From NCBI RefSeq assembly GCF_022846255.1, contig NZ_AP025682.1: a stretch of DNA of 64,000 nt; one strand, written 5' to 3'. Positions 1 to 64,000 of the stretch are shown one piece after another. How positions within the stretch are numbered: the stretch's first letter is position 1; the number at the start of each line of letters is the position of its first letter. This DNA comes from Escherichia coli. Its GTDB lineage: Bacteria; Pseudomonadota; Gammaproteobacteria; Enterobacterales; Enterobacteriaceae. The translations under genes and the position numbers were made by a program. Under the pieces are notes generated by a model. That model searched no databases. It was not told the DNA's origin and was given only the letters and a program-made list of their open reading frames with translations.

Positions 1-918
1 CTCCACGTGCCAGTGGTTTCGGATTGCTGTGGCGAACTTCTCTGCGGTTAAATCAGCAGAACTGATATAATATCTGACCGTCATTTCTGGCTATTTCTTT
101 TGTTCTGCTATTATGGACCGAAAGGAGACTGCCACGCATAATTTCTTCAGTCCTTTCCATTCAAACGTGAAATCAATAAGTTCATCAGGGACATCGCAAA
201 CAATATGAAGACGGATTTCTTCTCTGCCGTGACTTTTTTCACTAATTGCGTAACTGTCATGCTCTGGATTATTCAATTCTTTCAGCGGAAATTTTTCCTC
301 GAAGGCTTTATTTAGCCGCCCCTGGTTTCCTTTTACAGCGAATAAATAATCACCTCCCTGTTTTTGTATCTTCTCTGCAATATCTTTCTGGCAACCCATC
401 GCATCAGTTGTGATGATTTTTCCTTTAATATCCAGCATGTTAAGAAGTTCAGGGATAGCTGTAATTTCATTGGATTTCTCATCCGTCCTGATCTGTCCGA
501 TGACCAGACTGTGCATTGTTGAGAACGCACTAATGACATGAATCGCTCCCCTGCGGCGACTCTTGTCATAAGAATGTCGGAGCGTTTTTCCATCAATTGC
601 AATAACGTCTTTATCATCTGAAGAATGGCAGTCACGCATCCAGTTAATAAAGCACTCGTGAAATTTTGCAGGACTGATACAGGATACAACTCTGGCAATG
701 GTATCGTGAACAGGAATACCATTTTCAAAATCACCATATTGCTTCAAAAAATCGAGATGTGTTTCCCCAAAATCCTCTATATCTTCCCAGCCTTCTGCAC
801 CAGAAATAACGGCACAAATAGTCAACAGTAGAATATCCGATAATTTATGTTCCACTTTCCAGGCTTGTCTGTAATCGGGGATAATAGAAATATGTTCCAT
901 CAATTTTTTAAGTACCAT
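1..918 (-). mobile_element. ISAs1-family (H-repeat-associated) transposase gene, disrupted: in-frame TAG at 91-93, homologous reading frame continues to the window edge
   Basis: 275-aa [29 protein letters not shown]... matches the N-terminal three-quarters of E. coli H-repeat/ISAs1 transposases. Reverse-complement of 1-90 continues in frame as [30 protein letters not shown] after the stop. Confidence 0.7.
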
Positions 919-1147
919 TTTGTTCTCCTTAATTATGTAAGGAGTATTTGATCATGTATAAGCAATAAAAAACAGCTTCAGGTAATGAGGAATATCTCAA
1001 TTTTTAAACATAAAATGCGAATTATTTAGTACAAAAAAGCAGCGTTACGTGATCTTTCCCTGACTGTGTAGGAAAACAGGTTTCCAAGCCCTTCCGAACC
1101 ATTCATGCCTGCAAACAAAAGCAGCTGCGGCGGCACCGCACTACCAC

Positions 1148-1468
1148 TTACTGTGACGTTATGCGCCCCGGACCACCGGCAGCAAGCGACGCCGCCGCAT
1201 CCTGAACTGCACCAGCCATATCCGAGATCCCTGCTGCTGCAGCGGCAGCCTGCGCAGCAGCTACTGCTGCTTTAACCAGACCTGACGGTTCCGGCAACGC
1301 ACCAAACAGGTCCGCCGCTGCCTGTTCTGCCATCTCCTCGGCGGCACCAGATACATCGGTTACGGCTGAACCTGTGCTCATACCGCCACTTTCGCCAGCT
1401 ATTGGTGGTGTGGTGATGACGGGTCCACCGTTTCCAGCTGGTTTGTTACCCGTAGATACAAAACTCAT
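1148..1468 (-). CDS. hypothetical small Ala/Gly-rich protein (106 aa), no recognisable domain
   Basis: ORF with an AGGA-containing putative RBS upstream of the ATG; low-complexity A/G-rich translation; GC-rich relative to AT-rich flanks; lies just downstream of a putative immunity gene. Confidence 0.3.
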
Positions 1469-1492
1469 GATATTTATTCCTTTAATATCGGA

Positions 1493-1864
1493 TTAGAATT
1501 TAGCGCCCGGCTGCCAGAAAAAATAAGAAATAACCCGCCACTGTCCATCTTTATAATGAAAAAAACATGTCAGATTTAAATCCCCCCGCAAATGCCAAAA
1601 CATTTCTTTGATGGGAATATTTCTGAATTCAGTATTCGTTGAGCGATAGGTGTTTTCAATTTCTATATAATACTCACCGACAAATTTATAACGAGGCTTT
1701 ATAAATTCATACGCTGGCTGACCATAGTTATTTAATAGAACATTCTCTTCAACTCCATTATACACACCACTCGCATTCAGATAAGCATGCCCAGGAATAT
1801 CAGACATGCTATTTTTCGCCCCACCCACTATCAAAAAAATTATCACAGCGTATATTAGTTTCAT
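1493..1864 (-). CDS. putative periplasmic immunity protein (signal peptide), partner of the upstream HExxH protein
   Basis: N-terminal hydrophobic signal-like segment MKLIYAVIIFLIVGGAKN; start overlaps the stop of the upstream gene by 4 nt (translational coupling); no recognised domain. Confidence 0.4.
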   Translation of the reverse strand: MKLIYAVIIFLIVGGAKNSMSDIPGHAYLNASGVYNGVEENVLLNNYGQPAYEFIKPRYKFVGEYYIEIENTYRSTNTEFRNIPIKEMFWHLRGDLNLTCFFHYKDGQWRVISYFFWQPGAKF

Positions 1865-2601
1865 TTTTTTACGCTTTTCACAAAAAAATTAGAACCCGGA
1901 ACCATTCTATTTAACCGCTCAATGACATTTCTCATATAACGAGAGCGCAGTTCCATACCAATATTCATTAACGCACTGGCGTCCCCGGAGAATGGTGTAG
2001 TTGCTTTATCTGCATCATCACTATAGTATTCATCAGCAAGATATCCAATAATATGCCCAAGCTCGTGAGACAGCCCTATTTGCTCATGGCAAACTTTTGA
2101 TGAGCCAAGACATTTAGCTGCTGCAACTATATCTTTAGAGTCAAGTTCAACGTATCGACTATTCCAGACAATGGAACTCTGTCGAAAACTATTTGGATCA
2201 TCATTATCAATTTTAAACACCACCACATCCCAATACCCATGACGATCAGTCTGAATTATTTCTATTGAGAAAGATAAATCCTTACCATTAAACTTACTGG
2301 CAAACTCAGACTTCCCAGAAACGGATAAAAAAATCTTATTATTCCATGTTTGATTAATGACAAAAATAACTTTCCCATGAAAGGCATTTTTCTCCAAATC
2401 TGTCCAGTCAGTTTTTGCATCCCATCTTTTTATCCAATTATATTTCCATCTCAGCAACAATGAGATTGCACCATTTTCACGGTCAATTCTTAAATCTCCC
2501 CAGGCATCATTGTCCCTGATATATCGTTTATCCAGCATTAAGTCGTCATAAGCATCGTATGCCTGCTGAATAGCTTCATCATGAGAGTCACCCATGTTCA
2601 C
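1861..2601 (-). CDS. putative zinc-metallopeptidase-like protein (HExxH motif), candidate T6SS effector
   Basis: 246-aa ORF with strong RBS (AAGGAGG) and motif SHELGHIIGYLADEY; no signal peptide; followed by an overlapping signal-peptide ORF; located in the effector-rich tail of the T6SS island. Confidence 0.4.
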   Translation of the reverse strand: MNMGDSHDEAIQQAYDAYDDLMLDKRYIRDNDAWGDLRIDRENGAISLLLRWKYNWIKRWDAKTDWTDLEKNAFHGKVIFVINQTWNNKIFLSVSGKSEFASKFNGKDLSFSIEIIQTDRHGYWDVVVFKIDNDDPNSFRQSSIVWNSRYVELDSKDIVAAAKCLGSSKVCHEQIGLSHELGHIIGYLADEYYSDDADKATTPFSGDASALMNIGMELRSRYMRNVIERLNRMVPGSNFFVKSVKK

Positions 2602-2801
2602 CTCCTTATATTGCTATATATCCAATAAACCTGAAGATGCTTGCTTACCCACCAACGCAGACGGGACCAAGGGTAGCCTGAAGTCAACAGATAGCAGTCA
2701 ACTTGAAGTTCATGGGGATATTTGTTTCCCCATCTACACGTTTATCGTCATATTTTTGTATAGCTATTCTCAGCATTCGTGGGTAGATTATTTTTTTCCA
2801 A

Positions 2802-2906
2802 CCGCAGCGCATCCACATACCGCCCCTCGCTGTTCTGCTGCCACAACCAGCCCTGCCCCTGCTGCGCCTGCGTTAACATTTTTGCTAGCCAGCACGGTCA
2901 CGGCAG
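2802..2906 (-). repeat. degenerate ~105-bp copy of the 3' end of tagF (direct repeat of 3902-4007)
   Basis: Read by eye: ccgcagcgcatccacataccgcccctcgctgttctgctgccacaaccagccctgcccctgctgcgcctgcg... aligns with 3902-4007 at roughly 90% identity; the copy lacks the tagF stop context and sits between two effector/immunity modules. Confidence 0.8.
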
Positions 2907-2924
2907 GCAATTCCATGACAGGTA

Positions 2925-3398
2925 CTACTCATCCGTACAACCCAGCCCCCGGCGCTGAACCACTTCACTGGCAAACGTAGCTCCGGTTTTTTTCATTATT
3001 CCTTTTTGTATTTTTTGCAGCGCGGGAAATGAGATTCTCCTGCATGAATCCTCTTCCCATATATCACCAGTTACAGGACTAACTGAAAATAGTCCCCACA
3101 CATCTGTCGCTCCGGCGGAAGGAGAATCATAACCTACCCCAAAACTAAAATACCCAGGATGATACAGGTTACCTTTTTTATCTTTCAGAGAACCGTCAAG
3201 AAAAAACCCAGACAATTCCACATTATATTTTTCATTTTTTAGTGAAAAAACCAATAATGCCTGCGCCTGTATTTCAGTAAGACCTGACTGGTTAACAGTC
3301 GTTAGATCAAACCGCGGCACATTCCTGATAAGAATTTCAGCACAACAATTCACGGACACGACCATGAAAAGCAATACTGATATTAATTTACAGGACAT
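2925..3398 (-). CDS. putative periplasmic immunity protein (signal peptide) for the upstream GH73-like protein
   Basis: N-terminal signal-like segment MSCKLISVLLFMVVSVNCCA; overlaps the upstream gene by 16 nt; no recognised domain. Confidence 0.4.
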   Translation of the reverse strand: MSCKLISVLLFMVVSVNCCAEILIRNVPRFDLTTVNQSGLTEIQAQALLVFSLKNEKYNVELSGFFLDGSLKDKKGNLYHPGYFSFGVGYDSPSAGATDVWGLFSVSPVTGDIWEEDSCRRISFPALQKIQKGIMKKTGATFASEVVQRRGLGCTDE

Positions 3399-3853
3399 GT
3401 TATTCTCCGCTTAACCATATTAATCACCCACACTAACTCACTAGCATAACCGGTATGGCCGCCATTACTGTTTTTACCTGAATTAAAACCAGAATCAATC
3501 AATGCCTGCGCAAATTGCTCCGGAGATTTTTTATTTCTGACCGCATTACCAAATCGGATTGCAAAGGACTTTCCGCTAGTTGAAAAAAAGGTATAAGTGG
3601 CAACCCACACTTGATTACTCCCCAGCGGGTGAACCTGTCCTGACTGTAAAGGTGCCGGACCATGCATGGAAAAGTAGTTATTGTATTCTGTCGCGATTCT
3701 ACCCTGCCCGTAAAAGGACTCCTTTGCAGCAAGCCCCAGGATATTTTCCACAGGCACATCAAGTTGCTTAGCGATTAATTCACATTCTTTCAGATATTGC
3801 TGTACAAACCTGACTGCACCAGTGTTATTACAGGCTTTATCATAAGACCCCAT
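3383..3853 (-). CDS. GH73-like (FlgJ-type) N-acetylglucosaminidase-like protein, candidate peptidoglycan-targeting T6SS effector
   Basis: 156 aa, no signal peptide, RBS AAGGAG; motif LGLAAKESFYGQG...YNNYFSMHG resembles the GH73 catalytic region (AQAALESGWG...NNLFGIK) recalled from memory; immediately downstream of tagF. Confidence 0.45.
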   Translation of the reverse strand: MGSYDKACNNTGAVRFVQQYLKECELIAKQLDVPVENILGLAAKESFYGQGRIATEYNNYFSMHGPAPLQSGQVHPLGSNQVWVATYTFFSTSGKSFAIRFGNAVRNKKSPEQFAQALIDSGFNSGKNSNGGHTGYASELVWVINMVKRRITCPVN

Positions 3854-3880
3854 GATTCACTACTCCTTGTCTGATTATTT

Positions 3881-4651
3881 TTAATGCGGCCGGATATCCA
3901 GCCGCAACGCATCCACATACCGCCCCTCGCTGTTCTGCTGCCAGAACCAGCCCTGCCCCTGCTGCGCCTGCGTCAGCATTTTGTCCGGCCAGCCCGGCCA
4001 CGGCAGGTGGCGCACACCGGGCAGTTCCACTACCGGCACGTCCGGCAGGCCGGTGAGTTCCCGGCTACGCTGCGGTACACGTCGTAAGCCGCGTAGCCAC
4101 TGCGCCCAGCGCGGCCCCGGTCGCCACATCGCCCAGAGCTGGTCTGTCTGCTCCGCCAGTCGACCGCAGCGTTCTGTCTGTGGTGAGACATGAGCTGCCG
4201 TCAACTGCGCCAGCCAGTACAGCCAGCCCTGTGTGTCATCCAGGCTCTCTTCCAGCCATTCCCGCCCGACACGCTGGTAAATCACCAGTGGCCACGGCCT
4301 GCCCGTACTGTCACGCGAGGCGGTCAGGACCCCGGTCAGCCACTCATCGCGCCCGCCAATGGGGAGAAATCCCGGCGACAGCACAAAACTCCACGGCAAT
4401 GGGTGGTGCTCCGGTAGTGCCGTTTTCTCACGTGGTGACAGGTGCATCCAGCCGTCATTTGTTCCGGCCTTCGCAGCATCCGTTCCTTCCGGCAGAACAA
4501 TATGCCGTCCCTGTCCCAGCCACGTTTGCTGGTTCAGCCACGCCTGCCACACCTGCCCTTCGTTCGCGCTCACTCGCCAGCGCACATAGTCCCGCTGGTC
4601 CGGCAGTCTGCCGAACATCGCCGGGGCCGATATCTCTGCCCGGCGCATCAC
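3881..4651 (-). CDS. tagF: T6SS-associated protein TagF (ImpM family)
   Basis: N-terminal FGRLPDQRDYVRW matches the TagF signature (FGKLPxxGDFVxR); W-rich, GC-rich ORF downstream of the tssM/tae4 block. True start may be the internal Met of AMFGRLP. Confidence 0.6.
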   Translation of the reverse strand: MMRRAEISAPAMFGRLPDQRDYVRWRVSANEGQVWQAWLNQQTWLGQGRHIVLPEGTDAAKAGTNDGWMHLSPREKTALPEHHPLPWSFVLSPGFLPIGGRDEWLTGVLTASRDSTGRPWPLVIYQRVGREWLEESLDDTQGWLYWLAQLTAAHVSPQTERCGRLAEQTDQLWAMWRPGPRWAQWLRGLRRVPQRSRELTGLPDVPVVELPGVRHLPWPGWPDKMLTQAQQGQGWFWQQNSEGRYVDALRLDIRPH

Positions 4652-4836
4652 AACGTCCTTACCGGACAGGTGAAGTTTTTCAGCAATTCCCGGTAATACA
4701 GAACATAATTCTTCATTTCAATAATAAAGTCAGATATCAGGATTAATTTTCTTCCACAGGAATCAGAGCATTTATAATAAAATCGCTCAGGCATCCCCCC
4801 AACAAAGAGAACAGGAATCAGCTTCCAATAAAATTG

Positions 4837-5313
4837 TTAATTCAGTTCCCAGAACCAGATTTCCTTGCAGCTAAAATAGCAATGTGAATGACATATAGCA
4901 CCTGTGGTAGAAGGCTCAATAAGATCTATATGACCGCCACCGTAACCCGTAATTTTCCAGAAAAAGACCACTCCTCTTTTATTACTGGTGTCTGTTTTAA
5001 ATTTTTCTGAGTCACACCAGATAACTGGTCTTCCAAAAACATCAGCTCGGGAAAGCTGATCTGCCAGTAATTTCGCACCGGTTTCTATTTTCTTCCCTTT
5101 CCAGTCACCACTTTTGATCGTCAGTCGCCCGTTAAAGCTGACGCCTGATTTAATCAGCGCCAGACTCATACGTGTGGCACAGGTATTTACATAACCAGCA
5201 TTTTGCTGTTGCAGTGCTTCATAGTTATAACCCACTTCACTGTACAAAACATCACCATCAATCTGAACTGATGAGTAATGGTTTTTTTTAAGTGTGAAAA
5301 ATGAAGGTTTCAT
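4837..5313 (-). CDS. tae4: Tae4-family peptidoglycan amidase effector
   Basis: 158 aa; motif NTCATRMSLALIKSG matches the Tae4 catalytic Cys region (NACPIRMSYVLN) and GGGHIDL the His region, by recall of Salmonella/Enterobacter Tae4; no signal peptide; start overlaps the stop of the upstream signal-peptide gene. Confidence 0.65.
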   Translation of the reverse strand: MKPSFFTLKKNHYSSVQIDGDVLYSEVGYNYEALQQQNAGYVNTCATRMSLALIKSGVSFNGRLTIKSGDWKGKKIETGAKLLADQLSRADVFGRPVIWCDSEKFKTDTSNKRGVVFFWKITGYGGGHIDLIEPSTTGAICHSHCYFSCKEIWFWELN

Positions 5314-6005
5314 TTATTATTTCCTTTATCACAGGAGTGTTTACTTAGTGCCTCAATAATAATATTTGCAGCCCGTTCATTCAGTTTATCTGACGTTTTT
5401 TTTCTGAAATACCAGTAAATAATCTCATCCAGTGTAACTGTTTTAATCGTTTTATAATCGCACCATGTTTTTCTTTCCGTGGCATCTTCTATACCCAAAA
5501 GATAGATTTTCGCATTAAGCCTATCCTGCCTGTTATCTGACTGCCAGAAGCGGAAAAAATCATCTCCGTTCAGATCGAACGCGCCAGAGGTCAGGTGTGA
5601 AACAGATGAATGCCGGGGAGATTTTTTTTCCGGTGATGCCATATCCGGGCAGGGAAACAGCCTGACCATCGCTTGTTCAATCAGAGTTGAAGCTCGCATA
5701 TTCATATCGTTAACCGACTGCTGATTAAGATATGTCAGTACCGATGAATAAAGTTCTATTTCATTAATCTTATTATATCCACACCAGGTTTTACTTTCTG
5801 TCGCATCACTCACACCAAGGACATACATCAGAACATTTTCTTTTTCCTGTGACGTTCCACGAGCATAAAATGACAAAAATTCCTGCGCACTGAGATTAAT
5901 ATAATCGGGGTCAATAGTTCCTGTGTTTTTTCTGATATCAGCAAAAACATTTCCTGACATGGCATATAACAAAAAAATAATAAAAAAACGCGTATATTGT
6001 TGCAT
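5310..6005 (-). CDS. tai4: Tai4-like periplasmic immunity protein, internally tandem-duplicated (two homologous domains)
   Basis: Signal peptide MQQYTRFFIIFLLYAMSGNVFA; the two halves are visibly homologous (…VLMYVLGVSDATESKTWCGYNKI… versus …KIYLLGIEDATERKTWCDYKTI…); 4-nt overlap with tae4. Confidence 0.5.
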   Translation of the reverse strand: MQQYTRFFIIFLLYAMSGNVFADIRKNTGTIDPDYINLSAQEFLSFYARGTSQEKENVLMYVLGVSDATESKTWCGYNKINEIELYSSVLTYLNQQSVNDMNMRASTLIEQAMVRLFPCPDMASPEKKSPRHSSVSHLTSGAFDLNGDDFFRFWQSDNRQDRLNAKIYLLGIEDATERKTWCDYKTIKTVTLDEIIYWYFRKKTSDKLNERAANIIIEALSKHSCDKGNNK

Positions 6006-6251
6006 ATCATGCTTCCTGAATCACGGTAGTAGGATGGTCGCTATAACGTCGGTTTAAGAAAGTTTATAGTTTTGTTGCGTCGTTGCCCTGCCATCTCAGT
6101 ATATAAGTGACATTAATGGTGCCTTTTTGCTCACCTGGTGTAACGGCCTGTTTTAGCATACAACTCCACGTCAAGACATCCGTGAATGCAGCCTTTAGCA
6201 TAGTCACATGGGTCCGGTAGTCTGCCAACGATACTGCCGCCGCCCGGCGTA

Positions 6252-9200
6252 TCACAGCGCTCGCTCCGGGCAGGCGAAGCGTTGTAATAGTCCGCGATCC
6301 ACTGGGTCAAAATCCCGTCCGGCGGTGATTTCCAGTATCACCCGCCGCCCGTCAAAGCTGTACTCCACCTGCTGTGTTCCCCGTACCGCCGTTTCTTGCG
6401 CTTTTCCCGCATCCAGCAGGTGAAACAGCGCCCACGGTCCATTAGTCAGCAGCGTCGAGGTGTCCTGGCGGATGCGCGGGCTGGCGGTTATTTCCGCCAT
6501 TGAGCCGTTGCGCGGACCCGGCCAGTTCACTTTCAGCGGCCTGACCGGGCCGTGAGCGTAACGCAGTACCTGGCCGTCAATGTCAATCACCAGTTCGGTG
6601 ATGGCCGGGTCCATATCCACGACGCGGACCTGCATCGCCCATGAGAACTTTTTCCCTCCGTCGCCGTTAAAAAACACGCTGCGGATCTGTTTCGCCTCCT
6701 GAAACGGCGTCAGGTCTGGACCCTGTAAGGTCATGTTGCCTTCGGTCGGTTTGTAGCGCCACGGGTTGCTGGCGGTATCCGCCAGTGGGGCCAGTTGCTT
6801 CGTCCAGAAGGCATCCAGCACGCCGCCGCTGGCAAAGATACGGTTAAAATCGTCCGCGCTGACCTCCTGCGGGCTGTCGGTGAAGGGGTAGCGCCCGTCG
6901 ATGGCGTCGCGGCACTCATCACCGATCACCGCCTCCATCTGCGCGTTCAGCACTTCACCGGTGCCGGCGTTGATTTTTCGCGTTCCCTGCTGCGTGAGAT
7001 CCAGCAGAATATTTTTCAGCGGCGCGGGCAGTTTTGCCGCCTCCAGTTGCAGTTTATCCGCCGCAGAAATGCGCCCCGGCAGAGTGCTCGCAGCCAGCGC
7101 ACTGTCGGCAATGGTGAGCTGGGTGTAGTACTCATTGAGCATCGTCAGCAGCGAATTTAATTGCGGCACGCCGCCGCCCTGCCCGCTGTCCGTCTGCCCG
7201 GAAACCACTTCCCGCAGGGCGGCGAAACGGTCATCCACCAGTGATTTTTCCAGCCGCTCTTCCGGGTGAATGTCCTGCAACAGCTTCGCCGTCTGCACCG
7301 CTTTTCCCGCATTGCCGGAGAGCCGGTCCTGCGCGCGCTGGGCCATCTGCTTTTGTCTGGCCTGCGCATTCAGCGGCGGCACCAGCGTGGTCTGCTCCAC
7401 CACCGCTTTACTCAGGCGCATCAGCGGGGAATCCGGCGAGGCCAGAGTACGCAGCACCTGAAGGTCATACGCTAGTCCAGGGCTACCGTCCTCCCCGGCG
7501 CTGTTGATGCTGTGAATGCTTGCCAGAAAATCCTGCCATCGGCGAGCATATTCAGCCAGGTACAGACGACGTACCTCACGGGTAACCGGGAGTTCCTGCC
7601 CCGGCAACTGGCTCATCACAATATCAGTCGTTTTTTTTTGCGCACTTTCCCGGCCCATCACCCAGGCGTCGTCCGCTGATGCGGCGGCGACAAACTCCGA
7701 CAGCCGTTTGTCGAACAGTTCCCGGTAGCCTTCGCGGGTGAAGATGCCGGGCACGCCCCTGTCCAGCGGCGCGCCATCCGTGCGGACAAAAACTGTTCCC
7801 GCATCCGCGCCCACAGCGCGAACCAGCGAAAACTCCTGCGGTGCTTCGCTCTCCATGGAAGCCAGGGCTCGAGTGTAGATACGCTCAGTGCTGGTATGGC
7901 CGTCAAGGAAGGCCCGCGCCTGGCGGATCAGCCCCTCATCTTTTTCCCAGGGCGAATGCACCACGCGGCTGCCGTCAAACAGGGCGTCAATATGCTCCAG
8001 CACGGCTGCGCGACCGCCAAACTCCGCTACGCTGTCGCGGTTGTCCAGATCGTTCAGCACCCAGGCGTGGATCTCCGCCGCGTTGTATTTGTCCTCGTGG
8101 TCCTTATCGAGGTTCAGCAGCAGATAAACATGCAGGGCGTCATAGGCGGCTTTGCTGTCCTGACGCGCAATCGCATCTGAAAGCACGTATTCCATTCGTT
8201 TCACCAGCGGAGGGAGCAGTAGCTGGTCCAGCAGGCGGTCATACAGGGATGCGACACTCTCCATCACCGGCGGGACGCTGTAAAGACCATAACGCCAGGC
8301 CAGCGGCGGCGAGTCCGGGTCCAGCCCCGGCCAGGCAGAGAGCGCCCGCGCCTGGTTCAGCAGGGCCGGAACAGGCTGCATAGCAGGTTTTCCGGTATAG
8401 GCTTTGACATCACCATCCAGTTGGGTCGTCCGGCTGGCGATTTCATTCAGATAACCGCTGTTACCCTGCTGGCTACCCTGCATTCCCTGCCACAACCAGA
8501 AAGCCAGCGCCAATACCAGCAGATGCCCGCCGGTACGCAGCAGGCGATAACGCCAGGCCCATTGAAGATTCGGCTCCACCAGGTGCGCTTCGCGGAAGAT
8601 AAACTGCGTCAGTAGATCGTGCAGGAAATAGCTGCGGTTGCCGTCCGGCAGGGTATGGGATGGGGAATCCGCCTTCCCTTTGATCGCCCGGACAAAACGC
8701 TGCCAGATGCCCGTCTGATCGGCCACCGCGTCTGCCTGCGCCTGCGCGGCACTGGTGAAAAATACGCCGCGCAGGGTGTTGTTAAGCTGGGTAGCATCAA
8801 ATTTTGAATCGAGGAAAATCTGTTCAATAGCTTCCAGCAGCGGCGCACCCAGCGCGGCAAATTCACGCGGGAAGCGGTAGAGCCGCTGACGGCTTTTAAG
8901 GTCATATTCTTCCTGCAACCGGGTATCCAGCCCCTGATCCAGCCGCTGTGTCAGGTTTGCCAGTTCCCGGCCACAGAGCGCATGCAGCGACTGCGGATCG
9001 CTGGCGTGACGCCTGCGGCTGTAAGGCAGGGTGAAGCCCCAGACCTGGGCTCGCAGGTGACTGGTCAACCCACGGAAATACTCCGTAAAGCCCGGCAGCA
9101 GATCCATCTTGGTGACAACCAGATAGACCGGAAAACGAATGCCCAGCGTCTCCCGCAGTTCCGCCAGCCGCGCACGCAGAGCTGCACAGGCAGCCAGCCG

Positions 9201-10118
9201 TTCCGCCGGGGACTGCGCGGTCAGATCCGCCACGTTCAGCGTCAGGATCACGCCGTTGAGCGGTGCGCCGGGGCGGTGTTTACGCAGCAGTCCCAGAAAC
9301 CCCTGCCACTCCCCGGCGTTGCGCTGGGTCGCGCTGATTTCGCCACCGTCATCGTGGCGAGCATAGCGCCCGGCGGTGTCAATAAGCACTGCTTCGTTGG
9401 TAAACCACCAGTCGCAGTGCAGCGTGCCGCCGCCCGGCACGGTGAGAATATGCGCGGTTTGCTCCATCTGCTCCGCCAGCGGAAACTGTAGCCCGGTGTT
9501 AAGCAGCGCGGTGGTTTTACCATCGCCGGGGCTGCCGATAACCATAAACCACGGCAGCTCGTACAGAAAACGCTTTCCTTCCAGGACTTTTCGCCAGCCA
9601 GGAAGATCCACACGCAGTTGTTTCAGTTGCCGGATGGCGCGGTTGACAATATGGCTGACGGTACGCAGGTCGGCTTTAATTTCCCCCTCCACCGGTACGT
9701 CTTCCCCACGCGGATGCAGGAAACGGCGCAGCAGTTGTTCATCCAGACGCAGCGCCCGCCACAGCCGGTACAGGCCATACAGCGCATAAGTCAGCAGGAT
9801 CAGACCGATAAGCGTCAGACGCAGCCACAGCGGCGCAAATGGATGAACATCACCGAGGGACAGCAGGGGTGAAACAAAACCGATGACCAGGCACAGAACC
9901 GTCACGCCAATGATGCTCATCGACCAGTTAACCAGCCACAGTGCGAGGAACATCAGTAACAGAACGATGGTGACTACCCGACTTCCCACAGACGCGAGCG
10001 GATGCACGGTGTCAAACGCCACCAGCGGCCCGATAAACCAGACCAGCAGCGCCAGTACCGCCACGCCGACAACAGCCAGCGCGCGGCGGGAAAACAGCAG
10101 ACTGAGAAATTTTTGCAT
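6252..10118 (-). CDS. tssM: T6SS membrane core protein TssM (IcmF family)
   Basis: 1288 aa; N-terminal transmembrane segments, Walker A GSPGDGKTT, large periplasmic C-terminal region; typical IcmF architecture. Confidence 0.9.
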   Translation of the reverse strand: MQKFLSLLFSRRALAVVGVAVLALLVWFIGPLVAFDTVHPLASVGSRVVTIVLLLMFLALWLVNWSMSIIGVTVLCLVIGFVSPLLSLGDVHPFAPLWLRLTLIGLILLTYALYGLYRLWRALRLDEQLLRRFLHPRGEDVPVEGEIKADLRTVSHIVNRAIRQLKQLRVDLPGWRKVLEGKRFLYELPWFMVIGSPGDGKTTALLNTGLQFPLAEQMEQTAHILTVPGGGTLHCDWWFTNEAVLIDTAGRYARHDDGGEISATQRNAGEWQGFLGLLRKHRPGAPLNGVILTLNVADLTAQSPAERLAACAALRARLAELRETLGIRFPVYLVVTKMDLLPGFTEYFRGLTSHLRAQVWGFTLPYSRRRHASDPQSLHALCGRELANLTQRLDQGLDTRLQEEYDLKSRQRLYRFPREFAALGAPLLEAIEQIFLDSKFDATQLNNTLRGVFFTSAAQAQADAVADQTGIWQRFVRAIKGKADSPSHTLPDGNRSYFLHDLLTQFIFREAHLVEPNLQWAWRYRLLRTGGHLLVLALAFWLWQGMQGSQQGNSGYLNEIASRTTQLDGDVKAYTGKPAMQPVPALLNQARALSAWPGLDPDSPPLAWRYGLYSVPPVMESVASLYDRLLDQLLLPPLVKRMEYVLSDAIARQDSKAAYDALHVYLLLNLDKDHEDKYNAAEIHAWVLNDLDNRDSVAEFGGRAAVLEHIDALFDGSRVVHSPWEKDEGLIRQARAFLDGHTSTERIYTRALASMESEAPQEFSLVRAVGADAGTVFVRTDGAPLDRGVPGIFTREGYRELFDKRLSEFVAAASADDAWVMGRESAQKKTTDIVMSQLPGQELPVTREVRRLYLAEYARRWQDFLASIHSINSAGEDGSPGLAYDLQVLRTLASPDSPLMRLSKAVVEQTTLVPPLNAQARQKQMAQRAQDRLSGNAGKAVQTAKLLQDIHPEERLEKSLVDDRFAALREVVSGQTDSGQGGGVPQLNSLLTMLNEYYTQLTIADSALAASTLPGRISAADKLQLEAAKLPAPLKNILLDLTQQGTRKINAGTGEVLNAQMEAVIGDECRDAIDGRYPFTDSPQEVSADDFNRIFASGGVLDAFWTKQLAPLADTASNPWRYKPTEGNMTLQGPDLTPFQEAKQIRSVFFNGDGGKKFSWAMQVRVVDMDPAITELVIDIDGQVLRYAHGPVRPLKVNWPGPRNGSMAEITASPRIRQDTSTLLTNGPWALFHLLDAGKAQETAVRGTQQVEYSFDGRRVILEITAGRDFDPVDRGLLQRFACPERAL

Positions 10119-10445
10119 TATTGTTCAGAACTCCACATTGTAATCATCAACAATAAAAGGCCACAAGCTGAAAATGTTTTCCCGATTCAGCACAAAAAAA
10201 TAGATGGCGATCCGAAACATCACTAAACCTGAAAAATAAAATTTCGCAGCATCATTTTATTTACATCATCACGCAACAACGTTGTCATTATAAGGTTTAT
10301 GCTCAATATTTTAATTTATATACAAAATCATTCGAGTTGCATCAAGGCGGCAAGCGAGAGGATCCCGAATCATTTATTCCGGTAAGTGACTCGGGTGAAC
10401 GAGTGCAGTCAACGCAGAGGCAACCTGAAGGATAAGGTGTATACA

Positions 10446-10901
10446 TCAAAATTCTCTGGATAGAATAATATAGCCATTGAATCTTACGGAACACTCATTT
10501 TCATTAATAAGGCCGGATGCAATAAAAACATCTTTCCCTCTGTCATTGTTAATATAGGTATATTTTGCCACAATAGACTTGGCATGATTTTCATAGTAGC
10601 TATCAAAATACGATTTTTCATCTAACATTGCCTTCTTATTTCTGGCTTTGTCCTTCTCATAATCAATCTTAGCCAGAGACTCTGCATAAAACTTAGACAC
10701 AGGAGAAACATCAAGAACTTCTACCCTTGTTTTATCTCTTAAAATAGTAGAAGAATTTATATTCAAATCACTTTTCATTGCATCAAATAACGACAACTCT
10801 ATTGAGGCTCCAACCGTAGCGCAACCATCATTTTGTGCATATGAAATTGCAGGTATGCCAGCTAACAGGCAGATTATTACCTTGAACATATTAGTCCTCA
10901 A
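10446..10901 (-). CDS. putative periplasmic immunity protein (Tldi-like) for the upstream L,D-transpeptidase-like effector
   Basis: 151 aa with signal peptide MRTNMFKVIICLLAGIPAISYA; AT-rich; overlaps the effector gene end by 11 nt. Confidence 0.45.
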   Translation of the reverse strand: MRTNMFKVIICLLAGIPAISYAQNDGCATVGASIELSLFDAMKSDLNINSSTILRDKTRVEVLDVSPVSKFYAESLAKIDYEKDKARNKKAMLDEKSYFDSYYENHAKSIVAKYTYINNDRGKDVFIASGLINENECSVRFNGYIILSREF

Positions 10902-11259
10902 CCACTAATATTTTATCAGTACTGGCAGCAATAACCTTGCGATAAGGTAAATCCAGAATTATACAGCCATCAGAGGCTTCTCCTGGATGGGCTGAACTCT
11001 CTCCGTGTATCATGAAACCGTCACGCCCGCACATTTGATTTTCGGGGTAAGGCGTGAGCCTCATCGTCCATGCTCTTGTTCTGGCATGAAAAAATGCAAG
11101 TCCAATTGTATATGTACCTCTTGGCAATGGTCCCTTATCTCTTACACACTCATTAACAGAGTCATCTTTAAAACCCGGTCTGCCAGAATATCTGGCATTG
11201 AACTGATAGCTACCATTTAAATAAAATGAACGTGCATTAATTTTGTATACCCAAGGCAT
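10891..11259 (-). CDS. Tlde1-like (DUF2778, L,D-transpeptidase-fold) T6SS effector
   Basis: 122 aa; motifs KGPLPRGTYTIG and FMIHGESSAHPGEASDGCIIL match the His-x(14-17)-S-x-G-C signature described for Tlde1/YkuD-like effectors; no signal peptide. Confidence 0.55.
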   Translation of the reverse strand: MPWVYKINARSFYLNGSYQFNARYSGRPGFKDDSVNECVRDKGPLPRGTYTIGLAFFHARTRAWTMRLTPYPENQMCGRDGFMIHGESSAHPGEASDGCIILDLPYRKVIAASTDKILVVED

Positions 11260-11350
11260 TACACAATCTCCTTTTTGTTAAAAAATAATAGTCAGATCAG
11301 AACACCATATTTTATTGTTAGTTTTCTGACCTAACCATAGTCATATTAAT

Positions 11351-12667
11351 TCACTCCACCACCAGAATTTCCACCCGACGGTTCTGCGCCCGTCCGGTTT
11401 TAGTGCGGTTATCGGTCACCGGTACGGTATCTCCTTTCCCGACAACCCGGATCCGGCGGGCCGGAATACCATCGGACGTCAGCAGTGAAGCCACTTCCGC
11501 CGCCCGTTTTTCCGACAATACCTGGTTGGACGGGAATTCAGCGGAGTGGATCGGCTGGCTGTCCGTGTGGCCGGTCACCGTCACCGCGCCCCCCACACGC
11601 GCAATCTCACGCGCGGCCTTGTCAATCACCGGGCGCAGCGCATCATTCACGGTTTTCTGCCCCGGTATAAACATCGTATCGCCACGAAAAATTACACGGC
11701 TGTGATGGTCATCTTCCTCCACCGTCAGCAGGCCACGGGCGATTTCGTTCGCCAGCAGGATTTTCAACCGCAGTTTATGCACCGGAACGGGTGGCGGAGG
11801 AAGATTTTTACCAATGGCGTCGATACGCTGTTGTACGGTTTCGGTGGCGAGGTTCATCCGGTGGCTGTAAAGGCCAAACAGCGTCAGCATCACCAGCAGG
11901 GCGATTCCGGCGCTCAGCCAGACCGGCACCCGGCGCATCCGCCGCATTCGCCCACTGACGGCACCGGCAAAACCCGGCGAGAGCGTCGGCGTGATCGGAT
12001 CGCGACGCTGGACCAGTTGAGTCAGCAGTTGCTGGCGGATATCGTCCAGTTGTTTACGCCCGTCAGGCCGTACACTGTAGCGGCCTTCAAAACCCAGTCC
12101 CAGAATGTGGTAAATGATTTCCAGTACATCGCTGTGCTCCTGGAAGCTGGCGGCCAGACGCCCGATTATCTGAAACAGCTTGATGCCGCCTTCACTTTCG
12201 CCATGAAAAGTCACCAGCAGGCTCTTCCCGGCCCAGACACCGCGTCGCCCCCAGACGGTGTTGTTGGCAGCTTCATCCAGCGCCGTGCACACGCAGTAAC
12301 GTACCGCCAGCACATGTTCGCGGCGCAGGTTTGCCTGGTCGCACAGCGTCTGATACCGGCGGACTTCACGCTCCAGTAGGGCGCGATAATGTTCGACAAA
12401 ACCAGGGGAAAGTTCACGGGGCATTTGCGCCAGCGCGCATAACAGAGGGCTGGCCGCCGCCAGAAGAGGATTCACAGCAGCAGTGATCTCAGCCAAGCGG
12501 AGCTTCAAATCTGGCCCGTCTTCAACCACCATTTTTATATCTTCCCTGCGAAGGCTGTCCTGGACGAGCGTATCGTAACCGTCATTATCAGGCGACCTTG
12601 TTCCCCTCATTGAAGGCTGTAATTGCAGGGTATTCACCGCAGGTTGCGTCAGAATATCGTCGGTCAT
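11351..12667 (-). CDS. tssL: TssL (DotU family) with C-terminal OmpA-like peptidoglycan-binding domain
   Basis: 438 aa; DotU-like N-terminal region, one transmembrane segment (VWLSAGIALLVMLTLFGLY), C-terminal OmpA/MotB-like motif GHTDSQ...NRRVEILV. Confidence 0.8.
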   Translation of the reverse strand: MTDDILTQPAVNTLQLQPSMRGTRSPDNDGYDTLVQDSLRREDIKMVVEDGPDLKLRLAEITAAVNPLLAAASPLLCALAQMPRELSPGFVEHYRALLEREVRRYQTLCDQANLRREHVLAVRYCVCTALDEAANNTVWGRRGVWAGKSLLVTFHGESEGGIKLFQIIGRLAASFQEHSDVLEIIYHILGLGFEGRYSVRPDGRKQLDDIRQQLLTQLVQRRDPITPTLSPGFAGAVSGRMRRMRRVPVWLSAGIALLVMLTLFGLYSHRMNLATETVQQRIDAIGKNLPPPPVPVHKLRLKILLANEIARGLLTVEEDDHHSRVIFRGDTMFIPGQKTVNDALRPVIDKAAREIARVGGAVTVTGHTDSQPIHSAEFPSNQVLSEKRAAEVASLLTSDGIPARRIRVVGKGDTVPVTDNRTKTGRAQNRRVEILVVE

Positions 12668-14007
12668 TTATCGCGAACTCCCCACAGCTCCAGCTCCAGC
12701 CCTGGAAACTCTCCGGCGGTATGCATTGCCATGCCACCATAGCGGGCGATATGTTCCCACAACACGCCGTCGCGGCGGATGTCGTAATAGATGTAACCGG
12801 ACTGGAACGGGATCTGACGCGGTGGCACTGGCAGCACCTGTAGAACAAGACCAGGAAGGTGCGAGCGAATCAGTTCCGGCAGGCGTTCTGATGGCCCTAT
12901 TTTGGTCTGAGCCGAAAAATGTTGTAGTAAGGTGTCGGCGGACATCTGTGCCTTCACCGCCAATACTAACGAGCTGAAATCTGACAGTTCGGTAGGTTCA
13001 ACCACCGCATTGAGAATACCGTAAGTTCCCTCTTCCAGAGGGATTCGCTGCGCCCCACGTATTAGCACAGCATTCAGCAGATACTGAACCTCGTCCACCA
13101 CCGATTTCAGCCCGGCATAGGGCGTCAGGTGCTTATATTCTTTATATTCTTCCGGACGACGTGTTTGCGGACGCACGTAGGTAGAGAGTTCTCCGGCCAG
13201 TGCGCAGAGGTTACGATAGAGTACTTCAGGCGATAGCGGCGTTTTCGACATATGGATCAATAAGGGGCCGAAACGATTAAGAACTTGCAGAAGCAGGTAA
13301 TCCGACACTTCCGCCGCTTCATGACCGTGTTTGTCGCTCCCCGTCAATCGTTCCGCCAGCGAATCTGCACGCATTTTTATCAGATCGTTAATCCACGACA
13401 GCCAGGTACATATCAGCGTACTGGCCTGGTAGTTCGCCACTGGCGGGATCAACTCTTTGTCTATATCGACCCGACCATCGGGATGCAGCGCCGTGATGCG
13501 CGTCAGCGGCAGGCCGATCCACGCGTCTGTCACCGCCTTTTCCGGTAACAGTCGCAAGCGCAGGTGGCTAAGTTGCAGCAGTTGCGCGCCTCGCCCCAGC
13601 GAATTGGCATCACGGATTTCACTTTCATGTACCGAAAAACGTGCCAGTGATTCAGGGTTATTGTCGAAACTGGTTTCTTCACTGTTCGGCGTACGTATTG
13701 GCACAGCCAGATAAATCAACTGGTTAAGATGTTCTGGAAGGATGGTCAGAGGCGGCGGGAGTGGTGTATGACCCGGCGCATTAAAAGGTGTACCGTCAGC
13801 AAATACCCCGGAAGCCTTCGTAAGTACCAGTTTTCCGATGTTCAGCGCCTCACTACCAATACCATACTCATTGAAGCCCCAGTAAAAAGGTGAAAGAGGC
13901 AAACTGCGATAATGAATGACATGTTCCAGATAGCGTTCCTGCTGCTGAAACATCTGTGGCAACAAAAATTGTCCTTCACTCCAGACCACCCGGTTATTCC
14001 AACTCAT
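12664..14007 (-). CDS. tssK: T6SS baseplate protein TssK
   Basis: 447 aa; N-terminus MSWNNRVVWSEGQFLLPQMFQQQERY typical of TssK; 4-nt overlap with tssL. Confidence 0.85.
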   Translation of the reverse strand: MSWNNRVVWSEGQFLLPQMFQQQERYLEHVIHYRSLPLSPFYWGFNEYGIGSEALNIGKLVLTKASGVFADGTPFNAPGHTPLPPPLTILPEHLNQLIYLAVPIRTPNSEETSFDNNPESLARFSVHESEIRDANSLGRGAQLLQLSHLRLRLLPEKAVTDAWIGLPLTRITALHPDGRVDIDKELIPPVANYQASTLICTWLSWINDLIKMRADSLAERLTGSDKHGHEAAEVSDYLLLQVLNRFGPLLIHMSKTPLSPEVLYRNLCALAGELSTYVRPQTRRPEEYKEYKHLTPYAGLKSVVDEVQYLLNAVLIRGAQRIPLEEGTYGILNAVVEPTELSDFSSLVLAVKAQMSADTLLQHFSAQTKIGPSERLPELIRSHLPGLVLQVLPVPPRQIPFQSGYIYYDIRRDGVLWEHIARYGGMAMHTAGEFPGLELELWGVRDK

Positions 14008-14010
14008 AAT

Positions 14011-14565
14011 TTACTCATCCCGTTCTTTAATCACTATGGCGCTTTGCTCTATGCCAGCATCCAGTTCGACTTTTTTCTTTGGCATAAAGCGGCTGTACCA
14101 ACTTTTTTCCGGTGGATCAGGAATTTTATATGTAGCCCGCCAGACCGATTTTCCCAGATTGCGGTATCCGGCGAGGATCCCCAGCGTGGTAGTTTCCTTA
14201 TTGAGGGCGCGGCGTAATTTTTTCTCCTCGCCCGGACGCAGGATAAAGCTGTCGCGGTGGAGTAAATCATCGGCAAGAACAGCCTTGTCATTGTCCTGAA
14301 GGGACCACCAGTCCGCCGCCGTGAAAGCTGCATCAATTTTCAGTTCATAAACGCGTATCTCTATGGGCGCGGCTTTTTTCTGATTGTCAGGATTCACCTT
14401 ATCGGAAGCCTTAATCACCAGATCGAGTCTTTGTGACATCAGGTCCGGCACGTCGTCGCTGTCAATGCTGCACCCGGAAAGCAGGAAGACAAAAGACAAA
14501 GCTACCGCACATAACCACCCACCGGGGTTACGCCATTTATTCACTGTAATTTCCTTTAAAATCAA
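14011..14565 (-). CDS. tssJ: T6SS outer-membrane lipoprotein TssJ
   Basis: 184 aa; lipobox LLSGC after a signal-like segment; size and position (between hcp and tssK) typical of TssJ/SciN. Confidence 0.75.
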   Translation of the reverse strand: MILKEITVNKWRNPGGWLCAVALSFVFLLSGCSIDSDDVPDLMSQRLDLVIKASDKVNPDNQKKAAPIEIRVYELKIDAAFTAADWWSLQDNDKAVLADDLLHRDSFILRPGEEKKLRRALNKETTTLGILAGYRNLGKSVWRATYKIPDPPEKSWYSRFMPKKKVELDAGIEQSAIVIKERDE

Positions 14566-14611
14566 ATAATAAAAACCGGCCAGGCTATATACCTGGCCGG
14601 GAAAATGTTGC

Positions 14612-15103
14612 TTAAATTTCTTTGTTAGCTTTGAAATCGTAACCTGCCGTGATAGTGCCGCCGCTGCCGCCCTGCTGGTTCTGCACCACGTATTCCTGCT
14701 TCACGGTGCTGAAAGATAGTTCGACTCTCTCGCGGGAGGCGATCTCACCCTCCTTACTACCACTGGGGGAAACAACAGCCACAATCAGGTCAGTGAAGGT
14801 ATATTTGAGGTATTCCAGCGGATTGCCGCCTGCTTTGCGCATGACAAGGATGGACTTCGGAATATGCTTACCAGAGGCGCAGTATTTGAACAGGTTCGGG
14901 CTAGCGCGATCGATGTAATGTTCAAACTCCAGGTTAGTCACGGAGACTTTGCCGGATCCCAGACCGCTACCTGCGTGCATGGTGGACTCCTGGTGGATAT
15001 TCCAGCGCCAGCTCAGCACCTCAATTTCATTTTTATGTTTGTCATCCATTGACTCGCCGTCAATGCCGTCAATTTTCAGAAAAATGTCATAAGCCATTTT
15101 CAT
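14612..15103 (-). CDS. hcp: Hcp (TssD) tube protein
   Basis: 163 aa; AYDIFLKIDGIDGES...LSWRWNIHQ is the characteristic Hcp N-terminus; start may be the third codon (MAYD). Confidence 0.85.
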   Translation of the reverse strand: MKMAYDIFLKIDGIDGESMDDKHKNEIEVLSWRWNIHQESTMHAGSGLGSGKVSVTNLEFEHYIDRASPNLFKYCASGKHIPKSILVMRKAGGNPLEYLKYTFTDLIVAVVSPSGSKEGEIASRERVELSFSTVKQEYVVQNQQGGSGGTITAGYDFKANKEI

Positions 15104-15276
15104 TTCCTTATTAAGAATTACTTAAAATAATCCCTGGTTTATCTTCGCATATGAATTCAGGTAAACCATGGCCGTACAGAACCCCCTCTCCTTAATTTCA
15201 GAAGAATAGAAGGCTGTATAATTTCCGGTAATGAGATACCGGCACGTCATTAATTCACAAAATGAATGTATTACCT

Positions 15277-15729
15277 CTATTTACATGTCACAGATACCGA
15301 TGACTCTCCTGGTACCCGCTGCCCCGGCAAAGAAGATGCCTGGCACTGTGTCGCCAATGCAGGGACCGGTTGTGATAACCAAACCTGTCCATGGTTATAA
15401 ATACAGGAAACCCAGTAACGTTCACTATTCTGATTACTGGCCATTGTGGTATCCCATATTTGCCTGGTTTCACCCTTTATTGTCTCTGTCTCTGGTTTTA
15501 GATCCACCCGATTTTCAGGTTTTCCCTGCGACATCCCTACCCCGTCCAACCACAGACGGGGTTCATAGCGGGAAGATCTCTGCCACGATGCAGATATATC
15601 TGGCTCCAGTACTGTTGTTGAGGATTTTATATTGATAAACACGGGGCAACTGACTTCCCACGCAGTAACAAATTGTGAATAAAACAACATAAAACCCAAC
15701 AACAGAGAAAAAATAAAACGTGTCCCCAT
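15277..15729 (-). CDS. secreted Cys-containing protein, putative immunity protein for the upstream small protein
   Basis: 150 aa with signal-like N-terminus MGTRFIFSLLLGFMLFYSQFVTA; AT-rich; directly downstream (13-nt gap) of a 135-aa cytoplasmic-type ORF. Confidence 0.35.
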   Translation of the reverse strand: MGTRFIFSLLLGFMLFYSQFVTAWEVSCPVFINIKSSTTVLEPDISASWQRSSRYEPRLWLDGVGMSQGKPENRVDLKPETETIKGETRQIWDTTMASNQNSERYWVSCIYNHGQVWLSQPVPALATQCQASSLPGQRVPGESSVSVTCK

Positions 15730-15741
15730 TGAATCTATCCT

Positions 15742-16149
15742 CTACTCAATAATATAAAAAGCTTCCGCATTATTACTGGCATCAGGATATGTTCCATCGC
15801 TGCGCATTCCACCTTTTCGGGAAATAGGGCGTGCAGAGACTTTCGTGGTTTTACCTGTCCACTGGTCCATAACATAAATATACTGACTATCCTGTTCCAG
15901 ATAGAAAGCGGCATGCTTATGCTCATTCTGCCTCGAGGGATACTTTCCGTTAACAAAAGTGGCAATTGCTGTTCCTCTGGGGATCGATTTATCCCCAAAA
16001 ACCTTTCGCCCCTGCTTCCAGGCTCCAGTATTCCCCACATGTGCATATACCTGAACTAAGAACACACATTCCTTTCTGTCTCCTGCCCCCGCCATTCCCA
16101 CCATGTCAGTGCCCTGCAATGAATCTACCAGTCCATAAACATATGCCAT
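15742..16149 (-). CDS. hypothetical small protein, candidate Hcp-dependent effector (possible Cys/His hydrolase)
   Basis: 135 aa, no signal peptide; Cys28 and a His cluster (EHKHAAFY) about 50 residues downstream; sits between tssC and hcp, followed by a signal-peptide ORF. No motif confidently recognised. Confidence 0.3.
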   Translation of the reverse strand: MAYVYGLVDSLQGTDMVGMAGAGDRKECVFLVQVYAHVGNTGAWKQGRKVFGDKSIPRGTAIATFVNGKYPSRQNEHKHAAFYLEQDSQYIYVMDQWTGKTTKVSARPISRKGGMRSDGTYPDASNNAEAFYIIE

Positions 16150-16199
16150 ATATCCCCCAGAGTATTACCCGGCATCATTCATTAAAATATTCATAAAAA

Positions 16200-17714
16200 T
16201 CAGGCATTACCCTGTTTTACTGACGGCAGTTTTGTCACCAGACGCAGTGATCCTGTTAACCCTTCAAGCTGAAAATGCGGGCGCAGGAAGAATTTGGCGT
16301 CGTAATAGCCCGGATTCCCCTCCACCTCTTCCACCACCACTTCAGCAGCTGCCAGCGGGCGACGAGCTTTGGTTTCCTGTGAGGAGTTCACCGGATCGGC
16401 ATCGACGTAGTTCATGATCCACTCATTGAGCCAGCGCTGCATATCTTCGCGCTCTTTGAACGAGCCGATCTTGTCGCGCACGATACATTTGAGGAAGTGC
16501 GCAAACCGTGAGCAGGCGAAAAGATATGGCAAACGAGCTGAGAGATTGGCGTTGGCCGTAGCATCCGGATCGTAATACTCCTGCGGTTTTTGTAGAGACT
16601 GCGCGCCAATAAAGGCGGCGTAATCAGAGTTTTTGCGGTGGATAAGTGGGATAAAACCATTTTTCGCCAGTTCAGCTTCACGACGGTCAGAGATGGCAAT
16701 TTCTGTCGGGCATTTCATATCCACGCCGCCGTCATCGGTCGGGAAGGTATGACAGGGCAGATTTTCCACCGCGCCACCAGATTCAACACCGCGGATCAAC
16801 GTACACCAACCGTAATGTTTGAAAGAGCGGTTGATATTTACACCCATTGCATAGGCGGCATTGCTCCAGACATATTTGCTGTGATCTGCGCCATCCGCAT
16901 CTTCTTCAAAATCAAACTCATCGACAGGGTTTGTTTTCGCACCATAAGGCAAACGGGAGAGAAAACGTGGCATCGTCAGGCCAATGTAGCGAGAATCCTC
17001 ACTTTTTCGCAGCGAGTTCCACGGTGCGTATTCGAGGTTTTGGGTCACAATTTTGGTCAGATCACGCGGGTTAGCCAGTTCCTGCCAGGAATCCATCTGC
17101 AACACTGATGGAGAGGCCCCAGCAATAAACGGCGCATGGGCTGAGGCTGCCACTTTGGCAATGGAGCCGAGCAGATCCACATCCGGTGGCGTGTGATCAA
17201 AATAATAATCCGCAATAATACAACCGTAAGGTTCTCCGCCTAACTGCCCATATTCGGCTTCATACAGCTTTTTGAACATGGGGCTTTGATCCCACGCGAT
17301 CCCTTTGTAACGCTTCATATTTTTCCGCAATTCATCCTTCGAAAGGTTCATAAAGCGGATTTTTAATTTTTCATCGGTTTCGGTGTTGTAAACCAAATGT
17401 TCCATCCCACGCCAGGAGGACTCCAGTTTCTGAAATTCCGGATGATTCAGGATTAGTTTGATCTGCTCAGTTAATTTGAAATCGATCTGCTCAATAATTG
17501 CAGCAATACTTTTATAAGCATCATCACTAACAGTGATCGTATTTGTCAGAGCCTGTTGGGCCAGCGTCTGAACTGCCGCCTCAACAGCCTTTGCAGCCTG
17601 AGGAGTCTTGGGACGGAAAGCTTTATCCAGCAGCGAATCAAATTCCGTTTCCTGATAGGCAGTGGTTTGCGCAGCAGAGAGGTCGCCAGTCGCCAGAAGA
17701 GTATCGTTTACCAT
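16200..17714 (-). CDS. tssC: T6SS sheath large subunit TssC
   Basis: 504 aa; highly conserved TssC/VipB-like sequence throughout. Confidence 0.9.
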   Translation of the reverse strand: MVNDTLLATGDLSAAQTTAYQETEFDSLLDKAFRPKTPQAAKAVEAAVQTLAQQALTNTITVSDDAYKSIAAIIEQIDFKLTEQIKLILNHPEFQKLESSWRGMEHLVYNTETDEKLKIRFMNLSKDELRKNMKRYKGIAWDQSPMFKKLYEAEYGQLGGEPYGCIIADYYFDHTPPDVDLLGSIAKVAASAHAPFIAGASPSVLQMDSWQELANPRDLTKIVTQNLEYAPWNSLRKSEDSRYIGLTMPRFLSRLPYGAKTNPVDEFDFEEDADGADHSKYVWSNAAYAMGVNINRSFKHYGWCTLIRGVESGGAVENLPCHTFPTDDGGVDMKCPTEIAISDRREAELAKNGFIPLIHRKNSDYAAFIGAQSLQKPQEYYDPDATANANLSARLPYLFACSRFAHFLKCIVRDKIGSFKEREDMQRWLNEWIMNYVDADPVNSSQETKARRPLAAAEVVVEEVEGNPGYYDAKFFLRPHFQLEGLTGSLRLVTKLPSVKQGNA

Positions 17715-17738
17715 GAAAGTTCCTTAATAAAATCGCAG

Positions 17739-18284
17739 TTAGTCTGCTGTTCCCGTTTCACCTGATAAGACACTTTCCTGTTGAGCGACAGGTTTTGGCG
17801 CGCTGGCCAGAGCTTTCAGTAACGTCGGGTCTTGTAATAGTTTGTTGATCAGATTTTCTGCTCCCGCTTTACCATCCATGTAGGTTTGCAGGTTGGCAAG
17901 CTGAGTACGTGCTTCCAGCAGCTGGTTCAGGGCATCCACCTTACGGGCAATCTGCGCAGGCGAGAAATCGTCCATATTCTCCAGCGTGATATCGACCATC
18001 AACTGCCCTTCGCCCGTCAGCGTATTGGGGACAGCAAACGCCACGCGCGGCGCAATGGCTTTCATCCTCTCGTTGAAGTTATCGATATCAATATCAAGGA
18101 ATTTACGATCGGTGACCGGCGGCAGCTCTTCACGCGGTTTACCCGCCAGGTCGGCCAGCACCGCCATGACAAACGGCAGTTCGATTTTTTTCTCGGAGCC
18201 GTAAATCTCAACGTCATACTCAATCTGCACGCGGGGCGCGCGGTTGCGGGCAATAAACTTCTGCGCGCTGTTGTTGATAGCCAT
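17739..18284 (-). CDS. tssB: T6SS sheath small subunit TssB
   Basis: 181 aa; APRVQIEYDVEIYGSEKKIELPFVMAVLADL is the TssB/VipA signature. Confidence 0.9.
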   Translation of the reverse strand: MAINNSAQKFIARNRAPRVQIEYDVEIYGSEKKIELPFVMAVLADLAGKPREELPPVTDRKFLDIDIDNFNERMKAIAPRVAFAVPNTLTGEGQLMVDITLENMDDFSPAQIARKVDALNQLLEARTQLANLQTYMDGKAGAENLINKLLQDPTLLKALASAPKPVAQQESVLSGETGTAD

Positions 18285-18345
18285 AATCCTTCATTTCCTT
18301 ATCAGTGAGCCGACGACCACCAGGGGAGCGGTTCGACGGTACAGT

Positions 18346-18636
18346 TTAAAAATCATACGCAGAGAGTATTTTTATAATCTCTTTGTTTTCTTTGTACTTT
18401 TCCCGCAGCACAGGGAGTGATTTCTTTGCCGGAGGACACCAGGTATCAACCCCCTTTTCGATGTCTCTTTTATCCTTCTCTGGTAAAGAACTGTCCCATT
18501 CACCAGCAAGATGCTGGCACATTTCCGCATTACTCAGAAAATGCTGCACATCCTGTGGTAAAGGCGGTTCCCCCTGAACACAGAAAGCGAAAATCATTAA
18601 CAGGAATGTCAACAACATCGGATAACGAAATGCCAT
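18346..18636 (-). CDS. small secreted protein, putative immunity protein for the upstream M15-like peptidase
   Basis: 96 aa with signal peptide MAFRYPMLLTFLLMIFAFCVQG; starts 2 nt after the stop of the peptidase-like gene. Confidence 0.35.
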   Translation of the reverse strand: MAFRYPMLLTFLLMIFAFCVQGEPPLPQDVQHFLSNAEMCQHLAGEWDSSLPEKDKRDIEKGVDTWCPPAKKSLPVLREKYKENKEIIKILSAYDF

Positions 18637-18638
18637 AC

Positions 18639-19202
18639 TTAATGTCCATCAATTGACCAGTGAGGTATATCTGTATTGCCGCCAACAAATTTTCTGACGC
18701 CGTAACCCAGACCTACCGCCTGAAGCTGGGCATTCATTCCGGTTCGAGGTAGTGTATTAATTGCAACATTCTGACCATTGCTCCCCGCAATTGTTAATGT
18801 TCCGCTCCAACTGATATTCATATCTATCGCAGTACCGCGTGTATGGTTGGAGCTCAGTGCAGGCGCGACATTCAGATTATTCATACCATAGGCCGTAACC
18901 ATAGCCTGCGCCGCTTCAAGCGAGGCTTGCTCAGTCGGGTGAACCCACTCAATATCCACCCCCTCCATCGCCGGGACGTTTTTTGCCTGAACGATTTCAT
19001 GAGCAATCAACCATGACCAGTGCATGAGATATGCTCTGGCGGGAGGGCGATATGTTGCAGAAATACTGACCCTTGCGCGTGCATTACCAAGCGCTCGCAA
19101 AAAATTATCTACCGATGCACGAAAAGTCCCCTGCAAATCATTAGTGGAAGAACTTCCAGGAAAGCGACTGACCCACAGTGCGCCACTTAATTCTTTTGCC
19201 AT
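18639..19202 (-). CDS. M15/LAS-family zinc peptidase-like protein, candidate peptidoglycan peptidase effector
   Basis: 187 aa, no signal peptide; motif SSNHTRGTAIDMN fits the M15 signature S-x-H-x-x-G-x-A-x-D, with a downstream His pair (DIPHWSIDGH); located between clpV and tssB. Confidence 0.45.
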   Translation of the reverse strand: MAKELSGALWVSRFPGSSSTNDLQGTFRASVDNFLRALGNARARVSISATYRPPARAYLMHWSWLIAHEIVQAKNVPAMEGVDIEWVHPTEQASLEAAQAMVTAYGMNNLNVAPALSSNHTRGTAIDMNISWSGTLTIAGSNGQNVAINTLPRTGMNAQLQAVGLGYGVRKFVGGNTDIPHWSIDGH

Positions 19203-19214
19203 AAGGATGCTCCA

Positions 19215-21848
19215 TTAATCCGTGTCAAAAATAATCTGTTCATCCTCATCAACACGAATGCGGATTTGCGTGATGGCCGTTTTCTCTGTCATCGCCTGCA
19301 GCCAATAACGGGACAGTTGTGGGAGGATATGTTGTTCGATATAGCCGATGAGCAAACGAGCGCCGGTTTCGTGCATCGGGCAGCGCGACACAATATGCGT
19401 AATCAGTTCATCGCCATACACCAGTGAAACGCCATGCTGCTCCGCCATCCGATCCATCAATCTGCCAAGATGCAGGCGGGCAATAACACCACGCGCGGTC
19501 TCATCCAGCGGTAAATAAGGAATAACCGTCACACGCCCCAGGAAAGCCGCCGGGAAGTGTTTACGTAACTCCGGCATTAACGCCTCTTTTAACCCTGCCG
19601 AATCGGGCATCAGCGCCGGATCCTCACAGAGCTGGCTGATAAGTTCCGCCCCCGCGTTAGTCGTCAACAACAGCGTGGTATTTTTGAAATCGATGTGGAC
19701 ACCTTCGCCATCTTCCATCGCCCCCTTATCAAACACCTGGAAGAACAGCTCGTGGACGTCGTGATGGGCTTTTTCAATTTCATCCAGCAATACCACGCTC
19801 CAGGGATGGCGGCGTACCGCTTCCGTCAACACGCCGCCTTCGCCATAGCCGACGTAGCCGGGCGGCGCGCCTTTCAGAGTGGAGACTGTGTGAGACTCTT
19901 GATACTCGCTCATGTTGATGGTGATCAGATTCTGTTCACCGCCATAGATTGCTTCTGCCAGTGCCAGCGCGGTCTCAGTCTTGCCTACTCCGGACGGCCC
20001 GGCCAGCAAAAAGACACCCACTGGCTTACGCGGGTCACCTAAACCCGCCCGCGCGGTCTGGATACGCTCGCCAATCTGCGCCAACGCATCCATCTGCCCG
20101 GTAACACGCTGCGCCAAACGGGTGGGCAATTCCAGTATCTGACTGGCTTCATCTTTCACCATCCGTCCGGCGGGAATACCGGTCCAGTCGGAGACAATCT
20201 CTGCCACCACGGTTGCACTGACTTCCGGGTACACGACGGGGTTTTCACCCTGCCAGCCTCTTAATGCCGTTTCTGCCTGTTGTAGAGTGATTTCGTCGCG
20301 CTCGCCAGGCGCTGCGCCGCGTTGCTCCTGTAAACTGCGAACCAACTCCAGTTCCTGCTGCCACCGCGCTTCGGTGTCAGAAAGATCGGCATTAAGCGAT
20401 ATAATCCGCGCCGTCAGTACATCGCCCCGCTCCGAGCGGATACCCATTTTTTCCTGCTTTAATAACAACTCCTGCTCCAGTTCGGCAGCGTTGAGCTGCT
20501 GGCGCAGATACTGGACTCTCGCAGGCGGGGTATGCAGCGACAGCGCTACACGGGCCGCCGCCGTATCCAGCAGGCTGATGGCCTTATCCGGTAGTTGCCG
20601 GGCCGGAATGTAACGGTGAGAAAGCTGTACAGCGGCGCGCACGGCCTCATCAAGAATCAGGACATCATGGTGTTCTTCAAGCGTGGTGACTAATCCGCGC
20701 ACCATCTCAACAGCCGCAACCTCTTCCGGCTCAGCAACCTGCAATACCTGAAAACGCCGGGTCAGCGCCGGATCCTTTTCGATATGGCGTTTGTACTCGC
20801 TCCAGGTGGTTGCGCCGATGGTGCGCAGAGTGCCACGCGCCAGCGCCGGTTTCAGCAGGTTGGCAGCATCCCCCGTACCGGATGTACCACCAGCGCCCAC
20901 CAGGGTGTGAACTTCATCAACAAAAAGTATCACCGGCTGCGCCGAGCGCGCGGCCTCTTCCAGCAAAGCTTTCAGGCGGGATTCAAATTCACCCTTCATG
21001 GACGCCCCAGCCAGCAGCGCTCCAACATCCAGTGACAGCAACCGCACGTTACGCAGTGAAGGCGGCACTTCCCCCCCGGCAATCGCCAGCGCGAATCCTT
21101 CCACCACTGCCGTTTTCCCGACCCCCGCCTCGCCGGTCAGCAGCGGATTGTTCTGGCGACGGCGCAGCAGAATATCCGTCATAGTACGGATCTCGTGTTC
21201 GCGTCCGGTGACCGGATCGATATTGCCTTCACGGGCCAGCGCAGTCATGTCCTGGCAGTATTTCGCCAGCGCGGATTTACTTCCGGTTGATTCGCCGGCA
21301 AAGACCTGGCTAGCTTCCCCCGGTACTGCAAAATTTAAATCCGAGCCGTCATAAGGTATTTCTGTTAATTCAGGAGATGAAGCGATTAAAGACGGAAGAA
21401 TATCTAATAGTTCATCTACCGGTAGCCCTGCCAATGGCGCACAGATATTTTTTAACACCCGATACAATTCTGGCGTGGTTAACCAGGCAAGTAATAACCA
21501 TCCACTACGAATTTTTTGATCACCAAAGCGGATACTTGCCAACATCCAGGCTTTTTCAACAGAAAGATCGATATGATGGGAAAAATCGTTAATTACACTC
21601 GCTCCGGCAGGCAATATATTCAATTGCTGAATTAACGCCTTCTCAACATCAGCAGATGTTATTTGATAATGTCGAAGCACATTGTGAATGTCATTCTCTG
21701 GTTGTTGTATTAACTGATGCAACCAATGCGTCAGTTCGACATAAGGATTAGCGCGTAATTTACAGAACGTCGTCGCAGATTCCAAAGATCTAAACAAAGA
21801 TTTGGTTAGCTTTCCATACAGTGCACTGCGCGAAACAGGAGTGTCCAT
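19215..21848 (-). CDS. clpV: ClpV (TssH) AAA+ ATPase
   Basis: 877 aa; two Walker A motifs (GEAGVGKTA, GPSGVGKTE); ClpB-like without middle-domain extension. Confidence 0.9.
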   Translation of the reverse strand: MDTPVSRSALYGKLTKSLFRSLESATTFCKLRANPYVELTHWLHQLIQQPENDIHNVLRHYQITSADVEKALIQQLNILPAGASVINDFSHHIDLSVEKAWMLASIRFGDQKIRSGWLLLAWLTTPELYRVLKNICAPLAGLPVDELLDILPSLIASSPELTEIPYDGSDLNFAVPGEASQVFAGESTGSKSALAKYCQDMTALAREGNIDPVTGREHEIRTMTDILLRRRQNNPLLTGEAGVGKTAVVEGFALAIAGGEVPPSLRNVRLLSLDVGALLAGASMKGEFESRLKALLEEAARSAQPVILFVDEVHTLVGAGGTSGTGDAANLLKPALARGTLRTIGATTWSEYKRHIEKDPALTRRFQVLQVAEPEEVAAVEMVRGLVTTLEEHHDVLILDEAVRAAVQLSHRYIPARQLPDKAISLLDTAAARVALSLHTPPARVQYLRQQLNAAELEQELLLKQEKMGIRSERGDVLTARIISLNADLSDTEARWQQELELVRSLQEQRGAAPGERDEITLQQAETALRGWQGENPVVYPEVSATVVAEIVSDWTGIPAGRMVKDEASQILELPTRLAQRVTGQMDALAQIGERIQTARAGLGDPRKPVGVFLLAGPSGVGKTETALALAEAIYGGEQNLITINMSEYQESHTVSTLKGAPPGYVGYGEGGVLTEAVRRHPWSVVLLDEIEKAHHDVHELFFQVFDKGAMEDGEGVHIDFKNTTLLLTTNAGAELISQLCEDPALMPDSAGLKEALMPELRKHFPAAFLGRVTVIPYLPLDETARGVIARLHLGRLMDRMAEQHGVSLVYGDELITHIVSRCPMHETGARLLIGYIEQHILPQLSRYWLQAMTEKTAITQIRIRVDEDEQIIFDTD

Positions 21849-22180
21849 CTGTTACACCTAATGATGTAAGAACATATAAATGATACATAAACATAACTGT
21901 ACCGATTAAAACTTCTAATTAATAGAATTATCAAAAAGGCCGAATGAAACAATGATGCATATCACAGAACACAATGTAATATAGCAGGTAGTATCTTTTT
22001 CATGGTGATATTCAATAGAGCAAGCCAATTTCATACATACAATGAATATATTAAATTAAAAATCGCCACTATATATTTCCGCGAAAACTTATATTGATAA
22101 AGTAAATTGATCAGCATTGCTTATCTAAAAATTTAGAAAACTTATTCTTTTGAAATAAACATTCTACACAGTGATACACA

Positions 22181-23095
22181 ATGAAACCAAATATTACGTG
22201 GGGACTCCAAAAAATACAGGCGCACGGGATCGCCGATAACACAATTTACGCGACTGAAGGAACCCAAATTATCTTCACCGTTACCTCACCCTGGATTCCT
22301 GTTTTTGAGGTGAATGATGATGTAAAGATTGCCCTCAGTCTGACCCGCCACGAAGAAGCATGGTGGATTATCAATCAGTCTACCGAATATTGCTGTACGG
22401 TAAACGACCAGATTGTGGAACCTCATCACCGTATGCGTCTGAATGAAGGCGACCTGATAGAATGGGGGTTATCTTCATGGTGCCTTGTGCACGGCAATCC
22501 ATCATCTCCGGACCTGAGCGCAGTAAAAACGACATCGCAGACTGCCACCATGTCGGAAACAATAACCGAATATCTGGATCTGGATTGGTTCAGGCAGCAG
22601 CATCTGACATCACAAAATCCATTCGATATCATTCCTGTTCATGGAGCCTCCTCCACTGGAGAAGATGCTAAAAAAGAAAATGCCCTGACTCGACTTTATC
22701 AGGAATACCGCGAGGCGTTGTTATCTCCTGAACAAGATCTTCATCGCCATGCTGATCCTTTTCCTTTTAACGAAGAGCCCTCCTCACAGGATCTGGATTC
22801 ATTGCGTGATCTGGTCACTGAAGCCGAGACATTGCAGGATATGGTCACTGGCGGGTTAAGCATTGACGCTATTCTCGATGTCCTGGACGCCACCGGCGAA
22901 GGGGAAACCGCCTGGCCTGCCGAAAAGACACCCCCAGATATCCTGCACCTGCTATCCCCGGAATGCGCACCGGAAACAGCGCATAACACCGTTCTACCCG
23001 ACCTGACACGCAAAGAGCATCGCATCATTGGCATTGACAGCCATTATCGGATAAACCCGGCACAACACGGAGAGATATCTCATGACAAACAATAA
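22181..23095 (+). CDS. FHA-like domain protein (TagH/Fha-like T6SS accessory protein)
   Basis: 304 aa; N-terminal region loosely fits the FHA pattern (…SLTRHEEAWWI…TVNDQIV…LNEGDLIEWG); first gene of the plus-strand T6SS operon. Domain call is tentative. Confidence 0.4.
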   Translation: MKPNITWGLQKIQAHGIADNTIYATEGTQIIFTVTSPWIPVFEVNDDVKIALSLTRHEEAWWIINQSTEYCCTVNDQIVEPHHRMRLNEGDLIEWGLSSWCLVHGNPSSPDLSAVKTTSQTATMSETITEYLDLDWFRQQHLTSQNPFDIIPVHGASSTGEDAKKENALTRLYQEYREALLSPEQDLHRHADPFPFNEEPSSQDLDSLRDLVTEAETLQDMVTGGLSIDAILDVLDATGEGETAWPAEKTPPDILHLLSPECAPETAHNTVLPDLTRKEHRIIGIDSHYRINPAQHGEISHDKQ

Positions 23096-23912
23096 CGAGC
23101 TACCGGCTACCCTGTCGGCGCTGCTGCGGGATTATTCCGTGGCGGAGGGCATTCAAATGGCAGAGCAGCAGGTCAGGATGTACCCGGCGCAGGCCTCCCG
23201 CCGCCACAGCCTATTTCAGTTATTGTGCGTGGCAGGCTACTGGTCGCGGGCACTGCAACAGATCCAGCTATGCGCCCGGATGGACGCAAATTATACCCGC
23301 GAAGCGCAGGTATTTGGCGAGCTGATACGCTGTGAGATATACCGCCACGCCTGCTTTCAGGGAGAACAGCGGCCCGATTTTATTCTCCCGCCGCCCGCCT
23401 GGATGGAGGATCTGCTGACCGCCCTCGCCTGTAACGCTCGTGGTGAAGCGCAGGAAGCTGACGCCCACCGCAGCCGCGCACTTGAGGCCATAACAGATAC
23501 TGCAGGGCAGTGGAATGGCGGCGCATTTGACTGGATTAGCGACAGCGACTCCCGTACCGGTCCGGTACTCGAACTCATCGCGGGCGGAGTATATATCTGG
23601 CTGCCGTTTTCACAAATCTGTTCGCTAAAATCGCCGCGGCCTGCGCATCTGACCGATTTGATCTGGAAACCCGTCAACGTCACACTGAATAATGGCGACA
23701 CACACAGTGCCTGGCTGTTTTCCCGCTACAGCGGCTCTGAAAAGGCTGCCGACTCCCTGCGTCTGTGCCGGGAAACGGTCTGGCAGGACGGGCCGGGAGA
23801 GACTCTGGTACAGGCGCTGGGTCAGAGGGTGTGGCTCACCGGTCACGGCGATATCAGCCTGCTGGATTTGTCCACCTGTACCTTTAACACCGCTGAAGGA
23901 AGCGACGCGTGA
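23082..23912 (+). CDS. tagJ: T6SS accessory protein TagJ (ImpE family)
   Basis: 276 aa; size and position directly upstream of tssE; ImpE-like composition; overlaps neighbours at both ends (operon coupling). Confidence 0.5.
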   Translation: MTNNNELPATLSALLRDYSVAEGIQMAEQQVRMYPAQASRRHSLFQLLCVAGYWSRALQQIQLCARMDANYTREAQVFGELIRCEIYRHACFQGEQRPDFILPPPAWMEDLLTALACNARGEAQEADAHRSRALEAITDTAGQWNGGAFDWISDSDSRTGPVLELIAGGVYIWLPFSQICSLKSPRPAHLTDLIWKPVNVTLNNGDTHSAWLFSRYSGSEKAADSLRLCRETVWQDGPGETLVQALGQRVWLTGHGDISLLDLSTCTFNTAEGSDA

Positions 23913-24403
23913 GCGCTTCCCGCCAGCGTCCGGGCAATCACCTGCTGCCCACGCTGTTTGACCGCCTGTGTGATGATGCCCCAAACCAGAAACGCGACCA
24001 CGATATCAGCGTCAGCCCGGTTCAGCTTAAGGAGATCATTCGCCGGGATTTGTCATTTCTGCTCAACACCGTCAGCCATGAAGATGATATTGATGCTGCA
24101 CGTTATCCGGACGCGGCAGCGTCCGTACTGAACTACGGCCTGCCGCCACTGGCGGGCAGCTTTCTGTATGAACACAAGTGGGACGATATTCGCAGGGCCA
24201 TTTTGCGTACCATCATCCGGTTTGAACCCCGGCTGAAAGCGTCCACCCTGCAAATCATCCCACTTCAGGATGAGCGCCACCAGAGCGGCCATAACACATT
24301 ACAGTTTGAAATTCGCGGCGAGATCCTCACGCAGCCCTACCCGATGGCATTCCGGGTACGCAGCGCGCTGGATATGGAACAGAGCCGCATTACGTTTTTT
24401 TAA
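23909..24403 (+). CDS. tssE: T6SS baseplate protein TssE (gp25-like)
   Basis: 164 aa; LLPTLFDRL...RRDLSFLLNT is typical of TssE/GPW-gp25 family. Confidence 0.8.
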   Translation: MSASRQRPGNHLLPTLFDRLCDDAPNQKRDHDISVSPVQLKEIIRRDLSFLLNTVSHEDDIDAARYPDAAASVLNYGLPPLAGSFLYEHKWDDIRRAILRTIIRFEPRLKASTLQIIPLQDERHQSGHNTLQFEIRGEILTQPYPMAFRVRSALDMEQSRITFF

Positions 24404-24418
24404 TTCAGAGAGAAACCG

Positions 24419-26302
24419 ATGGATCCACGGCTACTGGAATACTACAACCGCGAACTGAGCTATCTGCGGGAAACGGGAGCCGAATTTGCCGCCCGTCATC
24501 CTAAAGTCGCCGCCCGACTGGGTATGCAGGGAACGGATATTGCCGATCCGTATGTGGAGCGAATGGTCGAGGCCTTCAGCTTCCTGACCGCCCGCACGCA
24601 GCTAAAAATTGACGCTGAATTCCCCCGTTTCACCCAGCGTCTGCTGGAAGTGGTCAGCCCCAATTACGTCACACCCACGCCCTCAATGAGCGTGGCGCAG
24701 CTTCATCCCGATCCGGAAGAAGGCGATCTGGCGAAGGGATTCACCGTCCCGCGCAACACGGCCTTTTTTTCCGCCATTCCGGAAGGCGAAAGTACCGCCT
24801 GCCAGTTTCGTAGCAGCCAGAATGTGACGCTGTGGCCGCTTGCCATCGAAGAGGTGCGGCTGACCGCCGCGCCGCCGGATATGCCTGCCCTGCACCGCTA
24901 CCTGCCAGCCAACATTCACGTCGCTGGTGCGCTGCGTATTACCCTGCGCACCTTTGGTGAACTGACGTTCAGTCAGCTTGCAGGGCTGAACAAGCTGCCA
25001 TTTTATCTCTGCGGCGAGGAGCGCACGGCCTCACACCTGTTCGAACTACTGCATACCAGCGCCATCGCGAGCCTGGCTGGCATTCCGGGGCATTTTGACG
25101 GCGCACTGGATGTGAATCTGAAACAGCCCGTTATGTACGAAGGCCTGGATCCGGATCAGGGACTGTTGCCGCTGGCGTGGAATGTGTTTCACGGCCATAA
25201 CCTGCTACATGAATATTTTACCTGTCCGGAACGCTTCTTTTTTTTCACCCCGACAGGCCTGTCTGACGGGTTACAGAAAATTAACGGCGGCGTGGCGGAG
25301 ATTGTTATCCTGCTGAACCGCCTGCCGCCGGACTGGCTGATCCACCAGACAAACGCGGCACAGTTCAGCCTGTTCTGTACCCCGGTTATCAACCTGTTTC
25401 CCCGCGTCGCCGCCCGGATCGATGTCACGCACAGCACGACGGAACAGCATCTGGTGGTGGACAGAACCCATCCGCTGGATTATGAGGTGTTCTCGGTCCA
25501 AGAAGTGGAAGGGCTGGAAACTGACACCACACGGAAGATGGCCTTTCGCCCGCTCTACCACACCCGCAATAATGATGAAGGCAATCACGGACGTTATTTT
25601 TCCCTGCGCCGGGAGCCGCGCCGGTTGTCGGAAAATGCCCGCCGCTATGGCACCCGCACCTCCTATACAGGATCAGAAGTGTTCCTGTCGCTGGTTGACC
25701 AGTATGAAGCGCCGTACCCGGAAAATCTGCGCCATATCACCATCACGGCTATGGTCACCAACCGCGATCTGCCCTGTCTTATTGCCCGCAATGGACGGGA
25801 CGATCTGACCGTGGATGCGGCCATCCCGGTGGCGGGTGTGGGGCTTATCCGTCCGCCGCGTCCGCCGCAGCCTCCGCTGGCTGAACGTGAAATGGCCTGG
25901 CGGTTGATCCGCCAGTTATCCTTTAACTATCTGCCGCTGGCCGATCTGGATCACCGTACCGGTGGTCAGGCGCTGCGCGATCTGCTTAACCTGTTTATTC
26001 CGGCGCATGACAGTCCGCAGTCGCGCCAGGTGCGCAGCCTGATTGGCTGCAACACCACCCCGGTCACCCGCCGTCTGCCCGGTTCCGGGCTGCTGGTCTA
26101 TGGGCGCGGCGTCAGTTGTGAACTGACCGTGGATGAGGAGGGGTTCTCCGGTATCAGTCCGTATCTGTTCGGTCTGGTGTTGGAGCACTATATCGCCCGT
26201 CATGTTTCCATTAATACCTTCTCGCAGATGACGCTGCACAGCATGCAGCGCGGCAAAATTATGACCTGGCCTGCCAGGACGGGACAGCGGGGAAGCGTAT
26301 GA
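24419..26302 (+). CDS. tssF: T6SS baseplate protein TssF
   Basis: 627 aa; N-terminus MDPRLLEYYNRELSYLRETGAEFAARHPKVAARLG is the TssF signature. Confidence 0.85.
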   Translation: MDPRLLEYYNRELSYLRETGAEFAARHPKVAARLGMQGTDIADPYVERMVEAFSFLTARTQLKIDAEFPRFTQRLLEVVSPNYVTPTPSMSVAQLHPDPEEGDLAKGFTVPRNTAFFSAIPEGESTACQFRSSQNVTLWPLAIEEVRLTAAPPDMPALHRYLPANIHVAGALRITLRTFGELTFSQLAGLNKLPFYLCGEERTASHLFELLHTSAIASLAGIPGHFDGALDVNLKQPVMYEGLDPDQGLLPLAWNVFHGHNLLHEYFTCPERFFFFTPTGLSDGLQKINGGVAEIVILLNRLPPDWLIHQTNAAQFSLFCTPVINLFPRVAARIDVTHSTTEQHLVVDRTHPLDYEVFSVQEVEGLETDTTRKMAFRPLYHTRNNDEGNHGRYFSLRREPRRLSENARRYGTRTSYTGSEVFLSLVDQYEAPYPENLRHITITAMVTNRDLPCLIARNGRDDLTVDAAIPVAGVGLIRPPRPPQPPLAEREMAWRLIRQLSFNYLPLADLDHRTGGQALRDLLNLFIPAHDSPQSRQVRSLIGCNTTPVTRRLPGSGLLVYGRGVSCELTVDEEGFSGISPYLFGLVLEHYIARHVSINTFSQMTLHSMQRGKIMTWPARTGQRGSV

Positions 26303-27294
26303 GCGACGATTTCACTCAGGCGCAGGAACCCCCCTGGCGTTACGGTTTTCTGAACCTGATGCGCCGCGTGGATGTGCAGTTGTGTACTGTTCCGGCAGGC
26401 AACACCTGGCAACCACGGATGGAAAAATTTCGCCTCGGACAAACTCCCGCGCTGACCTTTGCGCCACGGGAAATCGCCAGTGTGAGCTGGCAGGAAGAGC
26501 GGCTGCACATCAGTTTGTACAGTCTCGGGCTGTGGGGGCCGAACGGTCCACTGCCGCTGCACTACACCGAACTGGCGCGCAACCGGACTGAAAGCCGAAG
26601 AGACCCGACGCTAACCCGTTTTTCTGATCTTTTTCATCACCGCTGGCTGACGCAGTTTTACCAGGCATGGCGCAGCGCCCAGTCCGCTGGGGGCGGTCTG
26701 GATAAACCACAACATGACCGTTTTGCCTTTTATATCGCCAGCCTCAGCGGGCAGGATTTGCGGGAGAGCGCCGACAGCCCGTTGCCGGATCACGCTCGCC
26801 TGGCGGCATCGGCCCATCTGGTGCGTGAGTCCCGCAATCCGGACGGTCTGGCCACCACGCTGGCGCACTATTTCGGTGTACCTTTCCGGATACAGGAGTA
26901 TGTCCTGCACTGGATAGCCGTGGCGGACGATGAGATCACCCGGCTGGGGATGCCAGCCCCCTCTTCCGTTATTGGCAACGGTGCACTCATCGGCCAGGCC
27001 GTGCCGGACATGCAGTATAAGTTCCGGCTGGTTATCGGCCCGCTGACGCTGGAGGATTACCGACGTTTTCTGCCTGGCGGCAATAACCTGCCAGTCCTGA
27101 CAGAACTGGTCCGCGCCTTTAGCGGTTTTGAATACTGCTGGGAAATTGAGCTACAGCTAAAGCCCCACGCCGCCCCTCCGGCTGTTACCGGTGGTTCGTA
27201 CCAACTGGGCTGGACCGCATGGGCGGGTAAAGCCATGCACGAAAACCCGGTGACGGGCATGATTTTCGAACCAGAACACTACCTGGCGCACTGA
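26299..27294 (+). CDS. tssG: T6SS baseplate protein TssG
   Basis: 331 aa; 4-nt overlap with tssF; conserved TssG N-terminal region (WRYGFLNLMRRVD). Confidence 0.85.
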   Translation: MSDDFTQAQEPPWRYGFLNLMRRVDVQLCTVPAGNTWQPRMEKFRLGQTPALTFAPREIASVSWQEERLHISLYSLGLWGPNGPLPLHYTELARNRTESRRDPTLTRFSDLFHHRWLTQFYQAWRSAQSAGGGLDKPQHDRFAFYIASLSGQDLRESADSPLPDHARLAASAHLVRESRNPDGLATTLAHYFGVPFRIQEYVLHWIAVADDEITRLGMPAPSSVIGNGALIGQAVPDMQYKFRLVIGPLTLEDYRRFLPGGNNLPVLTELVRAFSGFEYCWEIELQLKPHAAPPAVTGGSYQLGWTAWAGKAMHENPVTGMIFEPEHYLAH

Positions 27295-27304
27295 GGATAA
27301 TTTA

Positions 27305-28351
27305 ATGGATACATCCCTGTCTGACCCAATTTCGGAAGAATGCCCCTGCGGCCCGGATCTGGAGTACGATCCGGAATACCTGCTACTGTTCACGCGCGCC
27401 GCACAGCGTGAAGAAGCGCAATACGGCGATTTTGTCAGTACGCCGGAAACCATTAACTGGGCGGAGCTTGAGCGGGATGCCTGCCGCCTACTGACGCGCA
27501 GCAAAGATATCCGCATTCTGGTTGTCCTGCTGCGCTGCCGTATCCAGCAGGCCGGTGTCAGGGGACTGGCGGAGGCGCTCGCGCTGCTGGAAACGTTGTG
27601 CGCTACGTACCCGAACGCCATCCACCCGCAACTGCTCGCGACTGAAGATATCACCGCCGAAGAGGCGGCAGTGGCACGTAGTAACGCCCTGGCGGCGTTG
27701 CTGGACCATGAAGGCGTAATAGCGGATATTCGTGGCATTACACTGTCAAACAATGCTGCCATACGCCTTCAGGTACGGGATGTGGAGCGTTCGCTGTCTG
27801 CATCACGCCCGGCGGATGCGCTGGCACCAGAATCGGTACGCCAGCAACTGGCCGACCTGGAGGCGCGCGGCACACTGCCGCTGGATGCCTTTCGCCAGGC
27901 CGCAGAGACCACTGAGCGGCTGCAACGCCATGCGCGTGAAACGCTGAATGACCAGGCACCGAACCTATCCCGTCTGACACAATTGCTGGCCCTGTTGCCG
28001 GGAGCGATACGGACCACCACGCCGGAGATCCTGCCACAACCAGTGGCTGAACAGGCGGAGAGCACCACCATCGTTCATACTGAACAGATATCATCAGAGC
28101 AGATTGCGCTACCGGTGCATATCGCGGAGGAAATATCACCGATGTCCGGCGCAGAACCCCGGCAGATCCGCGACCGGAACGACGCGCTGGAACGCCTGCG
28201 TGTCATCCGTCGCTGGTTTGAGCACAGCGAACCGAGCAGCCCGACCATTCCTTTGCTGCGCCAGGCAGAACGCCTGGTCGGAAAACGCTTCTCGGAGGTA
28301 ATAAATGAAATTCCAGTAGAACTGCTGGAAAAATGGGATGCGCTGGAGTAA
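27305..28351 (+). CDS. tssA: TssA (ImpA N-terminal domain protein)
   Basis: 348 aa; ImpA_N signature ECPCGPDLEYDPEYLLL...; last gene of the operon before aspV. Confidence 0.8.
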   Translation: MDTSLSDPISEECPCGPDLEYDPEYLLLFTRAAQREEAQYGDFVSTPETINWAELERDACRLLTRSKDIRILVVLLRCRIQQAGVRGLAEALALLETLCATYPNAIHPQLLATEDITAEEAAVARSNALAALLDHEGVIADIRGITLSNNAAIRLQVRDVERSLSASRPADALAPESVRQQLADLEARGTLPLDAFRQAAETTERLQRHARETLNDQAPNLSRLTQLLALLPGAIRTTTPEILPQPVAEQAESTTIVHTEQISSEQIALPVHIAEEISPMSGAEPRQIRDRNDALERLRVIRRWFEHSEPSSPTIPLLRQAERLVGKRFSEVINEIPVELLEKWDALE

Positions 28352-28357
28352 CAGAAG

Positions 28358-28389
28358 TGGCCAGAATTTATATTATCTGGCCATTTTTT
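28358..28389 (+). terminator. rho-independent terminator downstream of tssA
   Basis: Inverted repeat tggccaga / tctggcca (28358-28365 and 28376-28383) followed by TTTTTT. Confidence 0.6.
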
Positions 28390-28443
28390 AAATCATATTC
28401 GTTTTACTTGCGGAGTGAAAAATTCTCGCTTCACCAAAACGAC

Positions 28444-28475
28444 GAAAGCCCGAATCAGTAATGATTCGGGCTTTC
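28444..28475 (-). terminator. hairpin downstream of tRNA-Asp (aspV)
   Basis: Perfect inverted repeat gaaagcccgaatc / gattcgggctttc immediately 3' of the tRNA on the minus strand, followed by a short T-run. Confidence 0.55.
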
Positions 28476-28482
28476 TGAATAT

Positions 28483-28559
28483 TGGCGGAACGGACGGGAC
28501 TCGAACCCGCGACCCCCTGCGTGACAGGCAGGTATTCTAACCGACTGAACTACCGCTCC
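28483..28559 (-). tRNA. aspV: tRNA-Asp (GUC)
   Basis: Reverse complement reads GGAGCGGTAGTTCAGTCGGTTAGAATACCTGCCTGTCACGCAGGGGGTCGCGGGTTCGAGTCCCGTCCGTTCCGCCA; adjacent to dnaQ as in E. coli. Confidence 0.92.
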
Positions 28560-28691
28560 GCGTTGTGTTCCGTTGGGAACGAGGCGAATATTACGGATTG
28601 CCTCACCCTTCGTCAACGGTTTTTCTCATCTTTTGAATCGTTTGCTGCAAAAATCGCCCAAGTCGCTAATTTTAGCGCCTTTTACAGGTAT

Positions 28692-29423
28692 TTATGCCCG
28701 CCAGAGGCAGCTTCCGCCCTTTTTCTGCACCAGATCGAGACGGGCTTCATGTGCTGCAAGCTCTTCATCTGTCGCAAAAACAACGCGTAACTTACTTGCC
28801 TGACGCACAATGCGCTGAATTGTTGTTTCACCTTGTTGCTGTTGTGTCTCTCCTTCCATCGCAAAAGCCATCGACGTTTGACCACCGGTCATCGCCAGAT
28901 AAACTTCCGCAAGGATCTGGGCATCGAGTAATGCCCCATGCAGCGTTCGTTTACTGTTATCTATTTCGTAGCGGGCACATAACGCATCGAGGCTGTTGCG
29001 TTTACCGGGAAACATTTTCCTCGCCACCGCAAGGCTATCGGTGACCTTACAGAAGGTATTGGTCTTCGGAATATCGCGCTTAAGCAACGAAAACTCGTAG
29101 TCCATAAAGCCGATATCGAACGTTGCGTTATGGATCACCAGCTCCGCGCCGCGGATATAGTCCATGAACTCATCGGCGACCTCGGCAAACGTGGGCTTAT
29201 CGAGCAAAAATTCATCGGCAATACCATGTACGCCAAAGGCTTCCGGATCCACCAGCCGATCGGGTTTGAGATAAACATGGAAGTTATTGCCCGTCAGGCG
29301 ACGGTTCACCACTTCAACGGCACCAATCTCAATGATCTTGTGGCCTTCATAGTGCGCACCAATCTGGTTCATACCGGTGGTTTCGGTATCGAGAACGATC
29401 TGGCGTGTAATTGCAGTGCTCAT
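28692..29423 (-). CDS. dnaQ: DNA polymerase III epsilon subunit (proofreading exonuclease)
   Basis: [19 protein letters not shown]... recognised as E. coli DnaQ; start taken at the fourth codon of the ORF. Confidence 0.93.
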
Positions 29424-29487
29424 AGCGGTCATTTATGTCAGACTTGTCGTTTTACAGTTCGATTCAATTACAGGAAGTCTACCAGAG

Positions 29488-29955
29488 ATGCTTAAACAGG
29501 TAGAAATTTTCACCGATGGTTCGTGTCTGGGTAATCCTGGACCTGGGGGTTACGGCGCTATTTTACGCTATCGCGGACACGAGAAAACCTTTAGCGCTGG
29601 CTACACCCGCACCACCAACAACCGTATGGAGTTGATGGCCGCTATTGTCGCGCTGGAGGCGTTAAAAGAACATTGCGAAGTCATTTTGAGTACCGACAGC
29701 CAGTATGTCCGCCAGGGTATCACCCAGTGGATCCATAACTGGAAAAAACGTGGCTGGAAAACAGCAGACAAAAAACCAGTAAAAAATGTCGATCTCTGGC
29801 AACGTCTTGATGCTGCGCTGGGGCAGCATCAAATCAAATGGGAATGGGTTAAAGGCCATGCCGGTCATCCAGAAAACGAACGTTGCGATGAACTGGCTCG
29901 TGCCGCAGCGATGAATCCCACACTGGAAGATACGGGCTATCAAGTCGAAGTTTAA
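29488..29955 (+). CDS. rnhA: ribonuclease HI
   Basis: [26 protein letters not shown]... is E. coli RNase HI; internal start within the longer track ORF; divergent from dnaQ. Confidence 0.93.
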
Positions 29956-30674
29956 GCCTGTGGTTTACGACATTGCCGGGTGGCTCCAACCGCCTGGCGA
30001 ATTCGTGGCTTGTTTTTACTCTGTTTCATCGGATTTAGCGTTAAAGGAATAGTCCGTTTCCGGGCGACAATAAGTTGTAAGCAACCAAGCGCAGGAATAT
30101 GCGCATTCAATAGTTTTCCACCGTGTTTGTTCCACGGGAGAACGTGGAAACGGCTGGCGTGTAGCACTTCAAAATTCAACAAAGAGAGCCAGTCCAGCTG
30201 CCGCATCAGAGTAAACATCCGGCTGTTATAGGGCGATGTTTTGCGCAATACCGGCACAAGTTTGCGTAATCCCATTAAACTGATGGGATTGAAGCCACTA
30301 ATCACCAGCCAACCATCATCAATCAGTACCCGATCGGCTTCACGCAATAAACGATGCGGATCAGTGCACCACGGCAATGTATGTGCCAGTAGACAAACAT
30401 CAACGGATTTATCGGCAAAAGGAAGATGAAGTGGGTCCGCCTGCACCTGGACGGGCATTCCTTGCGCAGAAACATTCACTTGATGAGAAACCGCGCACGC
30501 TTCGCAATTGATTTCTGCGCTTAAATTGCCAATCTTAAGCAGATGAAAACCATACATTTTAGTGAACCACGGGTTGAGCTGACGCTCCAGCGCCTTGCGA
30601 TAAAGCTCTCCCCAGGGCAAATCGCCCCAGCAATCAGGAGCCACGACAGTTTGAGGGACTCTTGCCGGTTTCAT
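29952..30674 (-). CDS. yafS: SAM-dependent methyltransferase YafS
   Basis: Translation matches E. coli YafS from [22 protein letters not shown]...; conserved synteny. Confidence 0.85.
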
Positions 30675-30704
30675 CACAACCTTCCGTTTCACACTGAGAG
30701 GTAA

Positions 30705-31463
<759 letters not shown>

Positions 31464-31534
31464 TAAAACTTTCTTGTCATCGGCTCCGTTCGCCGTTATG
31501 ATCGGTCGTCTTTTAAGCAACTATTGACACACAC

Positions 31535-32893
31535 ATGAAGGCAAAAGCGATATTACTCGCCTCTGTCCTGCTCGTGGGTTGCCAGAGCACCGGCAACGTT
31601 CAACAGCACGCACAGAGCCTTTCTGCAGCTGGTCAAGGGGAAGCAGCAAAGTTTACAAGTCAGGCACGATGGATGGACGATGGGACGTCTATCGCGCCAG
31701 ATGGTGACTTGTGGGCTTTCATTGGCGACGAGCTAAAGATGGGAATTCCGGAAAACGACCGGATTCGCGAACAGAAACAGAAATATTTACGCAATAAGAG
31801 CTATCTCCACGATGTAACTTTACGGGCAGAGCCGTATATGTACTGGATAGCCGGGCAAGTTAAAAAACGTAACATGCCTATGGAACTGGTACTACTACCC
31901 ATAGTGGAGAGCGCTTTTGATCCTCACGCAACGTCTGGCGCCAATGCCGCAGGCATCTGGCAGATCATTCCGAGCACGGGGCGCAATTATGGTTTGAAAC
32001 AGACCCGCAATTATGACGCGCGTCGCGATGTTGTTGCTTCAACAACTGCCGCGCTGAACATGATGCAGCGTCTGAACAAGATGTTTGACGGCGACTGGCT
32101 TCTGACCGTAGCGGCTTATAACAGCGGCGAAGGTCGGGTCATGAAGGCAATTAAAACGAACAAAGCGCGTGGGAAATCCACGGACTTCTGGTCGTTACCG
32201 TTGCCGCAGGAAACGAAGCAGTACGTGCCTAAAATGCTGGCATTGAGTGATATTCTCAAAAACAGCAAGCGTTATGGCGTACGTCTGCCAACGACCGATG
32301 AAAGCCGTGCTCTGGCGCGTGTGCACCTGAGCAGCCCGGTTGAAATGGCGAAGGTTGCAGATATGGCGGGGATTTCCGTCAGCAAGCTGAAGACATTCAA
32401 CGCAGGCGTAAAAGGCTCCACGCTGGGCGCGAGTGGTCCGCAGTACGTGATGGTGCCAAAGAAGCATGCAGATCAACTGCGTGAATCTCTGGCTTCAGGC
32501 GAAATTGCTGCTGTACAGTCGACGCTGGTTGCTGACAATACGCCGCTTAACAGCCGTGTTTACACCGTACGCTCTGGCGACACGCTTTCAAGTATCGCTT
32601 CACGTCTCGGCGTAAGCACCAAAGATTTGCAGCAGTGGAACAAACTGCGCGGATCTAAGCTGAAGCCAGGCCAAAGTTTGACGATTGGTGCAGACAGTAG
32701 CGCACAGCGACTGGCAAACAACAGCGATAGCATTACGTATCGTGTGCGCAAAGGCGATTCGCTTTCAAGCATTGCTAAACGCCACGGCGTGAACATCAAA
32801 GATGTAATGCGCTGGAACAGCGATACTGCGAATCTGCAACCAGGCGATAAGCTGACGTTGTTTGTGAAAAACAACAGCATGCCAGACTCCTGA
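31535..32893 (+). CDS. mltD: membrane-bound lytic murein transglycosylase D
   Basis: 452 aa; lipoprotein signal (LLVGC), SLT domain and C-terminal LysM repeats (YTVRSGDTLSSIA, YRVRKGDSLSSIA). Confidence 0.9.
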   Translation: MKAKAILLASVLLVGCQSTGNVQQHAQSLSAAGQGEAAKFTSQARWMDDGTSIAPDGDLWAFIGDELKMGIPENDRIREQKQKYLRNKSYLHDVTLRAEPYMYWIAGQVKKRNMPMELVLLPIVESAFDPHATSGANAAGIWQIIPSTGRNYGLKQTRNYDARRDVVASTTAALNMMQRLNKMFDGDWLLTVAAYNSGEGRVMKAIKTNKARGKSTDFWSLPLPQETKQYVPKMLALSDILKNSKRYGVRLPTTDESRALARVHLSSPVEMAKVADMAGISVSKLKTFNAGVKGSTLGASGPQYVMVPKKHADQLRESLASGEIAAVQSTLVADNTPLNSRVYTVRSGDTLSSIASRLGVSTKDLQQWNKLRGSKLKPGQSLTIGADSSAQRLANNSDSITYRVRKGDSLSSIAKRHGVNIKDVMRWNSDTANLQPGDKLTLFVKNNSMPDS

Positions 32894-32941
32894 CAAACCA
32901 GATAATAAAAAAGGCACCGATTCCCCCGGTGCCTTTTTTAT

Positions 32942-33712
32942 TTATGCCGCTTTATGTGCTTCTAGCATGATGATATCACTGGTGAAAGAGCCATCATTCT
33001 GCAAGGCAAAATACGTTTTCACCTCTGTCGATGCGCTCTGTTGGTAAATGCGAATAGCGTCTACTAACGCTTCTGGCGTACGCATTCTCGCTACCCATGA
33101 AGAAAATTCCAGCGGTAACTTATCTGTAATTAAATTATCAACTATCAGATTGGCTTCATTGATTAACTTCAACCACTCACCGCTGGCGTAGTTTCGTACG
33201 TGAGAGGTATCGCGTAATGCTTCTACCGTCTGTAACCAGATGTCGCGCACTGGATGACCCGGAGACATTACGTCCATCACAATCAGCCTACCGCCGGGTT
33301 CCAATACCCGATTCACTTCACGCAGTGCTGCACCAACATCATGCCAGTGATGGGCAGAATAACGGCTGATAACAATATCAAATGCGTTATCGGCAAATGG
33401 CAGACTTTCGGCATAACCCTGGCGGGTGGTGATATTTTTCAGTTGCCGGGCTTCGGCAGCTTGTGCCACGACATCCAGCATTTGGGCAGATAAGTCATAC
33501 GCCACCACCGCGCTCACGTTCTGCGCAGCGACAAAGCTGGCATGCCCTGCTCCGCAGCCCATATCAAGTACACTTGCATCAGGATAATCAGCCAGACGCA
33601 CCGCCAGGCGCTGTAAATCTCGCCCGGATGCATGTACGGTACTGGTTAAATACTCACTGGCCTGCGAGCTAAACTGCTTTTCTACGTGGTCATGGTGGGA
33701 TTGTGTTGTCAT
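32942..33712 (-). CDS. yafE: SAM-dependent methyltransferase YafE
   Basis: Methyltransferase motif VLDMGCGAGH; synteny. True start may be internal to the track ORF. Confidence 0.8.
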   Translation of the reverse strand: MTTQSHHDHVEKQFSSQASEYLTSTVHASGRDLQRLAVRLADYPDASVLDMGCGAGHASFVAAQNVSAVVAYDLSAQMLDVVAQAAEARQLKNITTRQGYAESLPFADNAFDIVISRYSAHHWHDVGAALREVNRVLEPGGRLIVMDVMSPGHPVRDIWLQTVEALRDTSHVRNYASGEWLKLINEANLIVDNLITDKLPLEFSSWVARMRTPEALVDAIRIYQQSASTEVKTYFALQNDGSFTSDIIMLEAHKAA

Positions 33713-33788
33713 TGCGCTGTCCTTTTATTGTTTGATTAAAAAGGGCAGCGCCAAACGTTGGTCTGCCCTGTGGCAGACCTGACATACC

Positions 33789-34640
<852 letters not shown>

Positions 34641-34829
34641 CTACTGTTATAGGGATTTTAGCTCACTCTTTCAACGAGCAATTGTATATTGCTATGTAAG
34701 CAAGTGCTTACACCGGTCAGAAATTTGCTCATTATTGAGAACATTAAATCGGATGACATATCTCGCATCCTGATGGTTTAATGACAATTAAATTCAAAAT
34801 ATCTCTTCTATTTTGCAACAGGAGCAAAA

Positions 34830-35744
34830 ATGAAAGCCACGTCGGAAGAACTCGCCATTTTTGTTTCAGTCGTCGAAAGCGGCAGCTTTAGCCGGGCAGC
34901 GGAACAATTAGGGCAAGCAAACTCAGCGGTAAGCCGGGCGGTGAAAAAGCTGGAGATGAAACTTGGCGTTAGCCTGCTTAATCGGACCACGCGGCAACTT
35001 AGCCTGACGGAAGAAGGCGAGCGTTATTTTCGTCGCGTACAGTCAATTTTGCAGGAGATGGCAGCGGCAGAATCAGAAATTATGGAGACGCGTAATACAC
35101 CGCGTGGACTGTTACGGATCGATGCCGCAACTCCAGTGGTGCTGCACTTTCTGATGCCGTTGATTAAGCCTTTTCGTGAACGCTATCCGGAAGTCACTTT
35201 ATCGCTAGTCTCCTCCGAAACGATTATTAATTTGATCGAAAGAAAAGTGGATGTCGCGATACGCGCCGGTACGTTAACGGATTCCAGCTTACGTGCCAGG
35301 CCGTTATTTAACAGTTATCGAAAAATTATCGCCTCCCCCGATTATATTTCCCGCTACGGGAAGCCAGAAACGATCGACGATTTAAAGCAACATATTTGCC
35401 TGGGATTCACTGAACCCGCTTCCCTCAATACCTGGCCGATAGCCTGTAGCGATGGACAATTACATGAGGTGAAGTACGGTTTGTCATCCAATAGTGGGGA
35501 AACACTGAAACAGCTTTGCCTGAGTGGCAACGGGATTGCGTGTTTGTCCGACTACATGATCGACAGAGAAATCGCTCGCGGAGAATTGGTGGAGTTAATG
35601 GCAGATAAAGTATTGCCAGTGGAAATGCCATTCAGTGCCGTATATTACAGCGACCGTGCGGTAAGTACACGCATCCGGGCTTTTATCGATTTCCTTAGCG
35701 AGCATGTAAAAACAGCTCCCGGAGGAGCTGTCAGAGAGGCTTAA
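34830..35744 (+). CDS. yafC: LysR-family transcriptional regulator YafC
   Basis: N-terminal HTH ([23 protein letters not shown]), LysR substrate-binding region; synteny. Confidence 0.88.
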
Positions 35745-36544
35745 TCCCATTCAGGAGCCAGACCTTCCGGGCTAACCAGGCGGTCGTTGCAATCCAGTGC
35801 GGCGATCGCTTTTTTATCTTCGGCATCAAGCTGTAAATTTTGTGCCTTAAGATTACTTTCCAGGTTTTTACGTTTAGTAGAAGAAGGAATTACGGAGTAA
35901 CCTTCCCCCATAGCCCACGCCAGAATCACTTGTGCCGGAGTCGCATTGTGTTTAGCTGCGATACGAGCAATAACCTCATCTTTCAGGGCCTTACCATACG
36001 CCAGCGTCATATAGGAAGTAATATGGATGCCGTGCTGTTTAGCCCAGGCGACCACTTTACGGTTTTGCAGATAAGGTGAGAGTTCAATCTGGTTAGTAGC
36101 GATGTTTTCAGCGCCAACAGCAGCAATCGCCTTTTCCATCAATGGGATCGTGAAGTTGGAAATACCGATCTCACGCGTCAGCCCTTGTTTTTTGGCTTCC
36201 AGCAGCGCCTGCATAAACTCTTCAACAGAGACTTCATCGTTTGGTGACGGCCAGTGGATTAGCGTCAGATCAACATAATCGATACGCAATTTTTGCAGGC
36301 TCTCTTTCAGACTCGGGATCAATTTGTCTTTGCTGAGATTTTCAATCCAGATTTTAGTGGTGATGTAGAGTTCATGACGTGGCACGCCACTTTCTGCAAT
36401 CGCCTGACCTACTGCGGCTTCGTTATCATAGATTTGTGCGGTATCAATTGCGCGATAACCAAGTTCTAGCGCCGTTTTCACAGATGAAATAACAACGTCG
36501 TCTTTCAGACGGAAAGTACCTAAACCAAATGCAGGGATAGCCAT
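35741..36544 (-). CDS. dkgB: 2,5-diketo-D-gluconate reductase B (aldo-keto reductase)
   Basis: 267 aa AKR-family sequence [16 protein letters not shown]...; immediately downstream of rrnH aspU as in E. coli. Confidence 0.9.
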
Positions 36545-36665
36545 AATATGCCTCTTTTAATGCTATTTTCGTTAACTGAAGTGATTATGGGCTTTAGAAT
36601 GTTGCGGAAAAAGGGCGTAAAACGCAGAGGATTTTTGCGATTTAAGCAATAATAGAAATATAGAC

Positions 36666-36697
36666 GAAAAAAAACCTCGAGCGTTAACTCGAGGCTT
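36666..36697 (-). terminator. rho-independent terminator of the rrnH operon (after aspU)
   Basis: Inverted repeat cctcgag / ctcgagg with loop cgttaa, followed on the transcribed strand by a T-tract (plus-strand run aaaaaaaa). Confidence 0.75.
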
Positions 36698-36706
36698 CTT
36701 AATAAG

Positions 36707-36783
36707 TGGCGGAACGGACGGGACTCGAACCCGCGACCCCCTGCGTGACAGGCAGGTATTCTAACCGACTGAACTACCGCTCC
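36707..36783 (-). tRNA. aspU: tRNA-Asp (GUC), distal tRNA of rrnH
   Basis: Sequence identical to the aspV copy at 28483-28559. Confidence 0.92.
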
Positions 36784-36835
36784 ACCGAATTCTTTTACAA
36801 CCACCGGTTTTATGACCGGCTTACTGCTTAATTTG

Positions 36836-36955
36836 ATGCCTGGCAGTTCCCTACTCTCGCATGGGGAGACCCCACACTACCATCGGCGCTACGGCGTTTC
36901 ACTTCTGAGTTCGGCATGGGGTCAGGTGGGACCACCGCGCTACGGCCGCCAGGCA
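36836..36955 (-). rRNA. rrfH: 5S ribosomal RNA
   Basis: 120 nt; reverse complement begins TGCCTGGCGGCCGTAGCGCGGTGGTCCCACCTGACCCCATGCCGAACTC (E. coli 5S). Confidence 0.95.
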
Positions 36956-37054
36956 AATTCTGTTTTATCAACACGTCTCGTTATGACCTGTCGATTTAAT
37001 CTGTATCAGGCTGAAAATCTTCTCTCTATCCGCCAAAACATCTTCGGCGTTGTA

Positions 37055-39957
<2,903 letters not shown>

Positions 39958-40140
39958 TCACAACCCGAAGATGTTTCTTGCGATCCATCATCGTGTTGCG
40001 AAAATTTGAGAGACTCACGAACAACTTTCATTGTTCAGTGTTTCAATTTTCAGCTTGATCCAGATTTTTAAAGAGCAAAACTTCGCAGTGAACCTTTGCA
40101 GGTACACTCTGAAGTATTTTTTATTTAATCACTACAGAGA

Positions 40141-40216
40141 TGGTGGAGCTATGCGGGATCGAACCGCAGACCTCCTGCGTGCAAAGCAGGCGCTCTCCCA
40201 GCTGAGCTATAGCCCC
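40141..40216 (-). tRNA. alaV: tRNA-Ala (UGC), spacer tRNA
   Basis: Reverse complement reads GGGGCTATAGCTCAGCTGGGAGAGCGCCTGCTTTGCACGCAGGAGGTCTGCGGTTCGATCCCGCATAGCTCCACCA. Confidence 0.92.
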
Positions 40217-40258
40217 ATAACATGTAGTTAAAACCTCTTCAAATTTGCGGTGCAAATT

Positions 40259-40335
<77 letters not shown>

Positions 40336-40403
40336 GTAGAGGTTTTACTGCTCATTTTCATCAGACAATCTGTGTGAGCACTTCAAAGAACGCTTCTTTA
40401 AGG

Positions 40404-41945
<1,542 letters not shown>

Positions 41946-42076
41946 AAAAGTTTGATGCTCAAAGAATTAAACTTCGTAATGAATTACGTGTTCACTCTTG
42001 AGACTTGGTATTCATTTTTCGTCTTGCGACGTTAAGAATCCGTATCTTCGAGTGCCCACACAGATTGTCTGATAAA

Positions 42077-42089
42077 TTGTTAAAGAGCA
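42077..42089 (-). promoter_or_regulatory. boxA antitermination element in the rrn leader
   Basis: Reverse complement is TGCTCTTTAACAA, the canonical rrn boxA. Confidence 0.8.
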
Positions 42090-42129
42090 GTTGCGACGCG
42101 GCTTTCAGCTCACTGTCGCGAGGTGGCGT

Positions 42130-42157
42130 ATATTACGCTTTCCTCTTTCAGAGTCAA
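42130..42157 (-). promoter_or_regulatory. rrnH P2 promoter (-35 TTGACT, -10 TAATAT, 16-bp spacer)
   Basis: Hexamers read directly on the reverse complement, about 110 bp downstream of P1 as in rrn operons. Confidence 0.7.
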
Positions 42158-42239
42158 TCCTGAATTTCAGGATTTTTCTCTTCAACCGAACCGGCTGTTT
42201 GTGTGAAGTGATTCACATCCGCCGTGTCGATGGAGGCGC

Positions 42240-42290
42240 ATTATAGGGAGTCGGCTCAGGAAGACAAGCGAAAAAATGCATTTTTATTTC
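42240..42290 (-). promoter_or_regulatory. rrnH P1 promoter with upstream AT-rich UP element (-35 TTGTCT, -10 TATAAT)
   Basis: Reverse complement reads GAAATAAAAATGCATTTTTTCGCTTGTCTTCCTGAGCCGACTCCCTATAATGCGCCTCC, closely resembling rrnB P1. Confidence 0.75.
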
Positions 42291-42310
42291 AACTGCTCAT
42301 CTTTTAATCA

Positions 42311-42883
42311 TTACGCCAGTTTTTGCTGCTTTTTTATCGCTTGCGGCAGGTCTGCCAGGCTATTTAACACCCAATCCGCCGCGTTTTCTGCTTCAGGCGT
42401 AACAGGTTTACCCGTACGCACCAGCACTTTTGTTCCCACGTTCGCCGCAGCCGCTGCCTGCATATCTTCTAATTTATCGCCCACCATATAAGAAGCGGCC
42501 ATATCAATATGCAAATAATCCCGTGCTGACAAAAACATCCCCGGATGTGGTTTGCGGCAGTCGCAGACCTGGCGAAACTCTTCAACACTACCCTGCGGAT
42601 GATGCGGGCAATAATAGATACCATCCAGATCGACATCGCGGTCCGCCAGCGACCAGTCCATCCACTCGGTCAGCGTTTCAAACTGTGCTTCAGTAAATTT
42701 ACCGCGAGCAATGCCAGACTGGTTGGTTACTACCACCAGCGCAAAGCCCATTTTTTTTAGCTCGCGCATGGCGTCAATAACACCGTCGATAAATTCAAAG
42801 TTGTCGATCTCATGGACATAGCCGTGATCGACATTAATGGTGCCATCACGGTCAAGAAAAATTGCGGGTACGCTCTTCGCCAC
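42311..42883 (-). CDS. gmhB: D-glycero-beta-D-manno-heptose-1,7-bisphosphate 7-phosphatase
   Basis: 190 aa HAD-family protein with DRDGTIN motif; divergent from metN as in E. coli. Confidence 0.9.
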
Positions 42884-42964
42884 CTTTTATAGCTCCTTAA
42901 TAAGGCATGTGACGCTAGTATCGCATGTTTCGACCTGCAAGAAAGTGCTCTTCGCATAAACCTG

Positions 42965-42988
42965 ATTGATTTAGACGTCTGGATGCCT
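42965..42988. promoter_or_regulatory. candidate MetJ operator (met boxes) upstream of metN
   Basis: Perfect AGACGTCT octamer at 42973-42980 flanked by degenerate octamers; metNIQ is a known MetJ target. Confidence 0.5.
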
Positions 42989-43070
42989 TAACATCCATTT
43001 CATTGACGGCGTTGCCCGTTCCAGGCATTCGAAATGCCACGACTAACTTAATGACGATAATAAATAATCA

Positions 43071-44102
43071 ATGATAAAACTTTCGAATATCACCAAAGTG
43101 TTCCACCAGGGCACCCGCACCATCCAGGCGTTGAACAACGTCAGCCTGCATGTGCCAGCTGGACAAATTTATGGCGTTATCGGTGCCTCAGGCGCGGGTA
43201 AGAGTACGCTTATACGTTGTGTAAACCTGCTGGAGCGCCCAACCGAGGGTAGCGTGCTGGTCGATGGCCAGGAACTGACCACGCTGTCAGAATCCGAGTT
43301 GACCAAAGCTCGTCGCCAGATTGGTATGATTTTCCAGCATTTTAACCTGCTCTCTTCGCGTACTGTTTTTGGCAACGTGGCTCTGCCGCTGGAGCTGGAC
43401 AACACACCGAAAGACGAGATCAAACGTCGCGTGACGGAATTGCTGTCATTGGTTGGTCTTGGCGATAAGCATGATAGCTACCCGTCGAATCTTTCCGGTG
43501 GGCAGAAACAACGTGTGGCGATTGCCCGTGCATTAGCCAGCAATCCCAAAGTATTGCTGTGTGATGAAGCCACCAGCGCGCTGGACCCGGCAACGACACG
43601 TTCTATTCTCGAACTGCTTAAAGACATCAACCGCCGTCTGGGTTTGACGATTCTGTTGATCACCCACGAAATGGACGTTGTGAAGCGCATTTGTGATTGC
43701 GTGGCGGTTATCAGTAATGGCGAACTGATCGAGCAGGACACGGTAAGTGAAGTGTTCTCGCATCCGAAAACGCCGCTGGCGCAGAAGTTTATTCAGTCGA
43801 CCCTGCATCTGGATATCCCGGAAGATTATCAGGAGCGTCTGCAAGCGGAACCATTCACTGACTGCGTGCCGATGCTGCGTCTGGAGTTTACCGGTCAATC
43901 GGTCGATGCCCCACTGCTTTCTGAAACCGCGCGTCGTTTCAACGTCAACAACAACATTATTAGCGCGCAGATGGATTACGCCGGTGGCGTTAAGTTCGGC
44001 ATCATGCTGACTGAAATGCACGGCACACAACAAGATACGCAAGCCGCCATTGCCTGGCTGCAGGAACACCATGTAAAAGTAGAGGTACTGGGTTATGTCT
44101 GA
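43071..44102 (+). CDS. metN: methionine ABC transporter ATP-binding protein
   Basis: 343 aa; Walker [13 protein letters not shown] signature LSGGQKQR. Confidence 0.93.
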
Positions 44103-44748
44103 GCCGATGATGTGGCTGCTGGTTCGTGGCGTATGGGAAACACTGGCAATGACCTTCGTATCCGGTTTTTTTGGCTTTGTGATTGGTCTGCCGGTTGGCG
44201 TTCTGCTTTATGTCACGCGTCCGGGGCAAATTATTGCTAACGCGAAGTTGTATCGTACCATTTCTGCGATTGTGAACATTTTCCGTTCCATCCCGTTCAT
44301 TATCTTGCTGGTATGGATGATTCCGTTTACCCGCGTTATTGTCGGTACATCGATTGGATTGCAGGCAGCGATTGTTCCGTTAACCGTTGGTGCAGCACCG
44401 TTTATTGCCCGTATGGTCGAGAACGCTCTTCTGGAGATCCCAACCGGGTTAATTGAAGCTTCCCGCGCAATGGGTGCCACGCCAATGCAGATCGTCCGTA
44501 AAGTGCTGTTACCGGAAGCGTTGCCGGGTCTGGTGAATGCGGCAACTATTACCCTGATTACCCTGGTTGGTTATTCCGCGATGGGTGGTGCAGTCGGTGC
44601 CGGTGGTTTAGGTCAGATTGGCTATCAGTATGGCTACATCGGCTACAACGCGACGGTGATGAATACGGTACTGGTATTGCTGGTCATTCTGGTTTATTTA
44701 ATTCAGTTCGCAGGCGACCGCATCGTCCGGGCTGTCACTCGCAAGTAA
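44095..44748 (+). CDS. metI: methionine ABC transporter permease
   Basis: 217 aa polytopic membrane protein; 8-nt overlap with metN. Confidence 0.93.
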
Positions 44749-44787
44749 CGTTCAACACAACATAAATAATTGAAGAAGGAATAAGGT

Positions 44788-45603
44788 ATGGCGTTCAAAT
44801 TCAAAACCTTTGCGGCAGTGGGAGCCCTGATTGGATCACTGGCACTGGTAGGCTGCGGTCAGGATGAAAAAGATCCAAACCACATTAAAGTCGGCGTGAT
44901 TGTTGGTGCCGAACAGCAGGTTGCAGAAGTCGCGCAGAAAGTTGCGAAAGACAAATATGGCCTGGACGTTGAGCTGGTAACCTTCAACGACTATGTTCTG
45001 CCAAACGAAGCATTGAGCAAAGGCGATATCGACGCCAACGCCTTCCAGCATAAACCGTACCTTGATCAGCAACTGAAAGATCGTGGCTACAAACTGGTCG
45101 CAGTAGGCAACACATTTGTTTATCCGATTGCTGGTTACTCCAAGAAAATCAAATCACTGGATGAACTGCAGGATGGTTCGCAGGTTGCCGTGCCAAACGA
45201 CCCAACTAACCTTGGTCGTTCACTGCTGCTGCTGCAAAAAGTGGGCTTGATCAAACTGAAAGATGGCGTTGGCCTGCTGCCGACCGTTCTTGATGTTGTT
45301 GAGAACCCAAAAAATCTGAAAATTGTTGAACTGGAAGCACCGCAGCTGCCGCGCTCTCTGGACGACGCGCAAATCGCTCTGGCAGTTATCAATACCACCT
45401 ATGCCAGCCAGATTGGCCTGACTCCAGCGAAAGACGGTATCTTTGTCGAAGATAAAGAGTCCCCGTACGTAAACCTGATCGTAACGCGTGAAGACAACAA
45501 AGACGCCGAAAACGTGAAGAAATTCGTTCAGGCTTATCAGTCTGACGAAGTTTACGAAGCAGCAAACAAAGTGTTTAACGGCGGCGCTGTTAAAGGCTGG
45601 TAA
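44788..45603 (+). CDS. metQ: methionine-binding lipoprotein
   Basis: 271 aa; lipobox LVGC; NlpA-family. Confidence 0.93.
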   Translation: MAFKFKTFAAVGALIGSLALVGCGQDEKDPNHIKVGVIVGAEQQVAEVAQKVAKDKYGLDVELVTFNDYVLPNEALSKGDIDANAFQHKPYLDQQLKDRGYKLVAVGNTFVYPIAGYSKKIKSLDELQDGSQVAVPNDPTNLGRSLLLLQKVGLIKLKDGVGLLPTVLDVVENPKNLKIVELEAPQLPRSLDDAQIALAVINTTYASQIGLTPAKDGIFVEDKESPYVNLIVTREDNKDAENVKKFVQAYQSDEVYEAANKVFNGGAVKGW

Positions 45604-45720
45604 TATTTAGGCTGTTTCCACAATTTGTAATATCATTCAGGACGGGCGCTTGCCCGTCTTGTCATTTTTACAAGCGCCTGATTCAATATTGACGTTTTGA
45701 TCATACATTGAGGAAATACT

Positions 45721-46125
45721 ATGCGTGCTTTACCGATCTGTTTAGTAGCACTCATGCTAAGCGGCTGTTCCATGTTAAGCAGATCCCCTGTCGAACCCGT
45801 TCAAAGCACTGCACCCCAGCCGAAAGCGGAGCCTGCAAAACCGAAAGCGCCGCGCGCCACGCCGGTCCGAATTTATACCAATGCAGAAGAATTAGTCGGC
45901 AAACCGTTCCGCGATCTCGGTGAAGTCAGTGGCGACTCTTGCCAGGCCTCTAATCAGGACTCTCCGCCGAGCATTCCAACCGCACGTAAGCGGATGCAAA
46001 TCAACGCCTCGAAAATGAAAGCCAATGCGGTATTACTGCATAGCTGCGAAGTCACCAGCGGTACGCCAGGTTGCTATCGTCAGGCTGTATGTATCGGTTC
46101 TGCGCTTAACATCACGGCGAAATGA
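45721..46125 (+). CDS. rcsF: outer-membrane lipoprotein RcsF (Rcs phosphorelay sensor)
   Basis: 134 aa; lipobox LSGC, Pro-rich linker, C-terminal Cys pairs. Confidence 0.9.
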   Translation: MRALPICLVALMLSGCSMLSRSPVEPVQSTAPQPKAEPAKPKAPRATPVRIYTNAEELVGKPFRDLGEVSGDSCQASNQDSPPSIPTARKRMQINASKMKANAVLLHSCEVTSGTPGCYRQAVCIGSALNITAK

Positions 46126-46829
46126 GCAGTTTCCAGTTCGAGCAAATAGGCGTTATTCGCTCGCCCTATAAAGAAAAATTCGCCGTTCCGCGCCAGCCAG
46201 GTCTGGTAAAAAGCGCCAACGGCGAACTACATCTCATTGCTCCCTACAACCAGGCCGACGCCGTTCGCGGCCTGGAAGCATTCAGCCATTTATGGATCCT
46301 TTTCGTCTTTCATCAAACGATGGAAGGCGGCTGGCGTCCGACTGTGCGTCCGCCTCGTCTCGGCGGTAATGCCAGAATGGGTGTTTTCGCTACGCGCTCC
46401 ACTTTTCGCCCTAACCCGATTGGTATGTCGCTGGTAGAGCTGAAAGAGGTTGTTTGCCATAAAGACAGCGTGATTCTGAAGCTCGGCAGTCTGGATCTGG
46501 TCGATGGTACGCCGGTAGTGGATATCAAACCGTATCTCCCCTTTGCTGAATCGCTTCCCGATGCCAGTGCCAGCTATGCGCAAAGTGCGCCAGCGGCAGA
46601 AATGGCGGTGTGTTTTACCGCAGAGGTCGAAAAGCAGCTTTTGACGCTGGAGAAGCGTTATCCGCAGTTAACGCTGTTTATCCGCGAAGTACTGGCGCAG
46701 GACCCGCGCCCGGCCTATCGTAAAGGTGAGGAAACGGGCAAAACCTATGCCGTCTGGCTGCATGATTTTAACGTTCGCTGGCGCGTCACCGACGCAGGTT
46801 TTGAAGTCTTTGCGCTGGAACCGCGTTAA
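46122..46829 (+). CDS. tsaA: tRNA (adenine37-N6)-methyltransferase TsaA (YaeB)
   Basis: 235 aa; 4-nt overlap with rcsF; synteny. Confidence 0.88.
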   Translation: MSSFQFEQIGVIRSPYKEKFAVPRQPGLVKSANGELHLIAPYNQADAVRGLEAFSHLWILFVFHQTMEGGWRPTVRPPRLGGNARMGVFATRSTFRPNPIGMSLVELKEVVCHKDSVILKLGSLDLVDGTPVVDIKPYLPFAESLPDASASYAQSAPAAEMAVCFTAEVEKQLLTLEKRYPQLTLFIREVLAQDPRPAYRKGEETGKTYAVWLHDFNVRWRVTDAGFEVFALEPR

Positions 46830-46939
46830 ATTCACGCCCTTCTCTTTTGACATTTCTTTTGCACTGGTAAACTAAATCACTTTTTTTGTCCCAGGCTCGC
46901 CTTGAGCCTGTTCTACCTTCCAACTGGAACCGTAACAAC

Positions 46940-48658
46940 ATGCGTACTAGCCAATACCTGCTCTCCACTCTCAAGGAGACACCTGCCGACGCCGAGGTGA
47001 TCAGCCATCAGCTGATGCTGCGCGCCGGGATGATCCGCAAGCTGGCCTCCGGGTTATATACCTGGCTGCCGACCGGCGTGCGCGTTCTGAAAAAAGTCGA
47101 AAACATCGTGCGTGAAGAGATGAACAACGCCGGTGCGATCGAGGTGTTAATGCCGGTGGTTCAGCCATCTGAACTGTGGCAAGAGAGTGGTCGTTGGGAA
47201 CAGTATGGCCCGGAATTGCTGCGTATTGCTGACCGTGGTGACCGTCCGTTCGTACTCGGCCCAACTCATGAAGAAGTGATTACAGACCTGATTCGTAACG
47301 AGCTGAGCTCTTACAAACAGCTGCCGCTGAACTTCTATCAGATCCAGACCAAGTTCCGCGACGAAGTGCGTCCGCGTTTCGGCGTCATGCGTTCCCGCGA
47401 ATTCCTGATGAAAGATGCTTACTCTTTCCATACTTCTCAGGAATCCCTGCAGGAAACCTACGATGCAATGTATGCGGCCTACAGCAAAATCTTCAGCCGC
47501 ATGGGGCTGGATTTCCGCGCCGTACAGGCCGATACCGGTTCTATCGGCGGTAGCGCCTCTCACGAATTTCAGGTGCTGGCTCAGAGCGGTGAAGACGATG
47601 TGGTCTTCTCCGATACTTCTGACTACGCAGCGAACATTGAACTGGCAGAAGCTATCGCGCCGAAAGAACCGCGCGCTGCTGCTACCCAGGAAATGACGCT
47701 GGTTGATACGCCGAACGCGAAAACCATCGCGGAACTGGTTGAACAGTTCAATCTGCCGATTGAGAAAACGGTTAAGACTCTGCTGGTTAAAGCCGTTGAA
47801 GGCAGTAGCTTCCCGCTGGTTGCGCTGCTGGTGCGCGGTGACCACGAGCTGAACGAAGTTAAAGCAGAAAAACTGCCGCAGGTTGCCAGCCCGCTGACTT
47901 TTGCGACCGAAGAAGAAATTCGTGCCGTGGTTAAAGCCGGTCCGGGTTCACTGGGTCCGGTAAACATGCCGATTCCGGTGGTGATTGACCGTACCGTTGC
48001 GGCGATGAGTGATTTCGCTGCTGGTGCTAACATCGATGGTAAACACTACTTCGGTATCAACTGGGATCGCGATGTCGCTACCCCGGAAATTGCTGATATC
48101 CGCAACGTGGTGGCTGGCGATCCAAGCCCGGATGGTCAGGGTACGCTGCTGATCAAACGTGGTATCGAAGTCGGTCACATCTTCCAGCTGGGTACCAAGT
48201 ACTCCGAAGCACTGAAAGCCTCCGTACAGGGTGAAGATGGCCGTAACCAAATCCTGACGATGGGTTGCTACGGTATCGGCGTAACGCGTGTGGTAGCAGC
48301 GGCGATTGAGCAGAACTACGACGAACGCGGCATCGTATGGCCTGACGCTATCGCGCCGTTCCAGGTGGCGATTCTGCCAATGAACATGCACAAATCCTTC
48401 CGCGTACAGGAACTTGCTGAGAAACTGTACAGCGAACTGCGCGCACAAGGTATCGAAGTGCTGCTGGATGACCGCAAAGAGCGTCCGGGCGTGATGTTTG
48501 CTGATATGGAACTGATCGGTATTCCGCACACTATTGTGCTGGGCGACCGTAACCTCGACAACGATGATATCGAATATAAATATCGTCGTAACGGCGAGAA
48601 ACAGTTAATTAAGACTGGTGACATCGTCGATTATCTGGTGAAACAGATTAAAGGCTGA
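46940..48658 (+). CDS. proS: prolyl-tRNA synthetase
   Basis: Class II aaRS; start taken at [20 protein letters not shown] within the longer track ORF. Confidence 0.93.
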
Positions 48659-48664
48659 TGCCAG

Positions 48665-48700
48665 AAAGGGTCCTGAATTTCGGGGCCCTTTTTTACATGG
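48665..48700 (+). terminator. rho-independent terminator after proS
   Basis: Hairpin aagggtcc...ggggccctt followed by TTTT. Confidence 0.5.
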
Positions 48701-48710
48701 ATTGTATAAA

Positions 48711-49535
48711 ATGGATAAACCAAAGGCGTACTGCCGCCTGCTTCTCCCCTGCTTTCTTTTACTTTCGGCCTGTACCGTTGATATCAGCCAGCCAGACTCA
48801 TCAGCCACAGTGGTAAATGCCGAGGCGAAAACATGGGCTGTTAAATTCCAGCATCAAAGCTCTTTCACCGAACAATCAATAAAAGAAATAACGGAACCAG
48901 ATCTCAAACCCGGCGATTTGCTTTTCTCCTCAAGCCTTGGGGTAACCTCATTTGGTATCCGCGTATTCAGCACTTCCTCTGTGAGTCACGTTGCAATCTA
49001 TTTGGGAGATAATAACGTTGCCGAAGCGACAGGCGCTGGCGTCCAGATTGTTTCCCTTAAAAAAGCCATAAAGCATAGTGATAAGCTTTTCGTCTTACGA
49101 GTCCCGGATCTTACCCCGCAACAAGCCACAGAAATCACCGCGTTCGCCAACAAAATTAAAGATAGCGGTTACAACTATCGCGGCATTGTCGAATTTATTC
49201 CATTTATGGTGACTCGCCAGATGTGCTCACTAAATCCGTTCTCCGAGGATTTTCGTCAACAGTGCGTCAGCGGCCTGGCGAAAGCGCAGTTAAGCAGTGT
49301 GGGCGAAGGAGACAAAAAGTCGTGGTTTTGTTCGGAATTTGTCACTGATGCATTTGCCAAAGCCGGGCATCCGCTTACGCTGGCGCAATCAGGCTGGATT
49401 AGCCCTGCCGATCTGATGCATATGCGTACTGGCGATATCTCTGCGTTTAAGCCAGAAACGCAGTTACAGTATGTTGGGCACATGAAGCCTGGGATTTATA
49501 TCAAGACAGGCCGCTTTGTTGGGCTGACTCAGTGA
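48711..49535 (+). CDS. yaeF: lipoprotein YaeF (NlpC/P60-like fold)
   Basis: Lipobox LLSAC; synteny between proS and nlpE. Confidence 0.85.
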   Translation: MDKPKAYCRLLLPCFLLLSACTVDISQPDSSATVVNAEAKTWAVKFQHQSSFTEQSIKEITEPDLKPGDLLFSSSLGVTSFGIRVFSTSSVSHVAIYLGDNNVAEATGAGVQIVSLKKAIKHSDKLFVLRVPDLTPQQATEITAFANKIKDSGYNYRGIVEFIPFMVTRQMCSLNPFSEDFRQQCVSGLAKAQLSSVGEGDKKSWFCSEFVTDAFAKAGHPLTLAQSGWISPADLMHMRTGDISAFKPETQLQYVGHMKPGIYIKTGRFVGLTQ

Positions 49536-49560
49536 TAAAAGCCAGCCTCGTGCGCAAAAT

Positions 49561-49594
49561 GCCGGATGCGGCGTGAACGCCTTATCCGGCCTAC
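49561..49594. repeat. REP (repetitive extragenic palindromic) element
   Basis: gccggatgcggcgtgaacgccttatccggcctac is a canonical E. coli REP. Confidence 0.8.
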
Positions 49595-49690
49595 AAAATT
49601 GTGCTAATTCAAAATATTGCATTGTATGCTTTAGGACTGATAAGCGCAGCGCATGAGGCAATATTTCATTTGTTTCTGTCTCAAGACGGG

Positions 49691-50401
49691 TTACAGCCCC
49701 AAACTACTGCAATCCTGGTTCGGGTAAAATTTACCTGCCGTATCGGGCGCTAATACTTTGGTTGGCGCACCGGTATCCGGATTAGCCTCAAGCGTAAAGT
49801 GACCTTCTACTGACAGTAACATCGGTTTTTCACTATGACCGCGCGCAGCCAGGTAGCTACGCTCCAGCTCTGCATTATTCGCTACCATGAAACGTTTTCC
49901 GGTCGCGCAATCAGTGAAGGTCGCCGCATCAGCCATATAAAAATACATGCCCCGCAGGGTCATCGGCGTCATGGGTAAACTGGATTGCGCCGGTTCCAGC
50001 GTATAGTTGAACTGCGATTCAATCGGATTACCTTCACGATCGAGCATCTCCAGCGCATCGCCTTTCGCCCGATAATATGACTTTTCACCTTTGCTGTCGG
50101 TTAATACCAGCTTGTCAGCGGTTCGCGCCCATGTACCGTAGGAAGCGAAAGAGGAAGGCTCTTCACGCGCACCAAGATAGCGTTCATTCATCACCCAGGT
50201 TCCATCTTTTTCGAGGAACAAAGAGGTTTCGATCCCTTCGCAATCGGCACACGGCAGCACGCCGCGCCAACTTTGCGGCATCGGTTTCAGTTCGGCAGCC
50301 TGCGCCGGAGAAAGCGTGTCGACTTCGGCCCGATTATTACATCCCATCAGAGTAAAGAGGCTGATTACAGCCATCGCTGTCACTATCGCTTTTTTCACCA
50401 T
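49691..50401 (-). CDS. nlpE: copper-resistance/envelope-stress lipoprotein NlpE (CutF)
   Basis: 236 aa; lipobox LMGC; CxxC motif (CADCEG). Confidence 0.9.
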   Translation of the reverse strand: MVKKAIVTAMAVISLFTLMGCNNRAEVDTLSPAQAAELKPMPQSWRGVLPCADCEGIETSLFLEKDGTWVMNERYLGAREEPSSFASYGTWARTADKLVLTDSKGEKSYYRAKGDALEMLDREGNPIESQFNYTLEPAQSSLPMTPMTLRGMYFYMADAATFTDCATGKRFMVANNAELERSYLAARGHSEKPMLLSVEGHFTLEANPDTGAPTKVLAPDTAGKFYPNQDCSSLGL

Positions 50402-50414
50402 CCATTCCTTCTTT

Positions 50415-50837
50415 TTATTCCCGACCGCTGCGCACTTTGCCGCGCATCGCCTTCACGCTTGATTTTTGTGCTTTCGATGCCAGCCTGCGCTCTTTTGATG
50501 CGCGGGTGGGCCGCGTGGGTCGTCGGGCTTTTTGTTCTGTTGTTAAATCTTTAATCACTGCCACCAGCCGGGCCAGCGCCGCTTCGCGGTTCAGTTCCTG
50601 ACTGCGGTATTCCTGTGCCTTAATGACAATCACGCCATCACTGCTGATCAAATGATGGCTGGCGGCGAGCAGACGCTCTTTGTAATACTCTGGCAGGCTG
50701 GACGCCCGAATGTCAAAACGCAGATGAATAGCCGTTGAGGTCTTATTAACATGCTGCCCGCCCGCGCCCTGCGCACGAATGGCGGTGATCTCAAGCTCAC
50801 CATCGGGGATAGCAACATGTCGGGAAATCACAATCAT
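50415..50837 (-). CDS. arfB: peptidyl-tRNA hydrolase ArfB (YaeJ), ribosome rescue factor
   Basis: 140 aa; GGQ motif ([10 protein letters not shown]) and basic C-terminal tail. Confidence 0.92.
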
Positions 50838-51379
50838 GAAGGTTGTTGCCAGACGGTTAAGTTCACTTCCAGATTATTCTTATCATCCGATAACCAGATC
50901 ACGCCATCCTGAATCGTTGCCTGCAGCGTCATGGTACGATCGGCAAAGGCGCTTACTTTCGCCAGTTGTTCATCGTCCAGATACCAGACGGAAAGATTGG
51001 CAAACTGCGCACATTTGCTCTGATTTTGCTGCCACCAGATTTGCGCCGCCCGACTATTATAGGCAAACAGCGCTACTTCTGCGGCCTGGGTGCAGGCTTT
51101 CTTAATCCGCCGCTCATCCGGCAGCCCCAGCTCAATCCACAAATCAATACCCAAATGATCGTTACGCAGCCACGCTTCCGGCTCATCATCGGCACACAAA
51201 CCACGGGTAAATTGCAGACGTTCATCGGCATATTTTAGCCACGCCAGCAGGCGCAGCATCATGCGCTCCTGGGTTTCTGAAGGATGGCGCGCCAGCGTCA
51301 GAGAGGCATCGAGAAACTGGTTGCGGTCGAGATCGGCCACATTAACCGTCGCTTTATAAATTGTCGCTTTAAGCGCCAT
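50834..51379 (-). CDS. yaeQ: YaeQ-family protein
   Basis: 181 aa; 4-nt overlap with arfB; synteny. Confidence 0.88.
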
Positions 51380-51544
51380 AAGAAAACTCCTTTCGAATCA
51401 GGAGGCCATTGTAACGGAATACGTGCAGTTGCGGCGCTGATATTGCAGAAATGAGTGAGGTATAGTCACCTTGCGAAACAGAGTTTATCTTCGTAGGCTT
51501 AGACTTGCATCCACGGTTAAGTCAGAGTGCTGACAGGAGGGCAT

Positions 51545-51745
51545 GTGGAAAAATATTGTGAGTTAATACGCAAGCGGTACGCGGAAATCGCCAGCGGAGA
51601 CTTAGGATACGTTCCGGACGCGCTGGGCTGCGTTTTGAAAGTGCTGAATGAAATGGCTGCCGACGACGCCCTTTCTGAGGCTGTCAGGGAAAAAGCAGCA
51701 TACGCTGCGGCAAACTTACTGGTGAGCGATTATGTCAATGAATGA
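51545..51745 (+). CDS. yaeP: UPF0253 protein YaeP
   Basis: Translation from a GTG start gives [28 protein letters not shown]...; preceded by AGGAGG. Confidence 0.85.
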
Positions 51746-51992
51746 TACGTATCAACCAATCAATTGTGATGATTACGATAATCTTGAGCTCGCCTGCCAG
51801 CATCATTTAATGCTGGCACTTGAGCTGAAAGATGGCGAAAAATTGCAGGCGAAGGCCAGCGATTTAGTCTCCCGCAAAAATGTGGAGTATCTGGTCGTCG
51901 AGGCCGCTGGTACAACCCGCGAGCTGCGTCTGGATAAAATTACCAGCTTTAGCCACCCGGAAATCGGTACGGTGGTGGTGAGCGAGTCCTGA
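51738..51992 (+). CDS. rof: Rho-binding antiterminator Rof (YaeO)
   Basis: [26 protein letters not shown]... recognised as Rof; overlaps the yaeP 3' end. Confidence 0.88.
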
Positions 51993-52001
51993 TTGACTTT
52001 C

Positions 52002-52034
52002 GCCGGATGCGACGTTTGAAGCGTCTTATCCGGC
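52002..52034. repeat. REP-like palindromic element
   Basis: gccggatgcgacgtttgaagcgtcttatccggc, REP-like, between rof and tilS. Confidence 0.6.
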
Positions 52035-52040
52035 TTTCAC

Positions 52041-53339
52041 TTAACTAAGCGTTTTCTTCCAGACAAAACTGACGCCATTCTCACCTTCAGCCACACCTTC
52101 TTGCGTCACAAATACCCCTGCCGCCGCAATCAACGTTTCGCCATAAAACAGCAGTGGCGTGGTGTCACGTAGCCACGGCGGCACGCCCAGCTCTTGCCAG
52201 ATTTTCTTCAGCTTACGTCCGCCGTTGCGCCCGATAATATGCAGCAATCCTGGCGCTTTGAAACGCACGCTGACCGCTTCGTCTGCACGCGGAGGGCGAA
52301 TATCGCCTCCCGCAGTAAGCTGTACACTTCCCAGTCCCGCCGGTAATTCCAGCGGTTGTAGCCACGTCTGCCACGGCACAATGGTTTCGCTTTGCCCGGC
52401 AACGGATTTAATCCACCACAGTTGCGACTGATAGCGGCGGATTTCAAACGCGCCCAGACGTAAACAGGGGGAAGCATCTTCCCGCGCCAGCGCCACTTCC
52501 TGCCAGATCCTCACCAACGCGTCGCGGGAAGGCATCGGTGCATTCTTCCCTGCCAGCCAGCGGCGGATAATCGCCGCGCGGCGGGCATCACTCATCGCCA
52601 GCATTGGCGCAATCTGCAGCGTCCCCTGCGACGTTTGACAGTGCGCTATATCATCCGCCAGCAGTTCATCTAACAGGCTCTCTTGTTCAGCGCAAAGCGC
52701 AGCGCTGCGGGCCGTTGCTTCGGCAAAATGCGGCCAACGCTGCTGCAATAACGGCACCACGCGCAGGCGCAGGAAGTTACGATCGTAGCTATCATCCTGA
52801 TTACTTTCGTCTTCAATCCAGCGTAAATCATACTGACGCGCCCACTGCTCCAGTTCCCCCCGCGTGCGGGCAAGCAACGGGCGGATAAGCCGCGTTCCGG
52901 CAAACGCCGAAACTTCCGCCATAGCCGAAAGCCCGGCAGGGCCGCTACCGCGTTTTAGCGCCAGCAGAAAGGTTTCACATTGATCGTCGAGATGTTGCGC
53001 TGTAACCAGCACTTCACCGGGCAACAAGGTGCGGGCAAATGCCTGATAACGTGCCTGCCGCGCCTGGGCCTCAATACCTAGCCCCTCTTGCGCAAGTTGT
53101 ACGCGCTCGACCACCAGCGGCACCTGCCACTGTTGGCAGATGTTTTCGCAATGCGTAACCCAGGCGTCGGCATTGGCACTTAAACCGTGATGCACATGGA
53201 TAGCGCGCAGAGTGACGCCCGGATTTTCCGCCCGCCACTGCACCAACTGATGCAGCAGAACGGTAGAGTCAAGCCCGCCGCTAAAGGCCACCAGAATCTG
53301 GCGTGAGGTGAGAAGTTGTCTATTGAGCGTGAGTGTCAT
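52041..53339 (-). CDS. tilS: tRNA(Ile)-lysidine synthetase
   Basis: 432 aa; PP-loop motif SGGLDS near the N-terminus. Confidence 0.92.
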
Positions 53340-53403
53340 GATGATGCGATTTTACAGTAGCAATGCCCGGCACGTTACCGGGCAAATGCGGCGATGACAA
53401 GCC

Positions 53404-53793
53404 TTACTGCTCATACAGTTCCAACGGCAGCCCGTCCGGATCGTTAAAGAACGTGAAGCGTTTTTGCGTGTATGGATCGACACGGATGGCTTCACACTTC
53501 ACGTTATGGCTTTCAAGGTGCGCCACTGCCGCATCGATATCATCAACGCTAAAAGCCAGATGACGCAGGCCGCAAGCTTCCGGTCGGCTGGGGCGCTCCG
53601 GCGGGAACGGAAATGAGAAAAGCTCAATCACATATTGCCCATTAAGCGCCAAATCCCCTTTCCACGAGTCGCGCGCTTCGCGATAGACTTCGCTTTGCAG
53701 CGTGAAACCAAGAATATCGCAGTAGAACGCTTTGCTCATCGCATAATCCGTCGCAATAATCGCAATATGGTGAACCTGTTTTAAACCCAGCAT
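53404..53793 (-). CDS. yaeR: glyoxalase/VOC-family protein YaeR
   Basis: Start taken at MLGLKQVHHIAIIATDY within the longer track ORF; synteny. Confidence 0.85.
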   Translation of the reverse strand: MLGLKQVHHIAIIATDYAMSKAFYCDILGFTLQSEVYREARDSWKGDLALNGQYVIELFSFPFPPERPSRPEACGLRHLAFSVDDIDAAVAHLESHNVKCEAIRVDPYTQKRFTFFNDPDGLPLELYEQ

Positions 53794-53849
53794 AACGTCT
53801 CCTTTATTTGTTAACAGCACGTTACTCGCCCGGAAGCCGCTCTGGCAAG

Positions 53850-55991
53850 TTATCCTGCCATTTTTAGGACTCGTACGCGGTAAACGCCGTCTTCGTCCTG
53901 TTTCGCGCCGTGAATATCCGTTTCAAAACCGGGGTAATGTTGCCCTACGGAACAAAGCATCAGTAGAAAATCGAGTACCGTGCGGCTCTCTTCGGTAAGC
54001 ATTTCTCCCGGCATCAGCAGCGGTACGCCGGGTGGATAAGGCAGGATCATATTTGCCGATACTCTACCGACCAGTTGTTCCAGCGCAATGGTTTCTACTT
54101 CGCCTTTAATCTGTCTCTGCCATGCCTGATGCGGCGTCATGATCATCTCCGGCAAGGTATCAAATGCCCGCAACATCAAACCGGGAAGATCGTGTTTACG
54201 AATCAGCTTATGGATCCCTTGCGCCAGATCCTGAATACGCATATTGCGGTAGAAATCAGGATCTTCTGCATAGAGATCGGGCAGCATATTTTTGATCCGC
54301 AGGTTGAGATCATAAGAGCGCTTAAATTCCGTCAACCCACGCAATAATCCCATTGCTTTGGTTTTATCGATGCCAATACTAAAAAGAAACAGCAGGTTAT
54401 ACGGGCCGGTTTTCTCTACTACGATCCCACGTTCGTCGAGGAATTTTGCCACCAGCGCCGCCGGGATCCCCTCCTCGCTCATATTGCCCTGCTCGTCCAT
54501 CCCCGGTGTCAAAATAGTGACTTTAACCGGATCGAGAAACATATGATCCGCATCCGCATCGTTAAAGCCGTGCCACTGTTCGCCAGGCGCAACGGGCCAG
54601 CATTCGGCTTCATCCACCTGCGGCGGTTGCCAGATATCGAAAAACCAACCGTCAGACTCTTCCCGCAGCCGCTGGACCTCTTTGCGAAAATGCAGCGCCC
54701 GCTCCACCGAACGGTTAATCAGCCGTTTGCCCGGATTACCACGCAGCATCGCCGCCGCCGTCTCAACCGAAGCAACAATGGGATAACTGGGCGAGGTGGT
54801 GGTATGCATCATAAAGGCTTCGTTAAACGCCTCTTCGTCATACTCGCCTTTAATGTGGATCAGCGAAGCCTGCGATAGCGCCGCCAGCATTTTGTGAGTC
54901 GATTGCGTTTCGAAGATCACTTTTCCCGCAACACGCTCGCCGCTCATACCACTTTTACCCTGGTAGATCGGATGAAAATGGGTGTACGGCACCCAGGCGG
55001 AATCGAAGTGGATCGACGGGACATCCAGCGTCTGTTTGATCCAGTCGGTGTTGTAGAGCAAGCCATCATAGGTGGAGTTGGTAATCACCGCATGAACCGG
55101 CCATTGTGCCTGCGTGGTGGCAGCGACTTTCTCTTCGATGCTGTCGCGAGTAAATTCACGGCGCGGGATCCCACCAAGAATCCCCAACGCATTACGCGTC
55201 GGTTTCAGCCAGACTGGCACTACATCGTTCATCATCAACAGATGCGCCAGTGATTTATGGCAGTTGCGGTCGATCAACAGCGTACTGCCGGATGGCGCGG
55301 CGTACATACCCACAATTTTGTTCGACGTCGATGTTCCGTTGGTAACGATATAACTCTGTTCCGCGCCAAACGTCCGCGCGATGTACTCTTCCGCTTCCAG
55401 GTGTGGCCCGGTGTGGTCGAGCAACGAACCAAGCTCGGTGACCGAAATAGAGACGTCCGCCTTGAGGGTATTCCCGCCGAAAAAATCATAAAACAGACAG
55501 CCAACCGGGCTTTTTTGATATGCGGTGCCGCCCATATGCCCCGGCGTACAAAAGGTGTACTTCCGCTCTTTGACGTAGGTAAACAAGGCTTTCGTGAACG
55601 GCGGTGTAATGTTATCAAGATATTCGTCGGTGTACTGACGCATACGAATGGCGATATCTTCCGCCTGCCCCAGCGCATATTCAAAAAACCAGAGCGCCAT
55701 CCGCATATCCTGCACGCTGACATCCATCGTCGAGTGGGTGTTGATGAAGGCATAAAGCGGGAGATATTCATTAAGCTGATTGATATCGCTACATAAATCG
55801 AGACTGTACTCATCCCAGTCAAAAATCACGCCGCAAATTCGAGGGTTATGTTCGATAAATTTCAGCAAATCAACGCTGTTTTGTGGCCAGATAATCTGAA
55901 AGCCTTGCGCCACCAGCGCCGACTCCAGTTCTTTGATGGGCTCATCTTTATAAAAGACGCCATGCGGTCCCATAATGGCAATGATGTTCAT
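53850..55991 (-). CDS. ldcC: constitutive lysine decarboxylase
   Basis: 713 aa Orn/Lys/Arg decarboxylase-family protein; position next to accA indicates ldcC rather than cadA. Confidence 0.92.
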   Translation of the reverse strand: MNIIAIMGPHGVFYKDEPIKELESALVAQGFQIIWPQNSVDLLKFIEHNPRICGVIFDWDEYSLDLCSDINQLNEYLPLYAFINTHSTMDVSVQDMRMALWFFEYALGQAEDIAIRMRQYTDEYLDNITPPFTKALFTYVKERKYTFCTPGHMGGTAYQKSPVGCLFYDFFGGNTLKADVSISVTELGSLLDHTGPHLEAEEYIARTFGAEQSYIVTNGTSTSNKIVGMYAAPSGSTLLIDRNCHKSLAHLLMMNDVVPVWLKPTRNALGILGGIPRREFTRDSIEEKVAATTQAQWPVHAVITNSTYDGLLYNTDWIKQTLDVPSIHFDSAWVPYTHFHPIYQGKSGMSGERVAGKVIFETQSTHKMLAALSQASLIHIKGEYDEEAFNEAFMMHTTTSPSYPIVASVETAAAMLRGNPGKRLINRSVERALHFRKEVQRLREESDGWFFDIWQPPQVDEAECWPVAPGEQWHGFNDADADHMFLDPVKVTILTPGMDEQGNMSEEGIPAALVAKFLDERGIVVEKTGPYNLLFLFSIGIDKTKAMGLLRGLTEFKRSYDLNLRIKNMLPDLYAEDPDFYRNMRIQDLAQGIHKLIRKHDLPGLMLRAFDTLPEMIMTPHQAWQRQIKGEVETIALEQLVGRVSANMILPYPPGVPLLMPGEMLTEESRTVLDFLLMLCSVGQHYPGFETDIHGAKQDEDGVYRVRVLKMAG

Positions 55992-56089
55992 GTGTTCCTC
56001 CTGGAAAATCCTTCCTTAATCATAGCCTGCTCAAACCGTGGCGATAAAAAAGGGCCACCGAAGTGACCCTTTTTCAGAACTTTTGCGAA

Positions 56090-57049
56090 TTACGCGTAAC
56101 CGTAGCTCATCAGGCGCTGATAACGACGATTTTTTAAATCTTCAGTGCTTAACACGTCGAGATCGGCCAGATCCGCCAGCAGTTGCGCTTTCAACGATGC
56201 CGCCATCGCTTCCGGGTTACGGTGAGCGCCGCCCAGCGGTTCCGGGATGATGGAGTCGATCAGTTTTAGTTCTTTCAGACGCGGAGCAATGATACCCATC
56301 GCTTCAGCCGCCAGCGGCGCTTTGTCAGCGCTCTTCCACAGAATGGACGCACAACCTTCCGGCGAGATAACGGAATAGGTGCTGTATTGCAGCATATTCA
56401 CTTTATCGCCCACGCCAATCGCCAGCGCGCCGCCAGAACCACCTTCACCGATAACGGTACAAATAGTCGGTACGCTAAGGCGAGACATTTCACGCAGGTT
56501 GCGTGCAATGGCTTCAGACTGACCGCGCTCTTCTGCGCCCACGCCCGGATAAGCCCCCGGGGTGTCGATAAAGGTGATGATTGGCATCTTAAAGCGTTCA
56601 GCCATTTGCATCAGACGCAGTGCTTTGCGGTAACCTTCTGGCGCTGGCATACCAAAGTTACGGCGAATTTTTTCTTTGGTTTCACGACCTTTTTGATGAC
56701 CAATGATCATCACCGGACGACCATCGAGACGGGCGATACCACCGACGATAGCTTTATCGTCTGCATACGCGCGGTCGCCAGCCAGTTCGTCAAATTCATC
56801 AAATGCCAGGCGAACGTAATCCAGGGTATAAGGACGCTGTGGATGGCGTGCCAGTTGCGCAATCTGCCATGCACCGAGATCGGCGAAGATTTTACGCGTC
56901 AGTTCTACGCTTTTTTCACGCAAACGATGCACTTCTTCATCGATGTTAATATCCAGTTTCTCATCCTGACGGCTAACCGCAGTCAGAGAATCGATTTTCG
57001 CTTCCAGCTCTGCAATCGGCTGTTCAAAATCAAGGAAATTCAGACTCAT
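56090..57049 (-). CDS. accA: acetyl-CoA carboxylase carboxyltransferase alpha subunit
   Basis: 319 aa; [22 protein letters not shown] is the AccA N-terminus. Confidence 0.95.
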
Positions 57050-57061
57050 AGTATTCCTGTA

Positions 57062-60000
57062 TTAGTCAAACTCCAGTTCCACCTGCTCCGAACCAATGAG
57101 GCCACGGAGATCGTTTAATAAACGATCGCTCGGAGAGACACGCCACGTCGCGCCAAAACGCAATCGCGCGCGTGCATCCGCCCTCTGATAGTAGAGATGT
57201 ACTGGAATTGTCCCAGAGCGGTGGGGTTCCAGAGACTGACGGAGTCGGTTTAAAAGCTGGTCATCAATTTGCCTGTCCGTCAGCGAGATAGCAAGCCCGC
57301 GAGCATATTTTTCCCGGGCTTCGTCAATATCCATCACTTCGCGAGCGGTCATTTTAAGCCCACCGCTGAAGTCATCAAAGCTGACCTGTCCGCTGACGAT
57401 AAGTATGCGGTCTTTTTCCAGCAATTGCTGGTATTTATCCAGGGCGTCAGTAAACAACATCACTTCCAGCCGCCCGGAACGGTCATCCAGCGTGCAGATA
57501 CCGATACGATTGCCGCGCTTGGTGACCATAACCCGCGCGGCAACAACGAGCCCCGCAGCCGTGATGACTTTACCACGTTCTGTCGGGTGCATGTCTTTCA
57601 GCCTTACGCCTCCGACATAACGCTCAATCTCTTTTAAATACTGGTTGATAGGGTGTCCCGTCAGGTACAGACCTAACGTTTCACGTTCCCCATCTAATAC
57701 CACCTGCTCCGGCCACGGTTGGCAGCTGGCGTAGGATTGTTCAATTTGTTCCGGCTCTTCGGCCAGCACGCCGAACATATCGGCCTGACCGATAGCTTCC
57801 GCTTTCGCGTGTTGATCTGCCGCTTTTAACGCATCGCCCAGCGAGTTCATCAGCGCCGCGCGGTGTGGCCCAAGACGGTCAAACGCCCCGGACATGATCA
57901 GTTTTTCCAGCACCCGCCGGTTTAACTTTTTGGTGTCGGTACGGGCGCAGAGATCAAACAGTTCGCGGAAGTAGCCGCCTTTATTACGGGCTTCGATGAT
58001 GGCCTCAATCGGGCCTTCACCTACCCCTTTGATCGCGCCAATACCATACACGATTTCGCCGTCGTCGTTGACGTGGAAATGGTAAAGACCGGAGTTTATA
58101 TCTGGTGGCAGGATTTTCAGCCCCATCCGCCAGCACTCATCCACCAGGCCCACCACCTTCTCGGTGTTGTCCATATCGGCGGTCATTACCGCCGCCATAA
58201 ACTCCGCCGGATAGTGCGCTTTCAGCCATAACGTTTGATATGACACCAAAGCATAGGCCGCAGAGTGCGATTTGTTAAATCCGTAACCCGCGAATTTCTC
58301 CACCAGGTCGAAGATTTTCATCGCCAGTTCGGCGTTGATTCCGTTCTTTTCTGCACCTTCAGCAAATACAGAACGCTGCTTAGCCATCTCTTCCGGCTTT
58401 TTCTTACCCATCGCACGACGCAGCATATCCGCGCCACCGAGGGTATAACCAGAAAGCACCTGGGCAATCTGCATGACCTGTTCCTGATACAGGATGATGC
58501 CGTAGGTTGGCTCCAGTACCGGTTTCAGGCTTTCATGCTGCCACTGCACGTCCGGATAGGAGATCTCTTCGCGACCATGTTTACGGTCGATAAAGTTATC
58601 CACCATCCCTGATTGCAACGGACCGGGGCGGAAAAGTGCCACCAGTGCGATCATATCTTCGAAGCAGTCAGGTTGCAGACGCTTGATTAGGTCTTTCATG
58701 CCGCGCGATTCAAGCTGGAATACCGCCGTGGTTTCCGAGCGTTGCAGCATGTCGAAGCTTTTCTTGTCATCCAGCGGGATCGCGGCGATATCCAGAGGCG
58801 GCTCGCCATTCTTCGCCCGCCGCTTGTTGATCATCTCCAGCGCCCAGTTGATGATGGTGAGCGTACGCAAACCAAGGAAGTCGAACTTCACCAGTCCGGC
58901 GTATTCAACGTCGCTTTTATCAAACTGGGTGACCGGATGTTTGCCCTCTTCATCGCAGTAAAGCGGCGCAAAATCGGTAATTTTGGTCGGTGCGATAACC
59001 ACCCCACCGGCGTGCTTACCGGCGTTACGGGTGACCCCTTCCAGTTTGCGCGCCATGTCGATCAGCGCCTTAACTTCTTCATCCGCTTCGTAGATTTCCG
59101 GCAGCTGCGGCTCGGCTTCAAACGCTTTCGCCAGCGTCATCCCCGGATCGGGCGGGATCAGTTTCGAGATACGGTCGACAAAGCCGTACGGATGCCCCAG
59201 CACGCGGCCTACGTCGCGGATCACCGCTTTCGCCGCCATCGTACCGAAGGTGATAATCTGCGATACCGCATCACGACCGTACATGTCCGCTACGTGCTCG
59301 ATAACCTGGTCGCGTTTCTCCATACAGAAGTCAACGTCGAAGTCAGGCATGGAGACACGTTCCGGGTTAAGGAAACGTTCGAACAGCAGGTCAAATTCCA
59401 GCGGATCGAGATCGGTGATTTTTAACGCGTAGGCCACCAGTGACCCTGCACCAGAACCACGGCCTGGCCCTACCGGTACACCGTTATCTTTCGACCACTG
59501 GATAAATTCCATAACGATGAGGAAGTAACCCGGGAAGCCCATCTGGTTGATAACCTGAAGTTCAGTATCCAGACGTTCGTCATATTCCGGGCGGCGCTTA
59601 ACACGTTCTTCCTCGTCAGGGAATAAAAAGGCCAGACGCTGTTCCAGGCCCTCTTTTGCACGCTTGACCAGATAATCTTCGGTGCTCATGTCCCCGGTCG
59701 GGAACTGCGGCAGGAAGTATTCACCAAGGCGCACGGTCACGTTACAGCGTTTGGCGATCTCAACGGTGTTGGCAAGGGCTTCGGGGATGTCGGCAAACAG
59801 CTCACACATCTCCTCTTCGCTACGCATATATTGCTGCGGCGAATAGTTACGAGGGCGTTTAGGATCGTCGAGGGTAAAGCCGTCGTGGATCGCGACGCGG
59901 ATTTCGTGTGCGTCAAAGTCGCTGCTGTCGATAAAGCGCACGTCGTTGGTCGCCACGACGGGCAAACCGCGCGCTTCCGCCAGTTCCACCGCCGCGTGCA

Positions 60001-60544
60001 GATAGCTTTCTTCATCCGGCCTGCCGGTGCGGATCAGCTCGAGAAAATAGCGATCCGGGAAGTGTTCTTCATAAAACGCGACACACTCATCTACCAGCGC
60101 GCTGTTACCACGCAAAAGACTGCGTCCAACGTCGCCCATGCGCCCGCCGGAAAGAAGGATCAACCCTTCGTTTAATTCGATAAGCCAGTCGCGATCGATG
60201 ATCGGCCCGGCGGCACCGTACCCGCGCTGATACGCTTTTGAGATCAGCAACGTCAGATTCTGATAGCCGGTATTGTTCGCCGCCAGCACCGTCAGGTGGG
60301 TTAACTCATCACCCAGCAGGTCACACTGGACATTAAAATCTGCCCCGACGATAGGCTTAATCCCTGCGCCATGTCCCGCTCCGTAGAACTTCACCAGACC
60401 ACAAAGGTTGGTGAAATCGGTGATCGCCAGTGCTGGCATACCCAACGCCGCCGCCTTTTTTACCAGCGGTGCGGTTTTGGCCAGGCCATCGATCATCGAG
60501 TAGTCGCTGTGCACCCGCAGGTGTACGAAACGTGGTTCAGACAT
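57062..60544 (-). CDS. dnaE: DNA polymerase III alpha subunit
   Basis: 1160 aa; [23 protein letters not shown] (PHP domain) and synteny. Confidence 0.95.
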
Positions 60545-60580
60545 CTTCAGATTCCGGTTTACTTAATCTCGACACAAGAA

Positions 60581-61177
60581 TCAGGACGCAAGTCCCAGTG
60601 CGCGTTTGACAGGCCCAAAGCTGCGACGATGATGTTCAGTCGCGCCATATTCAGCCAGTTTTTCCAGATGAAAAGCGGTTGGATACCCTTTATGTTGGGC
60701 AAAACCATATTGCGGGAAAACAATATCCAGCGCCGCCATTTCGGCGTCACGCGTCACTTTCGCCAGGATAGACGCGGCACTGATTTCCGGTACGCGGCTA
60801 TCGCCTTTCACCACAGCCATTGAAGGCATCGGTAATTTCGGGCAGCGGTTACCATCAATCAACACATATTCCGGCGCAATATGCAGTCCAGCGACGGCAC
60901 GCTGCATCGCCAGCATGGTCGCATGTAAAATATTCAGTTCGTCGATTTCGTGAGGTTCCGCGCGGCCCAGACTCCAGCTCAACGCTTTCTCTTTGATCTC
61001 TTCACAGAGCGCCAGACGGCGTTTTTCGCTCAGCTTTTTGGAATCATTCAGCCCGGCAATTGGGCGCGCCGGGTCAAGGATCACCGCAGCGGTGACGACC
61101 GCACCAACTAACGGCCCGCGCCCGACTTCATCCACACCCGCAACCAGCTGCGTGTGCGGATAGACAAATTCGATCAT
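60581..61177 (-). CDS. rnhB: ribonuclease HII
   Basis: 198 aa; [15 protein letters not shown] motif. Confidence 0.93.
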
Positions 61178-62322
61178 TGTGCTAACTCCAGAACGGCTTG
61201 TGCCGCCTGCTCATCGGCATTGCAGCGGATCTGCTGATGCAGCTCGCGGAAGGTGTCGTGCATCGCATGGCTGGTTTTCCCGTTCGCCAACAGCGGTAAC
61301 AGCGCCGCAGCCAATTTTTGCGGCTCACACTCTTCCTGCAATAACTCTTTGACTAACTCTCTGCCCGCCAGCAGATTTGGCAGCGAGACATAATCAGTTT
61401 TCACCAGTCGCTTCGCCAGCCAGAAGGTGAAAGGCTTCATGCGATATCCCACTACCATCGGGCATTTAGCCAGCATACACTCCAGTGCTGCCGTACCCGA
61501 CGCCAGTAGCGCCGCATCACTGGCGACCATCGCCTCACGGCCCATTCCATCCAGCATATGAACCGACAGGTCTGGCGCGACTGCAGCTTTGATGCGTTCA
61601 AACTGCTCGCGGCGTTTGGCATTCACCAGCGGCACCACGATTTCGAGATCCGGATATGTCTGGCGCAAAAGCTGGGCCGTTTTCAGGAAATCGGCACTAA
61701 GCATTTCGACTTCTGCACCACGGCTGCCCGGCAACAATGCCAGACAGTGGGCATCGTGAGGGATCCCCAGCACATCACGGGCACCATTTTTATCTGGATC
61801 TAATGGCATGGCATCAGCCATGGTATGACCGATAAAGCGGCACGGTACGTTGTATTTGTCATAAAACGCTTTTTCGAAAGGCAGAAATGCGAGCACCAGA
61901 TCGGTGGCTCTGCCTATTTTGAAAACGCGTTTCTGTCGCCACGCCCAGACGGACGGACTGACGTAATGAATGGTTTTGATACCCTGCTTTTTGAGGTTAC
62001 CTTCAAGAGTAATATTGAAGTCTGGCGCATCAATACCGACAAAAACATCTGGCTTCAGTTCGCCAAAACGCTTTGTCAGATCGGCACGAATATGCAGTAA
62101 GCGACGCAGACGCCCGAGCACTTCAACAATGCCCATCACTGCCAGTTCTTCCATTTCGTACCAGGCTTCGCAGCCTTCAGCCTGCATTCGTGGCCCGGCA
62201 ACACCAACAAAGCGGGCGTTGGGCACACGTTCTTTCAGAGCGCGGATTAAACCGGCCCCCAGGATATCGCCGGAGGTTTCTCCGGCGACCAGGGCAATCG
62301 TTAATGGACGCTGTTCAGTCAT
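61174..62322 (-). CDS. lpxB: lipid-A-disaccharide synthase
   Basis: 382 aa; synteny lpxA-lpxB-rnhB. Confidence 0.93.
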
Positions 62323-63110
62323 TAACGAATCAGACCGCGCGTTGAGCGTGCAAAGAAATCGGTAAAGGCTTTCACTTCCGGATATGTTTCCGCCAGTTCA
62401 GCAATTTCCGGTTTCACTTCATCGAGCGTTTTACCGCTACGATAAATTAGCTTATACGCATTGCGGATAGCGGTAATCGCCTCACGGCTGAATCCGCGGC
62501 GCTTCAGCCCTTCGATATTGACACCGAACGGCGTTGCGTGGTTACCCTGCGCAATGACATAAGGAGGGACATCCTGCGCCACACCGGAGCAGCCGCCAAC
62601 CATCACATGCGCACCAATGATGCAGAACTGATGGACTGCGGTCATGCCGCCGATAATCGCGAAGTCGTCAACCGATACGTGACCCGCCAGCGTTGCGTTG
62701 TTGGCGAGGATGCAGCGGTTACCTACCGTACAATCGTGCGCAATGTGCGCATTGATCATCAGTAAGTTGTCGCTGCCCACCTTCGTCAATCCACCGCCCT
62801 GGACTGTGCCACGATGAATGGTGACGCTTTCGCGAATGCGGTTACGATCGCCGATTTCCACGCGGGTCGGTTCGCCAGCATATTTCAGATCCTGGTTAAC
62901 TTCGCCGATGGAGGCGAACTGATAAATCTCATTATCGCGGCCAATTTTAGTATGACCATTCACGACAACGTGAGATTTCAGTACGGTACCCTCACCAATT
63001 TCGACATGGGGTCCAACGATACAAAAAGGACCAATGTGAGCGTTCGCGCCAATCGACGCGCCCTCTTCCACAATGGCGGTTGGATGCACAAAGGCGGATT
63101 TATCAATCAC
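62322..63110 (-). CDS. lpxA: UDP-N-acetylglucosamine acyltransferase
   Basis: 262 aa; left-handed beta-helix hexapeptide repeats; [18 protein letters not shown]. Confidence 0.95.
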
Positions 63111-63113
63111 GTA

Positions 63114-63569
63114 TCAGGCCTCCCGGCTACGAGCACACATCATCGTTGCTTCGCAAACTACTTTACCGTCGACCAGAGCAACCCCTTTAAAACGGGTCAG
63201 GCCGCGGCGCGTTTTTTCGAAAGTGACTTCCATGATCATTTGATCGCCAGGCACGACCGGGCGCTTAAAGCGCGCTTCGTCAATACCGGCGAAGTAGTAC
63301 AGCTCACCCGGTTCCAGTTTTCCTACGCTTTTAAACGCCAGAATACCTGTTGCCTGTGCCATTGCTTCCAGAATCAGCACACCCGGGAAAATCGGTTTTC
63401 CAGGGAAATGGCCCTGGAAGAATGGCTCATTGACAGAGACATTTTTTACTGCGCGCAGAAAACGACCTTCTTCAAAATCCAGCACGCGATCCACCAGTAA
63501 GAACGGGAAACGGTGCGGCAGAAGTTCTAAAATCTCTTCAATCTGCAGAGTATGAGTGTTAGTAGTCAA
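63114..63569 (-). CDS. fabZ: 3-hydroxyacyl-ACP dehydratase FabZ
   Basis: Translation from a TTG start gives (M)[28 protein letters not shown]...; the longer track ORF is an upstream read-through. Confidence 0.92.
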
Positions 63570-63673
63570 GATACTCTTCCTGTCAAAATATAAGAAACGA
63601 CAATAATAACACGGCCTGCCGCAATCGTAAGAATGAGACAGGCCGTAAAGTTTGGCGAACAAAAGATGGAACG

Positions 63674-64000
63674 TTAGTCTTGTTGATTAACCTTGCGCTC
63701 AAGCGATTTCAGACGCTTGCTCATGTCATCAATGTTCATCACCAGTGCAGCGGTTTTGCGCCAGACTTTGTTGGGTTGCAGCGGAATGCCTGAGGAATAG
63801 ACGCCTGGTTCAGTGATGGGACGCATCACCATACCCATGCCCGTAACCGTCACTTTGTCGCATATTTCCATATGCCCGTTGATTACGCTGGCTCCGCCGA
63901 TCATGCAGTAACGACCAATTTTCAGGCTGCCCGCCATAATGACGCCACCGGCAACTGCCGTATTGTCGCCAATCACGACGTTATGTGCAATCTGGCACTG
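63674..64000 (-). CDS. lpxD: UDP-3-O-acylglucosamine N-acyltransferase LpxD, 3' portion (gene continues past the window end)
   Basis: C-terminal hexapeptide-repeat region; synteny upstream of fabZ. Confidence 0.85.

Follow-up and report, generated by a model that had tools for sequence, protein, structure and literature searches.

Among the closest described relatives of the locus reported here is the Tge2PP-Tgi2PP pair of Pseudomonas protegens. The Tge2 and Tgi2 families were defined in 2013, with structure 4KT3 (Whitney et al. 2013, J Biol Chem 288:26616, as presented in citing reviews). This structure is an effector-immunity complex of the 1E:1I type (Whitney et al. 2013, per PMC4832377). 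In Salmonella enterica, Tge2/Tgi2 is an established module of variable region 2 (VR2) of the SPI-6 island and is found in 150-240 serotypes (PMC10469887; PMC12288458). A more distant parallel is Tge1 (Tse3/Tsi3 of P. aeruginosa), likewise a T6SS-delivered effector that cleaves glycan strands and has a periplasmic immunity protein (PMC4832377). Tge1 belongs to a different family, however, and PDB searches with the protein described below returned no match to Tse3. Tse3 is also much larger than Tge2.

The pair studied here lies within a 64,000-nt stretch of Escherichia coli DNA, referred to below as the window. A sequence-only reading of this DNA had presented its 156-aa member as a candidate new T6SS effector. 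The novelty is the part that fell: the Tge2/Tgi2 families, structure 4KT3, the Pfam entry PF21576, the RefSeq names and the Salmonella SPI-6 VR2 locus all pre-exist. The pair is of an already known kind, and the E. coli version is at most an uncharacterised orthologue rather than a new effector; no experiment on E. coli Tge2 or on the pair was found in the literature searched. The module is widespread in Salmonella but rare in E. coli, where 8 of 5,426 complete genomes have the allele of the window and a few others a diverged one.

Identity, fold and active site of the two proteins

A PDB sequence search with the 156-aa protein gave one strong match, chain A of 4KT3 (E=3.1e-45), which covers residues 6-153 of the 156. 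The family profile recovered the same chain with E=1.9e-71, and homologues of the effector fall into 45 database clusters at E<=1e-5. RefSeq entry WP_137501342.1 has exactly this sequence. The 157-aa protein in turn matched chain B of 4KT3, Tgi2PP (E=4.7e-36), over residues 34-157, that is, the whole mature protein, as well as Pfam PF21576, T6SS_Tgi2PP ("T6SS, Immunity protein Tgi2PP"; E=1.4e-13). With homologues of this strength for each (PDB E-values of 3e-45 and 5e-36), the two ORFs are not products of chance. The 156-aa protein is a member of Tge2 (T6SS glycoside hydrolase effector family 2) and, by the same kind of comparison, the 157-aa ORF is the cognate immunity family member, Tgi2. 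Nothing was found that speaks against this family membership. In complete E. coli genomes RefSeq names the two a "glucosaminidase domain-containing protein" and a "Tgi2PP family T6SS immunity protein"; NCBIfam release 20 yielded no HMM match for Tgi2, although RefSeq uses the family name. The adjacency of glucosaminidase and PF21576 genes is kept in a 58%-identical homologue that is sited outside any T6SS cluster.

Both partners are homologous to Tge2PP and Tgi2PP over approximately their full mature length, with about 51% identity for the effector. The likeness extends to the fold, the catalytic Glu, the terminal Cys pair of the effector, two conserved Cys of the immunity protein and the order of the genes, effector then immunity. 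The two systems differ in host, Pseudomonas versus E. coli, and the E. coli pair is located inside a T6SS cluster, directly after tagF. Furthermore, the N-terminus of E. coli Tgi2 (VSVNCC) has no canonical lipobox, whereas 4KT3_B was deposited as a 'putative lipoprotein'.

The arrangement of the genes is that described in the sequence-only reading. Its two minus-strand ORFs overlap by 16 nt (3383-3398), the motif that it quoted is found at residues 38-65 of the 156-aa protein (ILGLAAKESFYGQGRIATEYNNYFSMHG), and the effector/immunity relationship that it proposed is borne out by the match of the two partners to the two chains of one complex and by PF21576. Signal-peptide calls for both proteins were made from hydropathy and inspection of the sequences. 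Tge2 has no hydrophobic segment at its N-terminus (maximum Kyte-Doolittle 11-residue mean of 0.57 in the first 30 windows). Tgi2, on the other hand, begins with MSCKLISVLLFMVVSVNCCAE, in which an n-region containing Lys precedes a hydrophobic core of 12 residues, with a Kyte-Doolittle maximum of 2.91 at residue 6. A leaderless effector and a partner with a signal sequence, as had been claimed, are indeed what is observed.

Each gene is preceded by a ribosome-binding motif: for tge2 this is AAGGAG, 9 nt before the ATG, and for tgi2 it is GGAG, likewise upstream of the ATG. Translation of the two overlapping ORFs is probably coupled. The pair begins 27 nt downstream of tagF. Because this leaves only 27 nt between the tagF stop and the tge2 start region, co-transcription of tge2-tgi2 with tssM-tagF is likely. 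Scanning the region from tagF to tgi2 for promoters and terminators gave chance-level results only.

The only significant Pfam domain in Tge2 is Glucosaminidase (PF01832; E=2.2e-7), which spans residues 27-147 and positions 7-121 of the 123 in the model. Structure prediction, the check that had been suggested for the GH73-like assignment, upholds it. An AlphaFold (AF2) model built on an alignment of 33 homologues (46-74% identity) reached a pLDDT of 93.7 and a pTM of 0.89. When this model was compared with the PDB using Foldseek, 4KT3_A came out on top (TM 0.86/0.95, 51% identity). It is followed by an unbroken series of GH73 enzymes, all with a probability of 1.00: FlgJ of Sphingomonas (2ZYC, 3K3T, 3VWO) and of Salmonella (5DN4, 5DN5), Listeria Auto (3FI7), S. 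aureus Atl (5T1Q), TM0633 (4QDN) and Enterococcus AtlA (7QFU). A model computed from the single sequence was discarded (pLDDT 44).

Glu45, the Glu of the ESFYG motif, is invariant in the alignment of 33 homologues, down to 46% identity. In the profile-to-PDB alignment its column falls on the Glu of the sequence AALETGWGK of FlgJ in 2ZYC, and on Ala in 3K3T, the deposited E185A mutant of FlgJ. Since it aligns in this way with the catalytic Glu185 of FlgJ, Glu45 corresponds to the catalytic acid of GH73 enzymes and is the predicted catalytic residue of Tge2. The earlier assignment of this Glu to the catalytic region agrees with the alignment. The other invariant residues are C8, N9, E36, G49, G51, R52, N58 and N59. 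No invariant second carboxylate occurs in the beta-hairpin region of the family in this alignment; the invariant E36 and the near-invariant E56 are candidates only for such a role. Cys8 is invariant and Cys153 at least 90% conserved, and both lie near the termini of Tge2. They probably form a disulfide once the protein is in the periplasm.

The T6SS cluster and its cargo

The T6SS setting that had been assumed for the pair is confirmed. The cluster occupies approximately 1.1-28.4 kb of the window, where TssA, B, C, E, F, G, H, J, K, L and M, Hcp, TagF and TagK are encoded (Table 1). Cargo and immunity proteins missed by NCBIfam were assigned from Pfam and PDB sequence searches. The NCBIfam HMMs gave no match for Tae4, Tai4 or Tlde1, although RefSeq uses such names.

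Table 1. Location of the features discussed in the text; numbering starts at the first nucleotide of the window
Feature	Position	Strand	Description
ISEc1	1-1062		ISAs1-family insertion element
ISEc1 transposase ORF	91..918	minus	looks C-terminally short
vgrG 5' fragment	1060-1470		410 nt, abutted by ISEc1
HExxH protein and overlapping ORF	1493-2601	minus	246 aa; overlaps a 123-aa signal-peptide ORF
repeat copy A	2797..2907	minus	orphan remnant of the tagF 3' end, immediately downstream of tgi2; incomplete/truncated TagF pseudogene in RefSeq
tgi2	2925..3398	minus	157 aa, ATG start, TAG stop; putative periplasmic immunity protein, N-terminal signal sequence at about 1-20
tge2	3383..3853	minus	156 aa, ATG start, TAA stop; T6SS peptidoglycan glycoside hydrolase effector, GH73 fold
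Shine-Dalgarno of tge2	3863..3868	minus	AAGGAG, from sequence
tagF	3881..4651	minus	TIGR03373, E=1.2e-10, above cut-off; 'TagF domain-containing protein' in RefSeq; T6SS accessory gene
repeat copy B	3897..4007	minus	genuine 3' end of tagF
Tae4/Tai4 module	4837-6005	minus	inserted between tssM and tagF
Tae4	4837..5313	minus	Ssp1, 4BI3_A, E=1.7e-57
tssM	6252..10118	minus	TIGR03348, E=0, 1064 bits; core membrane subunit; start of the variable effector region
Tlde1-domain protein and overlapping ORF	10446-11259	minus	between tssL and tssM
Tlde1-domain protein	10891..11259	minus	122 aa; PF10908, E=2.3e-12
tssL	11351..12667
tssK	12664..14007
tssJ	14011..14565
hcp	14612..15103
tssC	16200..17714
tssB	17739..18284
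tssH/clpV	19215..21848
tagK	22181..23095
tssE	23909..24403
tssF	24419..26302
tssG	26299..27294
tssA-like	27305..28351
gap without ORF of at least 150 aa	36544-42311		about 5.8 kb

Other cargo surrounds the pair. The partner of Tae4 is a Rap1a-type Tai4 of 231 aa; in the other loci examined, tagF directly follows tssM, with no Tae4/Tai4 between them. The 122-aa Tlde1-domain protein overlaps a 151-aa ORF with a signal peptide, and the two are a probable L,D-transpeptidase-like effector pair of the Tlde1/Tldi1 type, to go by the Pfam match and the gene layout. The Tlde1-domain protein has the same size as a 122-aa VR2 candidate reported in Salmonella. On the other side of tge2-tgi2, the 246-aa protein carries a zinc-peptidase-like motif, HELGHIIGY, with weak Pfam matches to M64/M57. 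It is 48% identical to a 243-aa Salmonella protein at the same position, a class that has already been proposed as a VR2 candidate effector (Reprolysin_4/Peptidase_M64) and is uncharacterised. PDB searches with the Tlde1-like and HExxH neighbours gave no match. All cargo modules have a GC content of 37-42%, as compared with 65% for tagF and 61% for tssM. AT-rich cargo amid GC-rich core genes fits a picture of cassettes exchanged horizontally within a scaffold that is conserved. Further downstream, past the T6SS cluster and housekeeping genes, the gap at the end of Table 1 could be an rRNA operon.

Comparison with Salmonella SPI-6 reveals the same synteny, tssM-tagF-tge2-tgi2-(243/246-aa HExxH protein)-...-vgrG-DcrB-PAAR/Rhs. 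In the Salmonella genome the order reads tssM-tagF-Glucosaminidase(156 aa)-T6SS_Tgi2PP(153 aa)-243 aa-...-VgrG-DcrB-PAAR/Rhs, with corresponding protein lengths and 61-74% identity. The E. coli window differs by the presence of Tae4/Tai4 between tssM and tagF, and of Tlde1/Tldi1 between tssL and tssM.

Proposed action and alternatives

It is very probable that the locus, as an E. coli member of Tge2/Tgi2, specifies a T6SS-exported GH73 peptidoglycan hydrolase and its periplasmic immunity protein. Tge2, being cytoplasmic and leaderless, would be loaded onto the surrounding T6SS, exported by it and delivered by injection to the periplasm of an adjacent Gram-negative cell. It might travel either in the Hcp lumen or with VgrG; Hcp-borne delivery is plausible from its size of 17 kDa. 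In the target periplasm its GH73-type site, with Glu45 as the general acid, would hydrolyse the glycan backbone of peptidoglycan, as a predicted N-acetylglucosaminidase. This would weaken the wall and lyse the cell. Tgi2, exported to the producer's own periplasm by the Sec pathway, would bind Tge2 arriving from sister cells 1:1 and neutralise it. The active site would then be blocked as in 4KT3, where Tgi2PP reportedly occludes it.

Two other readings concern the enzyme itself. That Tge2 is a housekeeping GH73 enzyme, FlgJ-like and flagellar or autolytic, which lies near T6SS genes by chance and next to an unrelated ORF, has a negligible probability. NCBIfam does give weak matches to FlgJ (E=6e-4) and GsmA, but the FlgJ model TIGR02541 scores 19.7 bits against a cut-off of 193 and aligns residues 11-59 with only positions 146-194 of its 294. 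The GH73 enzymes FlgJ (C-domain), Listeria Auto and S. aureus Atl share with Tge2 the fold, the position of the catalytic Glu and PF01832. Their identity to it is 15-23%, however, and they are Sec- or flagellar-exported housekeeping or autolytic proteins with extra domains. Tge2, in contrast, is a minimal single-domain toxin of 156 aa with a dedicated inhibitor, and it has neither the rod-binding N-domain of FlgJ nor a signal peptide. Moreover, its partner is a Tgi2PP family member, and within the T6SS cluster the two genes have tagF on one side and a remnant of tagF on the other. An identity as FlgJ or an autolysin was rejected on score and domain architecture, and is effectively refuted by the matches to 4KT3 and PF21576. 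A further variant, in which Tge2 keeps the GH73 fold but cuts a different bond, as a muramidase or a lytic transglycosylase, is unlikely. One review groups Tge1-3 as 'muramidase' (PMC4832377), and the absence of an invariant second carboxylate from the beta-hairpin region may be read the same way. Some resemblance to SLT_2 (E=0.13), and to goose-type lysozymes and MltE in structure, points in this direction too, but these matches are weak, the structural ones appearing only at E>0.1. After Tge2PP, the best structural neighbours are all GH73 glucosaminidases, Glucosaminidase is the only significant Pfam domain, and the Salmonella literature attributes a predicted N-acetylglucosaminidase activity to the protein (PMC10469887). 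Which bond is cut is a matter of prediction for the Tge2 family as a whole, too.

The third alternative leaves the identity of the proteins untouched and asks whether the cassette is used in this strain. ISEc1 abuts the 5' fragment of vgrG and cuts the vgrG of the cluster at approximately codon 137. This junction is found in 0 of 5,426 complete E. coli genomes, which marks it as a recent, strain-specific event. With the cluster vgrG interrupted, the T6SS may need a vgrG from another part of the genome in order to fire. It could be that the T6SS does not fire and the cassette is functionally silent, tge2 being an unused relic and tgi2 being kept as a defence against Tge2-armed neighbours. We consider this improbable. 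Both ORFs are intact, retain all family-invariant residues and have good ribosome-binding sites, and every other T6SS core gene is intact. The rest of vgrG may lie past the insertion element, outside the window, and extra vgrG genes elsewhere are common in E. coli genomes. In any case, silence of the cassette is compatible with its being a Tge2/Tgi2 pair.

A cassette between duplicated tagF ends

The tge2-tgi2 pair sits in a cassette of 1,100 bp, on either side of which a 111-nt stretch from the 3' end of tagF occurs as a direct repeat. The two copies, the genuine end of the gene and the orphan remnant, are identical at 100 of 111 positions. In E. coli 2014C-3338 the DNA to either side is collinear with that of the window (98.5% and 99.5% identity), but the cassette is missing and the repeat is present once, at 4001-4111 of its locus. 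This single copy is a hybrid: its variants are those of copy A over the 48 nt nearest the stop and those of copy B over the 34 nt farthest from it. A crossover inside the repeat would give exactly such a copy. This points to gain or loss of the cassette by homologous recombination between the repeats, as read from the sequences of the three copies.

The same arrangement recurs in other backgrounds. Strains 24A16CRGN010 and R32_14_1F have the cassette and the remnant in a different cluster background, and GF4-3 has both with a diverged allele. The tagF 3'-end repeat flanks the Salmonella cassette too, and a third, more degenerate copy of the tagF end occurs further downstream in Salmonella. In one of the loci compared (L005), tagF-end copies lie at 5884-5945, 6953-7014 and 8671-8719. 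In the E. coli window a search for a third copy, based on a 29-nt core with a tolerance of 3 mismatches, found none.

Duplicated gene ends are also observed at two further places. Just after tssM, where Tae4/Tai4 is inserted, the 5' region of tagF recurs in a degenerate form with gaps (4585-4675 versus 6199-6279), with an alignment score of 40 that exceeds the shuffle maximum of 24. In two E. coli genomes, a different two-gene module (702 nt + 387 nt), on the vgrG side of the island, has a copy of the vgrG 5' end to either side of it. These copies lie at 2824-3890 and 4920-5964 in one locus (L004) and at 1-300 and 2084-2383 in the other (L003), with a spacing of about 2.08 kb and 87-99% identity. 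Their presence suggests that the same remnant-leaving recombination has taken place there.

In a survey of Salmonella SPI-6, the idea of a recombination hot spot was judged to be unsupported because mobile elements were lacking, and tagF goes unmentioned there. We tentatively propose, at slightly less than even confidence, that tge2-tgi2 is a mobile cassette that moves by way of duplicated tagF 3' ends. Duplicated ends of core genes (tagF 3', the tagF 5'/tssM junction and vgrG 5') would, within the same proposal, be general and so far unremarked homology arms for effector turnover in the variable regions of enterobacterial T6SS.

For the pair itself, the finding has little consequence apart from an accurate annotation: the Tge2/Tgi2 module of Pseudomonas and Salmonella is present in a minority of E. 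coli strains. A single cluster holds four peptidoglycan-directed toxin modules, namely Tge2/Tgi2, Tae4/Tai4, Tlde1/Tldi1 and the HExxH candidate effector, and the repeat-flanked presence/absence polymorphism of one of them is a small, testable clue to the way in which effector islands are reshuffled.

What the first reader, a model, noticed from the sequence alone, without database searches (positions are those of the whole stretch)
4652..19202. Compositional mosaic: AT-rich effector/immunity inserts inside GC-rich T6SS core genes
By eye the structural genes (tssM, tssK, tssL, tssC, clpV) are GC-rich, whereas most effector/immunity pairs (tae4/tai4, the Tlde1-like pair, the tssC-hcp pair) and their flanks are markedly AT-rich. 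This is consistent with independent, possibly recent, acquisition of individual cassettes into an older scaffold.
Basis: seen in the sequence. Interest (0 to 1): 0.35.

Follow-up and report, generated by a model that had tools for sequence, protein, structure and literature searches.

The report
AT-rich toxin cassettes in T6SS island
This is an E. coli copy of the Salmonella SPI-6-type type VI secretion island, in which small AT-rich toxin/antidote gene pairs sit between more GC-rich machine genes and are swapped between strains by recombination; the pattern is real but already described for this kind of island.

Summary
The window holds an E. coli type VI secretion (T6SS) island at tRNA-Asp. 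It is orthologous to Salmonella SPI-6.

**Observation: real, but overstated.**
- GC-rich core genes: tagF, tssM, tssL and tagJ to tssA, at 56-65% GC.
- Genome-average core genes: tssK, tssJ, hcp, tssC, tssB, clpV and tagK, at 49-54% (backbone 51%).
- All effector/immunity (E/I) genes are lower, at 34-49% GC and 31-44% GC3. GC3 does not overlap that of core genes (p=8e-5).
- Only two cassettes form sharp AT-rich blocks: tagF|tssM and tssM|tssL. The tssC-hcp pair (Tae2/Tai2) is only mildly AT-rich.
- A 1.4-kb AT-rich block at clpV-tagK is not a cassette.

**Interpretation: supported.**
- In 5,426 complete E. coli genomes, about 112 carry this tssM, but the window's cassettes occur in only 8-14 of them. 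One cassette is in 107.
- The slots are empty, or hold other pairs, in nearly identical clusters, and they assort independently.
- A Paraburkholderia relative has the same gene order with empty slots.
- Duplicated core-gene ends flank cassettes in Escherichia, Citrobacter, Enterobacter and Salmonella.
- Cassette-less strains carry a chimeric single repeat.
- These point to homologous and homology-facilitated illegitimate recombination.

GC does not date the insertions, because AT-richness persists in deeply diverged homologues.

The phenomenon is already published for Salmonella, and the mechanism for Vibrio and Pseudomonas. Interest is low.

The parts
1493..2601 (-). AT-rich gene pair orf246 (with an HExxH-like 'SHELGH' motif) and orf123. 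It lies between the slot E cassette and the vgrG remnant, and is a probable further effector/immunity pair.
   Evidence: GC is .377 and .360. There is no Pfam hit. Homologues at 38-76% amino-acid identity sit at the same place in other genera.
2797..2907 (.). Distal copy of a 111-bp direct repeat. It is a displaced tagF 3' end, an orphan fragment covering TagF residues 216-252.
   Evidence: The repeat is found. Local alignment gives z=66. The fragment is seen by tblastn. Cassette-less strains carry one chimeric copy.
2908..3896 (-). Slot E cassette, downstream of tagF: Tge2-like glucosaminidase (3383-3853) and Tgi2PP immunity (2925-3398).
   Evidence: Pfam Glucosaminidase and T6SS_Tgi2PP. GC is .427 and .416. 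The cassette is absent from 2014C-3338 and 2012C-4221. It is found in 8 genomes.
3881..4651 (-). tagF, a core accessory gene and the most GC-rich gene here. Its 3' end (3897-4007) is the proximal copy of the 111-bp repeat.
   Evidence: GC is .652. PGAP annotation is taken from a 99.8%-identical genome. Identity to VCSW7 is 90%, while the neighbouring genes are 98-100% identical.
4652..4675 (.). 24-bp copy of the tssM 3' end, retained upstream of the tagF start. This is the left half of the duplicated tssM/tagF junction.
   Evidence: Window and VCSW7 alignments overlap on VCSW7 positions 9586-9676.
4676..6198 (-). Slot A insert: Tae4-family amidase (4837-5313), two-domain Rap1a-type immunity (5310-6005) and AT-rich flanks.
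   Evidence: Pfam Tae4 and Rap1a. GC is .405 and .378. The segmentation block 4671-6210 has GC .391. VCSW7 and 2012C-4221 have an empty site. The insert is found in 10 of 5,426 genomes.
6199..6251 (.). Degenerate remnant of the tagF 5' end, directly after the tssM stop codon. This is the right half of the duplicated junction.
   Evidence: Shown. Local alignment gives z=6.3.
6252..10118 (-). tssM, a GC-rich core gene.
   Evidence: GC is .610 and GC3 .705. Annotation.
10119..11350 (-). Slot B: Tlde1-domain effector (10891-11259) and its immunity gene (10446-10901). The 327-bp downstream flank carries an ERIC-like element (core at 10382-10401).
   Evidence: Pfam Tlde1_dom. GC is .420 and .342. 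The segmentation block 10091-11370 has GC .370. A20 has a different pair here. The cassette is found in 14 genomes.
11351..15103 (-). Core genes tssL (.588), tssK (.527), tssJ (.490) and hcp (.498). GC steps down inside tssK, near position 13600.
15104..16199 (-). Slot C: Tae2 amidase (BPSL0067 family, 15742-16149) and Tai2 (STY0301 family, 15277-15729).
   Evidence: NCBIfam hits. PDB 6WIN 'Type 6 secretion amidase effector 2' matches at E=4e-32. GC is .46 and GC3 .43-.44. Tae4/Tai4 replaces this pair in 97 genomes. The pair itself is found in 10 genomes.
16200..18284 (-). Sheath genes tssC (.496) and tssB (.531), both at genome-average GC.
18285..19214 (-). Slot D: orf187 (18639-19202), a predicted LAS/M15-type zinc peptidoglycan peptidase, and orf96 (18346-18636), a candidate immunity protein with an N-terminal hydrophobic stretch read by eye as a signal peptide (no predictor was run).
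   Evidence: The AlphaFold model has pLDDT 96. The top 18 Foldseek PDB hits are all Ply500, VanY, VanX, LdcB or ChiX. H120, D127 and H181 are invariant. The slot is empty in A20. Citrobacter and Enterobacter keep only the orf96 homologue. The pair is found in 107 genomes.
19215..21848 (-). clpV (tssH). It is compositionally heterogeneous: the middle part is .59 and the 5' (N-domain) part is AT-rich.
21331..22770 (.). AT-rich block that is not a cassette. It covers the clpV 5' end, the divergent clpV-tagK intergenic region (GC .27) and the tagK 5' part.
   Evidence: Segmentation GC is .397. Intergenic GC is .271. tagK is the most divergent core-linked gene between strains.
22771..28351 (+). GC-rich core block: tagK 3' part, tagJ, tssE, tssF, tssG and tssA.
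   Evidence: GC is .56-.60. It forms one .590 segment. Annotation.
28483..28559 (-). tRNA-Asp (aspV), the island's integration site next to dnaQ.
   Evidence: ARAGORN. Annotation.

Best explanation
The region is an SPI-6-type T6SS island integrated at tRNA-Asp in E. coli.

**Structure.** A syntenic scaffold of core genes is interrupted at five or six gene junctions: after tagF, tssM|tagF, tssL|tssM, tssC|hcp and clpV|tssB. Each junction holds a two-gene cargo cassette. The effector is a small peptidoglycan hydrolase and the partner is its periplasmic immunity protein. The cassettes are Tge2/Tgi2PP, Tae4-family/Rap1a, Tlde1/Tldi, Tae2/Tai2 and a LAS-type peptidase with orf96.

**Composition.** The cassettes belong to a persistently AT-rich accessory gene pool (GC3 about .31-.44). 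The scaffold has its own stable gene-specific composition, .49-.65, with the same rank order in five genera.

**Turnover.** It occurs in three ways.
1. *Allelic replacement.* A double crossover in the flanking core genes swaps the cassette and drags a neighbouring core allele (tagF or hcp) along.
2. *Gain.* One end of incoming DNA anchors by homology in the adjoining core gene and the other end joins illegitimately. This is homology-facilitated illegitimate recombination, and it leaves a duplicated fragment of the core gene beside the cassette.
3. *Loss.* Recombination between those duplicated fragments removes the cassette.

**Status of the steps.** Shown: the composition classes, the strain polymorphism, the duplications and the chimeric repeat. 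Inferred: the recombination pathway itself, and any regulatory role of the AT-rich DNA, such as H-NS silencing.
For: **Identity of the island**
- The window is 99.8% identical to annotated E. coli T6SS islands.
- Gene order matches a Salmonella Derby SPI-6 contig. Amino-acid identities are TssB 96, TssC 94, Hcp 92-95, TssM 87, TssK 85, TssL 78 and TagF 76%.
- Cassette families are named.

**Composition**
- Three classes are seen. Cassettes have GC3 .373±.047, mid core .554 and high core .674, against a backbone of .542.
- The same ranking holds in Escherichia sp., Enterobacter, Citrobacter, Salmonella and Paraburkholderia.
- Alternative cassettes in other strains are equally AT-rich.36-.43.

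**Polymorphism**.

**Replacement tracts**
- Window and VCSW7 are 98-100% identical, except tagF (90%) next to slot A and hcp (84-96%) next to slot C.
- hcp alleles follow their cassette across genera. The Tae2-linked Hcp is nearer Salmonella Hcp-1, and the Tae4-linked Hcp is nearer Hcp-2.

**Duplication scars**
- A 111-bp tagF 3' repeat brackets Tge2/Tgi2PP in the window and in E1V33. In Salmonella the repeat is 76 bp at 95% identity.
- Cassette-less strains hold a single copy whose left half matches the distal repeat and whose right half matches the tagF repeat.
- The tssM/tagF junction is duplicated around the slot A insert.
- A 373-bp tssM 5' repeat (87% identity) brackets Tlde1/Tldi in Citrobacter. 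That unit starts with the last ~13 nt of tssL, as in the window's arrangement.
- An 886-bp repeat of hcp plus the tssJ 5' end (87% identity) brackets Tae4/Tai4 in Salmonella.
- A 78-bp tagF 3' fragment sits in the tssL|tssM slot of Enterobacter, in front of another gene pair (z=27).

**Uncoupled history**: fourfold-site identities are.

**Decay of effector/immunity pairs**
- Citrobacter and Enterobacter keep an orphan orf96.
- Salmonella has a Tae2 remnant beside an intact Tai2.

**Precedent for the mechanism**: V. cholerae (PMC5361080) and P. aeruginosa (PMC11751169).
Against: - Slots B, C and D of the window itself carry no detectable flank duplication. For these slots the pathway is inferred from other strains and genera.
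- The left half of the slot A junction duplication is only 24 bp, and its similarity is not significant on its own (z=1.6).
- A duplicated repeat with a cassette between its copies could also arise by integration of a circular intermediate. Sequence alone cannot separate that from homology-facilitated illegitimate recombination.
- Tae2/Tai2 and orf187/orf96 are widespread and sit at the same slot in several genera. For them 'insertion' is ancient, or they may predate the enterobacterial radiation of the island.
- No donor was found for the slot A cassette. The nearest non-identical relative is 78% identical, on an unnamed 1-kb contig, and named species reach at most 62%.
- The split into high and mid core classes was made after looking at GC, so its p-value is circular. 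The cross-genus consistency is the independent support.
- In this strain vgrG is truncated and frameshifted. The island may be inactive, and nothing here tests function.
Confidence: 0.85

Rival explanations
1. The cassettes are ancestral parts of the cluster, inherited vertically. On this view their AT-richness reflects the proteins they encode (small, secreted, rich in Lys, Asn and Ile), low expression, or selection for H-NS binding. It would not reflect separate acquisition.
For: - AT-richness persists in homologues that have diverged to 34-69% amino-acid identity in four genera.
- Tae2/Tai2 is at the same slot in Escherichia, Citrobacter, Enterobacter and Salmonella.
- orf187/orf96 is in 107 of about 112 E. 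coli clusters.
- GC1 and GC2 of cassette genes are also lower than in core genes.
Against: - Empty sites and different occupants occur in clusters that are 98-100% identical.
- Slot contents assort independently.
- Synonymous-site identity of cassettes is significantly higher than that of their flanks in two comparisons.
- Duplication scars and a chimeric repeat are present.
- The Paraburkholderia scaffold has no inserts.
- The largest contrast is in GC3 (.37 versus .55-.67), so amino-acid content does not explain it.
Confidence: 0.08
2. The cassettes are moved by a site-specific system, integron-like or transposon-like, that recognises sites at the slot borders.
For: - Cassettes are small and discrete, and they reuse a few slots.
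- The same family appears in different slots. The Tae4-family pair is at tssM|tagF here but at tssL|tssM in E1V33, Enterobacter, Citrobacter and Salmonella.
Against: - No 12-mer is shared between cassette flanks, and shared 10- and 11-mers lie within the range seen in shuffles.
- No inverted or direct repeats typical of transposons were found.
- No recombinase gene lies within the cluster.
- The flanking duplications are 76-886 bp copies of core genes, not short target-site duplications.
- The Salmonella literature also reports no mobile elements around these regions (PMC10469887).
Confidence: 0.03
3. The GC variation is ordinary gene-to-gene scatter or regional mutational heterogeneity, with no biological meaning.
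For: One backbone gene, gloB, also has GC .405.
Against: - The variance of 500-bp GC is about five times that of the backbone (Levene p=1e-8).
- Segmentation gives 12 breakpoints in 1-30000 and none in 29.7 kb of backbone.
- The breakpoints coincide with gene and insert borders.
- The pattern is reproduced in five genera.
Confidence: 0.01

Closest known systems
Salmonella SPI-6 T6SS island and its variable regions VR1-VR3 (Blondel et al. 2009, PMC2907695; PMC10469887; review PMC12288458)
   Same: - The scaffold and gene order are the same, and the island sits at tRNA-Asp.
- The variable positions are the same: downstream of tssC, around tssM and tagF, and downstream of vgrG.
- The effector families are the same: Tae2, Tae4, Tge2 and Tlde1.
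- Blondel et al. 2009 report uneven G+C for the Salmonella T6SS islands SPI-19, SPI-20 and SPI-21: low-GC stretches (34-42%) encode proteins of unknown function, and T6SS genes are at 54-60%.
- I measured the same pattern on a Salmonella Derby SPI-6 contig.
   Different: - The host is E. coli, where this island is rare: about 2% of complete genomes.
- A Tae4-family/Rap1a pair lies in a slot between tssM and tagF that is empty in the Salmonella, Citrobacter, Enterobacter and most E. coli clusters examined.
- There is a single hcp.
- vgrG and Rhs (VR3) are deleted in this strain.
- The Salmonella papers leave the exchange mechanism open ('lack of mobile genetic elements', PMC10469887). Here duplicated core-gene ends are documented.
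Effector/immunity module displacement in Vibrio cholerae T6SS clusters (Kirchberger et al. 2017, PMC5361080)
   Same: - Modules are exchanged by homologous recombination in conserved flanks. More rarely they are exchanged by homology-facilitated illegitimate recombination anchored in the conserved upstream gene.
- Both processes leave displaced remnants and orphan immunity genes.
- The resulting clusters are a mosaic of DNA from different origins.
   Different: - In Vibrio the modules sit at the 3' end of clusters, after vgrG or tap. Here the cassettes lie inside operons of structural genes.
- The displaced remnants here are fragments of core genes (tagF 3', tssM 5', hcp plus tssJ 5'), not mainly immunity genes.
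Effector swapping at vgrG islands of Pseudomonas aeruginosa (PMC11751169)
   Same: There is one sharp recombination breakpoint at the end of the conserved neighbouring gene and a less precise one on the other side. The authors interpret this as homology-facilitated illegitimate recombination plus homologous recombination.
   Different: - The T6SS type and the loci are different.
- The effectors there are vgrG-linked specialised or cargo effectors outside the structural operons.
C-terminal displacement and orphan modules in Rhs and CdiA toxin loci
   Same: An incoming piece with a conserved anchor replaces the resident end. The old end is pushed downstream as an orphan. The tagF 3' fragment behind Tge2/Tgi2PP follows this layout.
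   Different: - In Rhs and CdiA loci the displaced part is the toxin domain of the same gene.
- Here the anchor gene (tagF, tssM or tssJ) is a structural gene, and the whole toxin/immunity pair is separate cargo.
Integron gene cassettes
   Same: Small promoterless two-gene units are inserted into a transcribed array at recurring positions.
   Different: There is no integrase, no attC-like sites and no shared border motif. The borders are homologous to neighbouring genes instead.

Membership tests
SPI-6-type (i3) T6SS genomic island | The complete set of T6SS core genes in the SPI-6 order: clpV-tssB-tssC-hcp-tssJ-tssK-tssL-tssM-tagF ... vgrG, with a divergent tagK-tagJ-tssE-F-G-A arm. | tested here: met
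   - PGAP names come from a 99.8%-identical genome.
- Order and 76-96% amino-acid identity match a Salmonella Derby SPI-6 contig.
- Exception: vgrG is truncated and frameshifted in this window.
SPI-6-type (i3) T6SS genomic island | Integration next to a tRNA-Asp gene (aspV). | tested here: met
   tRNA-Asp lies at 28483-28559, 131 bp from tssA and next to dnaQ.
SPI-6-type (i3) T6SS genomic island | Phylogenetic placement of TssB/TssC with SPI-6 and the Burkholderia tss-2 group. | tested here: inconclusive
   No tree was built. TssB and TssC are 96% and 94% identical to the Salmonella SPI-6 proteins and 79% and 82% identical to a Paraburkholderia cluster with the same gene order.
SPI-6 variable regions carrying effector/immunity modules | Strain-variable gene content confined to fixed positions between conserved core genes. 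| tested here: met
   Shown. Five slots have empty or alternative states in clusters whose core is 92-100% identical.
SPI-6 variable regions carrying effector/immunity modules | The variable genes are effector plus cognate immunity pairs of known T6SS families. | tested here: met
   - Tae4 and Rap1a, Tlde1_dom, Glucosaminidase and Tgi2PP (Pfam).
- BPSL0067 and STY0301 families (NCBIfam).
- Tae2, PDB 6WIN, E=4e-32.
- orf187 is assigned by fold only.
- Toxicity and immunity were not tested.
Horizontally acquired DNA by compositional criteria | GC, GC3, codon usage and dinucleotide signature deviate from host genes. | tested here: met
   - Cassette GC3 is .373 against backbone .542 (p=6.5e-6).
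- The codon-fraction (RSCU) distance to the backbone is 1.36, against 0.40 for the mid-GC core.
- The dinucleotide signature distance (delta*) is 120, against 55.
- The GC-rich core genes also deviate from the host, in the other direction.
Homology-facilitated illegitimate recombination / displacement products | The inserted foreign segment is bordered on one side by uninterrupted homology. It is accompanied by a duplicated or displaced fragment of the anchor-side gene. | tested here: met
   - tagF 3' repeats of 111 bp and 76 bp.
- tssM 5' repeat of 373 bp.
- Repeat of hcp plus tssJ 5' end, 886 bp.
- tssM/tagF junction duplication.
- Chimeric single copy in cassette-less strains.
Homology-facilitated illegitimate recombination / displacement products | Microhomology at the illegitimate joint, and experimental dependence on RecA and on a one-sided anchor. 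| not tested
Integron-like or transposon-like cassette system | A dedicated recombinase and conserved recombination sites at the cassette borders. | tested here: not met
   - No recombinase gene lies in the cluster.
- No 12-mer is shared between flanks, and shared 10- and 11-mers are within the shuffled range.
- No terminal inverted repeats were found.
H-NS (xenogeneic) silenced AT-rich islands | H-NS occupancy of the AT-rich segments, and derepression in an hns mutant. | not testable with these tools
   Only composition is available.27-.40 GC blocks at 4.7-6.2, 10.1-11.4 and 21.3-22.8 kb. H-NS silencing of SPI-6 is reported for Salmonella (cited in PMC12288458).

The most novel reading that the evidence does not exclude
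The duplicated core-gene ends are footprints of how intra-operon cargo cassettes of SPI-6-type T6SS islands are gained, moved and lost. The footprints are the tagF 3' end, the tssM 5' end, hcp plus the tssJ 5' end, and the tssM/tagF junction.

- **Mechanism.** Entry is anchored in a neighbouring structural gene, and excision occurs by recombination between the repeats. This would fill the gap that the Salmonella literature leaves open.
- **Hopping between slots.** A cassette can carry its scar to a new slot, as with the tagF fragment in the tssL|tssM slot of Enterobacter.
- **The two hcp copies.** The well-known pair of hcp genes in Salmonella SPI-6 would be a by-product of one such event.
- **Co-adaptation.** hcp alleles travel with 'their' cassette (Tae2-linked versus Tae4-linked). 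This would suggest co-adaptation of Hcp and its cargo effector.
- **Composition.** The cassettes' AT-richness would be a maintained property, possibly tied to H-NS control, rather than a sign of recent arrival.
Probability: 0.5. Interest if true: 0.4.

Novelty: already known. Interest (0 to 1): 0.2.

Why it matters
- It shows at sequence level how a bacterial weapon keeps a stable firing machine while its ammunition is exchanged gene pair by gene pair. That exchange decides which strains can kill or resist each other in the gut.
- For annotation, low-GC two-gene blocks at fixed junctions of a T6SS operon are a reliable pointer to effector/immunity pairs. They flagged several unnamed pairs here.
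- GC content should not be used to date such insertions.
- The general phenomenon and the recombination model are already published for Salmonella, Vibrio and Pseudomonas. The added value is confirmation in E. coli, plus the catalogue of duplication scars.

Tried and rejected
1. **Flank duplications at slots B, C and D of the window.** Local alignment of each flank against the opposite core-gene end gave nothing above shuffles (z≤2.4).
2. **A shared border motif or att-like site among cassette flanks.** No 12-mer is shared, and counts of 10- and 11-mers are within the shuffled range.
3. **Promoter-like and terminator-like sites in 3500-22500.** There were 18 of each, not above shuffles (19.8 and 20.2). 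Nothing can be said about cassette-borne promoters. Only the hairpin after hcp looks convincing.
4. **Sequence search of orf187 against PDB.** No hit. The fold search was needed instead.
5. **Source of the slot A cassette.** The protein search found the exact protein only in E. coli. The next relatives are 78% and 67% identical on short unnamed contigs, and named species reach at most 62%. No donor was identified.
6. **The genome-contig scan with TssL.** It returned only five relevant loci, because the peptide patterns were too specific, and it missed Salmonella. Salmonella context was recovered through an exact-protein look-up instead.
7. **Pfam on orf246, orf123 and the alternative slot-B pairs.** No families.
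8. **Greedy binary segmentation.** It missed tagF, so it was replaced by optimal partitioning.
9. **Brunet et al. 2015 on H-NS silencing.** The paper is not held in the library.

Full report
**What the region is**

The window is E. coli chromosome. Positions 4000-22500 match 14 complete E. coli genomes at ≥99% identity over the full length.
- Their RefSeq annotation names tagF, tssM, tssL (long form), tssK, tssJ, hcp, tssC, tssB and tssH/clpV on the minus strand.
- On the plus strand it names tagK, tagJ, tssE, tssF, tssG and tssA, ending 131 bp from tRNA-Asp next to dnaQ, rnhA, gloB and mltD.
- A Salmonella Derby SPI-6 contig has the same gene order. Amino-acid identities are TssB 96, TssC 94, Hcp 92-95, TssM 87, ClpV 86, TssK 85, TssL 78 and TagF 76%.
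- So this is an E. coli member of the SPI-6-type island.

**The cassettes**

Two-gene pairs lie between the core genes.
- Tae4-family amidase with a two-domain Rap1a-type immunity protein, 4837-6005 (Pfam).
- Tlde1-domain effector with its immunity gene, 10446-11259.
- Tae2 with Tai2, 15277-16149. These are the BPSL0067 and STY0301 families, and Tae2 matches PDB 6WIN at E=4e-32.
- orf187 with orf96, 18346-19202.
- Just outside the finding, a Tge2-like glucosaminidase with Tgi2PP, 2925-3853.
- Also outside, an unnamed pair orf246/orf123, 1493-2601.

orf187 has no Pfam or PDB sequence match. Several lines still point to an effector.
- A confident model (pLDDT 96) hits only LAS/M15 zinc peptidases among its top 18 PDB matches: Ply500, LysB4, VanY, VanX, LdcB and ChiX.
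- H120, D127 and H181 are invariant in 24 homologues.
- orf96 begins with a hydrophobic stretch that I read by eye as a signal peptide; no predictor was run.
- Citrobacter and Enterobacter keep only the orf96 homologue, which is typical of an orphan immunity gene.

**Checking the observation**

Per-gene GC gives three classes.

| Class | Genes | GC | Mean GC3 |
|---|---|---|---|
| High core | tagF, tssM, tssL, tagJ, tssE, tssF, tssG, tssA | .56-.65 | .674 |
| Mid core | tssK, tssJ, hcp, tssC, tssB, clpV, tagK | .49-.54 | .554 |
| Cassettes (12 genes) | all effector/immunity genes | .34-.49 | .373 |

- The mid core is indistinguishable from 21 backbone ORFs in the same window (GC .512±.035, GC3 .542, p=0.6-0.9).
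- For the genes inside the finding, cassette and core GC3 do not overlap (Mann-Whitney p=8e-5).
- Codon-fraction and dinucleotide distances tell the same story.
- The island's 500-bp GC values vary about five-fold more in variance than the backbone's (Levene p=1.3e-8).
- Optimal segmentation gives blocks of .655 (3901-4670, tagF), .391 (4671-6210), .612 (tssM), .370 (10091-11370), .574, .480 (13601-19360), .587, .397 (21331-22770) and .590.
- The same procedure finds no breakpoint in 29.7 kb of backbone.

It is overstated elsewhere.
- tssK, tssC and clpV are not GC-rich.
- The Tae2/Tai2 and orf187/orf96 pairs differ from their neighbours mostly at third codon positions, and they are not separate segments in total GC.
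- One of the most AT-rich blocks is the clpV-tagK divergent region, which is not a cassette.

**Checking the interpretation by strain comparison**

- VCSW7's cluster is 98-100% identical to the window over nearly all core DNA.
  - In it, tagF overlaps tssM directly, so the site is empty.
  - Its tssC|hcp slot carries classical Tae4/Tai4.
- 2012C-4221 is like VCSW7 and also lacks the Tge2/Tgi2PP pair.
- 2014C-3338 lacks only Tge2/Tgi2PP.
- A20 has a different pair between tssM and tssL, and nothing between tssB and clpV.

Counts among 5,426 complete E. coli genomes are below.

| Feature | Genomes |
|---|---|
| tssM, ≥80% coverage | 112 |
| Slot A insert | 10 |
| Tlde1 pair | 14 |
| Alternative slot-B pair | 97 |
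| Tae2/Tai2 | 10 |
| Tae4/Tai4 | 97 |
| orf187/orf96 | 107 |
| Tge2/Tgi2PP | 8 |

- The combinations differ between strains, so the slots change independently.
- All alternative occupants are also AT-rich.36-.43.

**The scaffold is older, and its composition is a stable property**

- Escherichia sp. E1V33, Enterobacter, Citrobacter and Salmonella show the same GC ranking of core genes. The order is tagF, then tssM and tssL, then tssK, then clpV, then tssB, tssC, hcp and tssJ.
- Their cassettes are equally AT-rich.
- A Paraburkholderia cluster keeps the order tssB-tssC-hcp-tssJ-tssK-tssL-tssM (TssC 82%, TssL 54% identity) and the same GC ranking on a 63% GC background.
- That cluster has only 25 bp between tssL and tssM, and about 115 bp between tssC and hcp. 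The slots are empty.
- Cassette homologues that have diverged to 34-69% identity, with saturated fourfold sites, are still AT-rich. GC therefore says nothing about how recent an insertion is.

**Uncoupled histories**

Fourfold-degenerate site identity of cassettes against their flanks is as follows.

| Cassette and comparison | Cassette | Flanks | p |
|---|---|---|---|
| Tlde1/Tldi, window vs Citrobacter | 76% | 59% (tssM+tssL) | 9e-4 |
| Tae2/Tai2, window vs E1V33 | 96% | 81% (hcp+tssC) | 5e-5 |
| Slot A pair, window vs A20 | 89% | 78% | 0.002 |
| Tae2/Tai2, window vs Citrobacter | 37% | 51% | 0.05 |

Cassettes are sometimes younger and sometimes older than their flanks.

**How the exchange happens**

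*Replacement with hitch-hiking.*
- Between the window and VCSW7, identity falls only in tagF (90%), beside slot A, and in hcp (84-96%), beside slot C.
- hcp alleles follow their cassette across genera:
  - The window's Tae2-linked Hcp is nearer Salmonella Hcp-1 (94.5% vs 92.1%).
  - The Tae4-linked E. coli Hcp is nearer Hcp-2 (95.7% vs 93.2%).

*Duplicated core-gene ends.*
- In the window, Tge2/Tgi2PP is bracketed by a 111-bp direct repeat (2797-2907 and 3897-4007, 90% identity). The repeat is the tagF 3' end.
- The same arrangement occurs in VCSW7, in E1V33 and, at 76 bp and 95% identity, in Salmonella.
- The cassette-less strains have one copy. Its left half matches the distal repeat and its right half matches the tagF repeat. 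That is the product expected from recombination between the repeats.
- The slot A insert (4676-6198) is flanked by a duplicated tssM/tagF junction. There are 24 bp of the tssM 3' end before tagF, and a degenerate 53-bp tagF 5' remnant after tssM.
- In Citrobacter, the tssL|tssM slot reads as follows:
  - Its gene order is Rap1a/Tae4-family, a truncated tssM copy (codons 1-132), Tlde1/Tldi, then full tssM.
  - The truncated tssM copy is a 373-bp repeat at 87% identity.
  - The Tlde1 unit begins with the last ~13 nt of tssL, as if copied from a cluster arranged like the window.
- In Salmonella the order in the tssC|hcp region is a Tae2 remnant, Tai2, hcp-1, tssJ' (codons 1-72), Tae4, Tai4, hcp-2 and tssJ. 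An 886-bp repeat (87%) brackets Tae4/Tai4.
- In Enterobacter a 78-bp tagF 3' fragment lies in the tssL|tssM slot in front of another gene pair (z=27). This suggests that a cassette moved between slots with its scar.

*What is absent.* No shared border motif, recombinase or transposon-type repeat exists.

These features fit homologous recombination plus homology-facilitated illegitimate recombination. That is the model proposed for V. cholerae (PMC5361080) and P. aeruginosa (PMC11751169), and for Rhs/CdiA displacement. The pathway itself is inferred. Integration of a circular intermediate would give similar repeats.

**What is known already**

- Blondel et al. 2009 (PMC2907695) described, for the Salmonella T6SS islands SPI-19, SPI-20 and SPI-21, unevenly distributed G+C with low-GC regions (34-42%) encoding unknown proteins and 54-60% regions encoding T6SS genes.
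- The same paper described three variable regions of SPI-6, and its relation to Burkholderia tss-2.
- Later work placed Tae2, Tae4, Tge2, Tlde1 and new candidates in VR1-VR3 (PMC10469887, PMC12288458).
- PMC10469887 remarked that a recombination hot-spot idea lacked support because no mobile elements flank the regions.
- The finding is therefore an already known phenomenon, seen here in its E. coli orthologue.
- The scar catalogue is a modest addition.

**Limits**

- There is no experimental evidence.
- The genome counts depend on megablast thresholds.
- Only a handful of non-E. coli loci were examined.
- The split of the core into two GC classes was made post hoc.
- In this strain vgrG is reduced to about 136 frameshifted codons next to an ISAs1 element, and the Rhs region is gone. 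The island may be inactive.

Noticed in passing
window 1-1468: Only about 136 codons of vgrG remain, and they carry a frameshift (orf106 is the VgrG N-terminus). Compared with strain 2014C-3338, the DcrB and Rhs region has been deleted next to an ISAs1-family element. The island may lack its own spike gene in this strain.
   Followed up: partly
window 28483-28559 and 36707-36783; L028/L030 (E. coli G3X16-2): The window's island sits at aspV, next to dnaQ. In the majority E. coli lineage (tssM about 93.6% identical) the island sits about 8 kb away, at the other tRNA-Asp gene at the end of the rrnH operon. There it has integrase remnants and a truncated dkgB. In the window that second site is unoccupied. 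This suggests two separate integrations of the island in E. coli.
   Followed up: partly
L029 (E. coli C9) 4001-4049; window 10611-10659: A 49-bp, 100%-identical piece of the Tlde1-associated immunity gene survives between yafV and an IS1 next to tRNA-Asp, in strains that have no island. Seven genomes show it. It is a relic of island deletion.
   Followed up: partly
window ~10330-10440 (core 10382-10401): An ERIC-like repeat lies in the flank between the Tlde1 immunity gene and tssM. It has 2 mismatches to the 20-nt ERIC2 primer core as I recall it, with no match expected by chance. About 100 bp of this stretch is missing from the homologous Citrobacter flank.
   Followed up: partly
window 14576-14600 (- strand): A strong terminator-like hairpin follows hcp, before tssJ. 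It has a 10-bp stem with 8 GC pairs, then TTTTTATTAT. It could attenuate read-through after the highly expressed hcp.
   Followed up: no
window 21331-22770: A 1.44-kb AT-rich block (GC .397, intergenic part .27) covers the clpV N-domain coding region, the divergent promoter region and the tagK 5' part. tagK is also the fastest-diverging gene linked to the core: 53-86% amino-acid identity, compared with 84-97% for ClpV.
   Followed up: partly
window 18639-19202: orf187 belongs to a well-conserved family with no Pfam model. Homologues are 52-65% identical in Ralstonia, Herbaspirillum, Pectobacterium, Rhizobium and Burkholderiaceae. The predicted fold is a LAS/M15 zinc peptidase. In E1V33 and E. 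coli E69 it is reduced to fragments while orf96 stays intact.
   Followed up: yes
L031 (Salmonella Derby) 3563-4448 and 5350-6234: The two hcp genes of Salmonella SPI-6 belong to an 886-bp direct repeat of hcp plus the first ~72 codons of tssJ. The repeat brackets Tae4/Tai4. A 33-residue Tae2 remnant lies next to an intact Tai2 upstream.
   Followed up: partly
L002 (A20), L004 (2012C-4221), L027 (RM9387): The island is often damaged in other strains. A20 has an IS21 element in hcp and a tssM frameshift. 2012C-4221 has a 1.1-kb internal clpV deletion. RM9387 has a tssM frameshift and an internal stop in tssL.
   Followed up: no
window 26085-26178: ARAGORN calls a 94-nt 'tRNA-His' inside the tssF coding sequence. 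It is most likely a false positive.
   Followed up: no
window 30708-31463: The housekeeping gene gloB has GC .405 and GC3 .365. That is as low as the cassettes, and it is the one backbone outlier.
   Followed up: no

Follow-up and report, generated by a model that had tools for sequence, protein, structure and literature searches.

The effector-immunity cassette and its genomic setting

The window analyzed here, a 64,000-nucleotide stretch of Escherichia coli DNA, includes an SPI-6-like T6SS cluster in which an effector-immunity cassette occupies the variable region between tssM and tagF, downstream of tssM (Table 1). The immunity and effector genes have GC contents of 38% and 40%, respectively, and tssM of 61%. 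Bases 5310-5313 read TCAT on the plus strand and ATGA on the coding strand; therefore, the stop codon of the immunity gene and the start codon of the effector gene share 4 nt. Together with the ORF coordinates, this confirms the claim of an earlier note on this DNA that the immunity gene lies ahead of the effector gene with a 4-nt overlap. The overlap implies that translation of the two genes is likely coupled, and inspection of the sequence revealed Shine-Dalgarno-like AGGAAG and AAGGAAA motifs upstream of the immunity and effector genes. A promoter/terminator scan of positions 4500-6400 did not return more sites than shuffled sequence. In a species-representative scan, the immunity gene was upstream at approximately 23 of 32 single-domain loci and at all 3 two-domain loci. 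We note that family members generally have the immunity gene first, in many cases slightly overlapping the effector gene, and that this arrangement is nothing special to the E. coli locus.

Table 1. Coordinates of the cassette, its parts, and its flanking genes in the window
Feature	Position	Strand	Basis
tagF, downstream flank of cassette	3881..4651	-	NCBIfam TIGR03373 (E = 1.2e-10); annotation of homologous locus
Effector gene, 158 aa	4837..5313	-	ORF list; PF14113 and Ssp1 match
Immunity gene, 231 aa (Rap1a/Tai4a-type, predicted periplasmic)	5310..6005	-	ORF list; two PF18602 domains
ATGA overlap, immunity stop codon/effector start codon	5310..5313	-	Read from sequence
Domain 2, residues 137-227, with Cys182 and Cys225	5325..5597	-	Pfam; Rap1a superposition; residue mapping
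Inter-domain linker, residues 122-136 (MASPEKKSPRHSSVS)	5598..5642	-	Sequence
Domain 1, residues 30-121, with Cys75 and Cys119	5643..5918	-	HMM envelope and Pfam
Putative Sec-type signal peptide, residues 1-22 (MQQYTRFFIIFLLYAMSGNVFA)	5940..6005	-	Inspection
tssM, core T6SS gene upstream of cassette	6252..10118	-	ORF; annotation of homologous locus

The effector is a Tae4 protein of the Ssp1 subgroup

The effector matched the Pfam family Tae4 (PF14113) over residues 41-155 (E = 1.1e-15) and aligned over its full length (residues 1-157) with Serratia Ssp1 (PDB 4bi3; E = 1.7e-57). In the alignment with Ssp1, Cys45 (in NTCATRMS), His128 (in GGHIDL), and Cys141/Cys145 correspond to Cys50, His133, and Cys146/Cys150, respectively (PMC3852654). 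Thus, the proposal that this ORF encodes a Tae4 amidase with a Cys motif in NTCATRMS and a His region was borne out. The protein carries both the Cys-His dyad and the Cys141-x3-Cys145 pair, as membership in the Ssp1 subgroup demands, and shares these features with the effector of the Serratia marcescens Rap1a-Ssp1 system (3zfi, 4bi3, and 4bi8). The context is also that of the subgroup, i.e., the gene is located in a T6SS cluster (tssM-tagF), its product has no signal peptide, and it adjoins a gene for a Rap1a-type immunity protein. To our knowledge, the partner of Ssp1-subgroup effectors is always a Rap1a-type immunity protein. By analogy with Ssp1, the effector is predicted to be a peptidoglycan DL-endopeptidase/amidase (PMC3852654). 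It differs from Ssp1 in having an α1-α2 loop with 5 residues fewer; in Ssp1, this loop makes contacts with Rap1a. NCBIfam contains no curated model for either the effector or the immunity protein.

The immunity protein contains two Rap1a domains in a single chain

The immunity protein gave two matches to the Pfam family Rap1a (PF18602), at residues 49-119 (E = 1e-10) and 154-223 (E = 3e-9). In a self-alignment, its two halves aligned over 79 residues with 32% identity and no gaps (E = 4e-18); the strings GVSDATESKTWCGYNKI (residues 64-80) and GIEDATERKTWCDYKTI (residues 171-187) were both found in the translation. The two homologous halves that the earlier note had seen in this signal-peptide ORF are, therefore, genuine. 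Among PDB entries, the protein matched Rap1a (3zfi/4bi8; E = 1.7e-25) and Agrobacterium Tai4 (6ijf; E = 2.3e-7), and the latter was the sole PDB sequence match for domain 1. No classical Tai4 chain matched in the PDB sequence search (E ≤ 10) or among the significant Foldseek matches, and the protein lies outside the classical Tai4 group, from whose members (EcTai4, StTai4, and Rap2a) the Rap1a/"Tai4a" fold is structurally distinct (PMC3852654). The original description as "Tai4-like" needs refinement as to the fold of the domains, which is that of Rap1a/"Tai4a." Classical Tai4 proteins (EcTai4, StTai4, Rap2a, Rap1b, and Rap2b) are likewise periplasmic, dimeric, helical, disulfide-bearing immunity proteins to Tae4-family effectors but have another fold and inhibit via a protruding loop together with contacts from both subunits. 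By domain content, the E. coli protein is a member of the Rap1a/"Tai4a" group; by architecture, it is a variant.

Both solved Rap1a-type members, Rap1a and AtTai4, are single-domain, α2-mediated homodimers with a conserved disulfide that form 2:2 complexes in which α4 and the α4-α5 loop block the effector active site (PMC3852654, PMC6277958). The solved chains comprise 101-104 residues for Serratia Rap1a and 107-109 residues for Agrobacterium Tai4 (PMC3852654, PMC6277958), in agreement with the statement in the earlier note that relatives are single-domain proteins of roughly half the size. Domain 2 is ~48% identical to Serratia Rap1a and resembles it in the disulfide cysteines, the dimer-interface residues, and the blocking-helix motif, which reads KTVTLDE in domain 2 and QTVTLQE in Rap1a. 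However, Rap1a has one domain (~100 mature residues), must homodimerize, and binds two Ssp1 molecules, whereas the E. coli protein joins two diverged domains (32% identical) into one polypeptide behind one signal peptide, and of these only domain 2 is family-like at the effector contacts. Agrobacterium tumefaciens Tai4 (6ije and 6ijf, with Tae4) is similar in its Rap1a-type fold, α2 homodimer, disulfide, and 2:2 complex; unlike the E. coli protein, it is single-domain, and it is 23-26% identical in the structural alignment. Cys75/Cys119 and Cys182/Cys225 are all invariant in an alignment of 14 two-domain homologs and are the predicted counterparts of the Rap1a Cys78-Cys122 disulfide.

As in the Serratia Rap1a-Ssp1 system, the immunity gene lies directly upstream of the effector gene in a T6SS cluster. 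The immunity protein is a putative periplasmic Sec substrate, with a predicted mass of 24.1 kDa in its mature form. By inspection, its residues 1-22 comprise a basic n-region, a hydrophobic core, and a VFA end without a lipobox cysteine, and Rap proteins are periplasmic and Sec-exported (PMC3533786). The 15-residue linker is hydrophilic and rich in Pro/Ser/Lys, and inspection of the sequence between the domains revealed no second signal peptide or relic of one.

Occurrence and origin of the two-domain form

The immunity gene is present in 10 complete E. coli genomes (95.5-100% identity), in which its product is labeled "Rap1a/Tai family immunity protein." It is intact in 9 of the 10; the only split copy is in strain E04, in which the effector is also truncated, so that the split looks like the result of indel errors or decay. 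Two-domain orthologs with 45-60% identity are present in other genera. The intact copies in E. coli and other genera, together with the lack of a second signal-peptide relic, rule out a sequencing or frameshift artifact that joined two genes.

The tandem form is in the minority, accounting for 12 of 143 representative clusters and 3 of 35 species-representative loci, and was seen in E. coli, Salmonella, Citrobacter, Enterobacter, and betaproteobacteria. At 11 loci across distant lineages, the tandem immunity gene has exactly one adjoining Tae4 gene, while two are orphans; two-domain orphans are located in clusters without Tae4. One E. coli strain (GCA_013744235.1) has two complete tandem-immunity/Tae4 modules within a single cluster, and the Tae4 of its second module is 164 aa long. 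A close-match search with the orphan gene of locus L002 gave no match among complete E. coli genomes, and a distant search with the immunity gene returned only the same 10 genomes, with no commoner orphan copy among them. In open-access papers and bioRxiv, including papers on the Salmonella T6SS, we found no description of a tandem, two-domain, or duplicated Rap1a/Tai4, although such an absence is no proof.

In a neighbor-joining tree of only 90 columns, the domain-1 sequences of the enteric clade formed one clade in 40/40 bootstraps and the domain-2 sequences another in 38/40, while the two were sisters in only 1/40. Therefore, the enteric tandem likely stems from an old duplication or from fusion of already diverged paralogs. 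The internal domain duplication claimed in the earlier note holds in so far as there are two homologous domains but not as a recent in-place event. In P0010, domains 1 and 2 were sisters in 24/40 bootstraps. Several independent origins of the tandem form are weakly supported.

The two domains are predicted to pack within one chain

An AlphaFold model of the mature immunity protein (28-row alignment) had a pLDDT of 88.5 and a pTM of 0.88, with five helices in each domain and, as the sole low-confidence stretch between the domains, the linker (block of mature residues 101-110; pLDDT 50). Using Foldseek, one domain of the model, which we assigned to domain 2, superposed on 4bi8_A (TM 0.96; rmsd 0.8 over 94 residues); the fold of domain 1 is based solely on the AlphaFold model and the Pfam match. 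The AFDB model for an E. coli protein of identical sequence, which was computed separately, could be superposed along the full 209 residues (TMq 0.96; rmsd 1.8), and AFDB models of Salmonella homologs with 48-52% identity had the same arrangement (TMq 0.93-0.94). These models predict that the two domains pack rigidly, with the caveat that AlphaFold may place a homodimer co-variation signal between the domains and, thus, be biased toward a packed result. Conservation at the interface (see below) suggests that packing occurs through the α2-α2 geometry of Rap1a.

Dimer-interface residues are conserved in domain 1 as well as in domain 2, and conservation alone is blind to whether pairing is within or between chains. 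With a linker of only 15 residues, domains of different chains might, therefore, pair in domain-swapped dimers or chains, giving an oligomer with at least two effector sites. We consider this highly improbable. The three separately computed AlphaFold models agree on a compact intramolecular form (pTM 0.88; TMq 0.93-0.96), and linker length varies from ~15 to ~45 residues between lineages without loss of the architecture.

The two domains are both under selection and differ at the effector-contact positions

At the dimer-interface positions, pairwise identity in the enteric clade was 0.85 for domain 1 and 0.71 for domain 2, compared to 0.55-0.58 elsewhere, and family-likeness was 2.90 for domain 1, 2.41 for domain 2, and 2.44 for single-domain proteins. 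At the Ssp1-contact positions, family-likeness was 0.28 for domain 1, 1.28 for domain 2, and 1.33 for single-domain proteins, and this asymmetry had the same direction in two further lineages. The motif that characterizes single-domain proteins, K-T-[IV]-T-[LI]-x-E, is kept only in domain 2 and is missing from domain 1 in the three lineages examined. In the enteric clade, Lys188, Thr191, Glu194, and Trp154 of domain 2 are invariant, while the α3-α4 positions of domain 1 are 0.08-0.22 identical, with 0.58 at the equivalent of Rap1a Gln84. The domain-1 counterparts of Lys188, Thr191, and Glu194 are Asn81, Glu84, and Ser87. Domain 1 is invariant at three contact-equivalent positions (Tyr47, Lys55, and Leu59).

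Among E. coli alleles, dN/dS was 0.065 for domain 1 (one non-synonymous and four synonymous changes), 0.12 for domain 2, and 0.16 for the effector, while the whole immunity gene had a dN/dS of 0.23 against the strain A20 allele, and the linker had five non-synonymous changes and one synonymous change between alleles; all of these dN/dS values rest on few substitutions. Clade-wide conservation of the two domains is equal (57% and 58% for domains 1 and 2, respectively). Judged by these substitution patterns, both domains are under purifying selection, and domain 1 appears not to be decaying. Domain 1 may have some binding function, given the purifying selection on it and its retention of Tyr47, Lys55, and Leu59. 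In a mirror-tree analysis, effector divergence correlated with that of domain 1 (r 0.89) nearly as well as with that of domain 2 (r 0.91), and co-divergence, therefore, does not discriminate between the domains. Across orthologs, neither net charge nor pI followed a consistent pattern in the two domains.

A probable single-chain pseudo-dimer with one inhibitory domain

We favor the reading, which we regard as probable, that the immunity protein is a single-chain pseudo-dimer: domain 2 would block the effector, and domain 1 would serve mainly as a built-in dimer partner. According to this model, Tae4 would be injected into the periplasm of a rival, where it would cleave peptidoglycan stem peptides at the D-Glu-mDAP bond. 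The immunity protein would be exported via its one Sec signal peptide and fold in the periplasm into two disulfide-stabilized five-helix Rap1a domains. These would pack together via their α2 helices, so that one chain would reproduce the obligate homodimer of Rap1a and Agrobacterium Tai4. Domain 2, which we infer to be the inhibitory domain, would inhibit the cognate Tae4 by plugging its active site, in the way that Rap1a inhibits Ssp1. Domain 1 would keep the dimerization face with a divergent, fast-changing effector-side surface and, as the built-in partner, would give a 1:1 complex in place of the 2:2 heterotetramer.

The evidence for a function of domain 1 would also be compatible with both domains binding the cognate Tae4, i.e., two effectors per chain, mirroring the 2:2 complex, with domain 1 using a re-evolved contact surface. 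In the Rap1a dimer, the two subunits present their effector sites at opposite ends, which leaves no steric bar to two effectors. Moreover, purifying selection acts on domain 1, its divergence tracks that of the effector as closely as the divergence of domain 2 does, and it has kept Tyr47 and Lys55, the equivalents of the Rap1a contacts Tyr50 and Lys58. Nevertheless, we consider this reading unlikely. Within domain 1, conservation is lowest at the positions equivalent to the blocking helix, even though the effectors of the orthologs are 60-78% identical, and domain 1 lacks the family motif in every lineage examined. An AlphaFold model of a linker-fused Tae4-(G4S)8-immunity-(G4S)8-Tae4 construct, computed with a hand-built block alignment, had a pTM of 0.45 and docked neither effector copy confidently; it is uninformative and supports no stoichiometry.

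The tree and the orphan genes bear on a different reading, according to which domain 2 acts against its own Tae4 and domain 1 against non-kin Ssp1-type Tae4 effectors of competitors, the gene having arisen when a cognate Rap1a gene fused with an orphan one. Polyimmunity proteins of polymorphic toxin systems are an established concept (Zhang et al. 2012, PMC3482391) and, like the E. coli protein, have several immunity domains per polypeptide, including tandem repeats of one type (SUKH). The non-sister relationship of the domains (1/40 bootstraps) fits fusion of diverged paralogs, orphan Rap1a genes are common, as are extra Tai4 genes, some clusters without Tae4 contain two-domain orphans, and the contact surface of domain 1 varies quickly, as an arms race predicts. 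We find this somewhat more doubtful than the binding of two cognate effectors. Domain 1 is less similar than domain 2 to known single-domain Rap1a proteins (best matches of 0.41 and 0.50, respectively), and no candidate partner effector was found. In the E. coli strain with two tandem modules, neither tandem protein evidently covers the effector of the other. Also, the asymmetry recurs where duplication looks independent, and a structural role accounts for this recurrence better than a series of chance fusions with orphans would. Finally, polyimmunity proteins are mostly cytoplasmic, are usually encoded away from toxin genes, and have domains thought to act independently against different toxins, whereas the E. 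coli protein is predicted to be periplasmic and coupled in translation to one effector. Because the Rap1a domain is an obligate dimer, the repeat probably stands in for quaternary structure and does not add specificities, as in the pseudo-dimer that we favor. A doubtful extension, on a par with the non-kin reading, is that fusion freed domain 1 from the cognate toxin and that its α3-α4 surface is an evolvable second specificity against non-kin Ssp1-type Tae4 effectors, which arose repeatedly in proteobacteria.

Implications for T6SS immunity

The family, its fold, and its general mechanism are already known, and no concept is overturned; the two-domain architecture, which the label "Rap1a/Tai family immunity protein" conceals, appears to be the new part. 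The Tae4 immunity proteins studied to date act as homodimers. The textbook picture of Tae4 neutralization is that of 2:2 homodimer complexes, to which an unequal single-chain version stands in contrast. As a natural single-chain form, the protein is a ready-made test of why immunity needs dimerization, and the tandem form may alter the toxin-to-antidote stoichiometry. Were domain 1 to have a second specificity, the tandem would provide T6SS immunity with an inbuilt means of becoming broader. Orphan copies in relatives of E. coli and in Salmonella could give resistance to Tae4-armed gut competitors. The tandem form illustrates one route that immunity proteins can take in the T6SS arms race, i.e., duplication or fusion, followed by asymmetry.

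The 231-aa immunity gene and its Tae4 partner

The window is E. coli chromosomal DNA with a SPI-6-like T6SS cluster, whose genes are encoded on the minus strand. ORF calls placed a 231-aa immunity ORF and a 158-aa effector ORF between tssM and tagF, exactly where the earlier note had located them, with the immunity gene first, an ATGA overlap joining the two, and Shine-Dalgarno-like sequences for both. The GC content of this cassette is 38-40% versus 59-65% in the surrounding core genes, and a low-GC cassette inside a GC-rich core is typical of exchangeable variable regions in this T6SS type (PMC10469887). The order of the genes, to which the note had drawn attention, is ordinary, since single-domain Rap1a loci also have the immunity gene first and the effector gene second.

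Features of the SPI-6-like T6SS cluster and its flank
Feature	Position	Strand	Remark
tssK	12664..14007	-	T6SS cluster
tssL	11351..12667	-	T6SS cluster
Tlde1 effector-immunity pair	10446..11259	-	T6SS cluster
tssM	6252..10118	-	T6SS cluster
231-aa immunity ORF	5310..6005	-	between tssM and tagF
158-aa effector ORF	4837..5313	-	after 231-aa ORF, between tssM and tagF
tagF	3881..4651	-	T6SS cluster
Direct repeat, second copy	3897-4007		tagF 3' end
~990-bp cassette	2908-3896		bracketed by repeat
156-aa ORF	3383..3853	-	in ~990-bp cassette
157-aa ORF	2925..3398	-	in ~990-bp cassette
Direct repeat, first copy	2797-2907		
246-aa ORF	1861..2601	-	
123-aa ORF	1493..1864	-	
106-aa ORF	1148..1468		vgrG remnant
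Transposase gene	91..918		ISAs1/ISEc1 family

The 158-aa protein matched Pfam Tae4 (E 1.1e-15), and Serratia marcescens Ssp1 (PDB 4bi3) aligned with it end to end (E 1.7e-57), the catalytic dyad and active-site disulfide of Ssp1 corresponding to Cys45, His128, and Cys141-x3-Cys145; its proposed place in the Tae4 amidase family is thereby borne out. Ssp1 is a peptidoglycan DL-endopeptidase delivered by the T6SS (PMC3852654), and by analogy the 158-aa effector would have the same activity.

Elsewhere in the cluster

The ~990-bp cassette, bracketed by a 111-nt direct repeat with 90% identical copies, is lacking at the corresponding locus of E. coli 2014C-3338, which is 98.5-99.7% identical apart from this. 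Because the second copy is the tagF 3' end, the first copy duplicates this gene end, and the layout resembles the footprint left by an inserted cassette. The cassette encodes two overlapping ORFs; the 156-aa protein weakly resembles a peptidoglycan hydrolase domain of the FlgJ type (NCBIfam E 6e-4, well short of the cut-off), the 157-aa protein has an N-terminal hydrophobic leader, and from these features the two probably form a further effector-immunity pair that targets peptidoglycan, its effector gene lying first. A 246-aa protein with an HExxH-like motif (HELGHIIG) and a 123-aa protein whose start resembles a signal peptide, encoded by overlapping ORFs, are "hypothetical" in the annotation of related genomes, and neither matched NCBIfam; they may form a metallopeptidase-type effector-immunity pair. 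At window positions 1-1468, beside the transposase gene, ~7.2 kb is missing compared with strain 2014C-3338, i.e., most of vgrG, a DcrB-related gene, and an Rhs effector gene with its downstream gene. As all that is left of vgrG is the first ~137 codons' worth of sequence, the cluster seems no longer to have a VgrG-Rhs module.

Two Rap1a domains in one chain

By inspection, residues 1-22 of the 231-aa protein look like a typical Sec signal peptide. Pfam Rap1a matched the protein twice (residues 49-119, E 1e-10; residues 154-223, E 3e-9), and domains 1 and 2 aligned with each other without gaps at 32% identity over 79 residues (E 4e-18). The internal repeat recognized in the earlier note is thus far beyond chance. 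Each domain has the family cysteine pair (Cys75/119 and Cys182/225); the linker between them comprises 15 residues, is hydrophilic, and shows no remnant of another signal peptide.

The Rap1a fold is distinct from that of classical Tai4 (EcTai4, StTai4, and Rap2a), the name Tai4a has been proposed for it, and the immunity partner of Ssp1-like effectors is always of the Rap1a type (PMC3852654). Domain 2 is ~48% identical to Serratia Rap1a (E 1.7e-25), the only PDB sequence match of domain 1 is Agrobacterium Tai4 (E 2.3e-7), and no classical Tai4 chain was among the PDB sequence matches even at E<=10. The "Tai4-like" of the note is therefore to be read as Rap1a/Tai4a-type. Rap1a and Agrobacterium Tai4 are single-domain proteins, in line with the note, and form tight homodimers via helix alpha2, with a required internal disulfide; each dimer binds two effectors in a 2:2 heterotetramer, in which helix alpha4, together with the alpha4-alpha5 loop, occludes the active site (PMC3852654, PMC6277958). 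The window protein differs from both in having two Rap1a domains in one chain.

Predicted structure and asymmetry of the domains

An AlphaFold2 model based on an alignment of 28 two-domain homologue sequences had a mean pLDDT of 88.5 and a pTM of 0.88, with low confidence, chain ends aside, in the linker only. This pTM supports that the domain orientation is confidently fixed despite the flexible linker. A second model of the protein, computed separately for AFDB, could be superposed along its full 209 residues (TMq 0.96, rmsd 1.8), AFDB models of Salmonella homologues (48-52% identity) had the same arrangement (TMq 0.93-0.94), and one domain superposed on Rap1a of the Ssp1 complex with an rmsd of 0.8.

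We located the equivalents of the published Rap1a residues in domains 1 and 2. Dimer-interface positions are the best conserved in the enteric clade of two-domain relatives (identity 0.85 in domain 1 and 0.71 in domain 2 versus 0.55-0.58 elsewhere) and are as family-like as those of single-domain proteins; from this conservation, we infer that the domain packing copies the Rap1a alpha2-alpha2 dimer. Domain 2 keeps the blocking motif (KTVTLDE; QTVTLQE in Rap1a; K-T-[IV]-T-[LI]-x-E in most single-domain members), and Trp154, Lys188, Thr191, and Glu194 at Ssp1-contact positions are invariant. Domain 1 has NEIELYS, and the motif positions are its most variable (identity 0.08-0.22; 0.58 at the equivalent of Rap1a Gln84). 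Scored against single-domain proteins (baseline 1.33), contact positions reached 1.28 in domain 2 and 0.28 in domain 1, and two other lineages had the same direction of asymmetry (1.25 versus 0.32 and 1.12 versus 0.69). A mirror-tree comparison did not discriminate between the domains.

Most likely, the protein is a single-chain pseudo-dimer, in which the two domains would stand in for the Rap1a homodimer subunits, domain 2 plugging the active site of the cognate effector and domain 1 chiefly providing the dimer partner, giving a 1:1 complex. Alternatively, a re-evolved surface of domain 1 may accommodate another molecule of the cognate effector; a linker-fused 2:1 effector:immunity AlphaFold model (pTM 0.45, effector docking absent) did not settle the stoichiometry. 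Domain 1 may also neutralize a different, non-kin Tae4, like "polyimmunity proteins" (PMC3482391).

Genomic partners, origin, and distribution

In 11 cases from distant lineages, the tandem gene has exactly one Ssp1-type Tae4 gene after it, and the stop codon of the one usually overlaps or abuts the start codon of the other. Two orphan two-domain genes (L002, 4001-4783; L014, 3001-3918), whose products are ~47-50% identical to the window protein, lie between tssL and tlde1 in clusters without Tae4 and are candidate acquired defenses against Tae4-armed competitors. One T6SS cluster of E. coli GCA_013744235.1 (L012) has a different complete module on each side of tssM, one (6001-7277; 261 and 164 aa) between tssL and tssM, the site of the Tlde1 pair in the window, and the other (11548-12716; 231 and 158 aa) downstream of tssM, the site of the window pair. 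This cluster shows swapping of exchangeable cassettes between T6SS variable regions, and the coexistence of two complete modules suggests that they presumably do not cross-protect.

In a domain tree built on 90 columns, domain 1 and domain 2 sequences of the enteric clade formed separate groups (40/40 and 38/40 bootstraps) that were sisters in 1/40. The two-domain state is thus older than the divergence to ~50% identity, and on this tree, it would have arisen by old duplication or by fusion of diverged paralogues; the "internal domain duplication" of the earlier note holds for the homology of the domains and is not to be read as a recent event. In the P0010 lineage, domains 1 and 2 share 66% identity and grouped with each other in 24/40 bootstraps; this hints at an independent origin, although support is weak because of the few columns. 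Orthologue conservation is equal (57% and 58% for domains 1 and 2), and dN/dS between two E. coli alleles (0.065 and 0.12; small counts) indicates purifying selection on both domains; the linker is relaxed (5 nonsynonymous versus 1 synonymous; small counts).

When 1.84 billion representative proteins were scanned in full with HMMER, 143 Rap1a family clusters emerged, 12 with two domains and none with three. Among GTDB species-representative genomes, 3 of 35 loci were two-domain (Citrobacter amalonaticus, Enterobacter sp. ENT03, and a betaproteobacterial MAG); AFDB contains this same E. coli protein as well as two-domain homologues of several Salmonella enterica serovars. The tandem gene is rare in E. 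coli (10/5,426 complete genomes). One genome, that of E. coli strain E04 (99.6% nucleotide identity), has an immunity gene annotated as two separate ORFs and a shortened effector ORF, probably through homopolymer indel error or recent decay. Databases label tandem genes just "Rap1a/Tai family immunity protein," no PDB chain spans both domains (best query-normalized TM-score 0.44), and no description of a tandem Rap1a/Tai4 protein was found in searches of the open-access and bioRxiv literature, Salmonella T6SS papers included.

Overall, the earlier reading is supported, with refinements to family name, duplication age, and gene order. The tandem protein adds a new architecture to a well-known immunity family and is recurrent, conserved, and uncharacterized; it stays inside the established conceptual frame and is easy to test.

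Follow-up and report, generated by a model that had tools for sequence, protein, structure and literature searches.

Two small open reading frames separate tssL from tssM in a T6SS cluster of Escherichia coli, and the question that they raise is what kind of protein pair has come to lie between two core genes of the secretion machinery. The locus was analysed within a window of 64,000 nucleotides, the whole stretch of E. coli DNA under study. A preliminary description of this window had read the pair as a Tlde1-like L,D-transpeptidase-fold effector followed by a signal-peptide immunity partner. Our analysis leads to a similar and more specific answer: the pair is very probably a T6SS cargo effector with its immunity protein, placed in the Tlde1 family and, most likely, in its Tlde1b (Tae6/Tai6) subfamily.

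Much of the setting has been published already. This applies to the Tlde1 family and its subfamily, to the Salmonella module between tssL and tssM, to the orphan immunity gene and to the occurrence of the subfamily in Escherichia. In the literature on Tlde1b, Tldi1b, Tae6 and Tai6, only the founding preprint (bioRxiv 10.1101/2020.02.18.954545) was relevant; it is the preprint of Sibinelli-Sousa et al. 2020, which is cited in PMC9638812. No report on the biochemistry or the experimental testing of any Tlde1b member was found in this literature.

Organization of the tssL-tssM cassette

The two genes of the pair, tssL, tssM and hcp all lie on the minus strand. In agreement with the preliminary description, the pair is flanked by two core genes: tssL (11351..12667), a long form with an OmpA-like C-terminus, on the upstream side, and tssM (6252..10118) on the downstream side. 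Further upstream, beyond tssL, the cluster encodes TssK, TssJ and Hcp. The hcp gene (14612..15103) may encode the carrier of the effector, a role suggested by the Hcp linkage of homologues elsewhere. The other T6SS core genes of the cluster are present and seemingly intact, apart from vgrG, which is a 106-aa stump abutting an ISAs1-like element. The first 101 residues of the stump align to the start of the 737-aa VgrG of E. coli strain E04, with 100 of the 101 identical, and the vgrG-DcrB-Rhs segment of strain E04 is missing from the window.

The effector gene, assigned from its ORF, a match to Pfam PF10908 and the predicted structure of its product, occupies positions 10891..11259 and encodes 122 residues. 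An AGGAG ribosome-binding site (11268..11272, minus) lies 8 nt before its ATG at 11259. Under the longest-ORF rule, the partner ORF covers 10446..10901 and encodes 151 residues, starting with a TTG at 10901. The coordinates, lengths and strand that the preliminary description had given for both ORFs are accurate, but the 11-nt overlap that it described between them is probably wrong. The TTG at 10901 falls within the Shine-Dalgarno sequence of an ATG at 10889: a GAGGA ribosome-binding site (10895..10899, minus), located in the last codons of the effector gene, precedes this ATG by 5 nt. PGAP places the partner start at ATG 10889 in genomes that are 99% identical, and most of the homologous proteins encoded downstream of effector genes start at the alignment column of this Met or no more than one residue from it. 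Given the spacing of the ribosome-binding site, the choice made by PGAP and the N-termini of the homologues, ATG 10889 is most likely the start of the partner. With this start, the gene extends over 10446..10889, encodes 147 residues and begins 1 nt after the effector stop codon. The position of the GAGGA inside the end of the effector gene suggests that translation of the pair may be coupled.

Both genes reside in a variable, low-GC cassette of about 1.2 kb (10175..11350), recognized by its GC profile and by blastn. The GC content of the cassette is 33-44%, as compared to about 60% in the flanking core genes. When the region was aligned by blastn with a locus that bears an alternative cassette (L002), the two sequences were homologous again from 10174 towards tssM and from 11351 towards tssL, and these breaks define the swappable cassette as about 10175..11350. 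Purifying selection acts on both genes, with a dN/dS of about 0.12-0.17 in the effector and of 0.12-0.21 in the partner. Given these low values, the conservation across many Enterobacterales genera and the low GC content of the cassette, both ORFs are real genes and not chance reading frames.

The 327-bp spacer that precedes tssM (10119..10445) contains an ERIC/IRU-like dispersed intergenic repeat, which is located at 10325..10450, directly after the immunity stop codon. This repeat is found in 5425 of 5426 E. coli genomes, with a median of 7 copies per genome, and its hairpin is imperfect (-30.6 kcal/mol, z -1.85). With 2 mismatches, where 0 matches were expected by chance, it corresponds to the ERIC2 primer sequence. 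A 33-nt direct repeat spaced 441 nt led us to consider the spacer as a decayed second immunity gene, a candidate that was rejected: six-frame hmmsearch and tblastn detected no remnant of the immunity family in the 327 bp, and the direct repeat is probably a chance occurrence in AT-rich DNA.

The probable effector and its relation to the Tlde1 family

The 122-residue effector has no signal peptide in its sequence. Its exact protein record is WP_244331572.1, named 'tlde1 domain-containing protein' in RefSeq. The comparison with the Pfam DUF2778 and YkuD models that had been proposed in the preliminary description gave a match to Tlde1_dom (PF10908, formerly DUF2778) over residues 23-104, with E=2.3e-12 and 47.8 bits, and a weak match to YkuD (E=0.012). 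NCBIfam has no model for the effector, and PADLOC returned no result. Among 5.8 billion proteins searched, we found 93 relatives of the effector, and PF10908 was present in all but one of them. They come from Citrobacter, Salmonella, Cronobacter, Enterobacter, Lelliottia, Gibbsiella, Nissabacter, Rahnella, Erwinia and Pantoea, with remoter relatives in Burkholderia and Paraburkholderia. For the analysis of genomic context, the 22 closest effector sequences were used to scan one genome per GTDB species, which yielded 48 related loci with 43 full-length effector homologues. A seeming 'Hcp-Tlde1 fusion' (P0054), noticed through its Pfam domains, in which a truncated Hcp is joined to an effector without its first ~24 residues, lies on a 1.5-kb contig; it is probably the product of a deletion or an assembly chimera, and was therefore left out as evidence.

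Cys99, Gly98, Arg79 and Arg107 are invariant in 42 effector homologues, while His85, Ser96 and several other residues are kept in at least 90% of them. Catalysis is predicted to involve His85 and Cys99, close to which lie Ser96, Asp97, Gly98 and Arg79. Cys38 and Cys77, both of which are conserved, probably form a disulfide. The two peptides on which the preliminary description had relied, GPLPRGTYTIG and HGESSAHPGEASDGCII, are present in the effector ORF. As compared to the literal H...(S/T)HGCh motif, His85, Ser96, Gly98, Cys99 and Ile100 are present and conserved, while Asp97 replaces the second His. Nearly all members of the Enterobacterales clade share the resulting SDGC motif, and SNGC, SHGC, SQGC and STGC are found in other homologues.

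The AlphaFold model of the effector (pLDDT 94, pTM 0.87) adopts the YkuD-like L,D-transpeptidase fold by which the Tlde1 family is recognized. The Foldseek matches of this model at E<=0.001 were L,D-transpeptidase-fold enzymes, mostly L,D-transpeptidases, together with Tlde1a (7UO8). Neither phmmer nor a profile of the 42 effector sequences reached Tlde1a in the PDB, where the sole match was a weak one to a YkuD protein (4LPQ, E=0.17). Since sequence searches of the PDB miss Tlde1a, comparison of structures is needed to relate the two proteins.

Tlde1a of S. Typhimurium (STM14_0336, with Tldi1a STM14_0335; PDB 7UMA, 7UO3 and 7UO8) is 17-18% identical to the effector. We took its sequence from a Salmonella locus in which it lies beside a DUF2195 gene (L056:15644-16162); the published residue numbers are one higher than those of this ORF. 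In hhalign, residues 45-122 of the effector aligned with residues 76-167 of Tlde1a (E=5e-5), at a probability of only 67%. In this alignment, Arg79 of the effector corresponds to R115 of Tlde1a, His85 to H121, Ser96 to S128, Asp97 to H129, Gly98 to G130, Cys99 to C131 and Cys77 to C111. In Tlde1a, the nucleophile is C131, which makes up the catalytic pocket together with H121 and H129; S128 forms a bridge between H121 and C131, and a disulfide links C37 to C111 (PMC9638812). The two proteins share the catalytic His and Cys, the bridging Ser and the exchange-pocket Arg and Gly, as well as a disulfide, which is probable in the effector. Both are small cargo proteins of SPI-6-type T6SS clusters, and each would be matched by a periplasmic immunity protein.

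On the other hand, the two systems differ in several respects. Tlde1a consists of 172 residues and needs its capping subdomain for toxicity, whereas the effector, a short single-domain protein, consists of 122 residues and lacks this subdomain; the cap insert is found in Tlde1a only (PMC9638812). Tlde1a and the classical L,D-transpeptidases have SHGC where the effector has SDGC. The histidine concerned, H129 of Tlde1a, helps to position D-Ala4; in the H129A mutant, D-amino-acid exchange was normal, peptide cross-linking was greatly reduced and carboxypeptidase activity was lowered in part (PMC9638812). The two loci have opposite gene orders, the immunity gene coming first in the Tlde1a locus and the effector gene first in the E. 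coli pair. Tlde1a is encoded downstream of tssM and tagF, while the E. coli pair lies between tssL and tssM. Finally, the immunity proteins are unrelated, with DUF2195 in Tldi1a and no Pfam domain in the E. coli partner.

No such differences separate the E. coli pair from the Tlde1b/Tae6 subfamily, of which Tae6 of S. enterica Fresno, with its Tai6, is an example. The pair is its orthologue in E. coli; the effector is 87% identical to Salmonella 122-aa Tlde1 proteins encoded in the same slot, and nothing essential differs. The genera of the effector homologues match the published Tae6 list, and a near-identical sequence is present in the family alignment supplied with PMC9638812. The effector thus most likely belongs to the Tlde1b (Tae6) subfamily of the Tlde1 family. 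The earlier proposal of a Tlde1-like L,D-transpeptidase-fold effector is borne out by PF10908, by the YkuD fold of the model and by the conserved His85 and Cys99, which align with His121 and Cys131 of Tlde1a.

The probable immunity partner

The exact protein of the 147-residue partner is WP_244331571.1, which is named "Shiga toxin A subunit" or "hypothetical protein". Its N-terminus is basic at the start, followed by a hydrophobic core of 12 residues and a cleavage-type site, Ser-Tyr-Ala, a pattern common to all homologues. Cleavage of the Sec-type signal peptide, MFKVIICLLAGIPAISYA, probably takes place before Gln19. In the family, two cysteines are invariant, Cys23 and Cys133 in the numbering of the 147-aa precursor. 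Given this N-terminal pattern and the two invariant cysteines, the partner fits a Sec-exported, disulfide-bonded periplasmic protein.

No Pfam domain was matched by the partner, and no relative was found by sequence among solved structures. The family is small, with 68 representatives at 50% clustering. Beyond E. coli and Citrobacter, its nearest relatives are Salmonella proteins that are very common and bear the name "SciR / Shiga-like toxin A subunit"; they are 72-76% identical over the full length (73% for the SciR representative P0141). The Salmonella DUF2195 protein, Tldi1a, is unrelated to the partner (BLASTP E=2.4), and no match to the DUF2195 Pfam model was obtained. The predicted fold of the partner gave weak matches in the PDB to cystatin/NTF2-like alpha+beta roll proteins, a resemblance at the level of the fold, with a close solved match absent. 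When the effector and the partner were modelled as a single chain, fused through a 30-residue linker, the folded part of the partner had a pLDDT of 86-97 per 10-residue block, lower in the first few residues beside the linker. The pTM of the fused model was 0.83 although the linker is disordered, which suggests that the two proteins may form a defined complex.

The partner is probably the immunity protein cognate to the effector, of the Tldi1b/Tai6 type and the SciR family, as judged by its signal peptide, its adjacency to the effector and its homology to SciR. The reading of the partner as a signal-peptide immunity protein gains further support from other genomes, where a partner homologue lies immediately downstream of the effector, on the same strand, in 33 of the 43 cases with a full-length effector homologue.

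Many database entries present the partner as a Shiga-like toxin A subunit, an identity that is almost certainly wrong. Its homologues bear the names 'Shiga toxin A subunit' and 'SciR Shiga-like toxin A subunit' in NCBI and UniRef, and residues 1-109 of the partner do give weak matches to the NCBIfam models of Stx2 A (E about 0.003). However, these matches score 13-17 bits, as compared to curated cut-offs of 600-736 bits, and by these cut-offs the toxin identity is rejected. The partner has 147 residues, as compared to about 319 for Stx A, and corresponds to the N-terminal third of the toxin subunit only. The lack of a Pfam match and the weak cystatin/NTF2-like fold matches described above also argue against the toxin name.

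Distribution of the module

Some Salmonella encode 122-aa Tlde1 proteins that are 87% identical to the effector, and these loci have the order hcp-tssJ-tssK-tssL-Tlde1(122 aa)-143 aa-tssM, an architecture equal to that of the window. The S. Typhimurium-type loci have the order tssL-Rap1a(257)-SciR(147)-tssM, without an effector in the slot, and bear Tldi1a/Tlde1a downstream of tssM and tagF. The founding preprint placed Tae6 (WP_058115706.1) and Tai6 of S. Fresno in SPI-6, reported an orphan Tai6 (STM14_0332) at the same genomic location in S. Typhimurium, beside the Rap1a homologue STM14_0331, and named Escherichia among the Tae6 genera (bioRxiv 10.1101/2020.02.18.954545). The Rap1a-SciR arrangement at the slot, without an effector, matches the published 'orphan Tai6 next to a Rap1a homologue'. 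We infer that Tae6 is Tlde1b and that Salmonella SciR is the published orphan "Tai6" (Tldi1b; STM14_0332).

In other genera, the module travels mainly as an hcp-effector-immunity island, and the tssL-tssM slot is used in a lineage of Salmonella, E. coli and Citrobacter. This follows from the adjacency of hcp and of the partner to the effector gene, and from the fact that only one of the 48 loci, that of Citrobacter amalonaticus (L005), shares the tssL-tssM position. An hcp gene (TIGR03344, E 1e-36 to 1e-46) lies immediately upstream of 22 of the 43 full-length effector homologues, and its stop codon often overlaps the effector start in these hcp-linked loci. In the Citrobacter amalonaticus locus, the immunity gene is broken and the effector gene has a fragment of tssM upstream of it. 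The partner diverges faster than the effector, with for example 55% identity as compared to 82%. The divergence of the two proteins is correlated (Spearman 0.80), partly as a result of phylogeny.

Within E. coli, 14 complete chromosomes match the region at 99.3-99.6% identity. In strain E04, it is part of a T6SS island located between tRNA-Asp/dnaQ and yafV/ivy/fadE, which contains tssA, B, C, E, F, G, H, J, K, L and M, hcp, vgrG, tagF, tagJ, tagK and several cargo modules. The tssL of the cluster occurs in 114 of 5426 complete E. coli genomes, and the Tlde1b cassette in 14, that is, in 14 of the 114 genomes with this T6SS variant. A different cassette occupies the tssL-tssM slot in 97 genomes and encodes a 224-aa protein, which has no Pfam or NCBIfam match, and an 81-95-aa protein, which is assigned to the DUF2645 family in one RefSeq record. 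In three genomes, the island has been lost, and what is left is an IS1 together with 49 bp of the immunity gene.

Proposed mechanism and alternative interpretations

In the mechanism that we propose, the effector would probably be loaded into the Hcp tube and injected into the periplasm of nearby Gram-negative bacteria. Delivery by Hcp is suggested by the small size of the effector, by the lack of linkage to VgrG, PAAR or an adaptor, and by the adjacency to hcp in other genera. By analogy with Tlde1a, Cys99 would act as the nucleophile and His85 as the general base, forming a thioester with the mDAP3 carbonyl of tetrapeptide stems and releasing D-Ala4. The acyl-enzyme could then be resolved by water, in an L,D-carboxypeptidase reaction, or by a free D-amino acid, in an exchange reaction. 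The substrates of normal cross-linking would thereby be depleted and the wall weakened. The partner, exported by the Sec pathway to the periplasm of the producer, would bind and block effector molecules arriving from sister cells, and its neutralization of the effector is put forward on the same footing.

A first alternative concerns the chemistry. Given the Asp in place of the second His and the missing cap, the effector may differ from Tlde1a in its balance of activities or in its substrate. The module could be of the Tlde1 family and yet act as a pure L,D-carboxypeptidase, as an L,D-endopeptidase on 3-3 cross-links, or as a DpaA-like amidase that releases Lpp, a view that we regard as possible but rather unlikely. 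The occurrence of SDGC in nearly all of the Enterobacterales clade is in its favour, as is the length of 122 residues without a capping insert, as compared to the 172 residues of Tlde1a. However, the invariant Arg79 and Gly98 align with R115 and G130 of Tlde1a, which have been taken as indicating a shared capacity for D-amino-acid exchange (PMC9638812), and the fold matches of the effector do not discriminate among carboxypeptidase, endopeptidase and amidase activities. The known L,D-carboxypeptidases Pgp2 (C. jejuni, 6XJ7), Csd6 (H. pylori, 4XZZ) and Bd1075 (7O21) are 12-15% identical to the effector; they are secreted, multi-domain housekeeping enzymes of cell shape, with 268-316 residues in the solved chains, and are neither T6SS cargo nor accompanied by an immunity partner. 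A related and equally tentative idea, to which we give well under even odds, is that Tlde1b forms a functionally distinct minimal branch, cap-less and with Asp for the second His, in which the substrate or the reaction perhaps differs and the immunity protein, with its weakly cystatin-like fold, might plug the Cys site.

Two further readings concern the role of the pair in the cell. The 122-residue protein could be a housekeeping L,D-transpeptidase for peptidoglycan remodelling, beside an unrelated periplasmic protein, as its YkuD-type fold and weak YkuD match might be taken to indicate. This is highly improbable, since a periplasmic enzyme would require a signal peptide or a membrane anchor and the effector has neither. 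Moreover, its gene is confined to 14 of the 5426 complete E. coli genomes, lies in a low-GC cassette inside a T6SS operon, follows hcp in other genera and is tightly coupled to a conserved secreted partner. The other reading accepts the pair as effector and immunity protein and holds that the module is no longer a weapon in the source strain, with the effector stranded and the immunity gene alone useful against neighbours armed with Tlde1b. Given the vgrG stump, firing of the T6SS may require a VgrG encoded outside the window; if there is none, only the immunity would matter. The vgrG gene is cut to a 106-aa ORF beside the ISAs1-like element and the vgrG-DcrB-Rhs segment is missing in comparison with E04; in addition, most Salmonella retain only the orphan immunity gene at the tssL-tssM slot, and some E. 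coli have lost the whole island. On the other hand, the two ORFs of the window are intact and share 99.3-99.6% identity with those of the 14 complete genomes, and the other core genes appear intact. Further vgrG genes elsewhere in the genome are frequent in E. coli strains, which also counts against a stranded effector. We consider the loss of weapon function doubtful, and favour the reading of the pair as a T6SS effector of the Tlde1 family with its immunity protein.

Implications

The tssL-tssM junction is a swappable cargo slot, and some E. coli are confirmed to bear the Tlde1b/Tldi1b module in the slot that it occupies in Salmonella, although the practical value of this observation is small. 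The name "Shiga toxin A subunit" for the immunity protein is a widespread and persisting mis-annotation, which could mislead the typing of pathogens. For the family, a cap-less enzyme with Asp in place of His, paired with an unrelated immunity protein, would reveal the extent to which activity has diverged among Tlde1 members. If the immunity protein does plug the Cys site, it would represent a new class among the protein inhibitors that act on YkuD-fold enzymes.

Cargo exchange at the tssL-tssM position

The slot between tssL and tssM, which in the window holds the Tlde1-family effector gene and its immunity gene, carries a different cassette in 97 complete E. coli genomes (for example strain 05-3629, L002:3018-3988, and Ec-U9-1, L003:3018-3988). 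This alternative cassette encodes a 224-aa protein, which had no Pfam, NCBIfam or PADLOC match, and an 81-95-aa protein annotated in one record as DUF2645 family; together, the two genes are a candidate, uncharacterised effector/immunity pair. In E. coli C9 (L004:4001-4761), EA7 and SL124, the entire T6SS island is absent between yafV and tRNA-Asp, and what is left at the island site is an IS1 with a frameshift, together with 49 bp of the immunity gene at 100% identity. This remnant shows that the ancestor of these strains carried the Tlde1 cassette and then lost the T6SS island.

Among loci with effector homologues in other genomes, two effector-immunity pairs lie in tandem in L015:6001-8020 and about 5 kb apart in L027 (5905-6815 and 11514-12313), while L021:6366-7429 and L052:6105-7108 each contain two immunity genes in tandem. 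Such doubling of pairs or of immunity genes is a pattern typical of immunity-gene accretion. In Escherichia sp. ESNIH1 (L017:5510-6369), hcp is followed by an effector gene whose product is 73% identical to the window effector, and no immunity-family homologue was detectable downstream of it, so that this effector may be paired with a different immunity protein.

Other modules of the cluster

At the start of the window, the 106-aa ORF at 1148..1468 is a vgrG stump: its residues 1-101 align, with 100/101 identical, to the N-terminal end of VgrG (737 aa) from strain E04, which has a near-identical island. Within the region 1..1468, the stump adjoins a transposase gene of ISAs1-like type (ISEc1; 91..918, minus strand), and the vgrG-DcrB-Rhs segment found in E04 is absent from the window. 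The spike and Rhs effector genes of the cluster are therefore destroyed in the source strain.

Just upstream of vgrG lie a 246-aa protein with a HELGH zinc-peptidase-like motif (1861..2601, minus strand) and, after it, a 123-aa protein whose N-terminus is hydrophobic (1493..1864, minus strand). Neither had an NCBIfam match, and they may form an uncharacterised effector/immunity pair. 3' of tagF, a Tge2-like glucosaminidase (156 aa, 3383..3853, minus strand) and a Tgi2P-like signal-peptide protein (157 aa, 2925..3398, minus strand) share 61% and 58% identity, respectively, with their Salmonella SPI-6 counterparts; E04, elsewhere 99.7% identical, lacks this ~1-kb segment (2925..3853).

Two additional cargo modules occupy the same T6SS cluster as the tssL-tssM pair. 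One comprises a Tae4-family amidase (4837..5313, minus strand) and a 231-aa double Rap1a/Tai-type protein (5310..6005, minus strand); E04 has two separate Rap1a/Tai ORFs in its place. The other, between tssC and hcp, comprises a BPSL0067-family protein (15742..16149, minus strand) and an STY0301-family signal-peptide protein (15277..15729, minus strand).

Surroundings and naming of the immunity gene

Directly 3' of the immunity gene lies an ERIC/IRU-like dispersed repeat (10325..10450), with copies of 60-90% identity in 5425 of 5426 E. coli genomes (median 7 per genome). The immunity family (10446..10889 in the window; proteins P0094-P0213) commonly bears the NCBI/UniRef names 'Shiga toxin A subunit' and 'SciR Shiga-like toxin A subunit'. 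These names rest on scores of 13-17 bits, far below the curated cut-offs of 600-736 bits, and the toxin identity was accordingly rejected. The 'Shiga toxin A subunit' label on this family is thus a widely propagated mis-annotation.

What the first reader, a model, noticed from the sequence alone, without database searches (positions are those of the whole stretch)
11351..12667. TssL carries a fused OmpA-like peptidoglycan-binding domain
The C-terminal ~110 residues (…GHTDSQ…NRRVEILV) look like an OmpA/MotB peptidoglycan-binding domain fused to the DotU-like TssL. This is the 'evolved TssL' arrangement; no separate tagL-like gene is seen in the cluster.
Basis: partly seen in the sequence, partly recalled or inferred. 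Interest (0 to 1): 0.3.

Follow-up and report, generated by a model that had tools for sequence, protein, structure and literature searches.

The report
Ordinary long-form TssL cell-wall anchor

Summary
Observation confirmed, interpretation supported, nothing new. Window 11351-12667 (minus strand) is an intact 438-aa tssL. It has a DotU domain (Pfam PF09850, 2e-60), one transmembrane helix (about residues 246-268) and a C-terminal OmpA/MotB-type peptidoglycan-binding domain (PF00691, 6e-17). The NCBIfam model "TssL, long form" (TIGR03350) scores 161.8 bits against a cut-off of 139.8. All six residues linked to cell-wall binding in EAEC TagL are present and invariant in 33 homologues. An AlphaFold model superposes on the solved P. 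aeruginosa T6SS cell-wall anchor (4b62, TM 0.92) and on V. cholerae TssL (4v3i, TM 0.92). No other OmpA-like domain or tagL-like gene occurs in the window. RefSeq already names the identical gene "TssL, long form", and reviews cite Salmonella and P. aeruginosa H1 as examples of "evolved TssL". Context worth knowing: the cluster is a Salmonella SPI-6-type (i3) T6SS at tRNA-Asp (aspV). This tssL is found in only 115 of 5426 complete E. coli genomes. None of the three T6SS loci of EAEC 042 has a long TssL: two have short TssL alone, and Sci-1 has short TssL plus TagL. The window's copy has lost most of vgrG and the Rhs toxin next to an ISEc1 element.

The parts
11351..12667 (-). tssL, long form (438 aa), complete gene including stop codon
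   Evidence: ORF; Pfam DotU+OmpA; NCBIfam TIGR03350 and PRK08126 above cut-off; the 100% identical gene in E. coli 2014C-3338 is annotated 'TssL, long form'
12509..12667 (-). N-terminal cytoplasmic tail (residues 1-53), predicted disordered and the most variable part
   Evidence: pLDDT about 30 in the AF2 model; dN/dS 0.33 against 0.05 for DotU
11861..12469 (-). DotU/TssL domain (Pfam residues 67-269); the helical bundle is residues 54-221
   Evidence: PF09850 2e-60; PDB 4v3i V. cholerae TssL 2.4e-23 by sequence and TM 0.92, rmsd 1.5 A by fold
11864..11932 (-). Single transmembrane helix (residues about 246-268, VPVWLSAGIALLVMLTLFGLYS), preceded by RMRRMRR
   Evidence: The only Kyte-Doolittle 19-residue windows above 1.8; continuous helix 249-287 in the AF2 model; the positive-inside rule puts the N-terminus in the cytoplasm (inference)
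11771..11806 (-). Proline-rich periplasmic hinge (residues 288-299, NLPPPPVPVHKL)
   Evidence: Sequence; low pLDDT at 289-295 between two confident segments
11357..11770 (-). Periplasmic OmpA/MotB-type peptidoglycan-binding domain (residues 300-437)
   Evidence: PF00691 6.2e-17; TIGR03350 8.3e-48; PDB 4b62 TssL1 9.1e-25; Foldseek 4b62 TM 0.92, rmsd 1.6 A, 40% identity and PomB 3wpw TM 0.86
11492..11572 (-). PG (m-DAP) binding motif GHTD...NQVLSEKRAAEV (residues 366-392; D369, N381, L384, S385, R388, A389)
   Evidence: Aligns to TagL D486/N494/L497/S498/R501/A502 (residues defined in PMC8253398); all six invariant in 33 homologues
12664..14007 (-). tssK, immediately upstream and overlapping tssL by 4 nt
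   Evidence: PF05936 4.4e-135; coordinates
14011..14565 (-). tssJ lipoprotein, membrane-complex partner
   Evidence: PF12790 4.5e-36
6252..10118 (-). tssM, membrane-complex partner; separated from tssL by a Tlde1 effector/immunity cassette (10446-11259)
   Evidence: IcmF domains; Tlde1 PF10908

Best explanation
The gene encodes a canonical long-form ('evolved') TssL, the inner-membrane subunit of the TssJ-TssL-TssM membrane complex of a type VI secretion system. The N-terminal DotU helical bundle faces the cytoplasm, where in studied systems it contacts the baseplate and TssM. One helix crosses the inner membrane and continues as a short stalk. A proline-rich hinge then leads to an OmpA/MotB/Pal-type domain, which binds the meso-diaminopimelate stem peptide of peptidoglycan non-covalently through D369 and R388, with N381 and L384 lining the pocket. 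Several copies per complex would pin the static membrane complex to the cell wall so that it withstands sheath contraction. Because the anchor is built into TssL, no TagL-type accessory protein is needed. Shown here: domain identity, topology signals, conservation of the binding residues, fold, gene context and purifying selection. Inferred from homologues: actual PG binding, stoichiometry and the mechanical role.
For: Pfam DotU and OmpA match above cut-offs, as do NCBIfam 'TssL, long form' and the full-length subfamily model. There is a single TM helix with a positive cluster on its N-terminal side. PDB sequence matches are to P. aeruginosa TssL1 periplasmic domain 4b62 (9e-25) and V. cholerae TssL 4v3i (2e-23). 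The AF2 model has confident DotU and alpha/beta domains, superposing on 4b62 (TM 0.92, 1.6 A) and 4v3i (TM 0.92, 1.5 A). All six TagL residues associated with cell-wall binding are identical (PMC8253398) and invariant in 33 homologues at 47-92% identity. dN/dS is 0.14 overall and 0.19 for the OmpA-like domain between two E. coli alleles. The gene sits in tssJ-tssK-tssL order within a complete T6SS core set. Almost all of the top 120 listed homologues (685 in all at E <= 1e-10) carry the same two Pfam domains and many are named 'TssL, long form'. The literature describes this arrangement and its role (PMC10433429; PMC7614798; PMC3953482).
Against: No experiment on this protein or on its E. coli or Salmonella orthologue was found in the searched library, so PG binding is by homology only. 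The cluster in this window has lost most of vgrG and the downstream Rhs toxin, so the machine may not fire unless a VgrG is supplied from elsewhere in the genome. In another E. coli carrier (strain M3) tssM is frameshifted, which shows that these islands decay.
Confidence: 0.9

Rival explanations
1. The periplasmic domain is a regulated, stator-like anchor. Like MotB/PomB, it would be held in a compact, non-binding state and would extend to grip peptidoglycan only once TssL is incorporated into an assembling membrane complex, rather than acting as a constitutive anchor.
For: The domain matches flagellar stator PGB domains as strongly as it matches T6SS ones: PomB 3wpw has the best Foldseek E-value (4.6e-13, TM 0.86), and MotS and MotB rank high. 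NCBIfam MotD and MotB models match residues 300-436. A helical stalk plus a flexible proline hinge precede the domain.
Against: No plug-like segment or conformational switch was detected or tested here. The similarity may only reflect common ancestry of OmpA-like domains with an N-terminal extension. This is a refinement of the main explanation, not a contradiction of it.
Confidence: 0.12
2. The gene is intact but functionally idle: it is part of a decaying T6SS island, so the fused anchor currently does nothing in this strain.
For: Relative to strain 2014C-3338, the window lacks about 7.2 kb containing most of vgrG, a DcrB-like gene and the Rhs toxin, and the deletion abuts an ISEc1 transposase. 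A frameshifted tssM occurs in another carrier.
Against: tssL and the other twelve core genes are full length in the window. The core region is 99.7% identical to that of a strain with intact vgrG, so any loss is recent. E. coli genomes often carry orphan vgrG genes elsewhere, but this could not be checked because only 64 kb is available. dN/dS of 0.14 shows long-term constraint.
Confidence: 0.2
3. The fusion is an artefact (a sequencing frameshift or assembly join of a short tssL and a separate OmpA-family gene), or the protein is really a type IVB IcmH/DotU.
For: The NCBIfam IcmH/DotU model also passes its cut-off (121.7 bits against 50) because the DotU domain is shared.
Against: 114 E. coli genomes carry the same full-length gene. 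Homologues with the same two-domain architecture and length occur across Enterobacteriaceae, Neisseriaceae and Burkholderiales. The full-length model PRK08126 matches end to end. The neighbours are T6SS genes, not Dot/Icm genes.
Confidence: 0.01

Closest known systems
Salmonella enterica SPI-6 T6SS TssL (subtype i3, at tRNA aspV)
   Same: Same architecture. A Salmonella TssL fragment is 86% identical over 71% of the query (P0024). The insertion site is the same (aspV; PMC12288458, PMC2907695), as is the effector set Tae4, Tlde1 and Tge2-like glucosaminidase (PMC12288458). It is cited as an example of evolved TssL (PMC10433429).
   Different: The host species is E. coli. The effector cassettes differ between strains. 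This copy of the island lacks most of vgrG and the Rhs toxin.
Pseudomonas aeruginosa H1-T6SS TssL1 (periplasmic cell-wall anchor, PDB 4B62)
   Same: Best solved relative of the C-terminal domain: E 9.1e-25 over residues 288-436; TM 0.92, rmsd 1.6 A, 40% identity. It has the same GH(T/S)D...N..LS..RA motif with the long beta2-alpha2 loop (alignment). The accessory genes TagJ and TagF are shared with H1-type clusters.
   Different: About 40% identity only. No PpkA, PppA, Fha or TagQRST genes are seen in the window's cluster.
EAEC Sci-1 short TssL + TagL (SciZ)
   Same: Same function split over two proteins. The TagL PGB domain aligns with residues 348-437 (37% identity by BLASTP, E 3e-12) with all six PG-binding residues identical. 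The TssL DotU domain is homologous (E 5e-7).
   Different: In Sci-1, TssL is 217 aa and C-tail anchored with no periplasmic domain, and the anchor is a separate 576-aa polytopic protein encoded immediately downstream. The TagL loop between GHTD and NQ is four residues shorter.
Vibrio cholerae VasF / E. coli aspV-type (T6SS-2) short TssL
   Same: Closest DotU domains: 4v3i at 2.4e-23 with TM 0.92; EAEC 042 aspV TssL is 30% identical over residues 55-285. In 042 it occupies the same chromosomal site.
   Different: These proteins end shortly after the TM helix (251-257 aa) and have no PG-binding domain.
Flagellar stator B subunits MotB / PomB / MotS
   Same: Same overall plan: a single TM helix, a periplasmic linker and an OmpA-like PGB domain. 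Fold matches have TM 0.8-0.86, and NCBIfam MotD and MotB models match residues 300-436.
   Different: The stator subunits have no DotU cytoplasmic domain. There is no evidence here for ion-channel residues or a plug. The genomic context is T6SS, not flagellar.

Membership tests
TssL, long form ('evolved'/'specialized' TssL; NCBIfam TIGR03350 + TIGR03349) | N-terminal DotU/TssL domain | tested here: met
   PF09850 2e-60; TIGR03349 214 bits against a cut-off of 89.95; fold TM 0.92 to 4v3i
TssL, long form ('evolved'/'specialized' TssL; NCBIfam TIGR03350 + TIGR03349) | Single transmembrane helix after the DotU domain, N-in/C-out | tested here: met
   One hydrophobic segment at 246-268 preceded by RMRRMRR; helix 249-287 in the model. 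Orientation is inferred from the positive-inside rule and from homologues (PMC3953482), not measured.
TssL, long form ('evolved'/'specialized' TssL; NCBIfam TIGR03350 + TIGR03349) | C-terminal OmpA/MotB/Pal-type domain on the same polypeptide | tested here: met
   PF00691 62.2 bits against 27.2; TIGR03350 161.8 bits against 139.8; 4b62 TM 0.92
TssL, long form ('evolved'/'specialized' TssL; NCBIfam TIGR03350 + TIGR03349) | Conserved peptidoglycan (DAP) binding residues | tested here: met
   D369, N381, L384, S385, R388 and A389 match TagL D486, N494, L497, S498, R501 and A502 and are invariant in 33 homologues
TssL, long form ('evolved'/'specialized' TssL; NCBIfam TIGR03350 + TIGR03349) | Encoded within a T6SS core cluster next to tssK, tssJ and tssM | tested here: met
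   tssJ-tssK-tssL-(Tlde1 cassette)-tssM, plus tssA, B, C, E, F, G, H and hcp
TssL, long form ('evolved'/'specialized' TssL; NCBIfam TIGR03350 + TIGR03349) | Physical binding to peptidoglycan and requirement for secretion | not testable with these tools
   Needs sacculus pull-down and secretion assays; inferred from TagL (PMC8253398) and from statements in PMC7614798
TagL-dependent anchoring (short TssL + separate TagL/TagN/TagP/TagW) | A separate PG-binding accessory protein encoded in the cluster | tested here: not met
   No other OmpA or PG-binding domain in the cluster ORFs. Six-frame phmmer of the whole window finds only tssL. TssM has only IcmF domains, so it is not TagP-like.
Type IVB IcmH/DotU | Encoded with Dot/Icm genes; short protein without a periplasmic PGB domain | tested here: not met
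   The neighbours are T6SS genes. The protein has an OmpA domain. The NF038228 hit reflects only the shared DotU domain.
SPI-6-type / subtype i3 T6SS cluster (context) | Location at tRNA aspV with Tae4, Tlde1 and Tge2-type effectors and TagJ, TagK and TagF accessories | tested here: met
   tRNA-Asp at 28483-28559; effectors and accessories; SPI-6 description in PMC12288458. No phylogeny of core genes was made, so the subtype assignment is by gene content and closest relatives only.

The most novel reading that the evidence does not exclude
Within E. coli, the long-form TssL would mark a fourth T6SS lineage (SPI-6-like, subtype i3). It lies outside the usual T6SS-1/2/3 scheme, is shared horizontally with Salmonella, Citrobacter and Enterobacter, and competes for the same aspV site as the common T6SS-2. 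The fused anchor would be a simple diagnostic, since none of the three 042 loci has one. The TssL fusion itself would still be ordinary.
Probability: 0.25. Interest if true: 0.25.

Novelty: already known. Interest (0 to 1): 0.07.

Why it matters
It matters little beyond correct annotation. The result confirms that this T6SS carries its own cell-wall anchor and needs no TagL, which is the common situation among T6SSs. The modest added value lies in the context. In E. coli this tssL belongs to a minority SPI-6-like island, found in about 2% of complete genomes, that sits where other strains carry a different T6SS. Here the island has lost its vgrG-rhs module.

Tried and rejected
(1) A distant blastn search with tssL against 5426 E. 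coli genomes, meant to find other tssL types, returned only the same 115 genomes as megablast. Other E. coli tssL genes are too divergent at the DNA level, so I fetched the three T6SS loci of EAEC 042 by coordinates instead (one search failed on a range limit).
(2) A six-frame phmmer scan for a second OmpA-like or DotU domain in the window found nothing below E = 0.2.
(3) The promoter and terminator scan around tssL gave counts at shuffle level: 10 promoter-like sites against 7.1 expected and 6 terminator-like sites against 5.5. The only convincing hairpin follows hcp (14600-14576), so no operon claim is made beyond the tssK/tssL overlap.
(4) A literature search for an i3-type T6SS described in E. 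coli found no clear report. Absence from this library is not proof of novelty.
(5) Considered and rejected: fusion artefact, IcmH/DotU of a type IVB system, and a degenerate non-binding OmpA domain.

Full report
**Observation.** The window holds a 438-aa ORF at exactly 11351-12667 on the minus strand. Its ATG overlaps the stop codon of the upstream gene by 4 nt. Pfam assigns DotU to residues 67-269 (E 2e-60) and OmpA to residues 332-430 (E 6.2e-17, 62.2 bits against a gathering score of 27.2). NCBIfam gives three matches above their curated cut-offs:
- TIGR03349 DotU/TssL: 214 bits against a cut-off of 89.95.
- TIGR03350 "type VI secretion system protein TssL, long form": residues 300-436, 161.8 bits against 139.8.
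- PRK08126, a full-length subfamily model: 652.6 bits against 571.

The only correction is size. The folded periplasmic domain is about 140 residues (300-437), not about 110.

**Anatomy.**
- Hydropathy shows one strong hydrophobic segment, residues about 246-268 (VPVWLSAGIALLVMLTLFGLYS), directly preceded by RMRRMRR. By the positive-inside rule this places the DotU part in the cytoplasm and the OmpA-like part in the periplasm. That topology was determined experimentally for Agrobacterium TssL (PMC3953482).
- An AlphaFold2 model built on 33 homologues gives a disordered tail (1-50), a confident helical bundle (54-221) and a flexible linker (223-247). These are followed by a long helix (249-287) that crosses the membrane and continues as a stalk, a proline-rich hinge (289-295), and a confident alpha/beta domain (300-437).
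- Foldseek against the PDB superposes the C-terminal domain on the P. aeruginosa T6SS cell-wall anchor 4b62 (TM 0.92, rmsd 1.6 A, 40% identity) and on PomB 3wpw (TM 0.86). It superposes the N-terminal domain on V. cholerae TssL 4v3i (TM 0.92, rmsd 1.5 A).
- A sequence search of the PDB gave the same two best relatives: 4b62 at 9.1e-25 and 4v3i at 2.4e-23.

**Is the domain likely to bind peptidoglycan?** The TagL crystal-structure paper (PMC8253398) lists Asp486, Asn494, Leu497 and Arg501 as the DAP-contacting residues, with Ser498 and Ala502 also required for cell-wall binding. I extracted TagL from EAEC 042 (L003:36944-38674) and aligned it. All six positions are identical in the window protein: D369, N381, L384, S385, R388 and A389. 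All six are also invariant across 33 homologues at 47-92% identity. Between the window allele and the commoner E. coli allele (strain M3, 92% DNA identity), dN/dS is 0.14 for the gene, 0.05 for DotU and 0.19 for the OmpA-like domain. None of the 28 substitutions touches a binding residue. Actual binding was not tested and cannot be tested with these tools.

**Surroundings.**
- The gene lies in the order tssJ-tssK-tssL, followed by a Tlde1 effector with a putative immunity gene, then tssM.
- The island also encodes Hcp, TssB, TssC, ClpV/TssH, TssE, TssF, TssG and an ImpA-family TssA. The accessory genes are TagJ, TagK and TagF.
- Effector and immunity genes include Tae4 with a Rap1a/Tai family immunity protein, a glucosaminidase with Tgi2PP, and a BPSL0067-family/STY0301-family pair.
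- The island abuts tRNA-Asp at 28483-28559, next to dnaQ and rnhA.
- No other ORF in the cluster has an OmpA or other PG-binding domain. A six-frame scan of the whole window with the C-terminal domain finds only tssL.

**Comparison with other E. coli T6SS loci.** The window's tssL is 100% identical to a gene in E. coli 2014C-3338 that RefSeq annotates as "TssL, long form". It occurs in only 115 of 5426 complete E. coli genomes, at both near and distant DNA sensitivity. In the reference strain EAEC 042 I located all three T6SS loci:
- The aspV locus holds a VasL/VasI/TagH-type cluster with a 251-aa TssL that has DotU only.
- Sci-1 has a 217-aa "TssL, short form" immediately followed by the 576-aa OmpA-family TagL.
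- Sci-2/aai has a 196-aa DotU protein.

None of these has the fused form. Papers describe the E. coli scheme as three groups, T6SS-1 to T6SS-3 (PMC10711316; PMC10562709). By gene content, insertion site and nearest relatives, the window's cluster instead resembles Salmonella SPI-6. SPI-6 lies at aspV, belongs to subtype i3 and carries Tae4, Tlde1 and Tge2 (PMC12288458; PMC2907695). A Salmonella TssL fragment is 86% identical to the window protein, and Citrobacter and Enterobacter homologues are 75-83% identical.

**What is known.** The arrangement is textbook.
- PMC10433429 defines "evolved TssL" and names the Salmonella enterica T6SS and P. aeruginosa H1 TssL1 as examples.
- PMC8253398 calls it "specialized TssL".
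- Among the 120 best homologues, nearly all carry PF09850 plus PF00691. They span Enterobacteriaceae, Snodgrassella, Burkholderia/Paraburkholderia and Variovorax, and many are already named "TssL, long form" or ImpK.

**Mechanism.** Identity is held with confidence 0.9; the mechanism is inferred from homologues. TssL inserts in the inner membrane with its DotU bundle in the cytoplasm as part of the TssJLM complex. The stalk and hinge present the OmpA-like domain to the sacculus, where D369 and R388 bind the DAP carboxylates. Multiple copies fix the static membrane complex to the wall. Two qualifications remain. The domain could be gated like a flagellar stator, given the strong MotB/PomB similarity. 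The machine may also be idle in this strain, because compared with 2014C-3338 the window lacks about 7.2 kb holding most of vgrG, a DcrB-like gene and the Rhs toxin, next to an ISEc1 element.

**Verdict.** Observation confirmed, interpretation supported, already known, low interest. The only mildly notable points are contextual: a minority SPI-6-like island in E. coli at a site that other strains fill with a different T6SS, and its recent loss of the vgrG-rhs module.

Noticed in passing
window 1-3900: Compared with E. coli 2014C-3338, the island's distal end is rearranged. About 7.2 kb is missing (vgrG from about codon 137, a DcrB-like gene, a 4.1-kb Rhs toxin and its likely immunity gene). 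This leaves a 106-aa VgrG N-terminal remnant ORF (1148-1468, minus strand) abutting an ISEc1/ISAs1-type transposase (91-918). An extra ~1 kb (2908-3896) carries a glucosaminidase effector (3383-3853) and a Tgi2PP immunity gene (2925-3398). No complete E. coli genome covers 80% or more of window 1-6300.
   Followed up: yes
window 1-28560 (whole island): The cluster is a Salmonella SPI-6-like (subtype i3 by gene content) T6SS at tRNA-Asp aspV. Its tssL is present in only 115 of 5426 complete E. coli genomes. In EAEC 042 the same aspV site holds a different, VasL/TagH-type T6SS. I found no paper in the library describing an i3-type T6SS in E. coli, whose T6SSs are usually sorted into three groups.
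   Followed up: partly
window 10446-11259 and 15277-16149; L005 11604-12457 and 16323-17293: Effector/immunity cassettes at fixed slots differ between E. coli carriers. Between tssL and tssM the window has Tlde1 plus a 151-aa ORF with a signal-peptide-like N-terminus, where strain M3 has two unrelated hypothetical genes. Between tssC and hcp the window has a BPSL0067-family/STY0301-family pair, where M3 has Tae4/Tai4. This resembles the variable regions described for SPI-6.
   Followed up: partly
L005 17293-21158 (E. coli M3): tssM is annotated as frameshifted in strain M3, another sign that these islands decay in some E. coli lineages.
   Followed up: no
E. coli IH5, NZ_CP168949.1 5065696-5066624 (hits H15/H40): One genome holds only the middle 71% of tssL (query 294-1222), annotated as icmH/DotU and lying next to pduS. 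This suggests a truncated or rearranged copy outside the usual context.
   Followed up: no
window 26085-26178 (+): ARAGORN calls a 94-nt tRNA-His inside the tssF coding sequence (24419-26302). It is almost certainly a false positive given its length and location.
   Followed up: no
window 12509-12667 (residues 1-53 of TssL): The N-terminal cytoplasmic tail is predicted disordered and evolves faster (dN/dS 0.33; 14 of the 28 substitutions between E. coli alleles). In Agrobacterium the equivalent tail carries the PpkA phosphorylation site that recruits Fha (PMC3953482), but no ppkA, pppA or fha gene is present in this cluster.
   Followed up: partly
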